NCBI RefSeq assembly: GCF_964194155.1
Contig: NC_135884.1
Location: 96,224,001 to 96,288,000, forward strand
Direction: 5' to 3'
DNA length: 64,000 bases
Source of the DNA: Cetorhinus maximus
Lineage: Eukaryota
The position numbers and the translations under genes are program-made. The notes beneath the pieces were generated by a model. The model did not search any database and was not told the DNA's origin. It saw nothing but the letters and a program-made list of their open reading frames with translations. This document shows positions 1 to 64,000 of the stretch, one piece after another (position 1 is the first letter of the stretch; the number at the start of each line of letters is the position of its first letter).

Positions 1-1943
1 TGCCAGGAGCAGCACCTGGGATACCTAAAAATGAGGTGTCAGCCTGGTGAAGCTATAACACAGGACTACTTGCGTGCCAAACAGCATAAGCAGCAAGTGA
101 TGGACAGAGCTAAGCGATCCAATAACCAACGGATCAGACCTAAGCTCTGCACTCCTGCCAGATCCAGTCGTGAATGGCGGTGGACAATTAAACAACTCAG
201 TGGAAGAGGAGGCGCCACAAATATCACCATCCTCGATGATGGGGGAGCCCAGTACATCAGTGCAAAAGATAAGGCTTAAGCATTTGCTACAATCTTCAGC
301 CAGAAGTGCCGAGTGGATGATCCATCTCGGCCTCCTCCGGAGGTCCCCAGCATCACGGATGCCAGTCTTCAGCCAATTTGATTCACTCCACATGATATCA
401 AGAAACGGCTAAAGGTACTGGATACTGCAAAGTCTATGGGCCCTGACAATATTCCGGCAATAGCACTGAAGACCTGTGCTCTAGAACTTGCCACGCCCCT
501 TGCCAAGCTGTTCCAGTACAGCTAGAATACTGGCATCTACCCGGCAATGTGGAAAATTGCCCAAGTATGTACTGTACAGAAAAAAATGCAGAACAAATCC
601 AACCCAGCCAATTACCACCCCATCACTCTACTCTCGATCATCGGTAAAGTAATGGAAGGGGTCATCAACAGTGCTATCAAGCGGCACTTGCTTACCAATA
701 ACCTGCTCACTGAAGCCCAGTTTGGGTTCCGCCAGGGCCACTCTGCTCCTGACCTCATTACAGCCTTGGACAAAAGAGCTGAATTCCCAAGGTGAGGTGA
801 GAGTGACTGCCCTTGACATCAAAGCCGCATTTGACCGAGTGTGGCATCAGGGAGCCCTAGCAAAACTGGAGTCAAAGGGAATCGAGGGGAAAACTCTCCA
901 CTGGTTGGAGTCATAACTAGCACAAAAGAAAGTGGTCGTTGGAGGTCAGTCATCTCAGCTCCAGGGCATCACTGCAGGAGTTCCTCAGGGTAGTGTCCTA
1001 GGCCCAACCATCTTCAGCTGCTTCATCAATGATCTTCCTTCCATCATAAGGTCAGAAGTGGGGATGTTCATTAATGATTGCACAATGTTCAGCACCATTC
1101 ACAACTCCCCAGATACTGAAGCAGTATATGTTCAAATGCAGCAAAACCTGGACAATATCCAGGCTTGGGCCAACAAGTGGCAGGTAACATTTGCACCAGA
1201 CAAGTGCTAGGCAATGACCATCTCCAACGAGAGAAAATCTAACCATTGCCCCTTGATGTGCAATGGCACCGCTATCGCCGAATACCCCACCATAAACATC
1301 CTGGGGATTACCATTGACCAGAAACCAAACTGGACTAGCTGTATAAATACTGTGGCTACAAGAGCAGGTCAGAGGCTAGGAATCCTGTGGCTAGTAACTG
1401 ACCTCCTGACTCCCCAAAGCCTGACTACCATCTACAAGGCACAAGTCAGGAGTGTGATGGAATATGCCCCACTTGCCTGGATGAGTGCAGCTCCAATAAC
1501 AAAGAAGCTTGACACCATTCAAGACAAAGCAGCCTGATTGACTGGCACCACATCCACAAACATTCACTCTCTCCACCACCGACACACAGTAGCAGCAGCG
1601 TGTACCATCTACAAGATGCATTGCAGGAATTCACCAAAGCTCCTTAGGCAGCACCTTCCAAACCCACAACAATCTAGAAGGACAAGGACAACACATTGGT
1701 GGGAGAACCATGACCTGGAAGTTCCCCTCAAAGTCACTCACCATCCTGACTTGGAAATATATCGCCGTTCCTTCACTGTCGCTGGGTCAAAATCCGGGAG
1801 CTCGCTTCCTAACAGCACTGTACCACATGGACTGCAGCGGTTCAAGAAGGCAGCTCACCCCCACTTGCTCAAGGGCAACTAGGGTTGGGCAATAAATGCT
1901 GGCCCAGCCAGTGAAGCCCACATCCCGTGAATGAATAAAAAAA
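1..1943 (+). mobile_element. CR1-clade LINE, decayed ORF2 (reverse transcriptase) and 3' end
   Basis: Frameshifted RT motifs (PANYHPITLLS, QFGFRQGHS, LDIKAAFDRVWH, GVPQGSVLGP, degenerate FINDC at the YADD position). Ends in GAATGAATAAAAAAAA. Confidence 0.9.
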
Positions 1944-1944
1944 A

Positions 1945-4330
1945 GAGCAACTCAGCTAATCCCACTCCCCCGCCCTGGCTCCATAACCATTCAATTTTTT
2001 TTTTGTCTTCACGGGTGCTTATCCAAATCCCTTTTGAAAGCCACAATTGAATCTTCCTCCACCACTCTCTCAGGCAGTGTATTCCAAATCCTAACCACTC
2101 ACTGCATAAAAAAGATTTTCCTCATGTCACCGTTGCTTTTTTTTGCCTTAAGTCGGTGTCCTCTGGTTCTCAACTTTCCTTCAATGGGAACAGTTTCTCC
2201 CTATCTACTCTGTCCAAACTGCTCATGATTTATGAACACCTCTATCAAATCTCCTCCCTACCTTCTCTGAGAATAACAATCCCAACTTTTCCAATCTATT
2301 CATGTAACTCAAGTCACCTCATTCTCATGAATCTTCTCTGCACCCTCTCTAAAGCTTTCTCATCATTCCTAAAGTGTGATGCCCAGAATTGGACACCACA
2401 TTCCAGTTGAGGCCGAAACAGTGTTTAATAAAAGTTCACCATAATGTCCTTGCCCTGGATCCCATATGCCTTTTTAACCACATTCTCAACATGCCCTACC
2501 ACCATTGATGATTTGTGCACATTTATCTCCAGGTTTCTCTGTTCCTGCAACCTCTTTGGAATTATACCCTTTAGCTTATATTCCCTCACCTCACTCTTCC
2601 TATCAAAACATATCACTTCACAGTCTGTACATTAAATTTCATCTGCCATGTGTCGGTGCAATCCAACAGCTGGTATACCTTCTCTTAAGGTCTCTCACTA
2701 TTCCCCTCACAGATCACAATAGTTCAAAGTTTTGGCCACTTGCAAAGTCCTGTACAAACAAGTCTAAGTCATTAATAGATATGAAGAAAAGCAGTGGTTC
2801 TAACATTGACTCCTAGGGAACACTGGTGATACCATCCTCCTGTCCGAGAAACAACTGTTCACTATAAGGCCATAAGACATAGGAGCAGAAGTAGGCCATT
2901 CAGCCCATCGAGTCTGCTCCACCATTGAATGAGATCATGGCTATCCGATAATCCTCAATTCCACTTTCCTGCCTTTTCCCCATAACCCTTGATTCCCTTA
3001 CTGATTAAAAATCTATCTCAGCTTTGAATATACTTAACGACCCAGCCTCAACAGCCTCCTGCGGTAAAGAATTCCACAGATTCACTACCCTCAGAAGAAA
3101 TTCCTCCTCATCTCTGTCTTAAATGGGTGACCCTTAACTCTGAGATTATGCCCTCTGGTCCTAGACTCTCCCACAAGGGGCAACAACCTCTCAGCATCTA
3201 CCCTGTCAAGCCCCCTAAGAATCTTATACATTTCAATGAGGTCACCTCTCATTCTTTTAAACTCCAATGAGTACAGGCCTAACCTACTCAACCTCTCATA
3301 GAAAATCCCTCCATACCCAGGATCAACCTAGTGAACCTTCTCTGGACTACCTCCAATGCCAGTATAATAGATAAGGGGACCAAAACTGTTCACAGTATTC
3401 TAGGTGTGGTCTAACCAGTGCCTTGTATAGTTTTAGCAAGACTTCCCTATTTTTATACTCCATTCCCAATGAAATAAAGGCCAACATTCCATTTGCCTTC
3501 CCTATTAGCTGTTGAACTTGTATGCTAGCTTTTTATGATTCATGCATGAGGACTTCCAAATCCCTCTGTGCTTCAGCTTTCTGTAGTCTTTCTCCATTTA
3601 AATAATATTCAGCTCCTTTATTCTTCCTGCCAAAGTGCATAACCTCACATTTTCCCACATTATATTCCATCTGCCAAGTTTTTGCCCACTCACTTAACCT
3701 GTCTTTTTCCCTCTGTAAACTCTGTGTCATTCTCACCACTTGCCTTCCACCTATTTTTATGTCATCTGCAAACTTGGCGATAGTACATTCACTTCCCTCA
3801 TCCAAGTCATTAATATATATTGTAAATAATTGTGGCCCCAGCACTGATCCTAGTGACACTCCACTTGTTACAGGTTGCCATCCTGAAAACACCCCCTTTA
3901 TCCCAACCCTCTGTCTTCTATTAGTTAGCCAATCCTCTATCCATAATATACTACCCCCAACACCATCGGCTCTTAACTTATTAAGTAGCCTCATGTGCTG
4001 TATCTTATCAGACACCTTTTGGAAATTCAAATATATTACATCTACTGGTTCCCCTTTATCTATCCTGCTTGTTACCTCCTTAAAGAATTCTAATAAATTT
4101 GTCAGGCATGATTTCCCCTTCATGAAGCCATGCTGACTCTGCCTGATCATATTATGTATTTCTAAATGCTCTGTTATTACATTCTTTATAATAGACTCCA
4201 ACATTTCCCCAGTAACAGATGTTGAGCTAACTGGCCTATAGTTACCTACTATTGTTCTATGTTCTCTGTCACTCAGCCAACTTTGTATCCACGCCATCAG
4301 TTTATTTTGTTCCATGGGGCTCAACTTCGC
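1945..4330 (-). mobile_element. Nested CR1 LINE fragments (RT and 3' ends)
   Basis: Minus-strand ORFs 3533-4399 (GNYRPVS, QHGFMKGKSCLTNL, KFADD) and 3091-3291 (LGLYSLE..RMRGDLIE..K). A younger copy at ~2870-4250 sits inside an older one. Confidence 0.85.
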
Positions 4331-4659
4331 CAACAAGAGTATTTTCATTTCAGCTCCAAACTTTCTATGTTTAACCTGGTTCTCGCTTGAATTATCCACC
4401 TGATATCTGTCACCCCTTTCTCTGCTTCGCTGTTCGCTCTATCTCTTTCGCCATCTAGGGAGCTTTGGATTTGGTTGTCCTACTTTTCCCCCTCATGGGA
4501 CTCTACCTGAACCATCTCCTCTTTGTTCAGTTACAGTGATATGTTGATAGAATTGGATGCGGGAGGATCGAATGGAGAATAAACACCAGGATCGACTGGT
4601 TGGGCCGATGGTCAGTTTGTGTGTTCTATATTCTGTGTAATATTGATTCAGCCTTGGCT

Positions 4660-4990
4660 CGGGGGAAATCTCCTGATGGCGCACACACCGGCTCTCCCTC
4701 CGTTAATCCCAGCCTCAGTTACTCACTCGGCCCCGCCAACTGCTCCCTCTGCTCGGAGCCGAGGCCCCGCTCCGGCCGGGCCCACCTCCTCCTCCTCCTC
4801 CTCCGAGCTGCTGCTGTAATTAACCAGAAACATCCCAGAGCCGGGCGCTTTCAAATCCGTTGCTGTGCAACCGCCGCCATCTTGGACCCAGGTGCCACAG
4901 TCTGTATGTTCCGGCCGGACCTGCGCACCAACAACTGGGTTCCGGGCGCCTCAAACACTAAACAACCTCCCCAGAGCCACTCGGCCTGAT
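4660..4990 (-). promoter_or_regulatory. CpG-island housekeeping promoter with YY1-type motif
   Basis: Local GC/CpG enrichment in an otherwise CpG-poor background. CCGCCATCTT (AAGATGGCGG on minus) at 4874-4883. Confidence 0.75.
4727..4833 (-). CDS. usb1: Probable first coding exon of U6 snRNA phosphodiesterase USB1 (remaining exons lie left of the window)
   Basis: ATG at 4833 reads MFLVNYSSSSEEEEEEVGPAGAGPRLRAEGAVGGA, followed by a GTGAGT donor (4726-4721, phase 2), inside a CpG island. The LV(N/G)YSSS-acidic N-terminus is what I recall for vertebrate USB1. Only one exon is visible, so the identity is not certain. Confidence 0.65.
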
Positions 4991-5659
4991 CCCAGCTGCT
5001 CAGGCACTTTCCATGGCCAGTTCTTGTCATACAGACATAGGATTCTGAATACATAAGTTGCATTTAATATAGCGTCATTTTTTTTTAGGATTTTCACAAT
5101 TTTGATTTGTAAATTATTCTTATGTAGAAAATAGAGCAGAAAATTTAATTGAACGGTTCATCTGTTTTGCTGAGGGAGAGTTGTTGTGGGCCAGGACACC
5201 AGGAGAGCTAACGGTCCTTTAAGTAATGACATGGGATATTTTAAATCAGCAGAATAGGCAGACAGGCTTTGGTTTAATCTCTCCTCCAACGATCAATACT
5301 CTTCCTCTATCAGAAATGTTCTAGTGTTGTGGAGTGGGACTTGAACCATCACAAACACAGGACTAACTGACCTATGCTGACAACAGAACGTTCATTTAGA
5401 ACTGCTTCAAATGAAAGCACGACCCGCATCAATCTCTAGGGCTGCAAAATTATGTCACAGGCACTGCAATTAATTCAAGATATTGGGAGAATTTTAAAGC
5501 AATTAGTAATTTAAATTTGTCTTCTAGACCTTCCCTGCAGCGAAGGCCCCACAGGAGTCAATGATCAAGGAATGAATTCACTAGCATGTATGGGCCAGCT
5601 GAATGATTTTTGGAAGAATGTTGACCAGGATAGGGGATAAGTACTTTGGTTGTATCAGG

Positions 5660-6145
5660 TGTGGCTCAGTTGGTAGCACTCTTGCCTCTAAGTCACTCTT
5701 GTTTCTAAGGCAATGTGTAATGATATGGGTGGTCTTTAATTTGAAGCTGAGTCATGGGATAGTGAGTTCAAATCCCACTCCAACACTTGAGTACAAAAAT
5801 CTGTGCAGCATGAAGAGTGCTGCATAGTCAGAGGTGCTGACTCTAAGATGTGATGTTAAATTGAGATTCTGCCAGTTCTCTCAGGCAGATGTGGACAATC
5901 CTACTTTGAAGAAGAACAGTGGGGTTATACCCAGTGTCTTGGTTAATATTGATCCCTCGACACCACAAAAGCAGATTTTCTGGCTATTCTCACACTGTTG
6001 TTTGTGGAAGCTTGCTTGAGCAAATTGACTGCTGTGTTTCCTGCATTACAACGGAGACTACACTTCAAAAAACTTCATTGGATATAAGTGCTTTGGAATG
6101 TCCTGTGGTTGCAAAAGATGCTATACAAATGAATATATTTCTTTA
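5660..6145 (+). mobile_element. tRNA-derived SINE (DeuSINE/SacSINE1-like)
   Basis: A-box-like GTGGCTCAGTTGGTAGC and B-box-like GAGTTCAAATCCC. The body is shared with the copies at 16540 and ~61200. Confidence 0.75.
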
Positions 6146-6214
6146 ATATGTCATTAGATCTTTATCACCAGCAGACAGGACCTCTTTACCATCTTATTGC
6201 AGGATGGCACCTCA

Positions 6215-6530
6215 GACCAAAGAGGGGGTGCAACAAAGGTTCACCAGATTAATCCCTGTGTTAGCGGGATTGTCCTATGAGGAGAGATTGAGGAGACTGA
6301 CTCTATATTTAGAAGAATGAGGGGGCTCGACAGGGTAGATGCAGGGAGGTTGTTTCCCCTAGTTGAGAGGTCTATAACCGGGGGACACAATCCCAGAATA
6401 AGACCTAGGCCATTTAGGACCAAGATGAGGAGTAATTTCTTCAGTCATAGGGTGGTAAATCTTTGGAATTCTCTACCCCAAGGGACTGTGAAGGCTAATA
6501 TGTTCAAAGCAGAGATCGATAGGTATGTAA
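6215..6530 (+). mobile_element. CR1 LINE 3' fragment
   Basis: ORF 6317-6547 reads MRGLDRVDAGRLFPL...FFSHRVVNLWNSLP, the CR1 ORF2 C-terminus. Confidence 0.8.
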
Positions 6531-7459
6531 TTCCTTGTAATTGGTAACACGTCAATGTCCTAAACCTGAATACAGATCTTTAAGGGTGTTTCCAAACAGG
6601 ATCAGGATAAGTGGGGGAGCTTCGGCTGCCTGCTGGGCTGTGCTTCATTCCCTTGAAGGGTTTTCATCTTATCCTCAAAAGATGCAAATCCAATGTGGAA
6701 TACAGAGAGGGCAGGTGGTGGGGCCATAGCTTAGCTTCTGTTCCTCGCTCTGCTGCTGAAACTTTCTTGAACATTTTAACAATGTCAATAACTAATGACC
6801 CCACATCAGAAAACAAAGAAGCAATTTTTAAAAACAACTTGTATATTTTAAATCACCCCATCCCCCAACCCCCAAAGCTTATCAGGTGTACATTTTTGTG
6901 CAGATTGACACCCATATCACTGGTGCCAGAGCACATCAGAAAGTCAACTGGCAACTTTTTTTGCATCCACAGAATTTTGCTTTTTGTCTCCACTCTGATG
7001 TGGACTAAAACCGTTTGAACTTTGACATCCGCTTTATTTTAGTGAGATTTCCATACAGTTCACTCAAAACCCAAACCTGGACAGACAGCAGCCCTATGTA
7101 CTTTACTGATGGTTACCCAAATACCATTTGTTCCTCATAAACATTTGCACTTCACTGGCTGAAGCTTAACTAAAGCGTATCCAGTCTTAGTCCTACTGGC
7201 CCCCAGGGGGTGTCAAAACATATCTAATGCTTGACCTCGCTGTACTTCAGCTCTGATAAGTAATTTTAATCTGCACTGAACAGAACAATGAGAAAATAGA
7301 ATGCGTAAACACTTCTCATACTAGTCTAATAGACCTTTTCCAGTAAATATTTTTTTCCAGTTGTACGATTTATTGATTCATTTTAACCTACTTTTTTGTT
7401 TATCCTTCATCCTCCCGCTCCCTGGCCACTGGTCTAAGGCTGAACCAAACCCTTTACAG

Positions 7460-8270
7460 CCTTAGCATCTTATTTGACCCTGAGCTGAGCTTCCAACTTC
7501 ACACGCTCTCCTTTACAAAAGCCACCTATTTCCTTATCCATGACAACACTCGCCAATGTTCCTGCCTCAGCTTATCCACTACAGAAACGCTTATCCAAAT
7601 CTTTGTTGCCTCTAAAGTTGACAATGCCAAGGCACTCTGGGACGGTCTCTCAACTTTCAAAAAAAAAGACTTGCTAAAAAAATACATTGCTTTCCACAAA
7701 CATTAGATTTCTCAAAGCGCTTTACAGCCAATGAAGTGTTTTTTTTTAAAGTTCAGTCACAGCTGTAGCGCAGGAAACCTTCTTAAACAAATATCTACTG
7801 GTCTTATCATAACTCAAAGCAAGTCCCGTTCATTTACCTCTCCTCCTGTGCTTAATGGCCTACATTGGCTCCCATTCAGGCAATGCCTCAATCTTAAAAT
7901 TCTCATCCTTGTTTTCAATCCGTCTATAACTTTGCCCCTCCCTATCTCTATAAGCTCTTCCAGGCCCAAAACCCTCCAAGGTATCTGTGTTCCTTGATCC
8001 CTTTGGCATTCCTGATTTTAATCACTCCACCACTGACGGCCATGCCTTTTCTTGCCGAGGTCCTAAGCTCTGGAATTCCCTCCCTGAACCTCTGCACTTT
8101 TCCCTCTCCCTTTCCTATCTTAAGACACCCCATAAGACCTACCATTTTGATCAGGTTTTTGGACACCTGCCCTAATATCTTTTTGCAACTCAGTGTCCAA
8201 TTTTGTTTGATGATGCTCATGTGAAGTGCCTTGGGATGTTTCATTATGTTAATGGGGCTACGTAAATGAA
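7460..8270 (+). mobile_element. Old L2-like LINE 3' fragment
   Basis: Remnants LHWLP and AFS..GPKLWNSLP...LKT. The 3' tail is similar to 12620-12990. Confidence 0.65.
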
Positions 8271-11184
8271 TGAACGAGGTTGGGCAGCAATGCCTGCAAA
8301 TCTGCCAGATTTAGCTCGCACATTACCAAGTCTGCCACAAGGGGGTGATTTTGTTCTATCCTTTCGTTGATATTCATCTCACCCACGTGCAACCCGTTTC
8401 CTGCACAGACCCTACAGAGGTTCTGCTCAAATTAACAAACTTAAGACTGGCATTCAGGGTTGAGGTAGCCAAAGGCTTTCTTGAGGGGTTGAGGGGGGCT
8501 TCTCTTGGCCCACAGGAAATGCTGCGAAAGGAACCATCAGCTCCTACCTTATTTTCATTGCCAGGTTTCCTGATCCCTAGGAAATCTATGCAGCAGCTGT
8601 GAAATTTAAATCAGGTACCCAATTGTACTGTGACAGCCTGATTTAAATACTTCAATAAAGTATCCCACCTCTCCATTGCAGGTCACTCGGACACAGTGTT
8701 ATTCGCCATTGTTAAAAAGGAGCCCAACACATGCATGGGTGCATTCCTGATATTCAACTCTTTAACCCCCACAACCCTCTTTTATCTGTCATGGCAGGGT
8801 TATTATTCAGGGCAGTGGCTCTCCTCCTCTCATCCCGAAGAGGATAGTTGCTATGTCTCGTCACTATCTAGTCACTAGTTGGACACAGCAAGAACTTAGG
8901 TTGACTCACAATTTAGGTTGACTCGGTTCGATAACTAATGCTAGTTGGGAATGTAGATTGTGGTGCAAAGTTTACAAAGAGTTTGCATTTAGTTACTGCC
9001 TTTCACAGCTTCAGGACATCTCAAAAGGCTTCACAGCCTAAAGTGTTGTCGCTGTTGTACTGTAAGGAAATGCGGCAGCCATTTTGTATCCAGCAAAGTC
9101 CCACAAATAGCAAATCTCAGCCCTCACGCCTAAATGGCTACTCTTCTTGTGTGAAGCTTGACAGTGTAGGTCAGGAAAATGTTCAACATGTTACAGCATG
9201 TATAATGTTGGGAGCACCTTATGGGTGCACCCATATTGCGTGCAATGAACAGGCCCGTGCAGGGAATAAGATATTGCAATTCACCCACATTAGTGTGGGA
9301 AGCAGGAAACCGCACCCACAAAGTGGGTTCAATGTGCTTGGCACAGAGAGAAAGGGTGTGACCTGCTTACCCATCAGAAATGTGGCTTTCAAACTGTAAT
9401 CACATGTTGTGGTCCTGCTAGTCCTCATGTGAAGTGTTTTATAACTGAAGCTGAAAGTGTGCCTAACAATTTCGCTCTCTCAATCCAAGTTAGCTATTGA
9501 CTGGTTCATGTGGCTCCTTCTGTCACCATCAGTTCTTCTTCCTTTCCCTCATTCTCTATTTACTTTCCACACTCACTTCTTTGAAAAGAAAGAAAATGTG
9601 ACATTAAACAAACATTACTGAATAATAATAATATTTACCCTATGTCTTGGGATTTGCTTTCTTCTACATAACTGTAAGTTATAATATTTAATTCAATGCC
9701 AAATTATGGACAGAAAGTGAAATAAAGTGAGGGAATGAAAGACTGAAGAAACAAGTGACAAAGAAAAAAGTAAACATAAAATTTGAATTTTTCAATGTTT
9801 TATATCTCCAACAAAAATTACAATCTGAAGGAAGGAGATTATACAGCTGCTTCTTCAGTTCTCTGCCCAAAGGCAGGTCCCCCCCACAGTGTCATGACCT
9901 CCACCACGAGTAGAGAAAGGGGCAAGTCCCAAAGCCACACCAGCTGAAACAGGGATTGAACTCCATGCTGTTGGCATCTATCTGATCCACACTGGCTGCC
10001 CAAGGAGTGCAAGTTGCTGTGGCAACATACAGTTTTACATGCATGTTATAGTCCAAGCCATGAATAGTAATGGCAGAGGCTCCAATTTTCTTTCCATCAC
10101 ATGGCTGACCAGGAATCTCTCCCACTTTTATCACCTGCCATTGGCCTTCGTTGGAAGAATTTACAGGTTGATATGCAAACTGTTTAGCCACATTATGAAC
10201 ACACCTTCCTTGGCCATCAAGTCCTGTAATAGGGCTTGAATCCAGGGCTTGTGGCTCAGAGGCAGGGATGATACCCACTGCGCCACAAGATCTCCATTCT
10301 ACAGCTGTGAAAATTAATTTTCAGTACCAGAGAGGTTTCTCATAAGTAATTAAGACTTATCATGCCATTTAAAAAATTACTAACACTGGAATGGACAAGG
10401 TTAACTTTCTCTGATGACTTTAGTGTGTATCCATCATGTATGCACAGCAATTTTGTGCTGTTCTATGTGTTTCAATGTTGAATCTCCCAGTGAGACACCA
10501 TTATTGTGCAGCTCCTGGAGGAGCAGGACATCTTAGACAGCAACTTCCCAATTTTTGTGTTTAACTGCTGCCCATCTTGCAGTTTAATAACAGTGAGTGG
10601 GGATAGTGTCACTATTTTTTCTATCCCAATACCTGGGCCAATATGTGGGTGGGCAGAATGATGGCAGATGGTATTTGATGCAGACAAGTGTAACAAAAAT
10701 CATCTGAATGGGCACATACTCCAAGACTGGTGTTAAAGTAGCTAAGAGTTAAGCTGAATGAAGGAGTCTTAGTAGACTCATATCTCAACAAGCCTAACCA
10801 ACCCAGAGCAGCAATCAACAAAACCCACTGAATGCTGCACTGTAGAGCATGAGTGAGAGGAATTTGTGCAGTGCTCCAATCAGACCACACCATGAGTGTC
10901 TAGTGCTGGTCACGAGATGCAGGAGAGACGTTCAAGCACTAAAGGCAGAGAAGGGAGGGATCACAAAGCTGATTGGCAGAGTTAGGGTCTAAGTTATAAG
11001 GGAAGACATGTCCTGTGCATTTTGGAAAGGAAACATCCCCAAGCTGATCTTATAGAGAAACATGAGATGGGTAAGGGTATGAGAGAGATAAATGTGGATT
11101 ACAATTTTAAATTAAATTTGGAAAATAGGACAAGGAGACACAGGTTCAAATCAGTAATGATAAATTTAAGACTGATATCAGAGA

Positions 11185-11735
11185 GTGCTGTGCACAGTTC
11201 TGGTCACCATATTATAAAGAGGTAAAAGAGGCACTGGAGAGACCACAGAGTATATTTACAAGGATTATCCTGGAAGCATGTGGGTATCCCCATCAGGAAA
11301 GGATTGACAGGCTGGGTCTCTTTTTCTTGAAAAATACTTAATGAAGATGACTTAATGAAGATCTTTAAAATTATGAAAGGTTTTGATAGAGTGGATACAG
11401 ACAGAATATTTTCTCTTGTGGGGAAGAGCATAACTAAAGGCCAACAATATAAGATAGTCACCAAGAAATCCAATAGGGAATTCAGGAGCAACTTATTTAC
11501 TCAATGTGTGTTAAGAATATGGAAGTTGCTACCACAGAGAGTTGTTGAAGTGAATAGTATAGATGCATTTAAGGGGAAGCTAGGCAAGTGTATGATGGAG
11601 AAGGGAATAGAGGGTTCCAATGATAGATTTAGCTGAGGAAAGATGGGAGGAGTCTTGCATGGAGCATTAACACCAGCATGGACTGGTTGGGCCGAATGGC
11701 TTGTTTCTGTGCCATATATCCTATATAATCCTATG
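11185..11735 (+). mobile_element. CR1 LINE 3' fragment
   Basis: ORF 11355-11636 (FKIMKGFDRVD...FTQCVLRIWKLLP...FKGKL) plus a CR1 3' tail. Confidence 0.8.
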
Positions 11736-12619
11736 TAATGTTCTTCTTCACAGAGAGTGGTGGAATAGATTATTGCATTGAAAATCCTGGAAAGATTTAA
11801 GAGACAATTGGATGTGGCAATGAGGGAATGGTAGAATTTTTCTGGACGAAAGAAGTTCAATGAGTCAAATGGCCTTCCTCATCCATAACTATCTTGTGAA
11901 ATCTCACAGGCAAACTCCACCCTGTCTTCCCCCAGCTATACACACAAACTTCCAAATAAGAGTCTCTTGTAGCCATCAGGATTTGAATCCTGAATGATTT
12001 TCTTTACTTCCCTAGCCCAGAGGCCTAAAGGCATTTCTACTACTCCCTTAGCCAAAATGAGCTGACTCATCAAACACTAACGATTGAACAAAAGACCATT
12101 TTTAATCTGTGTTGGTTTAATCCCACACTGGACCATAAAGATGCCAACCTAGTCACCATAGAGAGTAGCTTTAATGTTTTAAAATGTGTTATAGTGGTTT
12201 TAGAAAGTTTTCTTGATATGAGTCTGCCTTGGGTCAGTCAAGGTGGTGGGCTCTGTGCTTGCTGAACTCTGCTCTGATGCATGATGCTTCCCATTTCTGG
12301 TCAGCACTACAACAAGCAGGGTTACTGGCTGCATTTGGCTCTTGTTCCCTTTTATTCAATTGGCATTTTTTTCATATTAACCCGCAGCAGGAAGATGCGC
12401 ATTGGCAGGGTAATTATCTGAAAAAGGATTACTATGCCAGAAATGCAAGCTGTTTTTGCTGATCCAAAACCCAGCCCTGTAGTTAAACTGCAATTTCTGT
12501 TAGTCACAGTGATAATGCAACACCCTGCAAATATCCACTTTCAATACTAAGTGCTGTATTTAAGTTACACCCTGAGCAAAATTATTATTTTGGATATTTT
12601 GATACTATATTTAGGCTAC

Positions 12620-12990
12620 TAAAATTCTCAATTTCACTCTTATTTTCAAATTCCTCTCTAATCTTGACCCTCACTGCCCTGTAGCCTCCTTCAGCCCTGC
12701 TTCTGTCCAAGATCTCTGTGCTTCTCAAATTCTGTCCCCTTGGGTTTCTCCACTGTTGGCAGTCATACCTATAGCTGCCAAGCCCTTAATTCTGGAATTC
12801 CCTCCCTAGCCCTCTTCACCTCTCTATCTCTGTCGCCTCCTTTAAGACACTTCTTAAAATCTTCCTATTTTCCCTGTCCTAATATCTCCTTTTGTGGCTT
12901 GGTGTCAAATTTTGTTTGATAACCCTCCTGTGAAGTGCCTCAGGACATTTTAATATATTAAAGGTGTTATATGGATGCAAGTTGTGATGT
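12620..12990 (+). mobile_element. Old L2-like LINE 3' fragment
   Basis: Similar to 7890-8270 (CTGGAATTCCCTCCCT...TTTAAGACAC...GTGAAGTGCCT). Confidence 0.6.
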
Positions 12991-13125
12991 TGCTGAAATC
13001 AGTAGATTAATATCACATCTCTTCTCAGAAAACACAATCAGAAACGGAAATCATTGATATGTGCTCTACTTGTGATCATTTTTCTATCTGGACTATATTC
13101 ATTGCTTTGGCACATTGTCTGTTAT

Positions 13126-13660
13126 CACAGAATCACAGAATCACACAATGCAGAAGAGGCCCTTCGGCCCATCAAGTCTGCACCAACACGTGAGAAAAAC
13201 CTGACCTGCCTATCAAATCCCATTTACCAGCACTTGGCCCATAGCCTTGAATGTTATGACATGCCATGTGCTCATCCAGGTACTTTTTAAAGGGTGTGAG
13301 GCAACCCGCCTCCACCACCCTCCCAGGCAGCGCATTCCAGACCTTCACCACCCTCTGGGTAAAAAGGTTTTTCCTCACATCCCCCCTAAACCTCCTGCTC
13401 CTCACCTTGAACTTATGCCCCCTCGTGACTGACCCTTCAACTAAGGGGAACAGCTGCTCCATAGCCACCCTGTCCTTGCCCCTCATAATCTTGTACACCT
13501 CAATCAGGTCACCCCTCAGTCTTCTCTGCTCCAACAAAAACAACCCAAGTCTATCCAACCTCTCTTCATAACTTAAACGTTTCATCCCAGGCAACATCCT
13601 GGTGAATCTCCTCTGCACCCTCTCCAGTGCAATCACATCCTTCCTATAATGTGGCAACCA
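13126..13660 (-). mobile_element. Young CR1 LINE 3' end
   Basis: ORF 13172-13735 reads PHYRKDVIALERVQRRFTRMLPGM...RRLRGDLIEVYKIM. Terminal (CACAGAAT)n microsatellite tail. Confidence 0.9.
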
Positions 13661-15696
13661 ACCCATCTGAATCCCCTCTTCCAGTGACCTCAGGAGCTCC
13701 AGCTTCACAGGCCAAGGAGGGTGCCACCGCCGCACAACATTACCCCATAAGCAGGCTGGGGCCCTCCAAGTCTCGGCCCCCTATAGGACGTCCGGCAAAG
13801 TAATCACAGAAAGGGCATTGTGGTCATGTCTGCTGTGAATGTCCGTGGAGCAACAATACATATAGGCAGGGTTAGGAAAGTTAAGAAGAATTAGTTGCAC
13901 AGCCTGAGCACTGGTGTTAATCACTTGTACATACTGTTCACTATTGTCAATAAACTCCCAAGAATGTCTCCCTGCCTATGGCTCCTTGTTCTGATGAGCA
14001 GTGTTCTTGTCACTCAGATGTGAAACCTTTCTGCACAAGATAAAGGTAGGTGTCTCAGTCCAGGGCCTCTTCCCTGTGCCCTGTGAAGCATTCAGATCAA
14101 AGTGATGGTCTGGCCTCACACTCCCTCGAAACATTACTGATGCCTGAATCTCGGCACTGCTGGTCATTGGTGCCAGAATGTAGTGGGCAGGCGCCACAGA
14201 GTTCTCTCATATTCTCTGTGTGCTCTCAGCACCTTTAAGGTGGGGTTGGCCCCATCTCTGCAGCATCTGTGACCACTGATGCTGTGCTCCTGAAGTGCTG
14301 AGGTGCTGAAGGAGGACAAAGCATCAGTTGCTTCTATACTGTGTGTAACAGTGCCAATAAACCAAGGGTTTCACATGAGCTAAACTGCAGGGAGGGGTAA
14401 CTTTATCCTAGTTCCCAGTGGATACAGGCCCAAAATTTATCATAAGCTGCCAATCTTACTTATATTGCCCTTTATATTAAATCCTGCCATTGATGCTTTA
14501 CATGAGTTCAATGATTCTGCTGTGATGTTGAGAGGTGCCACTGACTACATCAACATGCTGAAACCTCAGCTGGTCAATATTAGTCATGTGTGCCCAAGCT
14601 GAATTTGATTTCCAAAATAAACACATGAGAGGTAATGTTTTGCTTGCCCAAATTGGGAGGTTTTGAGAATTGGTATAAGAATAAAGCAAATGAAATTATC
14701 TTAGAGGAAGGCCTGTAAGGCAGAGAAAGTGCCAAAACTGAAAGATGGAAAATTAACATAACAGAAATAAACTAGTGAAATGTACCACAGGTCTTATTAA
14801 CTGCTAATGTCTTTCAGTGCAGGAGTCAAAAAAAAGTCATGATCTAGAGAATGACAAACAAGCAGTTTTAGTTAATATTGAACAAAGAGACAACTGCCAT
14901 AGGAAAACAATGATGAGACAGCAACAAGCTACAGATATCCCCAAAGGTGAAGCTGAGTAACCCAGAGAAAGTAATAACATCTTTGCATCAAGTATCAAGC
15001 TACTGGACAACCAAAGTTGAAGACTGTGTGCCTCTCTCAGAGGGATAGTCTCAATATTCAAAACTCAGTATTTACTAGCGATGTGTTGAATATAAACTGC
15101 GGTAGCTAGCAGTGACTAACTCAACACCCCTAGAGACACACACGCACACAAAACTAACACACAATTTCTATGTTATGTCTGAATGTTGAGCTATCTATTT
15201 GTGGTCAATTTCTTTGCAGATTTGGCAGCTTTCACTGTGGTTGAATAAGCATACTATATGTGGACTATGTCACATATGAAGATTTTTCATTGCACACAAG
15301 TTGAATAGTATCAATGCATTTAAAGGAAATTTAGACAAGCATATGATATTTGTGATAATTTTGATATTTGTCGTTGTATTTGTCAATATGCAGCCTACAG
15401 GAAACCAGGATTTCCAGTGGAGTGGTCCGCAGAGAAAGGGGTTCGGCTTCCCTGCTCTACAGACATTGGTAATTAAGATTATTACTGCATATCTCACTCC
15501 AATTTGAAAGAGCTACAGCATTTGTGGAACTTTACTACATCTCAGAATTTGAATATATTGTCCGTTGCTCCATGGGGGCTCCCTCTATGATGTGGAAGAA
15601 CAGCTTCCCCTGAATCACAAAATAGACACTAGGACCCAACTCTCGTGTTATTTTCATGCTTAATGTTGAAGCTCTATGAATTGTCCCAACCCATAT

Positions 15697-15965
15697 TAAT
15701 CCTAATTCTGAAACAATCGCACCATCAAATCATTCACTCCGCCATTCCCCACACTGTTCATGCACCACAAAGCACCTCTCCCACCAAACTGCACCAGATG
15801 GCTATAAGGTTTTAAGCATCATTTTATGCAATTTGGTTCTTATTCATTCCCAGCATATCAATTCTCATTAGAAATATCATTATTTAATAAAGAGAATGGC
15901 TCTTATCATAGCAATTGAAATAGTTTATTTTCTGATACAAAAGTGATCATTTCAAAATCAATTCA
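15697..15965 (-). pseudogene. Orphan paralogue of the metallothionein 3' UTR/flank (no exons left)
   Basis: Colinear similarity to 17118-17404 (AATCCTAAT.CTGAA, ATCAAATCATTCACTCC, TCATTAGAAAT, AAGAGAATG.CTCTTATCA, TTTATT, TGATCATTTCA). No Cys-rich exon follows. Confidence 0.6.
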
Positions 15966-16539
15966 TACTGTATGGACTGTTCCGAGGGTGCACACTGAGA
16001 CGCACATCAACAACTGCTGGAGAACCATCAACTCAATGAAAGATGCTCTAGGGTCTGCCAAAAGTCATCGGTCTTCCAGTCCGCAGAGCTGTTTACAATC
16101 GAGTGTTGCAGACTAGCATATTTCAATGTCCAGAATGATATGCAGAAGGATGCACTAAAGCTTGGAGCAGCTGCCGCAAAGGCTCAATGGGGAAAGGTCA
16201 CAGCCTCTTGCCATAATACACTGAGGGTCTGGAACTCAGGGAAAAACACCTCGAACTGTGAGCACCAGAGAATATTTGGCATGAAATGTAAATTTATCTC
16301 GTAAATGTAACATGCAGTTGTGAGTATAGTGTGGCACCACAACATTACACGTATTGTATTGAAAGAAATTGAGTTGTATTGCACTTTATGTATTGTCAAA
16401 TTTGAACTGTTATGTAATGTACTTCTACAAGATTTATGAATTAAATGTATTTTTTGAAAAAAATTGGTTGGGTTATGTGAATTATTTGCTGTAATACATT
16501 CAGGAGTTTGAATTTATGTTCCGTTTGCATTTATTGTAG

Positions 16540-16975
16540 TTCGGTTGGTAGCCCGCTAGTCTCTGAGTCACAAGATTCTGTGTTCAAGACTCACTCCAGG
16601 GCTTGAGTACAAAAGTCAAGGCTGACACTCGAGTGCAATACTGAGGGAAGACTGCACTGTCAGAGGAGATGTCTTTTGGATGAGCTGTTCAACCAAGGCC
16701 TCATATGCCTACTTGGGAGGATATAAAAGATCACTATTTCAATGAAGAGCAGGGGAATTATCCTTTGTGGCCTGGACAATATTTATCCCTCAATCAAAAC
16801 CACAAAACAGATTATTTGGTAATGATCACATTGCTGTTTGTGGGACCTTGTTATGCACAAATTAGCTGAGCATTTCATACATTACAACAAAAGTACTTCA
16901 TTAGGTATAAAGTGCTTTGAAAGATCCAGCAATCATGAAAAGCCCTGTATAATTGCAAGTCTTTACTTTCCTTTT
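16540..16975 (+). mobile_element. tRNA-derived SINE (DeuSINE/SacSINE1-like)
   Basis: tRNA-like head (GTTCGGTTGGTAGC...GTTCAAGACTC) and the same body as 5660-6145. Confidence 0.75.
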
Positions 16976-17527
16976 TTATTGTCCCGTCCTGTGGGGATAT
17001 GTCTTAATGTGACATGGCAGCACCCAAGTCAAAACATAGGAAGAATGGCACTATTCCCCCAACTCCCATCATTGGCAGGCTTAATACTGAAACTGGAAGT
17101 ACCAAACTGGCCAACATGAATCCTAATACTGAAGCAATTACACAATCAAATCATTCACTCCACCGTTCACCACACTGATCCATCACAACATGGTTTATGT
17201 TCTACCACCGCACTGCACACAATGGCAATATGGCCATTAAGGTTAAGGTATCATTTTCTGCAATGTGGTCTAATTCATTCTGTACATGCAGTACTGTCAT
17301 TAGAAATGTCATTTGATAAGGAAGAGAATGACTCTTATCACAGGAATTGGAACAGTTTTCTTTATTTACACATAGGAAAATGATCATTTCACAGAAAATT
17401 CATTAACTTTCATTAGTTCATATCCGTACAAACAACTCATCACGAAATAGACACTGAGGACATGCAGCTTGTGGAATACAATATATATGGACAATATTTC
17501 ATCTATTGTGCCTGAAGGGCCTGTTGT

Positions 17528-18382
<855 letters not shown>

Positions 18383-18464
18383 TTCAGGAACTTCTTCTTT
18401 AGTTTCGAGCAGTCACCCAATCAGCACTTCTCGATCTTGTGCCGTTTGCTGAATCGGAGCCGAG

Positions 18465-18590
18465 TTTTATGGGCTTGTGATCGGTGGGGAACCGGCTGCA
18501 GAAGCGGGGAAGGGGCGGGTCTGTCCGGGCTGAATGCACACGGGGCACCGAAGTGATTCAGTGGCTGAAAGTTTGAATTGCACCCGGCTC
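18465..18590 (-). promoter_or_regulatory. MT copy 1 proximal promoter: 2 MREs, GC box, CATAAAA TATA-like box
   Basis: TGCACAC 18535-18541 and TGCACCC(GGCTC) 18579-18585 match the MTF-1 core TGCRCNC. GGGGCGGG 18512-18519. CATAAAA on minus at 18471-18465. Confidence 0.85.
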
Positions 18591-19793
18591 CTTCACTCAC
18601 AACGCGGCCCAAAAAGATTTCTCAGTGACACCAATTTCAATCGGGTCCTTTGTGTTTGTAATTATTTCCAGAGTGACTAAAATCACACTTCAGTCTACAA
18701 GGTGGACATAGGGTCCTCTCCATTCCCCCAGGTCCACCCTGATCTCAACAATGGGTATGACAGACAATTGGTTTCACCACACACCGCCACATCTGGCTGC
18801 TCCAGATTACACATTATCCGCCTCTCCCCCGCTCCCTCAACACTGCTCACCATCCCAGAATCACCCTGGAATACAAGAATAACCCTTGGTGTCTTTTTTC
18901 TCCCACTAACCTTCATCTTGGAGAACACCCCAAGATATTTTCTTTCTTATTCGTTCAAGAGATGTTGGCACCACTGACAATGCCAACGTTTGTTGCCCAT
19001 CTCTAATTGCCCTTGAGAAGGTGGTGCTGAGCTGCCTTCTTGAACATGTGCAGTCCATGTGGTGTAGGAACACCCACAGTGCTGTTAGGGAGGGAGTTCC
19101 AGGATTTGCCCAGTGGAACCAAACCTGAACATCAGTGAGCAGCTGATTGGTGAATAAGTGACCCATGATAGCACTGCCCATGTCACCTCCCATCACTTTG
19201 TTCATAATGAAGAGCAGGCTGCTGGCACAGTACTTCGCAGGATTGGATTTTTCCTGCTTTTAGCGTTTTGGCCATCCCTGGACAGTTTTCTACATTGCCA
19301 GCTCGATTCCATTATTGTAGCTGTACTGTAACAGAGCATTCCTTAAATGGTGATAGGTTGGGAAATTTGGTGTCCAAAGAAATCTGGGTGTCCTTGTTCA
19401 TGAGCTACTAAAAGGTGCAGCAAATAGGAAGGCAAATGGTATGTTGGCCTTCATTGCAAGGGGATTTGTGTACAGGAGGAAAGATGTCTTGCTGCAATTG
19501 TGCAGGGCCTTGGTGAAACCTCACCTGGAGTATTGTGTACATCTTTTGGTTTTGGTCCCCTTATCTAATGAAGTTTATACTTGCCTTAGAGAAAGTGCAA
19601 TGGAGGGTCTCCAGACTGATCCCTGGGATGGCAGGATTGTGTTATGTGGAGAGATTGAGGAAACTGTGCCTGTACTCTCCAGAGTTTTAATCTCATTAAT
19701 CTCCAGACAGGTGATCTCATTAAAACTTAAAAAATTCTTACCAGGTGTAACAGGGACGATGTGGATAGGATGTTTCCCATGGCTGGTGAATCT

Positions 19794-21583
19794 ACAAGGA
19801 ATGTTCCACATACCCCATAAAGAGAAAGGCATAGCTGGGGCCCATGCGGGTACCCATAGCAACACATTTACTTTGGAGGAAGTGAGAGGAGTTTAAGGAG
19901 AAATTGTTCAATTGTTCAGTGTAATATTCCTTGTTCCAGTCCTACTCCGGCCCCCTCCCACAACACATTCTCCGGTACATTGATGATTAATTCGGTGCTG
20001 CTTCATGTTCTCGTCTCGACCTGGAAACATTTATTAATTTTACTTCCAATTTCCACCCCTCCATCATTTCCACATGGTCCACCTCTGACACTTCCCTTCC
20101 CTTCCTTGACCTCTTTGTCTCAATTTCTGGTGATAGACTGTCCACCAATATCCATTACAAGCCTACCAACTCCCACAGCTACCTCGACTACAGCTCCTCA
20201 CACCCCGCTTCCTGTAAGGACTCCATCCCATTCTCTCAGTTCCTTCGCCTCCATCGCATCTGTTCTGATGATGCCACTTTCAAAAACAGTTCCTCTGAAA
20301 TGTCCTCCTTCTTCCTTAACCGTGGTTTTCCACCCACGGTGGTTGACAGGGCCCTCAACCATGTCTGGCCCATCAGCCGCGCATCCGCCCTCACACCTTC
20401 CTCTCCCTCCCAGAAACATGATAGGGTCCCCCTTGTCCTCACTTATCACCCCACCAGCCTCCGCATTCAAAGGATCATCCTCCGTCATTTCCGCCAACTT
20501 CAGCATGATGCCACCTCCATACACATCTTCCCTTCACCCCCCCCCCCCACCCCCCGGCGGCATTCCATAGGGATCGTTCCCTCCATGACACCCTGGTCCA
20601 CTCCTCCATCACCCCCTACACCTCCACTCCCTCCCACGGCACCTTCCCATGCAACCGCAGAAGATGCAACACCTGCCCCTTCACTTTCCCTCTCCTCACC
20701 GTCCAAGGGCCCAAACACTCATTTCAAGTGAAACAGCATTTCACTTGCACTTCCCTCAACTTAGTCTACTGCATTCGTTGCTCCCAAAGTGGTTTCCTCT
20801 ACATTGGAGAGACCAAACGCAGACTGGGTGACCGCTTTGCAGAACACCTTTGGTCTGTCTGCAAGCATTACCCAGACCTCTGTGTCGCTTGCAATTTCAA
20901 CACTCCACCCTGCTCTCATGCCCACATGTCCATCCTTGGCTTGCTGCATTGTTCCAGTGAAGCTCAATGCAAACTGGAGGGACAGCACCTCATCTTCCGA
21001 CTAGGCACTTTACAGCCTTCCGGACTAAATATTGAGTTCAACAATTTCAGATCATGAACTCTCTCCTCCATCCCCACCCCCTTTCCGATTTTCCCCCTCC
21101 TTTTTGTTTTTTCCAATAATTTATATAGATTTTTCTTTTCCCACCTATTTCCATTATTTTTAAATGTATTTCTATCCATTGTTTTATCTCTACCTTTTAG
21201 CCTATTTGGAAACCTTCACCCCACCCCACCCCCACTAGGGCTATCTGTACCTTGCTTGTCCTGCTTTCTACCCTTAATTAGCACATTCCTTTAGATAATA
21301 TCACCACCTTCAACACCTCTTTGCCCTTTTGTCTGTGACATCTTTTGGTTATCTCCACCTGTCACTGGCCCTCTATCCAGCTCTTCTTGTCCCACCACCA
21401 CCCCCTCTTAAACCAGCTTATATTTCAACCCTTTTTTATTTTTCCTTAGTTCGTTTGAAGAGTCATGCGGACTCGTAATGTTAACTGTGCTCCTTTCCAC
21501 AGATGCTGCCAGACCTGCTGAGTTTTTCCAGGTATTTTTGTGTTTTTTTTTGGAGTTCTAGCATCCGCAGTTTTTTTGCTTTT
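19794..21583 (+). mobile_element. Penelope-like element A (5'-truncated, with an inverted 5' segment 19794-19921)
   Basis: Frameshifted RT C-terminus and GIY-YIG endonuclease (LVYCIRCSQSGFLYIGET, ORF 20728-21057). The first ~125 bp is the reverse complement of RT sequence seen at 29360-29480. Confidence 0.88.
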
Positions 21584-22181
21584 ATCAATGTAAACTCTGT
21601 TAGACATCAAAACAGGTGAGAAATTCTATGGGACACAGGATCTGGCAGAAAAGGAGAAAGCAGCAAATATCCAGAGTGAAAACAGGGAACCAAACTCCAA
21701 ACAGAGAGTGCAGTCCTGGACTCGCCCAAACGGTGGGGGTGAAACGTGTTGCAGACGCTCAGACACACGCTGACTCCTCAGCAAATGTTGGGAAATTGCT
21801 GTCGTTGAGAAATCTTTTTGGGCCGTGTTGTGAGTGAAGCGGGGAAGGGGCGGGTCGGTCCGGGCCGAATGCACACGGGGCACCGAAGTGATACGGCGGC
21901 TGAAAGTTTGAATTGCACCCGGCTCCTTCACTCACAACACGACCCAAAAAGATTTCTCAATGACAGCAATTTCCCAACATTTCCTGTGGAGTCAGCGTGT
22001 GTTTGAGCGTCTGCAACACGTCCCACCCCCACAGTGTGGGGTGGTCCAGGATGCACTCTCTGTTTGAAGGTTGATTTGTTGTTTTCACTCTGGATATATG
22101 CTGGTTTCTCATTGCTCTGCCAGATCCTGTGTCCCAGAGAGTTTCTCACCTGTTTTGATGTCTAACAGAGTTTATATTGAT
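21584..22181. repeat. Inverted repeat (arms 21584-21839 and 21926-22181) enclosing an orphan MT promoter fragment, unit A
   Basis: The arms are imperfect reverse complements. The 86-bp loop holds GGGGCGGG, TGCACAC (21870) and TGCACCC (21914) as in the MT promoters, but no TATA box or exon. Confidence 0.9.
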
Positions 22182-22344
22182 GCTGTGCTTTCAATGGGCA
22201 GCACGTTTCAAAGCCCCAGTGTTTGGAGAGATGAGAATTGATCAGTTTTGTCTGATCAGTGTCAGGAACCAGGAGTACAGGTGACATTTGGACCGTGTGC
22301 ACCGGCCTGTCGGTTTAAGGGCTGAATTTCTGCACACGACCACA

Positions 22345-24960
22345 ACAACTTGTGTAATAACAATTTATATAGCGCTTTTAGTATCATAAAAATTTCCGAA
22401 GACACTTCACCGGAAATTTATAAGGCAACAATTGTGAAAACTAGGGTGTGATTTTTAAATGATGTGAGTTGAGGGCGAGGGCAGGGGTATAAGTGAGATG
22501 TATTTTAGCCTGGGGGGCTGGTGGAACGGGTTGAAGCTGCAGAGGCATCTGATGAGATAAGTCAGAGAGTGCGATGGAGGCCTTTCGGCCCACTCATTCT
22601 GAGACAAAGAAGTCAGTGAGCTCCTGGCACTGATTGTTGGAGGTGAGGGTGGAGTCGGCAAGGTGGAGGGGTTTAGAAATATGGTTTGTGGTACAGAACA
22701 GGTGTTAGGGGTTAACTTTACATTCCGGGGTGATCCTGGATTAGTGAACAATTTTAACAGACTCATTATTGTGTAATTTCCTGCAGTAATATCAGGAGGT
22801 GGATGGGTAAACCAATTACCCACCTGTCCATTCAGCTCCCTGTGCCTTCAGCTTAAAGGAACAGAGGTGAGGTCCTTACCGGGTGGAATAGCTAAATTGA
22901 GAGAGAGTCATGGATTTATTGGGACTGGGGCATCAATGGTGCAGGTGAGAGTGCAGGTGAGCAAATCAGCCCCTGAAGCATTATCATGGCGAGTGGAGGG
23001 CCAAAGGCTGGAGAGTTGGAATTTTGAAATTTCAGCCTTAAATAAATTGTTGGATATATTTTTTCAGAGGCAGATACAGCAGAAAGTAAAGGCGGTGAAC
23101 AGCGAAGGGGGACGTGGGTGGTGAGTGGGCCCAACAAGTGATCAGATATGGCCTTGGATAGATGCGGTGGACGTAGTGAGTCCCTGTGAGATGGTGAGGT
23201 CAAGGTGGTGTCTGTGAACATGGATTGAGGATTTGACATGGAGGGAGAGATTATGGGAGGATCAGAGGTCAGTGAACTGAGAGGAGAGAACATGATGAAT
23301 CAAGATGGAGGTTGAAATCACTGCAGACCCTCGGTGAAGTGGCTGAGAGAGAAAATTAGTGAATTCTATGGACAGAGTAAAGCAATATCATAAATAAAGG
23401 GTTAGATTCAATTTCTGCAGTCCTGCCACATCCAGTCATTACTGGTCTGGGGCTATATAACAGCTAACAGGAGCATGTGGCTGCATAAATGACCCCATGC
23501 TCAAAGATTGGGGAGCCCAGCACATGACTGCAAAAGACAAGGCTGAACCATGTTCAACCATCTTCAACCAGAGGTACTGAGTGGATAATATATCTCAGCT
23601 TCCTCCTGCAGTCCCCAGTATCACAGAAGCCAATTTGATTTGGTCCATGTGGTATGACAAAATGGTTAAAGACACTGAATACAGTAAAGTCTATGACATC
23701 CCAGCAGCAGCACTAAGACTTGTGCTCCACATCCAATCACAACCCTAGCCATGCTGTTACACAGGATCACAGGGAATAGGAACATGGGAAATCGGAGCAG
23801 GAGTTGGCTATTCAACCCATTGAGCTTGCAATGACATTCAAACAGATCCTGGCTGATCATCTACCTCAACGTCATTTTCCCCACTATCTCCATCTCCCCT
23901 GATGTCATTAGTCTCCAGAAATATATTGATTTCTGTCTTGAACATGCTCAATGACTGAGCTTCCACAACCCCCTGGGGTAGAGAATTCCAAAGATTCCCC
24001 ACCCTCTGAGTTATGAAATACCTTCTCGTCTCAGTGTTAAATGGCCTGTCCCTTATTCTGAGACAGTGTCCCCTGGATCTAGATTCACCAGCCAGGGTAA
24101 ACATCCTGTCCACATCGTCCCTGTTACACCTGGTAAGAATTTTGTAAGTTTTAATGAGATCACTTCTCATTCTTCAAAACTCTAAAGAATACAGGCCCAG
24201 TTTCCTCAATCTCTCCACATAACACAATCCTGCCATCCCAGGGATCAGTCTGGTGAACCTCCATTGCATTCTCTCTAAGGCAAGTATATCCTTCCATAGA
24301 TAAGGAGACCAAAACTGGGCACAATACTCCAGGTGAGGTCTCACCAAGGCCCGGTACAATTGCAGCAAGACATCTTTACTCCTCTACACAAATCCCCTTG
24401 AGATGAAGGCCAACATACCATTTGCCTTCCTAATTATTTGCTGCACCTGCATGCCAGCTTTTAGAAACTCATGCACAAGGACACCCAGGTTTATTTGGAC
24501 ACCAAACTTCCCAACCTCTCACCATATAAGGAATGCTCAATTACAGTACAGCTACAATACTGGCATCGAGCTGGTCATATAGATAACTTTCCAAGAATGG
24601 CCAATACGCTAAAAGCAGGAAAAATCCCATCCTGCCAAGCACTGTGCCAGCAGCCTGCTCTTCATTATGAACAAAGTGATGGGAGGTGACATGGGCAGTG
24701 CTATCATGGGTCCTTATTCACCAATCAGCTGCTCACTGATGTTCAGGTTGGGTTTCACAGGGCAAATCCTGGAACTCCCTCCCTAACAGCACTGTGGGTG
24801 TTCCTACACCATACTGACTGCACATGTTCAAGAAGGCAGTTCACCACCACCTTCTCAAGGGCAATTAGAGATGGGCAACAAATGTTGGTATTGTCAGCGG
24901 TGCCCACATCTCTTGGACGAATAAGAAATGAAATATCTTGGTGTGTTGTCTAAGATGAAT
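22345..24960. mobile_element. Decayed LINE fragments (L2/CR1 types) forming the inter-promoter spacer, repeated in every unit
   Basis: Minus-strand CR1 ORFs 23838-24368 (LYRALVRPHLEYCAQFWSP) plus older fragments. The same block is at 31880-34500 and 41350-43970, and inverted at 56390-58950. Confidence 0.7.
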
Positions 24961-25284
24961 TTTATTGGGAGAAAAAATACACTAAGGCTTATCCTTGTAT
25001 TCAGGATGATATTGGGATGGTGAGCAGTGTTGAGGGAGCAGGGGACAGGCGGATGATGTGTAATCTGGAGCAGCCAGATGTGGCGGTGAGTGGTGAAACC
25101 AATTGTCTGTCATACCCATTGCTGAGATCAGGGTGGATCCGGGTGAATGGAGAGGACCCTATGTCCACCTTGTAGACTGAAGTCTGATTTTAGTCAATTT
25201 GGAAATATTTACAAAAACAGAGGACCCGATTGAAATTGGTGTCACTGAGAAATCTTTTTGGGCCGTGTTGTGAGTGAAGGAGAC

Positions 25285-25405
25285 GGGTGCAATTCAAACT
25301 TTCAGGTGCTGAAACACATCGGTGCCCCGTGTGCATTCAGCCCGGACAGACCCGCCCCTTCCCCGCTTCTGCAGCCGGTTCCCCAACGATCACAAGCCCA
25401 TAAAA
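25285..25405 (+). promoter_or_regulatory. MT copy 2 proximal promoter
   Basis: Antisense MRE cores GGGTGCA 25285-25291 and GTGTGCA 25329-25335. GC box 25351-25358. CATAAAA 25399-25405. Confidence 0.85.
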
Positions 25406-25487
25406 CTCGGCTCCGATTCAGCAAACGGCACAAGATTGAAAAGCGCTGATTGGGTGACGGCTCGAAACTGCAGAAGAAGTTCCTGAA

Positions 25488-26343
<856 letters not shown>

Positions 26344-27479
26344 ACAACAGGCCCTTCAGGGACAATAGATGAAATATTGTCCATATGTATTGTATTCCAC
26401 AAGCTGCATGTCCTCGGTGTCTATATCCTGATGAATTGTGTGTTTACATAAAGTAATGAAAAGTGTCTGAATATTGTTGAAATTCTGATTTTTGGATCAA
26501 GAGTTAAATAAATTTTCAGTATTTGAATTCCAGTCATAAGTCTTATTCTGTTACTTAAAGGTGTGATATTACTAATAACAGCACAAGATCTAGGAAATGA
26601 GTTGAGTCTAACTTTGCCATTAAGACCCATGGCATAACATAAGTCACATTAGCATCTGTCACAGTCTGGCCAATGAGGTTAAACAATGTGATGAAGGACC
26701 AGTGTCAGAAATGGTGGAGTGAATGAATGAATGGCAGTTCTGCTGACCCTCTTATCCATGAGTGTGGTAGCATGCTACTGTCAAATATACCAGAAATTGG
26801 TTGTAAGCCAGTCACATCTGCCTGTTAACTGTGCATCCTAAAGTTAATTTTAAAATATTCTTTGGAAGTTTTGGCAGAAATGCAGACTCCTTCAGAGATT
26901 TGTGAACTTGCTTCCCCAGGTCTTGCTGTTTCTGCACTCCCTCGAAAGTTGTATCATTTATTTCACATTGTATCTCCACATTCTTTGTTTAAAGTCTATC
27001 AAATCACATTTCCGTGCCTTAAATTTCATCTGTCAGATATCTGATCATTTTACCACTCTGTTTCCTTGAGCCTGTAATTATCCTCCTCATTGTTGACTAC
27101 TACACCCCCTCTAGACCCTTTAAGGTTTCTAACTTGAGGAAGGCCAAACCTTTCATTCTTGTTATCCAATTTTCTCCTATCCAATCTTAACTTCTCTGTT
27201 ACTGCTTCATTGAGAACATCATTCTCTACAGAGAACAAGGTGGCAAAAATACACCTCGTACCTTAACCATGTCCTCTGCCTCTAGACAAAGGTTAGCTTT
27301 TCAGTTCCTAATCAGCCCCACATTCTGCATTGACTACTCTTTCATCACTGATGTGTTTAATGGGGAAAATCCACATTCTGGGGAACTGCCATCATAATGC
27401 ACCCAAGGGCTGAAAGATATGGAAAAATCTCCCAGATGTGTGCACCGGAATATTTCCGACATGAAACGTAAATGTATCT

Positions 27480-28340
27480 TTTATCTGGGAGGGAGAAAGG
27501 GACACTTCGTACCTGGAAGCAGTCACACCCTTAGACTAGGGTCTTCTGATTTGGTCAGTGGCAGGGAGAGGAGGGTGTGACTGCGAATGAGGCAGCTATA
27601 GGGACCCAGAAGGTAAAAGTGGTGGAGATTCACCTTTGCAATTGTCCAACAGGTTCGATGTTCTTGCAGCCTGTATGGATGAAAGTGGTGGCTGCAGTGT
27701 GGATGAGCAAACTGACCATGGCACCATGGTCCAGGAAGACATTCATGCAGGGGGAGTTAATGGGAATGTAGTGGTAATTGGAGATAGTATAGTCAGGGGT
27801 TTGACACAGTTCTCCCCAGCCCAGACTCGGAGTTCATGCAGCTGTGTTGCCTGCCTGGTGTCAGGGTTTGGGCCACTGCTCTGGGCTGGGAAGGAACTAG
27901 CAGTTAGAGGGGTAGGTTGCAGTGGTCATGGTTTCTGCTGAGGGAGTATTGAGCAGCTAGGAGCTAAATTAAAAAGCAGAACCTGAAAGGTACTAATCTC
28001 TGTATTACTACCTAAGCCACGAGCAAATTGACATAGGTCAAATCAGATTAGGGAGTGAAAAGCATGGCTGAAAGTTTGAGAAAAGGGTTTTGATTCATGT
28101 GGCACTGGCACCAGTACTGCAGAAGGTGGGAGCTGTACCATTGGAATAGTTTTCACCTGAACCATGCTGGGACAAGTGTTCTGGTGAGTCGTATAACTAG
28201 GGCAGTGGAGAGGGCTTTAAACGAAGTAGTGGGGGCAAGGAATCAAATTTGGGAAGATGTGATAATATAAGTGATATGTGATAATATGTGATATGATAAA
28301 TGCACGTGGCATTTGTAATGAAAGAGATGAAGAAATATTA
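27480..28340 (+). mobile_element. Decayed CR1 ORF1 (SGNH esterase-like) fragment; copies at ~37010 and ~46460
   Basis: ORF 27636-27941 has LSNRFDVL and VVVIGDSIVRG (GDS motif), typical of CR1 ORF1. Frameshifted downstream. Confidence 0.7.
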
Positions 28341-28419
28341 ATAAATATGCATGATCTGATAGCCAATACAGAGTCATAGCTCCTGGATGTCGAGGGACCT
28401 GTATATTCATATTGACATT

Positions 28420-28827
28420 TCACAGAATCACAGAATTCTTACAGTGTAGAAGGAGGCCATTCAGCCCATCGGGTCTGCACCGGCTCCCTGAGCAATTTAA
28501 CTTAGTGCATATCTCCTGCCTTTTCCCTGTAACCCTGCACATTGTTTATATTTAAATAATCATCTAATGCCCTCCTGAATGCCTCAATTGAACCTGCCTC
28601 CACCACACTTCCAGGCAGTGCATTCCATCCCCAACTACTCACTGTGTGAAAAAGGTTTTTCTCATTTCGCATTTGCTTCTTTTGCAAAACACTAAAACTG
28701 TGCTCTCTGGTTCTCGATCTGTTTCCAAGCAGGAACAGTTTCTCTCTAACTACTCTGTCTACACCCCTCATTATTTTGAAAATTTCTACCAAGTCTCCTC
28801 TCAGCCTTCTTCTCTCCAAGGAAAACA
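28420..28827 (-). mobile_element. CR1 3' end truncated by a Penelope insertion (copy at ~37953-38360)
   Basis: LFSLERRRLRGDLVEIFKIM...WNALPGSVVEA and a CACAGAAT tail. Same fragment as 47522-47929. Confidence 0.85.
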
Positions 28828-31118
28828 GACTGACCTCTACCTCGCGGAGGCTGAGCATCAACTCGCAGACACTTCCTCCTACCTCTCCCTGGACCATGAC
28901 CCCACCACTGAACACCAAGCCATTGTTTCCAGGACTGTCACCGACCTCATCTCCCCTGGAGATCTTCCTCCCACAGCTTCCAACCTGATAGTCGCCCAAC
29001 CTCGGACGGCCCGCTTCTACCTCCTACCCAAAATCCACAAACAGAACTGTCCCGGCAGACCGATCGTGTCAGCCTATTCCTGCCCCACGGAACTCATTTC
29101 ACGTTATCTTGACTCCCTTCTCTCTCCCCTTGTCCAGTCCCTGCCCACCTACATCCGTGATTCCTCTGACACCTTACGTCACATCAACAATTTCCAGTTC
29201 CCTGGTTCCAACCGCTTCCTCTTCACCATGGATGTCCAATCCCTCTACACCTCCATCCCCCACCAGGATGGTCTGAGGGCCTTTAGCTTATTCCTTGAAC
29301 AGAGGCCCGAACAATCCCCATCCACCACTACTCTCCTCCGTCTGGCTGAACTTGTTTTCACACTGAACAATTTCTCCTTTAACTCCTCTCACATCCTCCA
29401 AATAAAAGGTGTGGCTATGGGTACCCGCATGGGCCCCAGCTATGCCTGTCCCTTTATGGGGTATGTGGAACATTCCTTGTTCCAGACCTACTCCGGCCCC
29501 CTCCCACAACACTTTCTCTGGTACATCGATGATTACTTCGGTGCTGCTTCATGCTCTCGTCGGGACCTGGAAAAATTTATTGATTTTGCTTCCAATCTCC
29601 ACTCCTCCATCATTTTCACATGGTCCATCTCTGACACTTCCCTTCCCTTCCTTGACCTCTCTGTCTCAATTTCTGGTGATAGACTGTCCACCAATATCCA
29701 TTACAAGCCTTCCAACTCCCACAGCTACCTCGACTACAGCTCCTCACACCCCGCTTCCTGTAAAGACTCCATCCCATTCTCTCAGTTCCTTCGCCTCCGT
29801 CGCATCTGTTCTGATGATGCAACCTTCAAAAACAATTCCTCTGACATGTCATCCTTCTTCCTTAACCGAGTTTTTCCACCCACGGTCGTTGACAGGGCCC
29901 TCAACCGTGTCTGGCCCATCTCCCGCGCATCCTCCCTCACGCCTTCTCCTCCTTCCCAGAAACATGATAGGGTCCCCCTTGTCCTCACTTATCACCCCAC
30001 CAGCCTCCGCATTCAAAGGATCATCCTCCGCCATTTCCGCCAACTCCAGCATGATGCCACCACCAAACACATCTTACCTTCACCCCCCCTGGCGGCATTC
30101 CGTAGGTATCGTTCCCTCCGGAACACCCTGGTCCACTCCTCCATCACCCCCTCCTTCTCAATCCCCACCTATGGCACCTCTCCATGCCCACGCAGAAGAT
30201 GCAACACCTGCCCCTTCACTTCCTCTCTCCTCACCATCCAAGGGCCCAAACACTCCTTTCAAGTGAAACAGCATTTCACTTGCACTTCCCTCAACTTAGT
30301 CTACTGCATTCGTTGCTCCCAATGCGGTTTCCTCTACATTGGAGAGACCAAACGCAGACTGGGTGACCGCTTTGCAGAACACCTTTGGTCTGTCCGCAAG
30401 CATTACCCAGACCTCCCTGTCGCTTGCCATTTCAACACTCCACCCTGCTCTCATGCCCACATGTCCATCCTTGGCTTGCTGCATTGTTCCAGTGAAGCTC
30501 AACGCAAGCTGGAGGGACAGCACCTCATCTTCCGACTAGGCACTTTACAGCCTTCCGGACTAAATATTGAGTTCAACAATTTCAGATCATGAACTCTCTC
30601 CTCCATCCCCACCCCCTTTCCGATTTTCCCCCTCCTTTTTGTTTTTTCCAATAATTTATATAGATTTTTCTTTTCCCACCTATTTCCATTATTTTTAAAT
30701 GTATTTCTATCCATTGTTTTATCTCTACCATTTAGCCTATTTGGATACCTTCACCCCACCCCACCCCCACTAGGGCTATCTGTACCTTGCTTGTCCTGCT
30801 TTCTACCCTTAATTAGCACATTCCTTTAGATAATATCACCACCTTCAACACCTCTTTGCCCTTTTGTCTGTGACATCTTTTGGTTATCTCCACCTATCAC
30901 TGGCCCTCTATCCAGCTCTTCTTGTCCCACCACCACCCCCTCTTAAACCAGCTTATATTTCAACCCTTTTTTATTTTTCCTTAGTTCGTTTGAAGAGTCA
31001 TGCGGACTCGTAATGTTAACTGTGCTCCTTTCCACAGATGCTGCCAGACCTGCTGAGTTTTTCCAGGTATTTTTGTGTTTTTTTTTGGAGTTCTAGCATC
31101 CGCAGTTTTTTTGCTTTT
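28828..31118 (+). mobile_element. Penelope-like element, chimaeric, with uninterrupted RT + GIY-YIG frame to the stop at 30592
   Basis: FYLLPKIHK, GRPIVS, MDVQSLYTSIP, QIKGVAMGTRMGP, WYIDD, linker CPRRRCNTC (Neptune-like), VYCIRCSQC..LYIGET, GLN. 5'-truncated at 28828. Confidence 0.93.
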
Positions 31119-31717
31119 ATCAATGTAAACTCTGTTAGACATCAAAACAGGTGAGAAATTCTATGGGACACAGGATCTGGCAGAAAAGGAGAAAGCAGCA
31201 AATATCCAGAGTGAAAACAGGGAATCAAACTCCAAACAGAGAGTGCAGTCCTGGACTCGCCCGCACGGTGGGGGTGAAACGTGTTGCAGACGCTCAGACA
31301 CACGCTGACTCCGCAGCAAATGTTGGGAAATTGCTGTCGTTGAGAAATCTTTTTGGGCCGTGTTGTGAGTGAAGCGGGGAAGGGGCGGGTCGGTCCGGGC
31401 CGAATGCACACGGGGCACCGAAGTGATACGGCGGCTGAAAGTTTGAATTGCACCCGGCTCCTTCACTCACAACACGACCCAAAAAGATTTCTCAATGACA
31501 GCAATTTCCCAACATTTCCTGTGGAGTCAGCGTGTGTTTGAGCGTCTGCAACACGTTTCACCCCCACAGTGTGGGGGAGTCCAGAACTGCACTCTCTGTT
31601 TGAAGGTTGATTTGTTGTTTTCACTCTGGATATATGCTGGTTTCTCATTGCTCTGCCAGATCCTGTGTCCCAGAGAGTTTCTCACCTGTTTTGATGTCTA
31701 ACAGAGTTTATATTGAT
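31119..31717. repeat. Inverted repeat enclosing an orphan MT promoter fragment, unit B
   Basis: Near-identical to 21584-22181. Confidence 0.9.
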
Positions 31718-34700
31718 GCTGTGCTTTCATTGGGCAGCACGTTTCAAAGTCCCAGTGTTTGGAGAGATGAGAATTGATCAGTTTTGTCTGATCAGTGTCA
31801 GGAACCAGGAGTACAGGTGACATTTGGACCGTGTGCACCAGCCTGTCGGTTTAAAGGCTGAATTTCTGCACACGACAACAACAACTTGTGTAATAACAAT
31901 TTATATAGCGCTTTTAGTATCATAAAAATTTCCGAAGACACTTCACCGGAAATTTATAAGGCAACAATTGTGAAAACTAGGGTGTGATTTTTAAATGATG
32001 TGAGTGAGGGCGAGGGCAGGGGTAGAAGTGAGATGTATTTTAGCCTGGGGGGCTGGTGGAACGGGTTGAAGCTGCAGAGGCATCTGATGAGATAAGTCAG
32101 AGAGTGCGATGCAGGCCATTCGGCCCACTCATTCTGAGACAAAAAAGTCAGTGAGCTCCTGGCACTGATTGTTGGAGGTGAGGGTGGAGTCGGCAAGGTG
32201 GAGGGGTTTAGAAATATGGTTTGTGGTACAGAACAGGTGTTAGGGGTTAACTTTACATTCCGGGGTGATCCTGGAGTAGTGAACAGTTTTAACAGACTCA
32301 TTATTGTGTAATTTCCTGCAGCAATATCAGGAGGTGAATGGGTAAACCAATTACCCACCTGTCCATTCAGCTCCCTGTGGCTTCAGCTTAAAGGAACAGA
32401 GGTGAGGTCCTTACCGGGTGGAATAGTTAAAGTGAGAGAGAGTCATGGATTTATTGGGACTGGGGCATCAATGGTGCAGGTGAGAGTGCAGGTGAGCAAA
32501 TCAGCCCCTGAAGCATTATCATGGCGAGTGGCGGGCCAAAGGCTGGAGAGTTGGAATTTTGAAATTGCAGCTGTAAATAAATTGTTGGATAGATTTTTTC
32601 AGAGGCAGATACAGCAGAAAGTAAAGATGGGGAACAGCGAAGGGGGACGTGGGTGGTGAGTGGGCACAGCAAGTGATCAGATATGGCCTTGGATAGATGC
32701 GGTGGACGTAGTGAGTCCCTGTGAGATGGTGAGGTCAAAGTGGTGTCTGTGAACATGGATTGAGGATTTGACATGGAGGGAGAGATTATGGGAGGATCAG
32801 AGGTCAGTGAACTGAGAGGAGAGAACATGATGAATCAAGATGGAGGTTGAAATCACTGCAGACCCTCGGTGAAGTGGCGGAGAGAGAAAATTAGTGAATT
32901 CTATGGACAGAGTAAAGCAATGTCATAAATAATGGGATTATTCAATTTCTGCAGTCCTGCCACATCCAGTCATTACTGGTCTGGGACTATTTAACAGCTA
33001 ACAGGAGCATGAGGCTGCATAAATGACCCCATGCTCAAAGATTGGGGAGCCCAGCACATGACTGCAAAAGACAAGGCTGAACCATGTTCAACCATCTTCA
33101 ACCAGAGGAACTGAGTAGATAATATATCTCAGCTTCCTCCTGCAGTCCCCAGTATCACAGAAGCCAATTTGAAGCCAACTTGATTTGGTCCATGTGGTAT
33201 GACAAAATGGTTAAAGACACTGAATACAGTAAAGTCTATGACATACCAGCAGCAGCACTAAGACTTGTGCTCCACATCCAATCACAACCCTAGCCAAAAT
33301 GTTACACAGGATCACAGGGTATAGGAACATGGGAAATCGGAGCAGGAGTTGGCTATTCAACCCATTGAGCCTGCACTGACATTCAAACAGATCCTGGCTG
33401 ATCATCTACCTCAACGTCATTTTCCCCACTATCTCCATCTCCCCTGATGTCATTAATCTCCAGAAATATATTGATTTCTGTCTTGAACATGCTCAATGAC
33501 TGAGCTTCCAAAACCCCCTGGGGTAGAGAATTCCAAAGATTCACCACCCTCTGAGTTACGAAATACCTTCTCGTCTCAGTGTTAAATGGCCTGTCCCTTA
33601 TTCTGAGACAGTGTCCCCTGGATCTAGATTCACCAGCCAGGGTAAACATCCTATCCACATCGTCCCTGTTACACCTGGTAAGTATTTTGTAAGTTTTAAT
33701 GAGATCTCCTCTCATTCTTCAAAACCCTAAAGAATACAGGCCCAGTTTCCTCAATCTCTCCACATAACACAATCCTGCCATCCCAGGGATCAGTCTGGTG
33801 AACCTCCATTGCATTCTCTCTAAGGCAAGTATATCCTTCCATAGATAAGGAGACCAAAACTGGGCACAATACTCCAGGTGAGGTCTCACCAAGGCCCGGT
33901 ACAATTGCAGCAAGACATCTTTACTCCTCTACACAAATCCCCTTGAGATGAAGGCCAACATACCATTTGCCTTCCTAATTATTTGCTGCACTTGCATGCT
34001 AGCTTTTAGTAACTCATGCACAAGGACACCCAGGTTTATTTGGACACCAAATTTCCCAACCTCTCACCATATAAGGAATGCTCAGTTACAGTACAGCTAC
34101 AATACTGGCATCGAGCTGGTCATGTAGATAACTTTCCAAGAATGGCCAATACACTAAAAGCAGGGAAAATCCCATCCTGCCAAGCACTGTGCCAGCAGCC
34201 TGCTTTTCATTATGAACAAAGTGATGGGAGGTGACATGGACAGTGCTATCAGGAGTCACTTGTTCACCAATCAGCTGCTCACTGATGTTCAGGTTGGGTT
34301 TCACTCGGCAAATCCTGGAACTCCCTCCCTAACAGCACTGTGGATGTTCCTACACCACATGGGCTGCACATGTTCAAGAAGGCAGTTCACCACCACCTTC
34401 TCAAGGGCAATTAGAGATGGGTAACAAATGTTGGCATTGTCAGCGGTGCCCACATCTCTTGGGCGAATAAGAAAGGAAATATCTTGGTGTGTTCTCTAAG
34501 ATGAAGGTTATTGAGAGAAAAAATACACTAAGGCTTATTCTTGTATTCAGGATGATTTTGGGATGGTGAGCAGTGTTGAGGGAGCAGGGGAGAGGCGGAT
34601 GATGCAGCCAGATGTGGCGGTGAGTGGTGAAACCAATTGTCTGTCATACCCATTGCTGAAATCAGGGTGGATCCGGGTGAATGGAGAGGACCCTATGTCC

Positions 34701-34818
34701 ACCTTGTAGACTGAAATCTGATTTTAGTCAATCTGGAAATATTTACAAAAACAGAGGACCCGATTGAAATTGGTGTCACTGAGAAATCTTTTTGGGCCGT
34801 GTTGTGAGTGAAGAAGCC

Positions 34819-34939
34819 GGGTGCAATTCAAACTTTCAGCCACTGAATCACTTCGGTGCCCCGTGTGCATTCAGCCCGGACGAACCCGCCCCTTCCCCGC
34901 TTCTGCAGCCGGTTCCCCACCGATCACAAGCCCATAAAA
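34819..34939 (+). promoter_or_regulatory. MT copy 3 proximal promoter
   Basis: MRE cores 34819-34825 and 34863-34869, a GC box, and CATAAAA 34933-34939. Confidence 0.85.
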
Positions 34940-35021
34940 CTCGGCTCCGATTCAGCAAACGGCACAAGATCGAGAAGTGCTGATTGGGTGACGGCTCGAA
35001 GCTGAAGAAGAAGTTCCTGAA

Positions 35022-35875
<854 letters not shown>

Positions 35876-38360
35876 ACAACAGGCCCTTCAGGGACAATAG
35901 ATGAAATATTGTCCATATGTATTGTATTCCACAAGCTGCATGTCCTCGGTGTCTATATCCTGATGAATTGTGTGTTTACATAAAGTAATGAAAAGTGTCT
36001 GAATATTGTTGAAATTCTGATTTTTGGATCAAGAGTTAAATAAATTTTCAGTATTTGAAGTCCAGTCATAAGTCTTATTTTGTTACTTAAAGGTGTGATA
36101 TTACTAATAACAACACAAGATCTAGGAAATGAGTTGAGTCTAATTTTGCCATTAAGAACCATGGCATAACATAAGTCACATTAGCATCTGTCACAGTCTG
36201 GCCAATGAGGTTAAACAATGTGATGAAGGACCAGTGTCAGAAATGGTGGAGTGAATGAATGAATGGCAGTTCTGCTGACCCTCTTATCCACGAGTGTGGC
36301 AGAATGCTACTGTCAAATATACCAGAAATTGGTTGTAAGCCAGTCACATCTGCCTGTTAACTGTGCATCCTAAAGTTAATTTTAAAATATTCTTTGGAAG
36401 TTTTGGCAGAAATGCAGACTCCTTCAGAGATTTGTGAACTTGCTTCCCCAGGTCTTGCTGTTTCTGCACTCCCTCGAAAGTTGTATCATTTATTTCACAT
36501 TGTATCTCCACATTCTTTGTTTAAAGTCTATCAAATCACATTTCCGTGCCTTAAATTTCATCTGTCAGATATCTGATCATTTTACCACTCTGTTTCCTTG
36601 AGCCTGTAATTATCCTCCTCATTGTTGACTACTACATCCCCTCAAGACCCTTTAAGGTTTCTAACTTGAGGAAGGCCAAACCTTTCATTCTTGTTATCCA
36701 ATTTTCTCCTATCCAATCTTAACTTCTCTGTTACTGCTACATTGAGAACATCATTCTCTACAGAGAACAAGGTGGCAAAAATACACCTCGTACCTTAACC
36801 ATGTCCTCTGCCTCCAGACAAAGGTTAGCTTTTCAGTTCCTAATCAGCCCCACATTCTGCATTGACTACTCTTTCATCACTGATGTGTTTAATGGGGAAA
36901 ATCCACATTCTGGGGAACTGCCATCATAATACACCCAAGGGCTGAAAGATATGGAAAAATCTCCCAGATGTGTGCACCGGAATATTTCTGACATGAAACG
37001 TAAATGTATCTTTTATCTGGGAGGGAGAAAGGGACACTTCGTACCTGGAAGCAGTCACACCCTTAGACTAGGGTCTTCTGATTTGGTCAGTGGCAGGGAG
37101 AGGAGGGTGTGACTGCGAATGAGGCAGCTATGGGGACCCAGAAGGTAAAAGTGGTGGAGATTCACCTTTGCAATTGTCCAACATGTTCGATGATTTTGCA
37201 GCCTGTATGGTTAAAAGTGGTGGCTGCAGTGTGGATGAGCAAACTGACCATGGCACCATTGTACAGGAAGACATTCATGCAGTGGGAGTTAATGGGAATG
37301 TAGTGGTAGTTGGGGGCAGTATAGTCAGGGGTTTGACACAGTTCTCCTCAGCCCAGACTCGGAGTTCATGCAGCTGTGTTGCCTGCCTGGTGTCAGGGTT
37401 TGGGCCACTGCTCTGGGCTGGGAAGGAACTAGCAGTTAGAGGGGTAGGTTGCAGTGGTCGTGGTTTCTGCTGAGGGAGTATTGAGCAGCTAGGAGCTAAA
37501 TTAAAAAGCAGAACCTGAAAGGTACTAATCTCTGTATTACTACCTAAGCCACGAGCAAATTGACATAGGTCAAATCAGATTAGGGAGTGAAAAGCATGGT
37601 TGAAAGTTTGAGAAAAGGGTTTTGATTCATGGGGGCACTGGCACCAGTACTGCAGAAGGTGGGAGCTGTACCATTGGAATAGTTTTCACCTGAACCATGC
37701 TGGGACAAGTGTTCTGGTGAGTCGTATAACTAGGGCAGTGGAGAGGGCTTTAAACGAAGTAGTGGGGGCAAGGGATCAAATTTGGGAAGATGTGATAATA
37801 TAAGTGATATGTGATAATATGTGATATGATAAATGCACGTGGCATTTGTAATGAAAGAGATGAAGAAATATTAATAAATATGCATGATCTGATAGCCAAT
37901 ACAGAGTCATAGCTCCTGGATGTCGAGGGACCTGTATATTCATATTGACATTTCACAGAATCACAGAATTCTTACAGTGTAGAAGGAGGCCATTCAGCCC
38001 ATCGGGTCTGCACCGGCTCTCTGATCATTTTAACTTAGTGCATATCTCCTGCCTTTTCCCTGTAACCCTGCACATTGTTTATATTTAAATAATCATCTAA
38101 TGCCCTCCTGAATGCCTCAATTGAACCTGCCTCCACCACACTTCCAGGCAGTGCATTCCATCCCCAACTACTCACTGTGTGAAAAAGGTTTTTCTCATTT
38201 CGCATTTGCTTCTTTTGCAAAACACTAAAACTGTGCCCTCTGGTTCTCGATCCGTTTCCAAGCGGGTACAGTTTCTCTCTATCTACTCTGTCTACACCCC
38301 TCATTATTTTGAAAACTTCTACCAAGTCTCCTCTCAGCCTTCTTCTCTCCAAGGAAAACA

Positions 38361-40653
38361 GACTGACCTCTACCTCGCGGAGGCTGAGCATCAACTCGCA
38401 GACACTTCCTCCTACCTCCCCCTGGACCATGACCCCACCACTGAACACCAAGCCATTGTTTCCAGGACTGTCACTGACCTCATCTCCTCTGGAGATCTTC
38501 CTCCCACCGCTTCCAACCTGATAGTCGCCCAACCTCAGATGGTCCGCTTCTACTTCCTACCCAAAATCCACAAACAGAACTGTCCTGGCAGACCGATCGT
38601 GTCAGCCTATTCCTGCCCCATGGAACTTATTTCTCGTTATCTTGACTCCCTTCTCTCTCCCCTTGTCCAGTCCCTTCCCACCTACATCCGTGATTTCTCT
38701 GACACCTTACGTCACATCAACAATTTCCAGTTCCCTGGTTCCAACCCCTTCCTCTTCACCATGGACGTCCAATCCCTCTACGCCTCCATCCCCCACCAGG
38801 ATGGTCTGAGGGCCTTTAGCTTATTCCTTGAACAGAGGCCCGAACAATCCCCATCCACCACTACTCTCCTCCATCTGGCTGAACTTGTTCTCACACTGAA
38901 CAATTTCTCCTTTAACTCCTCTCACTTCCTCCAAATAAAAGGTGTGGCTATGGGTACCCGCATGGGCGCCAGCTATGCCTGTCTCTTTATGGGGTATGTG
39001 GAACATTCCTTGTTCCAGTCCTACTCCAGCCCCCTCCCACAACACTTTCGATGATTACTTCAGTGCTGCTTCATGCTCTCGTTGGGACCTGGAAAAATTT
39101 ATTAATTTTGCTTCCAATCTCCACCCCTCCATCATTTTCACATGGTCCATCTCTGACACTTCCCTTCCCTTCCTTGACCTCTCTGTCTCAATTTCTGGTG
39201 ATAGACTGTCCACCAATATCCATTACAAGCCTTCCAACTCCCACAGCTACCTCGACTACAGCTCCTCACACCCCGCTTCCTGTAAGGACTCCATCCCATT
39301 CTCTCAGTTCCGTCGCCTCCGTCACATCTGTTCTGATGATGCTACCTTCAAAAACAATTCCTCTGACATGTCATCCTTCTTCCTTAACCGAGGTTTTCCA
39401 CCCACAGTCATTGAAAGGGCCCTCAACCGGGTCCGGCCCATCTCCCGCGCATCCGCCCTCATGCCTTCTCCTCCCTCCCAGAAACATGATAGGGTCCCCC
39501 TTGTCCTCACTTATCACCCCACCAGCCTCCGCATTCAAAGGATCATGCTCCGCCATTTCCGCCAACTCCAGCATGATGCCACCACCAAACACATCTTACC
39601 TTCACCCACCCGGCGGCATTCCGTAGGGATCGTTCCCTCCGGAACACCCTGGTCCACTCCTCCATCACCCCCTCCTTCTCAATCCCCACCTATGGCACCT
39701 CTCCATGCCCACGCAGAAGATGCAACACCTGCCCCTTCACTTCCTCTCTCCTCACCATCCAAGGGCCCAAACACTCCTTTCAAGTGAAACAGCATTTCAC
39801 TTGCACTTCCCTCAACTTAGTCTACTGCATTCGTTGCTCCCAATGCGGTTTCCTCTACATTGGAGAGACCAAACGCAGACTGGGTGACCGCTTTGCAGAA
39901 CACCTTTGGTCTGTCCGCAAGCATTACCCAGACCTCCCTGTCGCTTGCCATTTCAACACTCCACCCTGCTCTCATGCCCACATGTCCATCCTTGGCTTGC
40001 TGCATTGTTCCAGTGAAGCTCAACGCAAACTGGAGGGACAGCACCTCATCTTCCGACTAGGCACTTTTCAGACTTCCGGACTTAATATTGAGTTCAACAA
40101 TTTCAGATCATGAACTCTCTCCTCCATCCCCACCCTCTGTCAGATTTTCCCCCTCCTTTTTGTTTTTTCCAATAATTTATATAGATTTTTCTTTTCCCAC
40201 CTATTTCCATTATTTTTAAATGTATTTCTATCCATTGTTTTATCTCTACCTTTTAGCCTATTTGGATACCTTCACCCCACCCCACCCCCACTAGGGCTAT
40301 CTGTACCTTGCTTGTCCTGCTTTCTACCCTTAATTAGCACATTCCTTTAGATAATATCACCACCTCAAACATCTCTTTGCCCTTTTGTCTATGACATCTT
40401 TTGGTTATCTCCACCTATCACTGGCCCTCTATCCAGCTCTTCTTGTCCCACCAACCCCCCTCCCCCCCCACCCCCACTCTTATCCCAGCTTATATTTCAA
40501 CCCTATTCTATTTTTCCTTAGTTCGGTTGAAGAGTCATGCGGACTCGAAATGTTAACTGTGCTCCTTTCCACAGATGCGGCCAGACCTGCTGAGTTTTTC
40601 CAGGTACTTTAGTTTTTTTTTGGAGTTCTAGCATCCGCAGTTTTTTTGCTTTT
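38361..40653 (+). mobile_element. Penelope-like element, chimaeric, frameshifted
   Basis: RT and GIY-YIG are split over ORFs 38179-39054, 38942-39787 and 39784-40113. A deletion at ~39048 damages the YIDD motif. Confidence 0.92.
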
Positions 40654-41182
40654 ATCAATGTAAACTCTGTTAAACATCAAAACAGGTGAGAAATTCAATG
40701 GGACACAGGATCTGGCAGAAAATGAGAAAGCAGCAAATATCCAGAGTGAAAACAGGGAATCAAACTCCAAACAGAGAGTGCAGTCCTGGACTCGCCCGCA
40801 CGGTGGGGGTGAAATCTTTTTGGGCCGTGTTGTGAGTGAAGCGGGGAAGGGGCGGGTCTGTCCGGCTGAATGCACACGGGGCACCGAAGTGATACAGCGG
40901 CGGAAAGTTTCAATTGCACCCGGCTCCTTCACTCACAACACGACTCAAAAAGATTTCTCAATGACAGCAATTTCCCAACATTTCCTGTGGAGTCAGCGTG
41001 TGTTTGAGCGTCTGCAACACGTTTCACCCCCACAGTGTGGGGTGGTCCAGGATGCACTCTCTGTTTGAAGGTTGATTTGCTGTTTTCACTCTGGATATTT
41101 GCTGCTTTCTCATTGCTCTGCCAGATCCTGTGTCCCAGAGAGTTTCTCACCTGTTTTGATGTCTAACAGAGTTTATATTGAT
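40654..41182. repeat. Inverted repeat enclosing an orphan MT promoter fragment, unit C (left arm with ~70-bp deletion)
   Basis: As 21584-22181, but GGGGGTGAAA is joined directly to TCTTTTTGGGCC at ~40814. Confidence 0.88.
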
Positions 41183-44100
41183 GTAGTGCTTTCATTGGGC
41201 AGCACGTTTCAAAGCCCCAGTGTTTGGAGAGATGAGAATTGATCAGTTTTGTCTGATCAGTGTCAGGAACCAGGAGTACAGGTGACATTTGGACCGTGTG
41301 CACCAGCCTGTCGGTTTAAAGGCTGAATTTCTGCACACGACAACAACAACTTGTGTAATAACAATTTATATAGCGCTTTTAGTATCATAAAAATTTCCGA
41401 AGACACTTCACCGGAAATTTATAAGGCAACAATTGTGAAAACTAGGGTGTGATTTTTAAATGATGTGAGTTGAGGGCGAGGGCAGGGGGATAAGTGAGAT
41501 GTATTTTAGCCTGGGGGGCTGGTGGAACGGGTTGAAGCTGCAGAGGCATCTGATGAGATAAGTCAGAGAGTGCGATGGAGGCCTTTCGGCCCACTCATTC
41601 TGAGACAAAAAAGTCAGTGAGCTCCTGGCACTGATTGTTGGAGGTGAGGGTGGAGTCGGCAAGGTGGAGGGGTTTAGAAATATGGTTTGTGGTACAGAAC
41701 AGGTGTTAGGGGTTAACTTTACATTCCGGGGTGATCCTGGAGTAGTGAACAGTTTTAACAGACTCATTATTGTGTAATTTCCTGCAGCAATATCAGGAGG
41801 TGAATGGGTAAACCAGTTACCCACCTGTCCATTCAGCTCCCTGTGTCTTCAGCTTAAAGGAACAGAGGTGAGGTCCTTACCGGGTGGAATAGCTAAATTG
41901 AGAGAGAGTCATTGATTTATTGGGACTAGGGGATCAATGGTGCAGGTGAGAGTGCAGGTGAGCAAATCAGCCCCTGAAGCATTATCATGGCGAGTGGAGG
42001 GCCAAAGGCTGGAGAGTTGGAATTTTGAAATTGCAGCTGTAAATAAATTGTTGGAAAGATTTTTTCAGAGGCAGATACAGCAGAAAGTAAAGATGGGGAA
42101 CAGGGAAGGGGAACGTGGGTGGGGCGTGGGCACAGCAAGTGATCAGATATGGCCTTGGTTTGATGTGGTGGAAGTAGTGAGTCCCTGTGAGATGGTGAGG
42201 TCAAAGTGCTGTCTGTGAACATGGATTGAGGATTTGACATGGAGGGAAAGATTATGGGAGGATCAGAGGTCAGTGAACTGAGAGGAGAGAACATGATGAA
42301 TCAAGAAGGAGGTTGAATTCACTGCAGACCCTCGGTGAAGTGGCTGAGAGAGAAAATTAGTGAATTCTATGGACAGAGTAAAGCAATGTCATAAATAATG
42401 GGTCAGATTCAATTTCTGCAGTCCTGCCACATCCAGTCATTACTGGTCTGGGGCTATTTAACAGCTAACAGGAGCATGAGGCTGCATAAATGACCCCATG
42501 CTCAAAGATTCGGGAGCCCAGCACATGACTGCAAAAGACAAGGCTGAACCATGTTCAACCATCTTCAACCAGAGGTACTGAGTGGATAATATATCTCAGC
42601 TTCCTCCTGCAGTCCCCAGTATCACAGAAGCCAATTTGAAGCCAACTTGATTTGGTCCATGTGGTATGACGAAATGGTTAATGACACTGAACACAGTAAA
42701 GTCTATGACATCCCAGCAGCAGCACTAAGACTTGTGCTCCACATCCAATCACAACCCTAGCCAAAATGTTACACAGGATCACAGGGTATAGGAACATGGG
42801 AAATCGGAGCAGGAGTTGGCTATTCAACCCATTGAGCCTGCACTGACATTAAAACAAATCCTGGCTGATCATCTACCTCAACGTCATTTTCCCCACTATC
42901 TCCATCTCCCCTGATGTCATTAGTCTCCAGAAATATATTGATTTCTGTCTTGAACATGCTCAATGACTGAGCTTCCAAAACCCCCTGGGGTAGAGAATTC
43001 CAAAGATTCACCACCCTCTGAGTTACGAAATACCTTCTCGTCTCAGTGTTAAATGGCCTGTCCCTTATTCTGAGACAGTGTCCCCTGGATCTAGATTCAC
43101 CAGCCAGGGTAAACATCCTATCCACATCGTCCCTGTTACACCTGGTAAGAATTTTGTAAGTTTTAATGAGATCACCTCTCATTCTACAAAACTCTAAAGA
43201 ATACAGGCCCAGTTTCCTCAATCTCTCCACATAACACAATCCTGCCATCCCAAGGATCAGTCTGGTGAACCTCCATTGCACTCTCTCTAAGGCAAGTATA
43301 TCCTTCCATAGATAAGGAGACCAAAACTGGGCACAATACTCCAGGTGAGGTCTCACCAAGGCCCGGTACAATTGCAGCAAGACATCTTTACTCCTCTACA
43401 CAAATCCCCTTGCGATGCATGCTAACATACCATTTGCCTTCCTAATTATTTGCTGCACCTGCATGCTAGCTTTTAGTAACTCATGCACAAGGATACCCAG
43501 GTTTATTTGGACACCAAATTTCCCAACCTCTCACCATATAAGGAATGCTCAGTTACAGTACAGCTACAATACTGGCATCGAGCTGGTCATGTAGATAACT
43601 TTCCAAGAATGGCCAATACACTAAAAGCAGGGAAAATCCCATCCTGCCAAGCACTGTGCCAGCAGCCTGCTTTGCATTATCAACGAAGTGATGGGAGGTG
43701 ACATGGACAGTGCTATCAGGGGTCACTTGTTCACCAAACAGCAGCTCACTGATGTTCAGGTTGGGTTTCACTCGGCAAATCCTGGAACTCCCTCCCTAAC
43801 AGCACTGTGGGTGTTCCTACACCACATGGACTGCATATGTTCAAGAAGGCAGTTCACCACCACCTTCTCAAGGGCAATTAGAGATGGGCAATAAATGTTG
43901 GCATTGTCAGCGGTGCCCACATCTCTTGGGCGAATAAGAAAGGAAATATCTTGGTGTGTGCTCTAAGATGAAGGTTATTGAGAGAAAAAATACACTAAGG
44001 CTTATTCTTGTATTCAGGATGATTTTGGGATGGTGAGCAGTGTTGAGGGAGCAGGGGAGAGGCGGATGATGCAGCCAGATGTGGCGGTGAGTGGTGAAAC

Positions 44101-44285
44101 CAATTGTCTGTCATACCCATTGCTGAAATCAGGGTGGATCCGGGTGAATGGAGAGGACCCTATGTCCACCTTGTAGACTGAAGTCTGATTTTAGTCAATC
44201 TGGAAATATTTACAAAAACAGAGGACCCGATTGAAATTGGTGTCACTGAGAAATCTTTTTGGGCCGTGTTGTGAGTGAAGGAGAC

Positions 44286-44406
44286 GGGTGCAATTCAAAC
44301 TTTCAGGTGCTGAAACACTTCGGTGCCCCGTGTGCATTCAGCCCGGACAGACCCGCCCCTTCCCCGCTTCTGCAGCCGGTTCCCCACCGATCACAAGCCC
44401 ATAAAA
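44286..44406 (+). promoter_or_regulatory. MT copy 4 proximal promoter
   Basis: MRE cores 44286-44292 and 44330-44336, a GC box, and CATAAAA 44400-44406. Confidence 0.85.
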
Positions 44407-44488
44407 CTCGGCTCCGATTCAGCAAACGGCACAAGATCGAGAAGCGCTGATTGGGTGGCGGCTCGAAACTAAAGAAAAAGTTCCTGAA

Positions 44489-45343
<855 letters not shown>

Positions 45344-47929
45344 ACAACAGGCCCTTCAGGCACAATAGATGAAATATTGTCCATATGTATTGTATTCCAT
45401 AAGCTGCATGTCCTCGGTGTCTATATCCTGATGAATTGTGTGTTTACATAAAGTAATGAAAAGTGTCTGAATATTGTTGAAATTCTGATTTTTGAATCAA
45501 GAGTTAAATAAATTTTCAGTATTTGAAGTCCAGTCATAAGTCTTATTCTGTTACTTAAAGGTGTGATATTACTAATAACAGCAGAAGATCTAGGAAATGA
45601 GTTGAGTCTAACTTTGCCATTAAGACCCATGGCATAACATAAGTTACATTAGCATTTGTCACAGTCTGGCCAATGAGGTTAAACAATGTGATGATGGACC
45701 AGTGTCAGAAATGGTGGAGTGAATGAATGAATGGCAGTTCTGTTGACCCTCTTATCCATGAGTGTGGCAGCATGCTACTGTCAAATATACCAGAAATTGG
45801 TTGTAAGCCAGTCACATCTGCCTGTTAACTGTGCATCCTAAAGTTAATTTTAAAATATTCTTTGGAAGTTTTGGCAGAAATTTGTGAACTTGCTTCCCCA
45901 GGTCTTGCTGTTTCTGCATTCCCTCTAAAGTTGTATCATTTATTTCTCATTGTATCTCCACATTCTTTGTTTAAAGTCTATCAAATCACATTTCCATGCC
46001 TTAAATTTCATCTGTCAGATATCTGATCATTTTACCACTCTGTTTCCTTGAGCCTGTAATTATCCTCCTCATTGTTGACTACTACATCCCCTCTAGACCC
46101 TTTAAGGTTTCTAACTTGAGGAAGGCCAAACCTTTCATTCTTGTTCTCCAATTTTCTCCTATCCAATCTTAACTTCTCCGTTGCTGCTACATTGAGAACA
46201 TCATTCTCTACAGAGAACAAGGTGGCAAAAATACACCTCGTACCTTAACCATGTCCTCTGCCTCCAGACAAAGGTTAGCTTTTCAGTTCCTAATCAGCCC
46301 CACATTCTGCATTGACTACTCTTTCATCACTGATGTGTTTAATGGGGAAAATCCACATTCTGGGGAACTGCCATCATAATGCACCCAAGGGCTGAAAGAT
46401 ATGGAAAAATCTCCCAGATGTGTGCACCGGAATATTTCCGACATGAAACGTAAATGTATCTTTTATCTGGGAGGGAGAAAGGGTCACTTTGTACCTGGAA
46501 GCAGTCACACCCTTAGACTAGGGTCTTCTGATTTGGTCAGTGGCAGGGAGAGGAGGGTGTGACTGCGAATGAGGCAGCTATGGGGACCCAGAAGGTAAAA
46601 GTGGTGGAGATTCACCTTTGCAATTGTCCAACAGGTTTGATATTTTTGCAGCCTGTATGGATGAAAGTGGTGGCTGCAGTGTGGATGAGCAAACTGACCA
46701 TGGCACCATTGTACAGGAAGACATTCATGCAGTGGGAGTTAATGGGAATGTAGTGGTAATTGGGGACAGTATAGTCAGGGGTTTGACACAGTTCTCCTCA
46801 GCCCAGACTCGGAGTTCATGCAGCTGTGTTGCCTGCCTGGTGTCAGGGTTTGGGCCACTGCTCTGGGCTGGGAAGGAACTAACAGTTAGAGGGGTAGGTT
46901 GCAGTGGTCATGGTTTCTGCTGAGGGAGTATTGAGCAGCTAGGAGCTAAATTAAAAAGCAGAACCTGAAAGGTACTAATCTCTGTATTACTACCTAAGCC
47001 ACGAGCAAATTGACATAGGTCAAATCAGATTAGGGAGTGAAAAGCATGGTTGAAAGTTTGAGAAAAGGGTTTTGATTCATGTGGCACTGGCACCAGTACT
47101 GCAGAAGGTGGGAGCTGTACCATTGGGACAGTTTTCACCTGAACCATGCTGGGACAAGTGTTCTGGTGAGTCGTATAACTAGGGCAGTGGAGAGGGCTTT
47201 AAACAAAGTAGTGGGGGCAAGGGATCAAATTTGGGAAGATGTGATAAATTTAATAGACAAGACAAGGCAGTAGAGCAAGATAATAACAAGGGAAATGATG
47301 ATCAGCACTTGGCAGGAAGGTACAGAATGTGCAAACCTAAGAGTGCACCAGCAGAGAAGGCTAGAGGTTTCAAAATAAAGAACTAAAGGCTCTGTATCTG
47401 AATGCACATGGCATTTGTAATGAAAGAGATGAAGAAATATTAATAAATATGCATGATCTGATAGCCAATACAGAGTCATAGCTCCTGGATGTCGAGGGAC
47501 CTGTATATTCACATTGACATTTCACAGAATCACAGAATTCTTACAGTGTAGAAGGAGGCCATTCAGCCCATCGGGTCTGCACCGGCTCTCTGAGCATTTT
47601 AACTTACTGCGTATCTCCTGCCTTTTCCCTGTAACCCTGCACATTGTTTATATTTAAATAATCATCTAATGCCCTCCTGAATGCCTCAATTGAACCTGCC
47701 TCCACCACACTTCCAGGCAGTGCATTCCATCCCCAACTACTCACTGTGTGAAAAAGGTTTTTCTCATTTCGCATTTGCTTCTTTTGCAAAACACTAAAAC
47801 TGTGCCCTCTGGTTCTCGATCTGTTTCCAAGCGGGAACAGTTTCTCTCTATCTACTCTGTCTACACCCCTCATTATTTTGAAAATTTCTACCAAGTCTCC
47901 TCTCAGCCTTCTTCTCTCCAAGGAAAACA

Positions 47930-50200
47930 GACTGACCTCTACCTCGCGGAGGCTGAGCGTCAACTCGCAGACACTTCCTCCTACCTCTCCCTGGACCATG
48001 ACCCCACCACTGAACACCAAGCCATTGTTTCCAGGACTGTCACTGACCTCATCTTCCCTGGAGATCTTCCTCCCACAGCTTCCAACCTGATAGTCGCCCA
48101 ACCTCGGATGGCCCGCTTCTACCTCCTACCCAAAATCCACAAACAGAACTGTCCCGGCAGACCGATCATGTCAGCCTTTTCCTGCCCCACGGAACTCATT
48201 TCTCATTATCTTGACTCCCTTCTCTCTCCCCTTGTCCAGTCCCTTCCCACCTACATCCGTGATTCCTCTGACACCTTACGTCACATCAACAATTTCCAGT
48301 TCCCTGGCCCCAACCCCTTCCTCTTCACCATGGACGTCCAATCCCTCTACACCTCCATCCCCCACCAGGATGGTCTGAGGGCCTTTAGCTTATTCCTTGA
48401 ACAGAGGCCCGAACAATCCCCATCCACCACTACACTCCTCCGTCTGGCTGAACTTGTTGTCACTGAACAATTTCTCCTTTAACTCCTCTCACATCCTCCA
48501 AATAAAAGGTGTGGCTATGGGTACCCGCATGGGCCCCAGCTATGCCTGTCTCTTTACGGGGTATGTGGAACATCCCTTGTTCCAGTGCTACTCCGGCCCC
48601 CTCCCACAACTCTTTCTCCAGTACATCGATGATTACTTCAGTGCTGATTCATGCTCTTGTTGGGACCTGGAAAAATTTATTAATTTTGCTTCCAATCTCC
48701 ACCCCTCCATCATTTTCACATGTCCATCTCTGACACTTCCCTTCCCTTCCTTGACCTCTCTGTCTCAATTTCTGGTGATAGACTGTCCACCAATATCCAT
48801 TACAAGCCTTCCAACTCCCACAGCTACCTCGACTACAGCTCCTCACACCCTGCTTCCTGTAAGGACTCCATCCCATTCTCTCAGTTCCTTCGCCTCCTTC
48901 GCATCTGTTCTGATGATGCTATCTTCATAAACAATTCCTCTGACATGCCCTTCTTCCTAAACTCAGGTTTTCCACCCACGGTCGTTGACAGGGCCCTCAA
49001 CCGTGTCCGGCCCAACTCCCGCGCATCCGCCCTCACACCTTCTCCTCCCTCCCAGAAACATGATAGGGTCCCCCTTGTCCTCACTTATCACCCCACCAGC
49101 CTCCGCATTCAAAGGATCATCCTCCGCCATTTCTGCCAACTCCAGCATGATGCCACCACCAAACACATCTTACCTTCACCCCCCCCAGCGGCATTCTGTA
49201 GGAATCATTCCCTCCGGGACACCCTGGTCCACTCCTCCATCACCCCCTACTCCTCAACCCCCACCTATGGCACTTCCCCATGCCCACGCAGATGATGCAA
49301 CACCTGCCCCTTCACTTCCTCTATCCTCACCGTCCAAGAGCCCAAACACTCCTTTCAAGTGAAGCAGCATTTCACTTACATTTCCCCTAACTTAGTCTAC
49401 TGTATTCGTTGCTCCCGATGCGGTCTCCTCTACATTGGAGAGACCAAACGCAAACTGGGCGACCATTTTGTAGAACACCTGCTGTATGTCCACAAGAAAG
49501 ACCCAGACCTCCCTGTCGCTTGCCATTTTAACACTCCACCCTGCTCTCTTGCCCACCTGTCTGTCCTTGGCTTGCTGCATTGTTCCAGTGAAGCTCAACG
49601 CAAACTGGAGGAACAGCACCTCATCTTCTGACTAGGCGCTTTACAGCCTTCCGGACTGAATATTGAATTCAACAACTTTAGACCTTGAACTCCCTCCTCC
49701 ATCCCCACCCCCTTTCCATTTCTTCCCCCTCCCTTTTGTTTTTTCCAATTATTTATATAGATTTTTCTTTTCCCACATATTTCCATTATTTTTAAATCTA
49801 TACCTGTAATGCCCTGTCAGTCTTTCCACCCCACCCCCACTAGAGCTATACCTTGAGTGTCCTGCCATCCATTCGTAATTAGCACATTCTCTTAGATAAT
49901 ATCACCACCTTTAACACCCCTTGTTTCCTTTGTCTGTGACATCTTTTGATTATCTGCTCCTATCACTGCTTGCTTGTCCCTACAACCACCCCACTCCAAC
50001 TTCTCTCCCCCCCACCACCCCACCTTAAACCAGCTTATATTTCACCCCTCTCCTAATTTTACCCAGTTCTGTTGAAGGGTCATGAGGACTCGAAACGTCA
50101 ACTCTTTTCTTCTCCGCCGATGCTGCCAGACCTGCTGAGATTTTCCAGGTAATTCTGTTTTTGTTTTGGATTTCCAGCATCCGCAGTAGTTTTTGTTTTT
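47930..50200 (+). mobile_element. Penelope-like element B inserted in CR1
   Basis: Frameshifted RT (QYIDD) and GIY-YIG (VYCIRCSRCGLLYIGET). CR1 sequence continues on both sides. Confidence 0.92.
50065..50103 (+). ncRNA. Minimal type-I hammerhead-ribozyme-like motif in the Penelope 3' UTR
   Basis: AGTT-CTGTTGA-A-GGGTC(ATGAG)GACTC-GAAAC-GTC-AACT gives helix I, a core with an A6U deviation from CUGANGA, a helix II hairpin, GAAA, a palindromic ACGT helix III and a GUC cleavage triplet. Confidence 0.6.
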
Positions 50201-53197
50201 ACCAACTTCTCCAATCTTCCCTCATAACTGAAGAGTCTGATTCCTTGTAAACCTTGTAAACCTCTTCTACACTCTCTCCAATGCATTCATATTGCCCCGA
50301 ACTTTAACAAGACTCCAGCTGAGGTCTAATCAGTGTCTTATATAAGTTCATCATAACTTCCCTGCTCTTGTACTCTAAGCCGCTATTAATGAAGCCTAGA
50401 GTACTGTATGCTTTAGAAACAGCTCTCCCTCCCTGTCCTGCCACCTTTAATGATTTAGTTACACCAAGAGCTCGATCATTTATATATATCAGGAAGAGCA
50501 AGGGTCCCAATGCCGACCCTGGGGAAACTCCACGACAAACCTTCTTCCAGCCCGAAAAATACCTATTAACCATTACTCTCTGTTTCCTATCCCTCAGGCA
50601 ACTTTTTGTATCCACGTTGCTACTGTCCCTCTTATTCCATGACCAATAACTTTCCTCACAAGCCTGTTGTGTGCCACCGTATGGAGCGCCTTTTGGAAGT
50701 CCATAGACACCACATCTACAGCCTTGCCCTCACCAACCATCTCTGTTACCTCTTCAAAAATCTCCAGCAAATTAGTTAGACAGGACTTTCTTTTAATGAA
50801 TCCATGCTGACTCTTCCAAATCAGCCCAAATTTTTCCATGTGACTATTAATTCTATCCCGAATAATTGTTTCTGGATGTTTCCCCACCACTGAAGTTCGG
50901 TAATTGCAGGGTAGATCTTTACAACCTTTTTTGAACAAGGGCATAATGTTTGCAATTCTCCAGTCCCCTGGCACCTGCCCCGAATCCAGGGAACATTGAA
51001 AGATTATTGCCAGTGTCTCTGCAATTTCCACTCTCACTTCCTTCAATATTCTTGGATGCATCTCATCCGGCCTCAGCGCCTTATCAACATTAAGTATTGA
51101 CAGCTTATCCAATATTTCCTCCTTATCAATATTAAACCCTTCTATTGACTGAGTTTCCTCCTCAGTCACCATGGCCTGCGCAGCATCTACCTCGTAGGTA
51201 AAGATTAATGCAAAGTATTCATTTAACATCTCAGCTATGCCTATTGCCTTTATATGCAAATCCTCTTTTTGGCACCTAATCGGCCCTACTCCATTTACCA
51301 CCCTTTTACTATTGAGGTGCTTATAGCATACTTTGGGATTTCCTTTTATGTTGGCTGCCAGTCCTTCTTCATAACCTCTCTTTGTTTCTTGTATTTGCTT
51401 TTTCACATCCCTTCTGCATTCAGCTTGGTTCTCAATTGTATTTGCTGCCTGAAACCTGTTGTAAGCATACTTTTTTCTACGTTGACTTAATTTCTATGTC
51501 CATTGTCATCCAGGGAGCTCTGGATTTGTTTGTCATATCCTTCCTCTTTGAGAGAACATACCTTGACTGTGCCCAAACCATCTCCTCTTAGAAGGTACCC
51601 CATTGTTCAGCTGCTGTTTTTCCCGCCAACCTTTGGTTCCAGTCTATCGGGCCCAGCTCCGTTCCTGCTCCATTGAGGTCCGCTCTGTACCAGTTGATTA
51701 TTCTTACTCTGGATTGGCCAATGTCATTTTCCACCTAAACCGAAACCTTATGATACAATGGCCCCATTACTCTAAATGTTCCCCAACCATTACTTGATCT
51801 ACTTGGCCCACCTCATTTCCAAGAACCAGGTCTAGCAGTGCCTCCGACTTGTTGGACTGGGCACATACCGCTGTAAGAAATTCTCCTGAACACAATCTAG
51901 GAACGCTCGTCCCTCACTGCCCTTTACACTACAACTATCCAGTCTATATATGGGTAATTAAAGACCACCATTATGACTACTCAATGATGTTTACACCTCT
52001 CTGTAATTTCCTTGCAGATTTGTTCCTCTATATCCTCCCGCTAGCTGGTGGTCTATACATTACTGCAAGCGGTGTAATTGCACCCTTCTTAATCCTTAGC
52101 TCTAGCCAAATTGATTCTGTCCTTGAATCCTCTCACACATCCTCTTTCTTCAGTACTACGATACTCTCCTAAACCAAAAACACCACCCTCCTCCGTCTTT
52201 CCCTTTCCTATATTTTTTGAATGCTTTGTAACCAGAAATATTTAGCACCCAGAGCTTCCTTAAGCCAGGTCTCTGTTATCGCCACAACATCATAATCCCA
52301 TAAGGCAATCTGTGCCTGTAACTCCCCAATTTTATTAACTGTACTCTGTGCATTCACATGTGTGCAGTGTAATCCTCATTTAGACTTCATTACTTGCTCC
52401 CTTACTCTGACTCCACCTATTAAATTACTATTCTCTATTTAAGTGCTATCTGCCTCTCCCAAAATTCCGTGTGCCCTGGTGTTATTTTCTAATATTCTCT
52501 CCTGGTTCCCACGCCACTGCTGAGTTAATTTAAACCCTCCCCAACAACACTAGCAAAACGACCTGCAAGGAATTCAGTCCCAGATCTGTTCAGCTGCAGC
52601 ACGTCCAGCTTGTATAGCTCCCATCTCCACCACAGCCAGTCCCAGTGTCCCAGGAACCTAAAGCCCTCCCTCTTGCACCATCTTTGCAGCCATGTATTCA
52701 TCCATCTTATCTTCCTATTTGAGTACTCACTTGCACGTGGCACTGGGAGTAATCCGGAGATTACTACCTTAGAGGTCCTGCTTGCTAATTTTCTATCTAT
52801 CTCCCTAAATTCCGATTGCAGGATCATATCCCCCTTCCTATCGATGTTGTTAGTACCAATGTGGACCATGACCTCTGGCTGTTTGCCCTCCTCCACAAGA
52901 ATGTCCTGCAGCCGTTTTGTGACAGCCTTGACCCTTGCACCAGGGAGGCAACAAACTACCCTGGAGTCACTTGACTGCCGCAGAAACTCCTCTCTGCTCC
53001 CCTAACTAAAGAATCCCCTATCGGTACTGCCCTTCCGCTCTGCTTCCTCCCCTCCTGTACAGCTGGGCCACTCGTGGTGCCATGGATTGGCTCTTGCTGC
53101 ACTTCTCCAGTGATCCATCACCCCGCCCCCCCTACATATCCAGAATGGAAAACCGGTTAGTGAGCGGGACCTCTGGGGACTCCTGCACTACCTGCCT

Positions 53198-53309
53198 CCA
53201 TCGCCTTTGAATCAGAAGGTTGTGGGTTCATGTCCCACTCCCGGAAACCAAGAACTGTGAATGTACTCGAAAGAGTTACATGCGATCTGTTGATAACTCG
53301 AAAGAGTTA
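53198..53309 (+). mobile_element. Short SINE-like insert with 12-bp target-site duplication
   Basis: CACTACCTGCCT at 53186-53197 and 53310-53321 flanks a partial tRNA-like head and two copies of ACTCGAAAGAGTTACA. Confidence 0.55.
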
Positions 53310-53838
53310 CACTACCTGCCTGTTTCTCTTAGGCTGCCTGGTGGTCACCATTCCCTACCTGCCTGCTTGCACCTAACTTGCAGTGTGACCCCCTTTCTCA
53401 ATGTGCTACCCACCTAGTTCTCTGCCTTACGGATGCACCTCAGCGACTCCAGCCGCTGCTCAAGCTCTGAAACGCGGAGCAGAAGTTTGTGCAGCCGGTG
53501 ACACTTCTTGCACATGGGCTCGGCTGGGTCACAAGAAGTGTCCACGACTCCCCACATGCCACAGGATGGGCATTCCGCTTGGCTGAGCTGTCCTGACATG
53601 CCTTAACCTTAAACTTTTAAAATCACTGAAGCTTTTAAATCCTACTTGATAAACCTTTCCAAAAGGTACAGTTCCTACTTTATTCTAAACCATAAACGCT
53701 TACTAGATACTCACCAGATATTCACCAAACAGCTAGCTTCTTCTTCAACCAATCAAATTGCCTGTTTCCTGTGATGCCACAACTTGTTTTTCTTCACTCT
53801 CCTTTCGAACTCAGTGTGGGCCGGTTCCGAGCAGCGGA

Positions 53839-54480
53839 CAGGTCCGCCTCTCCCACCGCTCTTCCCGCAGGTCCGCCACTCCCACCGCTCTTCCCTCAGG
53901 TCCGCCTCTCCCACTGCTCTTCCCGCAGGTCCGCCTCTCCCACTGCTCTCCCGCAGGTCCGCCTCTCCCACCGCTCTTCCCGCAGGTCCGCCTCTCCCAC
54001 CGCTCTTCCCGCAGGTCCGCCTCTCCCACCGCTCTTCCCGCAGGTCCGCCTCTCCCACCGCTCTTCCCGCAGGTCCGCCTCTCCCACCGCTCTTCCCGCA
54101 GGTCCGCCTCTGCCACCGCTCTTCCCTCAGGTCCGCCTCTCCCACCGCTCTTCCCTCAGGTCCGCCTCTCCCACCGCTCTTCCCGCAGGTCCGCCTCTCC
54201 CACCGCTCTTCCCGCAGGTCCGCCTCTCCCACCGCTCTTCCCGCAGGTCCGCCTCTCCCACCGCTCTTCCCGCAGGTCCGCCTCTGCCACCGCTCTTCCC
54301 GCAGGTCCGCCTCTCCCACCGCTCTTCCCGCAGGTCCGCCTCTCCCACCGCTCTTCCCGCAGGTCCGCCTCTCCCACCGCTCTTCCCGCAGGTCCCCCTC
54401 TCCCACCGCTCTTCCCGCAGGTCCGCCTCTCCCACTGCTCTTCCCACAGGTCCGCCTCTCCCACTGCTCTTCCCCAAGGT
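53839..54480. repeat. 29-bp GC-rich minisatellite, ~22 copies
   Basis: Unit CAGGTCCGCCTCTCCCACCGCTCTTCCCG repeated head-to-tail with few substitutions and no spacers. Confidence 0.97.
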
Positions 54481-55016
54481 GAGTGATGTAAGCAGCGCTC
54501 CCCGGGTGGTGTTTATTCTCTCAACATAGGGACAGACACCTAATTCTGTCACCTCCGATCATTTGCTGGTTTGATGTTGGTGATTTAAGTACCCTCCCAA
54601 TGACATGAATCTTACGACTGAACAACAAAACCATCACATCATTCACTTAGCCATTCCCCATGCTACTCCATCGTCACTTTGTTTAACATCTTCCACCACA
54701 CTGCTCCAGATGGTAATATACGTCAAAGCATCATTTTCTGCAATGTGGTCTGTTTAGACACTAACTCATTCCCCACATGTTGAAGAGTCATTGGAAATGT
54801 CATTTCATTAAGGAAGAGTATGACTCTTATCACAGGAATTGAAGTAGTTTTTTTATTTACACAATAAAAATATACCATTTCGGAAACAATTTATTCACTT
54901 TCATTGGCTCAGATACACACACAACTCATCAGGATATCGACACTGAGGACATGCAGCTTGTGGAATACAATACATATGGACAATATTTCATCTATTGTGC
55001 CTGAAGGGCCTGTTGT

Positions 55017-55861
<845 letters not shown>

Positions 55862-55943
55862 TTCAGGAACTTCTTCTTCAGCTTCGAGCCGTCACCCAAT
55901 CAGCGCTTCTCGATCTTGTGATGTTTGCTGAATCGGAGCCGAG

Positions 55944-56069
55944 TTTTACGGGCTTGTGATCGGTGGGGAACCGGTTGCAGAAGCGGGGAAGGGGCGGGTC
56001 TGTCCGGGCTGAATGCACACGGGGCACCGAAGTGATTCAGCGGCGGAAAGTCTGAATTGCACCCGGCTC
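55944..56069 (-). promoter_or_regulatory. MT copy 5 proximal promoter (TATA-like box changed to CGTAAAA)
   Basis: TGCACAC 56014-56020, TGCACCC 56058-56064, a GC box, and TTTTACG at 55944-55950. Confidence 0.82.
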
Positions 56070-58987
56070 CTTCACTCACAACACGGCCCAAAAAGATTTC
56101 TCAATGACAGCAATTTCAATCGGCTGCTTTGTGTTTGAAAATATTTCCAAAGTGACTAAAATCACACTTCAGTCTACAAGGTGGACGTAGGGTCCTCTCC
56201 ATTCCCCCGGGTCCATCCTGATCTCAGCACTCACCGCCACATCTGGCTGCTCCAGATTACACATTATCTGCTTCTCCTCTGCTCCCTCAGCACTACTCAC
56301 CATCCCAGAATAACCCTGGAATACAAGAATAACCCTTGGTGTCTTTTTTCTCCCACTAACCATCATCTTAGAGAACACACCAAGATATTTTCTTTCTTAT
56401 TCGTCCAAGAGATGTGGGCACTGCTGACAATGCCAACATTTATTGCCCATCTCTAATTTCCCTCGAGAAGGTGGTGCTGAGCTGCCTTCTTGAACATGTG
56501 CAGTCCATGTGGTGTACGAACACCCACAGTGCTGTTAGGGAGGGAGTTCCAGGATTTGCCGAGTGAAACCCAACCTGGACATCAGTGAGAAGCTGATTGG
56601 TGAATAAGTGACCCATGATAACACTGTCCATGTCACCTCCCATCACTTTGTCCATAATGAAAAGCAGGCTGCTGGCACAGTGCTTGGTAGGATGGGATTT
56701 TTCCTGCTTTTAGTGTTTTGGTCATTCTTGGACAGTTTCTACATTACCAGCTCAATGCCAGGATTGTAGTTGTATTGTAACAGGGCATTCCTTAAATGGT
56801 GAGAGGTTGGGAAATTTGGTGTCCAAAGAAACCTGGGTGTCCTTGTTCATGAGTTTCTAACAGCTAGCATGCAGGTGCAGCAAATAGTTAGGAAGGCAAA
56901 TGGTATGTTGGCCTTCATCGCAAGGGGATTTGTGTACAGGAGTAAAGATGTATTGCTGCAAATGTACAGGGCCTTGGTGAGACCTCACCCAGAATATTGT
57001 GTACTGTTTTGGTCTCCTTATCTACAGAAGGATATACTTGCCTTAGAGAGGGTGCAATGGAGGTTCACCAAACTGATCCCTGGGATGGCAGGATTGTGTT
57101 ATGAGGACAGATTGAGGAAACTGGGCATCTATTCTCTAATGTTTTGAAGAATGAGAGGTGATCTCAGTAAAACGTACAAAATTCTTACCGGGTATAACAG
57201 GAATGACGTGGATAGGATGTTTTCCCTGGCTGGTGAGTCTAGATCCAGGGGACTCTGTCTCAGAAAAAGGGGTAGGCGGTTTGTGACTGAGAGGATAAGG
57301 GAATTCTTTACTCAGTGTGTGGTGAGTATTTGGAATCCTCTACCCCACGGGGCTGTGGAAGCTCAGTCATTAAGCATGTTCAAGACAGAAATCAATATAT
57401 TTCTGGAGACTAATGACATCAGGGGAGATGGAGATAGTGGGGAAAATGATGTAGAAGTAGACGATCATCCAGGATCTGTTTGAATGTCAGTGCAGGCTCA
57501 ATGGGCTGAATGGCGTGCTCCTGCTCCGATTTCCCATGTTCCTATTCCCTATGCTCCTGTGTAACAGCATGGCTAGGGTTATGATTGAATGTGGAGCACA
57601 AGTCTTAGTGCTGCTGCTGGGATGTCATAGACTTTACTGTATTCAGTGTCATTAGCCATTTCTTCATACCACGTGGACCAAATCAAATTGTCTTCAAATT
57701 GGCATCTGTGATGCTGGGGACTGCAGGAGGAGGCCGAGATGTATTATCCACTCAGCACCTCTGTTTGAAGATGGTTGAACATGCTTCAGCCTTGTCTTCT
57801 GCAGTCATGTGCTGGGCTTCCCAATCTTTCAGGAGTGGGATATTTATGCAGCCTCATTAAATAGTCCCCCACCAGGAATGACTGGATGTGGCAGGACTGC
57901 AGAACCTACCCATTATTTGTGACATTGCTTTACTCAGTCCATAGAATTCACTAATTTTCTCTCTCAGCCACTTCACCGAGGGTCCAGAGTGATTTCAGCT
58001 ACCATTTTGATTCGTCATGTTCTCTCTCCTCTCAGTTCACTGCCCTCAGATCCTCCAATAATCTTTCCCTCCATGTCAAATCTCCAATGCATGTCCACAG
58101 ATACCACCTTGACCTCACCATCTCAAAGGGTCTCACTATTTCCACAGTGTAAATCCAAGGCCATCGTTGATCACTTCTTGGTCTCACTCTCCACTCACAT
58201 CCCACATCCCCATCTTTACTTTCTGCTGTATCTGCCTCTGAAAAAATCTATCCAACAATTTATTTACAGCTGCAATTTCAAAATTCCAACTCTCCAGCCT
58301 TTGGCCCTCCACTCGCCATGATAATGCTTCAGGAGCTGATTTCCTCAACTGCACTCTCACCTGCTCCATTGATCCCCTAGTCCCAATAAATACATGACTC
58401 TCTCTCACTTTAGCTATTCCACCCGGTAAGGACCTCACCTCTGTTCCTTTAAGCTCAAGGCCCAGGGAGCTGAATGGACAGGTGGGTAACTGGTTTACCC
58501 ATTCACCTCCTGATATTGCTGCACTAAATTACACAATAATGAGTCTGTTAAAACTGTTCACTACTCCAGGACCACCCCGGAATGTAAAGTTAACCACGAA
58601 CACCTGTTTTCTACCGCAAACCATATTTCTAAACCCCTCCACCTTGCCGACACCACCCTCACCTCCAACAATCAGTGCCAGGAGCTCACTGACTTCTTTG
58701 TCCAAGAATGAGTGGGCCGAATGGCCTCCATCGATCTCTCTGATTATCTCATCAGATGCCTCTGCAGCTTCAACCCGTCCCACCAGCCCCCCAGGCTAAA
58801 ATACATCTCACTTATCCCCCTGCCCTGGCCCTCAACTCACATCATTTAAAAATCATATCCTAGTTTTCACAATTGTTGCCTTATAAAGTTCCGGTGAAGT
58901 GTCTTCCGACGTTTTTATGATACCAAAGGTGCTATATAAATACAAGTTGTTGTTGTGCACAGAAATTCAGCCTTTAAACCGACAGGC

Positions 58988-59467
58988 GGGTGCACACGGT
59001 CCAAATGTCACCTGTACTCCTGGTTCCTGACACTGATCAGACAAAACTGATCAATTCTCATCTCTCCAAAGACTGGGGCTTTGAAACGTGCTGCCCATTG
59101 GAAGCACAACATCAATGTAAACTCTGTTAGACATCAAAACAGGTGAGAAATCCCTGGGACACAGGATCTGGCAGAGCAATGAGAAACCAGCAAATATCCA
59201 AAACAGAGAGTGCAGTCCTGGATTCGCCCGCACTGTGGGGGTGAAACGTGTTGCAGACGCTCAGACACACGCTGACTCCACAGGAAATGTTGGGAAATTG
59301 CTGTCATTGAGAAATCTTTTTGGGCCGTGTTGTGAGTGAAGGAGCCGGGTGCAATTCAAACTTTCAGCCGCTGAATCACTTCGGTGCCCCGTGTGCATTC
59401 AGCCCGGACAGACCCGCCCCTTCCCCGCTTCTGCAGCCGGTTCCCCACCGATCACAAGCCCATAAAA
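58988..59467 (+). promoter_or_regulatory. MT copy 6 promoter with distal and proximal MREs
   Basis: Overlapping double core GGGTGCACAC 58988-58997, GAGTGCA 59208-59214, GGGTGCA 59347-59353, GTGTGCA 59391-59397, a GC box, and CATAAAA 59461-59467. Confidence 0.85.
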
Positions 59468-59549
59468 CTCGGCTCCGATTCAGCAAACGGCACAAGATCG
59501 AGAAGTGCTGATTGGGTGACGGCTCGAAGCTGAAGAAAAAGTTCCTGAA

Positions 59550-60405
59550 ATGTCTGACTCGAAGCCCTGTGTGTGCCTGGATGGTGAGTGGTGACTGGTG
59601 TCAGTCCTTTCAGCACAGTGTCCCGGCTCAGTCTCACTGAGGGGCTGCAGCATTGTAGGGGAGGCTGTTTCTGAAAGTCACTGGAGAAGAGAATGTGACA
59701 AAGAGCCGGGCCTCCTCCACACGGGGGGCATTTCTCAGGGTTTTCCCACAACTCAGTGTCTGTGTTTTTCCTGTTTTCAGGATCCTGCTCCTGTGAAAAC
59801 ACCTGCAGGTGCTCCGACTGCCGATGTCCCAGCAGCAAAGCTGGACGCTGCCGGAAAAGTGAGTAACTGTGGGAGAGTTTAAAACTCCTCACATTGTATT
59901 TATGTGACAGATAGTTCTGGGCAGAACTCAGAGAGGACCACGATAGAAAAGTACAAGATCCAAGATTTCACCTGATTTATTTCCCATCAGATTTATTCAA
60001 TGTCCAATCGAAAGAATCTGGAGACAGGAACCCTGCTGGTTAAAGAAGTGTCTTAGTTTTACATCAGGAAGTGTTGATATTATAGACTTCTCACTAGAAA
60101 TAGTGTTGTAGAGACAGTGACAGTTACATCTTCACCCAAAGTCTCACACACACAGTGTTGTGATGCTGAGCCTCTTCAGATGGGTAACTTGGAGGTATGA
60201 CAGAGATTAGTTTGTGAGGGAGGTGCTGGGGGCTGTAATGGGAGGCCCTGGGGGTGTTTCAGTGAATTCATTCATTGTTCCTGATTTCTGTCTTTGTCCT
60301 CTCCTCTCAGGTTGCTGCCCTTGCTGTCCTGCAGGATGCACGAACTGCGCCAATGGCTGTGTGTGTAAAGGGAATCCCTCTGACAAATGTAGCTGCTGTT
60401 CCTGA
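59550..60405 (+). CDS. mt: Metallothionein copy 6 (3 exons, 68 aa, S41P variant)
   Basis: Exons 59550-59583, 59781-59858 and 60311-60405. The alpha domain starts CCPCC. AATAAA 60565-60570. Confidence 0.96.
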
Positions 60406-60949
60406 ACAACAGGCCCTTCAGGCACAATAGATGAAATATTGTCCTTTTGTATTGTATTCCACAAGCTGCATGTCCTCAGTGTCTATATCCTGATAAGTTG
60501 TGTGTATATAAGAATCAATAACCGTGAATAAGTTGTTTCCAAAATGATATTTTTTAAAAGTGTAAATAAAAAATCTACTTCAATTCCTGTGATGAGTCAT
60601 TCTCTTCCTTAATGAAATGACATTTCCAATGACATTACAACATGTGGGGAATGAGTTGACCACATTGCAGAAAATGGTGCTTTGGCATATGCTACCATCT
60701 GGAGCAGTTTGGTGGAAGAGGTTAAAGAAAGTGATGATGCAGCAGCATGGGAAATGGCCAAGTGAATGATGTGATGGTGTTGTTCAGTCAGAAGATTCAT
60801 GTCAGTTGGGAGGGTACTTAAATCTCCAACATCAAACCAGTAAATGATGGGAGCTGAGATAATAGGGTCTCTGTTCCCATGTTGTGATCCAGTTTGCCAC
60901 ACTGCCATGTTCCTGAGGAACACCACAGGGCAGAGGAAAATAAAATTGA

Positions 60950-61540
60950 AGACTTTTTCATTTATATAGCATCTCTCATAACTACAGGACCTCTCAAACT
61001 CCAGACAATGAAGTATTTTTGACATGTCTGTCACTTGGTAGCACCCTTGCTGCTGGATTAAGAGGTTGTGGTTGCAACTCTCAGTGCAGGGCCTGAGCAC
61101 AAAAATGAAGTCTGAAACTCCAGTGCAGTACCGAGGGAGTGCCACACACTATGAAGTGCAGTCCTTTCAATGAGACGTTAGTCACTGTTCAAGGTGTGAA
61201 ACGTGGTGGCCAATTTGTTTAAAGTCCACAAACAGTAATATGATAATGAGCAGATAATCTGTTTTTGTAATGTTGATTGAGCAATAAATATTAACCAGGA
61301 CATCAGGAACAACTCTCTTGCTCTTCTTCAAAATAGTGCCATGGGATCTTCAACATCAAATCAAGGATGTCGATGGGGGCTTGTTTTAACATCTCATCCA
61401 TAGAACAGCATTCCTAACAGTGCAGCACTCTCTCAGTACTGCACTGGTGTATCAGTCTTGATTTTTATGCTTAAGTCCTGGAGTGGGGCTTGCACCCAGC
61501 ATCTTGTGTCTCAGGGGCAAGAGTGCTACCAACTGGCACA
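60950..61540. mobile_element. SINE fragments (DeuSINE-like) in both orientations
   Basis: Forward head at ~61035-61180 nested in a reverse-oriented body similar to 5660-6145. Confidence 0.6.
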
Positions 61541-61774
61541 CAATAAATCCTAACATAACACAGAATTCCAACTCTTGATCATACTAAAACATGAGAATTG
61601 AAATAAGTCAGTCAATTCCTTTTTAAAAAATCTGTGCTACATTCATAAATTTTGTAAAAGTACATTACATAACAGTTCAAACATGGCATTTTAAAAATGC
61701 CGTATATTGTTTTATCCTTATATACAGAACTTGCAAATCTGAGGCACCTGACTACACTTACATGTTGTATTTAC

Positions 61775-63288
61775 GAACATAAGCAGGAAGAGCAGGAGTG
61801 GGCCATTCAGCCCTTGAGCCTGCTATGCCATTTGATAAGATCATGGCTCATCTGAATGTGGCTTCACATCCAAATTCTGCCTGCTCCTGATAACCTTTGA
61901 CTGCCTTGTTAGTCAAGAATCTATCTACCTCTGCCTTAAAACTTTCATTGACCCTGCCTCCACCACTCTCTGGGGGAGAGAGTTTCAAAGACTTACGTCA
62001 CTCTGAGAGAAAACAATGTCTTCTAATCTCCATCTTCAATGGGAGACACCTTATTTTTAAACTGAGTCCCCTAGCTCTAGTCTCCCCCTCTCCCTCCTTT
62101 CAGCATCTACCCTGTCAAGTTCCCTCAGCGTCTTCTGTTTCAGTAAGATTAGCTTTCAGTCTTCTAAACTCCAATGGATACAGGCTCAGCCTGTCCAACC
62201 TTTCTCTCTAAGATAAATCCCCACCCCCCCACCACCATCCCAGGAATCAAGCAAGTGAACCTTCTCTCAACTGCTTCTAACGCATGCACATCCTTTCTTA
62301 AATAAGGACACAAAAACTGTGCACAGTACCCCAGATGTGGTCTCACCAATGTCATTTACAACTGGAGCAAAACATCTCTACTTATATATTCCATTCCCCT
62401 TGCAGTAAACAACAACATTCCATTTGCCCTCCGAATCACTTGCTGCATCTGCATAATAACTTTTCCTAATTCATGCATCAGGAAACCCAGAGCCCTCTGT
62501 ACCTCAGAGTTCTGCAGTCCCCATCCATTTAAATAATTTACTGCCATTCTATTCTTCCTGAAAAAGTGGAGAAGTTCACATTTTCCACCATTATAAGCCT
62601 TCTGCCAAATTTTTGTCCACCTACTTAACCTACCTATGTCCCTTTGCAAATTCCTTATGTCCCCTTCACAACTTAATTTTCTACTTATTTTTGTGCCATC
62701 AGCAAATTTAGCAACCATCAATTTTGTCCCTTCATCCAATTCATTGATAAAAATTGTAAATAGCTGAGACGCCAGCACTGATCACTGTGGCACTCCACTC
62801 ATCACATCTTGGCAACCTGAAAAAGTCTAGTTAATAACTATTCTCTGTTTCCTGATAGCTGACCAATCCTCTGCCCATGCTAGTATATCACCCGCTATAT
62901 GATGAGCTCTTATTTAGTGTAGTAACCTTTAATTTTGCAATTTTTCAAATGTATTCTGGAAATCTAAGTAAAACACATCCACAGGTTCCCCTTTATCCAC
63001 GTTGTTTGTTACTCCCCTCAAAGAACTCCAATAAATTAGTCAAACATGATTTCAGTTTCACAAAACCACATTGTCTCTGCTTGATTGCACTGGAAGTTTC
63101 GAAGTGCCCTGCTATAACCTCCTTAATAATAGATTCCAGCAATTTCCGTATCACAGATGTCAAGTTAACTGGCCTGTAGTTTCCTGCTTCCTGTCTCCTT
63201 CCTTTCTAGAATAGAGGAGTTATATTCACTATTTTCCAATCTGATGGGACATTTCCAGAATCCAGGGAATTTGGGAAAATTAAAAACA
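61775..63288 (-). mobile_element. CR1 LINE RT and 3' end
   Basis: ORFs 62356-62778 (AKFADGTKI) and 62164-62355 (LVRPHLGYCAQF). Confidence 0.85.
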
Positions 63289-63289
63289 A

Positions 63290-63363
63290 TGCCTGCTGAG
63301 TTTTTCCAGGTAATTCTGTATTTGTTTTGGATTTCCAGCATCCGCAGTAGTTTGTTTGTTTTC
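63290..63363 (+). mobile_element. Penelope terminal (3' end) remnant
   Basis: CCTGCTGAGTTTTTCCAGGTAATTCTG...GGATTTCCAGCATCCGCAGTAGTTT matches 50130-50200. Confidence 0.8.
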
Positions 63364-64000
63364 ACATTGATGAGGTGCTTCCAATGGGCAGCACGTTTCA
63401 AAGCCCCAGTCTTTGGAGAGATGAGAATTGATCAGTTTTGTCTGATCAGTGTGAGGAGCCAGGAGTACAGATGACCTTTGGACTGTGTGCACCCTCCTGT
63501 CGGTTTAAAGGCTGAATTTCTGTATACAGTAACAACTTGTATTTCTATAGAGCCTTTAGTATCATAAAAACATCCGAAGACACTTCACTGGAAATTTATA
63601 AGGCACCAATTGTGAAAACTAGGTTGTGATTTCTAAATGATGTGAGTTGAGGGCGAGGGCGGGGGGATAAGTGAGGATAAGAGGTGGGCTGGTAGAACGG
63701 GTTGAAGCTGCAGAGGCACCTGATGAGATAAGTCAGAAAGGTAGATGGAGGCCATTCAGCCTGTTCATTCTTGGACAAAGAAGTCAGTGAGCTCCTGGTA
63801 CTGATTGTTGGAGGTGAGGGTGGAGTCGGCAAGGTGGAGGGGTTTAGAAATATGGTTTGTGGTACAGAACAGGTGTTAGGGGTTAACTTTACATTCCAGG
63901 GTGATCCTGGAGTAGTGAACAGTTTTAACAGACTCATTATTGTGTAATTTCCTGCAGCAATATCAGGAGGTGAATGGGTACACCAATTACCCACCTGTCC
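63364..64000 (+). repeat. Start of another MT spacer copy (the cluster continues beyond the window)
   Basis: Colinear with 22174-22830, with the same pseudo-ORF MGNW.THSPPDIAAGNYT. Confidence 0.88.

Follow-up and report, generated by a model that had tools for sequence, protein, structure and literature searches.

The question raised by this locus is how a segment of about 9.5 kb carrying a metallothionein (MT) gene came to be repeated in tandem. The analyzed window is a stretch of 64,000 nucleotides (G000:C6:96224001-96288000) of a 4.0-Gb genome, probably that of a cartilaginous fish judging by its repeats and MT genes; the analysis was extended by 130 kb on the downstream side and by 20 kb on the upstream side, and coordinates marked 'ext' carry the window numbering on into the adjoining stretches L001-L013. 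Self-alignment of the window revealed three tandem units that are 96.5-97.2% identical, with a spacing of 9,533 and 9,569 bp, and one three-exon MT gene is located in every unit (Table 1). The units are bounded by four copies of a single retroelement family, termed A (19794-21583 in total), I1, I2 and B. Units 1-3 have 81 derived sites in common when 18 paralogous segments are used as outgroups. The divergence among the three units amounts to 2.3-2.9%, compared to 6.0-8.8% between unit 2 and the flanks of other MT copies. The palindrome that follows three of the elements, previously described as a hairpin, is a remnant from the middle of an old inverted duplication in which MT genes lie head to head.

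Table 1. Positions of the elements, genes and junctions at the MT locus, in window numbering.
Feature	Position	Strand	Remarks
MT gene of an older head-to-head pair	17528..18382	-	outside the tandem units
Element A, inverted 5' segment	19794..19910	-	117 bp; twin-priming-like; overlap of ~16 bp at the inversion point
Element A	19919..21583	+	a-subfamily; 5'-truncated; supplied the 3' part of the hybrids
Palindrome	21584..22181	.	600 bp; carries 138-bp MT-promoter copy with MRE-like sites
MT gene, unit 1	25488..26343	+	3 exons, 68 aa, intact
CR1 fragment	28299..28827	-	B-type 5' flank within unit 1
Hybrid I1	28828..31118	+	B-derived 28828-30224, A-derived 30268-31118; 5'-truncated
B-to-A switch interval	30225..30267	+	between linker zinc finger and GIY-YIG motif; without indel
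Palindrome copy, unit 2	31119..31717	.	
MT gene, unit 2	35022..35875	+	intact; one residue unlike units 1 and 3
Hybrid I2	38361..40653	+	switch as in I1; frame broken by 11-bp deletion
Palindrome copy, unit 3	40654..41182	.	68-bp deletion
MT gene, unit 3	44489..45343	+	intact
Element B	47930..50200	+	b-subfamily; 5'-truncated; in CR1; donor of the hybrids' 5' part
Older head-to-head MT pair	55017..60405	.	genes at 55861 (minus) and 59550 (plus)
Second duplication, start	63292..64000	+	71 bp of b-type 3' end precede MT-upstream DNA; extends as far as L001:6438

The MT genes consist of three exons separated by GT-AG introns, and their promoters contain two TGCRCNC sites, which we take to be matches to the MRE consensus. 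The MT product matches the Pfam family Metallothio (PF00131) with an E value of 1.8e-12, above the cut-off. The tandem units belong to a wider cluster of 16 complete MT genes, which extends over approximately 135 kb from 17528 to ext 151589. All 16 genes have open frames and nine of them encode an identical protein; the intron-2 donor of one gene is broken, and the promoter of one gene was lost to another insertion of the family of A and B. Besides the 16 cluster genes, a genome search with exon 3 picked up a single orphan exon, a diverged MT and a match located on a different contig. BBS2 is the neighbor of the MT genes in mammals; its sole match was found 6.4 Mb away on the same contig, which is uninformative for the MT cluster.

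The elements at the unit borders encode a reverse transcriptase (RT) and, at the C terminus, a GIY-YIG endonuclease on a single frame. The Pfam matches (RVT_1, E 2.9e-5; GIY-YIG, E 2.2e-4) both fall just under the curated cut-offs, and the best ESM Atlas cluster (0.97) holds RT/GIY-YIG families. In longer dispersed copies, the sequence reaches further 5' and includes a stretch that encodes a DKG motif, located before the RT core. Both 5' truncation and inverted 5' segments are found, which are features of Penelope-like (EN+) elements according to the accessible text of PMC8557442. The same text describes a Cys-rich CX2-5CxxC linker between RT and endonuclease for Neptune and the absence of such a finger from strict Penelope/Poseidon. 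The translations of A, I1 and I2 contain a CX4CxxC motif ahead of the GIY-YIG domain, so that the finger-free linker of strict Penelope/Poseidon was not found in these three copies. This motif points to the Neptune group as the probable placement of the family, and the earlier naming of A and B as Penelope would hold in the broad, Penelope-like (EN+) sense and not in the strict one. For the background density, sequence was sampled at round coordinates in 39 stretches, each 10 kb long, and these contained 19 loci of the family (1.9% of 390 kb, or one per 20.5 kb). An enrichment in the MT cluster was considered and rejected, as approximately six independent insertions in 135 kb equal this genome background.

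Elements A and B are real, independent and co-oriented insertions of sister subfamilies (a and b), located approximately 9.5 kb apart and flanking one MT gene. The inverted segment of A abuts a CR1 fragment that lies upstream of the MT gene on the minus strand, and the element replaces 1,907 bp that are still present in an intact head-to-head MT pair (L004:1223-9846). The insertion of B was accompanied by the loss of 2-3 bp of target and is without TSD; its empty site can be seen in a paralogue in which the CR1 fragment is unbroken (L002:4632-4639). Eleven of the 12 long dispersed copies inspected extend further 5' in the element sequence than B, so the 5' end of B represents a copy-specific truncation.

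The two internal copies combine the ends of these insertions. Their 5' junction is that of B, base for base, across the 40 bp of CR1 flank compared, and their 3' junction into the palindrome is that of A; neither a junction nor a TSD of their own was found at the ends of I1 and I2. The sequences between these ends were assigned with a reference set in which 90 loci, minus five window copies and six duplicates, left 79 dispersed copies (50 a-type and 29 b-type) and in which 110 substitution columns separate the subfamilies. Up to position 30224, the b state is present at 30 of 31 diagnostic columns in I1 and at 31 of 31 in I2. From 30285 onward, the a state is present at 75 (I1) and 73 (I2) of 79 columns. 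The presumed donors are uniform, with a at 16/16 and 75/79 columns in A and b at 30/31 and 75/79 in B. The leftmost allele at the switch that is private to A, I1 and I2 is found at 30268, and the interval narrows from 43 to 11 bp (30257-30267) when column 30256, which is partly polymorphic, is taken as reliable. For I2, the switch within the overlap of A and B is supported by a Fisher test (p = 8e-17). Alleles that are rare among dispersed copies link the 5' part to B (six in I1, I2 and B, four in I2 and B, two in I1 and B, all at or before 30076), and 18 of the 19 alleles common to A, I1 and I2 lie at or to the right of 30268. Phylogenetic trees are split in the same manner, with ((I1,I2),B) for the 5' part (41 sequences, support 0.967/0.949) and ((I1,A),I2) for the 3' part (82 sequences, support 0.887/1.0). 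Not one of the 79 dispersed copies has a b-type 5' part followed by an a-type 3' part, and this set contains the 28 dispersed copies that best match a hybrid query. The single switch, with private alleles from B on its left and from A on its right, identifies I1 and I2 as in-register hybrids. It had been proposed from the sequence alone that these copies carry the 5' junction of B and the endonuclease, 3' UTR and 3' flank of A, with a switch near 30200-30290; all coordinates and features given in this original prediction were present, and both the junction comparison and the diagnostic columns agree with it.

Several observations on the hybrids remain to be added. The nineteenth allele common to A, I1 and I2 is located at 29511, left of the switch; it counts against a single switch and homoplasy is assumed. 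The open frame of I1 comprises 587 codons and covers RT, linker finger and GIY-YIG. Its length was rejected as significant because a frame of at least 580 codons is found in 13 of the 33 copies that span it, and I1 is without a 5' end. The distance between B and the 5' part of the hybrids is 4.2-4.4%, compared to a minimum of 4.0% and a median of 4.75% for unrelated b copies. As B is hardly nearer to the hybrids than unrelated b copies are, the identity of the donor copy rests on the junction and on 6-12 shared alleles. The same distance suggests that the exchange took place soon after the insertion of B.

Taken together, it is very probable that the two Penelope-like copies A and B exchanged in register at 30225-30267 and thereby duplicated the MT gene between them, and that the third unit arose later by a unit-to-unit event. 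A homology-directed exchange joined the 5' part of B to the 3' part of A and produced the order A-MT-hybrid-MT-B. This exchange was probably a meiotic unequal crossing-over (NAHR) soon after B had inserted, when the 760 bp of shared RT sequence would have been only a few percent diverged. The elements would have acted as passive homology, and their own enzymes would be unnecessary. Neither a reciprocal deletion product nor a single-unit haplotype was seen in the 194 kb of assembly covered.

Instead of a meiotic crossover, template switching during replication (BIR/MMBIR) or the excision and re-integration of a circle could have formed the same hybrid from A and B, and we consider this a minor but real possibility. 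The switch interval is short and the partners were diverged, and for Alu pairs template switching or end joining has been argued to yield the same full-length hybrids (accessible text of PMC6071635); crossover and replicative template switch leave the same sequence product here. Nevertheless, the shared RT sequence of approximately 760 bp, with identical tracts of up to 82 bp today, greatly exceeds the length of an Alu, and the hybrid shows a single junction, without an indel or an additional switch. An RNA route, in which a read-through transcript of A-MT-B was reverse-transcribed with its introns and recombined back, is highly improbable. Even though Penelope-like elements are described in the available part of PMC3846280 as mobilizing intron-containing host genes between terminal repeats, such a route would leave a new site and a new TSD, and the junctions of the hybrids are inherited, with the sole new join in register inside the open frame. 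The transcript would also have to cross the poly(A) site of the MT gene and the 600-bp palindrome. Because the mobilization described in that source keeps introns, intron retention in the MT copies does not exclude an RNA route and was rejected as proof of a DNA route. For retrotransposition in trans, a new site, element ends and a new TSD were looked for; a tandem position and inherited junctions were found instead. That I1 and I2 belong to a naturally recombinant subfamily inserted independently, or that the tandem units are an assembly artefact, is just as hard to sustain, since mosaic copies do occur (L037 has an internal b patch, in which 13 of the 17 columns from 29296 to 30190 are in the b state) but the full pattern is absent from the 79 dispersed copies, the hybrids carry junctions and private alleles of A and B, the units differ from each other with indels of their own, and a contig of run X1 crosses a junction specific to units 1 and 2.

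This contig shows no difference from the assembly, and its sample is possibly the assembly's own. For a comparison across individuals and species, contigs from four public runs, one belonging to organism A and three to organism B, were aligned to 25200-31360, and the longest listed piece measured 403 bp. Among the contigs listed, none bridges 28827/28828, the switch or 31118/31119; the pieces are short and the element is swamped by dispersed copies.

The exchange between A and B accounts for the first additional 9.5-kb unit. I1 and I2 have an identical breakpoint and share nine private alleles in their B-derived part, which indicates that one hybrid existed and was then copied. Separate element-to-element exchanges for I1 and I2 were rejected on these grounds, and the proposal that recombination between Penelope elements made the units thus holds for the first extra unit and is overstated for the third. 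The hybrid would have gained its nine private mutations before an ordinary unequal crossover of two 9.5-kb units generated the third one. Upstream of the MT gene, unit 2 is nearer to unit 3 (2.2%) than to unit 1 (2.9%), and a 12-bp deletion is common to units 2 and 3. Unit 2 is nearer to unit 1 both in the gene (1.5% compared to 2.6% for unit 3) and downstream of it (1.7% compared to 2.5%), where a 120-bp deletion is common to units 1 and 2. A unit that is unit-3-like upstream and unit-1-like in and after the gene fits an unequal crossover between units, which would have been resolved just upstream of the MT gene, near its promoter and after ~34660. The raw site counts are 26 for the pair of units 1 and 2, 16 for units 2 and 3 and five for units 1 and 3; nine of the 26 lie inside a misaligned deletion and were treated as one event. 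A test of the second crossover yielded 14:4 versus 3:8 (p = 0.018), counts that take in one indel whose state is mixed among the outgroups, as well as three neighboring sites that probably go back to a single event. Sites in conflict with this crossover number four and three on its two sides, and the five sites above group units 1 and 3. Its position near the MT promoter, as read from these sites, is only indicative, and the signal is modest. Between 30562 and 31118, A differs from I1 by 0.54% and from I2 by 4.0%, so an added conversion tract is needed; a later tract of ~30562-31634 may have copied the 3' end of A and the palindrome onto unit 2.

A second exchange within the element family was detected at 63292 and is independent of the exchange between A and B. 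It produced a tandem duplication of 2.3 kb without an MT gene inside. The second hybrid (L001:727-1674) takes its 5' inversion junction from a downstream a-type insertion and its 3' junction from an upstream b-type insertion, of which 71 bp are left. This hybrid is b-type from column 30190 onward, and the downstream a-type copy has a b patch at 30190-30292, so this crossover can be placed only to 30190-30329. The 3' junctions of element A and of the b-type end at 63292 overlap at one 8-bp site, and the two were for this reason considered as opposite ends of a single insertion; this was not adopted, as their subfamilies differ and the 5' junction of A is its own. A far-reaching reading of the two a-by-b exchanges within 45 kb, both near the RT/endonuclease boundary, is that the family is an unusually active recombination substrate reshaping the MT array, with exchanges perhaps started by the endonuclease and feeding dosage selection on 16 MT copies whose number still varies between individuals. 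We regard this reading as rather unlikely.

The remaining part of the cluster was shaped by other events. The 138-bp metal-response-element repeat is present as the proximal promoter of the MT genes and, inverted, in the palindrome. Four cluster junctions run through the full repeat and four more through part of it, and the events behind these junctions need not be independent. The head-to-head MT pair at 55017..60405, joined through a copy of the repeat at 59294-59431, is not a product of the exchange between A and B. Judging from flanks that are 6-9% apart, the remaining MT copies of the cluster are older than units 1-3, and they are mostly inverted. The exchange between A and B gave rise to one MT copy directly and to one indirectly, that is two of the 16 complete genes. 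The original prediction that it drove the amplification of a host stress gene is therefore limited to these two, the others being older and mostly inverted.

Metal-exposure biomarker work often assumes a single MT gene, and an array of 16 nearly identical copies bears on such biomarkers. Given a density of roughly one family locus in every 20 kb, exchanges of this kind should be common in the genome, and a-by-b hybrids with borrowed junctions provide a simple means of counting them. The mechanism itself is textbook and not new; Penelope-like elements as its substrate are a new example, a base-resolved pair that seeded the duplication of a host gene, a role that has been described chiefly for pairs of Alu or LINE copies. 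In the mostly open-access literature searched, no report of a duplication by recombination between Penelope-like elements was found, nor anything on MT copy number in sharks. The recombination route with Penelope-like elements is not addressed in the accessible text of PMC7643557 and PMC6278893.

Exchange between co-oriented copies of a transposable element resulting in a duplication is an established general model (PMC8232201, as far as its accessible text goes). Growth of an array in two steps, in which repeats seed the first duplication and units then misalign, is described in the available portion of 10.64898/2026.10.01.755871 and resembles the present case; in contrast to that account, the repeats that seeded the array are known in the present case and its breakpoint is resolved to 11-43 bp, and no evidence for selection on copy number emerged. 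Ectopic recombination between transposable element copies in a Penelope-bearing genome is likewise seen in the Drosophila virilis group, but in the accessible parts of that study (PMC6278893) recombination involves the DAIBAM MITE and gives rise to inversions, and the role suggested for Penelope is only that of an indirect activator. In Adineta vaga, Penelope-like elements also add copies to a host multigene family with introns kept; according to the available text (PMC3846280), retrotransposition in trans places the gene at a new site, marked by an 8-bp TSD, whereas the copies described here arose by tandem recombination without a new junction. A close likeness is to Alu/Alu and LINE-LINE NAHR, in which co-oriented repeats also leave a full-length, in-register hybrid at the duplication junction (accessible text of PMC6071635 and PMC8232201). 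The present case differs from these in its Penelope-like substrate and in being an old event, the units now being 2-3% apart, after which the array expanded and underwent conversion.

The array comprises 16 complete and nearly identical metallothionein (MT) genes that extend over approximately 135 kb. Their exons are 96-100% identical whereas the flanks are 6-9% divergent, and this contrast in the compared sequences suggests that either conversion or strong purifying selection has acted on the array. Head-to-head MT junctions pass through a 138-bp repeat that contains two sites resembling metal-response elements (MREs) and is present in two copies of opposed orientation per unit. Rearrangements in the MT cluster may have used this repeat as their principal substrate.

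Features of the MT cluster and related loci (L001-L012, stretches of the same contig outside the window; ext, window numbering continued into them)
Feature	Location
MT array	window 17528 to L009:7589 (ext 151589)
138-bp repeat	window 59294-59431; L006:7034-7171; L008:2388-2525; L009:738-875
Second duplication	window 63292-64000 + L001:1-6438
8-bp insertion site	window 21584-21591; 63363-63371
Inverted-repeat insertion	L003:8558-L004:1220
570-bp-repeat-bounded stretches	L002:9223-L003:6694; L006:8442-L007:7250
Minisatellite	window 53839-54474
Minisatellite paralogue	L002:784-1076
MT copy, altered donor	L001:8717-9573
Diverged MT gene	L012:3393-3912
Orphan MT exon 3	L010:8316-8536
Exon 3 match, another contig	G000:C5:133352889-133353060
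Depth comparison	window 25400-26400

A second duplication of 2.3 kb does not include a gene. It arose by exchange between one a-type copy and one b-type copy of the Penelope-like family to which element A belongs. In paralogous DNA, an identical 8-bp site received the a-type element A on one strand and a b-type copy on the other, and this common site hints at a target preference; AT forms the first bases in 28 of 38 dispersed 3' junctions. One dispersed a-type copy (L037) carries b alleles in 13 of the 17 diagnostic columns of the RT region, a stretch that represents either a conversion patch or a natural mosaic. An inverted-repeat insertion of the same family was located approximately 55 bp ahead of the start codon of one MT gene, where it separates this gene from its own TATA box and MRE-like sites.

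Two related stretches of 7.5-8.8 kb, which end in 570-bp direct repeats, were found at the equivalent place downstream of two minus-strand MT genes; they represent a putative LTR-type element duplicated along with the adjoining MT gene. A minisatellite with a 29-bp period (22 copies, 97% matches) has a shorter paralogue. In one MT copy the intron 2 donor reads AT rather than GT, and this copy is probably non-functional. A diverged gene with approximately 72% exon 3 protein identity is located 26 kb past the array, and an orphan exon 3 was also identified. A 95% identical match on another contig starts exactly at the exon 3 start and is possibly a processed copy.

Contigs from a second organism (runs X5, X9 and X12) covered the MT gene at several times the depth seen over nearby flanks. 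Even though contig depth does not equal copy number, this hints that the organism likewise contains many MT copies.

Follow-up and report, generated by a model that had tools for sequence, protein, structure and literature searches.

How does a metallothionein (MT) promoter come to lie between the arms of a DNA hairpin with no gene behind it, and does it retain any activity there? We addressed this question in a shark locus of 64,000 nt (the window, i.e., the whole stretch of DNA that was analyzed) by self-comparison and by a motif scan within the window. MT promoters are bound by MTF-1 and Sp1, and the consensus of the MRE core is TGCRCNC. Neither a shark MT cluster or promoter nor an orphan promoter arising by fold-back was found described in the literature searched, a scope outside which most subscription journals fall.

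The hairpin of the first repeated unit (21584 to 22181) consists, as an initial annotation of this DNA had described, of 256-bp inverted arms around an 86-bp spacer (Table 1). Its single-strand fold reaches -274.7 kcal/mol (z, -36), and none of 100 shuffled sequences was equally stable. The left and right arms differ by 9.8% in unit 1 and by 8.2% in unit 2 (256-bp arms); the arm length of 256 bp arises because a retroelement (PLE-1) fixes the outer limit of the left arm. The spacer matches, in reverse complement, positions 59342 to 59427 at the intact MT gene F. It is a left-pointing MT proximal promoter, again as annotated, with a GC box (21848), two MRE cores (21870 and 21914), and 10 CpG sites but no TATA box, and its break stops about 30 bp short of the TATA-like CATAAA of F (59462). 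The junction carries the GAAG microhomology that had been claimed (21836 to 21839), identical in all three units; at least 4 matching bases are found at 0.5% of random position pairs. All six MRE cores listed earlier within ~640 bp (21706, 21870, 21914, 22052, 22295, and 22331) were recovered, and they are present also in units 2 and 3. The ~3.5 kb given as the distance to the downstream MT gene corresponds to 3,517 to 3,518 bp from the spacer to the next TATA-like site. Repeats of the hairpin had been placed at 31119 and 40654; both exist, but the left arm of the third copy has been shortened to 188 bp by a 68-bp deletion after 40814. The copies differ from one another by 2 to 4%. The hairpin is thus a real, old scar of DNA rearrangement, in which an MT promoter has been cut off from its gene. 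Selection of the palindrome as a cruciform was considered and rejected, given that the perfect palindromic stretches are short (33 to 35 bp at the longest and 16 bp beside the spacer) and that the arms lack homogenization; the palindrome itself would have no selected function.

Table 1. Positions of the hairpins, MT genes, cassettes, and Penelope-like elements in the window
Feature	Positions	Strand	Description
MT gene A	17528..18382	-	Intact, 68 aa from 3 exons; left-hand partner in the cassette copy ending in the left arm
PLE-1	19794..21583	+	Inverted in its 5' part (19794-19910); takes the place of ~1.87 kb of cassette (corresponding to 57242-59110 in E-F)
Left arm	21584..21839	+	F-type upstream DNA, forward; matches 59111-59341; MRE core 21706; ends in GAAG
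Spacer	21840..21925	-	86 bp; TATA-less MT proximal promoter; GC box and 2 MRE cores
Right arm	21926..22181	-	F-type upstream DNA, reversed; MRE core 22052
Rest of inverted head-to-head cassette	22182..25231	-	Reverse of E-F intergenic DNA
MT gene B	25488..26343	+	25232..26343 with 138-bp shared promoter module; E/A-type upstream, old 3' flank
Chimeric Penelope-like element, unit 1/2 junction	28828..31118	+	PLE-2 5' end, PLE-1 3' end
Hairpin copy 2	31119..31717		Arms 31119-31374 and 31461-31717; spacer 31375-31460
MT gene C	35022..35875	+	Intact
Chimeric Penelope-like element, unit 2/3 junction	38361..40653	+	Switch point as in the unit 1/2 element
Hairpin copy 3	40654..41182		Left arm 188 bp; spacer 40842-40926
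MT gene D	44489..45343	+	Intact
PLE-2	47930..50201	+	Insertion within a LINE fragment; bounds the triplication on the right
MT gene E	55017..55861	-	Left member of the intact head-to-head pair
Intact E-F intergenic cassette and F promoter	56118..59549	+	Cores 58988-59397; GC box 59414; TATA-like site 59462
MT gene F	59550..60405	+	Right member of the intact head-to-head pair

The intact template state of the hairpin lies in the same window, as the head-to-head pair formed by E (minus strand) and F (plus strand). Positions 21836 to 25096 are the reverse of 59431 to 56224, i.e., the F promoter up to the break followed by the whole E-F intergenic cassette, and this inverted copy extends for 3.3 kb and leads into gene B, which occupies the place of E. 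On the other side of the hairpin, the upstream DNA of A, left of PLE-1, matches that of E as far as 57241. These matches make A and the left arm parts of a single forward cassette copy, from which ~1.87 kb is missing at the retroelement, and they make the right arm and B parts of a second, inverted copy. The palindrome probably once measured ~3.3 kb per arm plus genes. The upstream DNA of B differs by ~9% from those of A and E, and its 3' flank differs by 36 to 45% from those of A, E, and F. Since the 3' flank of F is of the A/E type and unlike the B type, E-F is not a simple tandem copy of the A-B pair.

The window contains six intact three-exon MT genes with near-identical 68-amino-acid proteins (Pfam PF00131 match, 47.6 bits; cutoff, 23). 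A conversion domain (59294 to 60490 and its paralogues), comprising the 138-bp promoter module and the gene body, differs by only 0 to 8% per comparison window among the five genes compared; its edges are abrupt, and the 3' flanks differ by 12 to 45% or more. Just two coding differences exist among the six genes: Pro to Ser at residue 6 in C (35022 to 35055) and Ser to Pro at residue 41 in F (60311 to 60330). The TATA-like site of gene E (55946 to 55957) reads CGTAAA, compared with CATAAA in the other five, and the E promoter may be weaker for this reason. The outer 3' flanks of A (16400 to 17430) and F (60500 to 61775) are old inverted paralogues over ~1.3 kb, which have in common both a SINE-like insert and the unique DNA on its far side. 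A GC-rich 29-bp tandem repeat of ~22 copies (53839 to 54480) abuts the 3' flank of E. At 15660 to 15930, an MT 3'-flank remnant ~70% like those of E and F adjoins no exons and looks like the trace of an older, lost MT gene. A search of the window for MT exon remnants beyond the six genes detected none.

For the origin of the hairpin, the initial annotation had proposed either a fold-back (template switch) or a deletion between converging promoters, with a gene removed in each case. This was the right pair of hypotheses, and we lean toward fold-back; removal of a gene is not required. Under this reading, the DNA would have broken shortly before the TATA box in the promoter of the right-hand gene, and the 3' end would have folded back and primed on GAAG. 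Synthesis would then have copied the cassette back into the left-hand gene, after which the new end would have rejoined the right-hand gene through near-identical MT sequence. The product would be a gene B with the upstream DNA of its partner and its own old 3' flank, and with its former promoter stranded in the loop. No coding region need be lost, because the return through MT-gene homology already orphans the promoter.

The structure of the locus agrees with these steps at several points. The hairpin reads as F-type upstream DNA in forward orientation followed by the same DNA reversed from 86 bp further on, joined at GAAG; positions 59111 to 59341 of the F region are accordingly represented in both orientations, and the spacer template (59342 to 59427) is represented once per junction. 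The two breakpoints, 86 bp from each other on the template, share the 4-bp inverted microhomology GAAG, and this combination is the signature of a fold-back. A second, stabilizing junction, which we infer from the chimeric flanks of B (young upstream, old 3' flank), would have its switch point hidden within homogenized gene DNA. The distance between left and right arms (7.8 to 9.8% in units 1 and 2) equals that between the upstream DNA of A and those of B and D (8.7 to 9.1%), as expected if the arms and the cassette arose in the same copying event and drifted afterward. Each arm differs less from F (3.9 to 5.2%) than from the other arm (7.8 to 11.2%), which fits fold-back only with slow evolution of the live F promoter or intervening conversion; changes unique to the left arm, the right arm, and live F number 8, 8, and 2, respectively.

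Among known systems, the closest is the yeast ura3-52/URA3 class (PMC7467729, PMC10622511), likewise described as having a short inverted microhomology and a loop of tens of bases. Yeast fold-back loops have a reported median of 35.5 nt in the wild type, and they are reported to be resolved most often by recombination with a homologous gene that lies in opposite orientation on the distal fragment (PMC7467729), which resembles the second junction suggested here by the flanks of B; homology-mediated rescue of fold-back inversions is also described elsewhere (PMC10622511). Unlike these selected laboratory rearrangements, the present hairpin is fixed in a vertebrate germ line and is old, with arms 8 to 10% apart, and its second junction is not directly visible because the gene bodies have been homogenized. 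Human inverted duplications with a disomic spacer, as reported in PMC3907307, share the presence of a spacer between the copies and a microhomology of similar length (2 to 8 bp in human fold-back junctions and 4 bp here). However, these cases are large, involve terminal deletions, and have spacers of 766 bp or more, whereas the present rearrangement is interstitial, with ~3.3 kb copied around 86 bp. A spacer so far below the 766 to 70,466 bp of the human cases (PMC3907307) counts against fold-back.

The main competing explanation begins with two inverted head-to-head cassettes placed tail to tail (A with a lost gene G, and a lost gene F' with B), from which the two inner genes would have been lost in a single deletion that fused their promoters at GAAG; triplication would have followed as under the fold-back reading. 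The left arm does sit where the upstream DNA of a partner of A would be expected, and the cassette tree is star-like, with site patterns of 57 for E, 52 for A, 40 for the unit, and 3 for the three-way class (1,234 columns) in the comparison of upstream DNA that bears on a common origin of the arms, in which A and B do not stand out as sisters. The greater likeness of each arm to F than to the other arm is also what such a deletion would leave. Losses of this kind occur at this locus, since the fourth cassette piece (63360 to 64000) also lacks its F-type gene, and the gene-less MT 3' flank near 15,660 to 15,930 would represent another. However, a deletion requires two extra genes, and its two breakpoints must lie no more than 86 bp apart in paralogue coordinates; it also leaves the old 3' flank of B unexplained, and the exon search of the window revealed no remnants of the lost genes. 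Gene conversion blurs the tree, so we keep this origin as the less likely alternative, with about half the weight of fold-back. A simple inversion between 19794 and 63290 was dropped as a candidate, as the DNA left of 63290 is a LINE and not the missing half of the cassette. Long reads are known to contain fold-back chimeras, and no junction-bridging contig, nor the junction in any joint, was present among the 32 matches listed of about 300,000 (contigs of four public runs compared at 85% likeness with 21760 to 28250, which takes in 80 bp of the left arm; LINE/SINE matches dominated), but an assembly or read artifact is very improbable, as it would yield identical arms, whereas these arms are 8 to 11% apart with indels of their own, and the three copies are 2 to 4% apart, one with a private 68-bp deletion, around an identical junction.

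Of the 24 public runs listed as matching this DNA, 20 contain part of the stretch and 4 contain at least half of it, all 4 from a single study that may be its source; no RNA run was among those listed. Contigs of two other organisms bear on the age of the parts that make up this rearrangement. The B-type 3' flank is present in both (35 differences in 369 positions and 33 in 353), as is the cassette (48 in 397 and 76 in 601); both parts are therefore at least as old as those splits, which these distances would place at about the depth of the arm split. The contigs of both organisms also cover a 25-bp stretch that is absent from F (rows 22078 to 22079), suggesting that its loss is peculiar to F. 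In another organism (run X5), several contigs that match the B-type 3' flank (26362 to 27420) have 5 to 8 times the depth of the cassette contigs; this hints weakly, given that contig depth is not copy number, that the B-type gene is multicopy there too.

Tandem duplication by unequal crossing-over between retroelements on the same strand is well known for Alu/LINE-type NAHR. The 9.5-kb unit carrying the hairpin was multiplied in this manner, the crossing-over partners being two Penelope-like elements on the same strand. In both internal elements, the 5' junction is that of PLE-2 (inside a LINE) and the 3' junction is that of PLE-1 (at the arm). Before ~30,200, the first internal element differs by 3 to 16% from PLE-1 (left) and by 1 to 9% from PLE-2 (right); past that point, the differences are 0 to 4% and 7 to 23%, respectively. 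Both internal elements change parent at the same point, near 30,190 to 30,200, so the duplicate stems from one unequal crossover and the third copy from a later one within the unit. The repeats at both unit ends and the chimeric elements at the internal junctions are as in Alu/LINE-type NAHR; the mediators (Penelope-like, with RT and GIY-YIG domains) and the cargo (an MT gene with an orphan promoter) are unlike it. Since the hairpin was copied as a passenger, its threefold presence is no evidence of function.

The assignment of these elements is based on RVT_1 (E, 3.5e-5) followed by GIY-YIG (E, 0.0025) in one frame, both below the Pfam gathering scores, in a domain scan that covered one of the four copies. 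A Penelope-like element is described as a single ORF with an RT and, at its C terminus, a GIY-YIG endonuclease (PMC8557442). The chimeric element at 28592 to 30592 has a 666-codon open frame with RT and GIY-YIG matches, the first part of which lies in the LINE, and the frames of the three other copies are broken. At the start of PLE-1 (19794 to 19919), where the 1.87 kb of cassette is missing, a 117-bp piece of the element itself is inverted and overlaps the forward part by ~15 bp, an arrangement like that of twin priming. A fourth cassette piece (63290 to 64000) is oriented like the unit copies, and a short Penelope-like tail stands in place of its F-type gene end. The junction of this piece and the PLE-1 junction (21584) share an identical 8-bp overlap, ATCAATGT, at 59111 to 59118 of the F region. 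This overlap resembles the halves of one target-site duplication, yet the two sites are 42 kb apart and the tails apparently belong to different subfamilies. The 1.87 kb absent at PLE-1 may have been moved in a single complex insertion; otherwise, two insertions struck the site.

Turning from origin to activity, the six MRE cores in 640 bp exceed the chance expectation (background, 1 per 1,379 bp; Poisson P of about 1e-5). The cluster is inherited from an F-type promoter and not new: five cores stand in the same arrangement over 410 bp upstream of intact gene F (58988, 58991, 59208, 59347, and 59391), of which four are retained in the right-hand copy and one is mirrored in the left arm, the equivalent of 58988 having decayed. 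Core 22295 is inherited, and core 22331, missing from F and from the copy at 63360, is probably new. The spacing is similar as well, at 3,435 bp from the F promoter to the E TATA-like site versus 3,517 bp from the hairpin spacer to its downstream gene.

The initial annotation had proposed that this cluster acts as a metal-responsive distal enhancer. Under such a reading, which is compatible with either origin of the hairpin, MTF-1 and Sp1-type factors on the six MREs and the GC box would maintain an unmethylated island and raise expression of the MT gene 3.5 kb away in response to zinc, and each amplified unit would bring its own enhancer. The annotation had set escape of the MRE cores from neutral decay as one measure of this, and here the outcome is divided. 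The six listed cores are intact in all three units, one of them gained, but the arms have diverged by 8 to 10%, in step with the neutral change seen in the flanking cassette, and of the inherited cores one has decayed; moreover, at least five of six cores would be kept without selection 46 to 61% of the time. Each spacer departs from the live consensus at 4 of 86 positions, the number predicted by neutral drift, and the spacers differ among units by 0 to 5.9%, compared with 2 to 4% elsewhere. None of the seven variable spacer columns falls in a motif, which is unremarkable for the 20 core and GC-box positions (P = 0.145) and reaches a P value of 0.033 for 32 extended motif positions, a post hoc choice. 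The spacer of unit 3 has one change in common with E, and conversion from live promoters can refresh a spacer; the same unit has persisted without 68 bp of its arm, which also speaks against a conserved enhancer. Sequence decay near pseudogenes may, according to one report, trail the loss of binding (PMC4868113), and this lag makes constraint tests weak in either direction.

The retention of CpG sites relative to flanking DNA, a second measure named in the annotation, was observed but is not specific to the hairpin. The observed/expected CpG ratio is 0.92 around the spacer versus 0.31 in the window. When the CpGs that two or more units contain are counted, transitions affect 3 of 23 in the hairpin and its flank, compared with 27 of 71 downstream (P = 0.038). 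The downstream count comprises 7 of 21 past the gene and, within the retroelement frame, of which the third copy is more diverged, 20 of 50, and with non-retroelement downstream DNA alone, the P value is 0.16. Loss is also low (2 of 26) in the remaining upstream DNA, so the retention spans that whole region. A deeper comparison, with unequal lineage counts, gives a loss of 1 of 13 for the hairpin versus 5 of 8 for the gene-distal cassette (P = 0.014). Within the spacers, all seven template CpGs are retained in all three units, four of the six substitutions in orphan spacers create a CpG (12% by chance), and units 1 and 2 have 10 CpGs per spacer versus 7 in live F. On this basis, the hairpin region is probably unmethylated in the germ line. 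Such a predicted state fits factor binding, but it is also compatible with conversion from live promoters or with a wider low-methylation domain.

CpG retention and motif sparing, and only these two, weakly suggest lasting activity. Trout MT-A works with six MREs over 793 bp (PMC3867414). MT promoters are cited as belonging to inducible genes whose enhancers overlap the promoter (PMC12864986). Five to six MREs over several hundred bases are, judging from the trout gene, normal in fish MT genes (PMC3867414); those of trout MT-A serve the adjacent gene, whereas the hairpin cluster is displaced and partly mirrored. Epromoters (PMC8602369, PMC12864986) and repurposed P/E elements (PMC6172195), as described, share with the hairpin a CpG-rich stress-gene promoter, clustered factor sites, and co-inducible genes nearby. 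Epromoters, however, drive a gene of their own, and the hairpin promoter has no TATA box, start site, or gene. The hairpin was therefore not classed as an Epromoter, as it has no active gene of its own, being cut ~30 bp before the TATA-like site with no exon following. A change from promoter to enhancer is, in addition, the rare direction in mammals, reported for 1 of 66 and 1 of 49 polarized elements (PMC6172195). We thus regard maintenance of the stranded promoter as a zinc-responsive distal enhancer as unlikely. Under the reading that we favor, the stranded promoter could not start a normal mRNA; it would probably still bind GC-box and MRE factors, enough to remain unmethylated, and the downstream gene would receive at most distal MRE input, as the F promoter can already give E. 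Similarly improbable is the full course of events in which one fold-back would have created a gene-less, unmethylated, zinc-responsive enhancer that was then amplified as a gene-plus-enhancer unit by retroelement-mediated unequal crossing-over.

The scar is a clear germ-line record of a mechanism known mostly from yeast assays and patients. It places inversion, conversion, and then retroelement-mediated triplication in the growth of this MT cluster to at least six genes, the near identity of which confounds expression readouts that serve as markers of metal exposure. If the orphan promoter is active, it would offer an unusually clean natural test of promoter-to-enhancer change, in which the ancestral promoter and three copies can be compared; a conversion in this rare direction would then be accompanied by its intact ancestral state (E-F) and three replicates within the same 45 kb.
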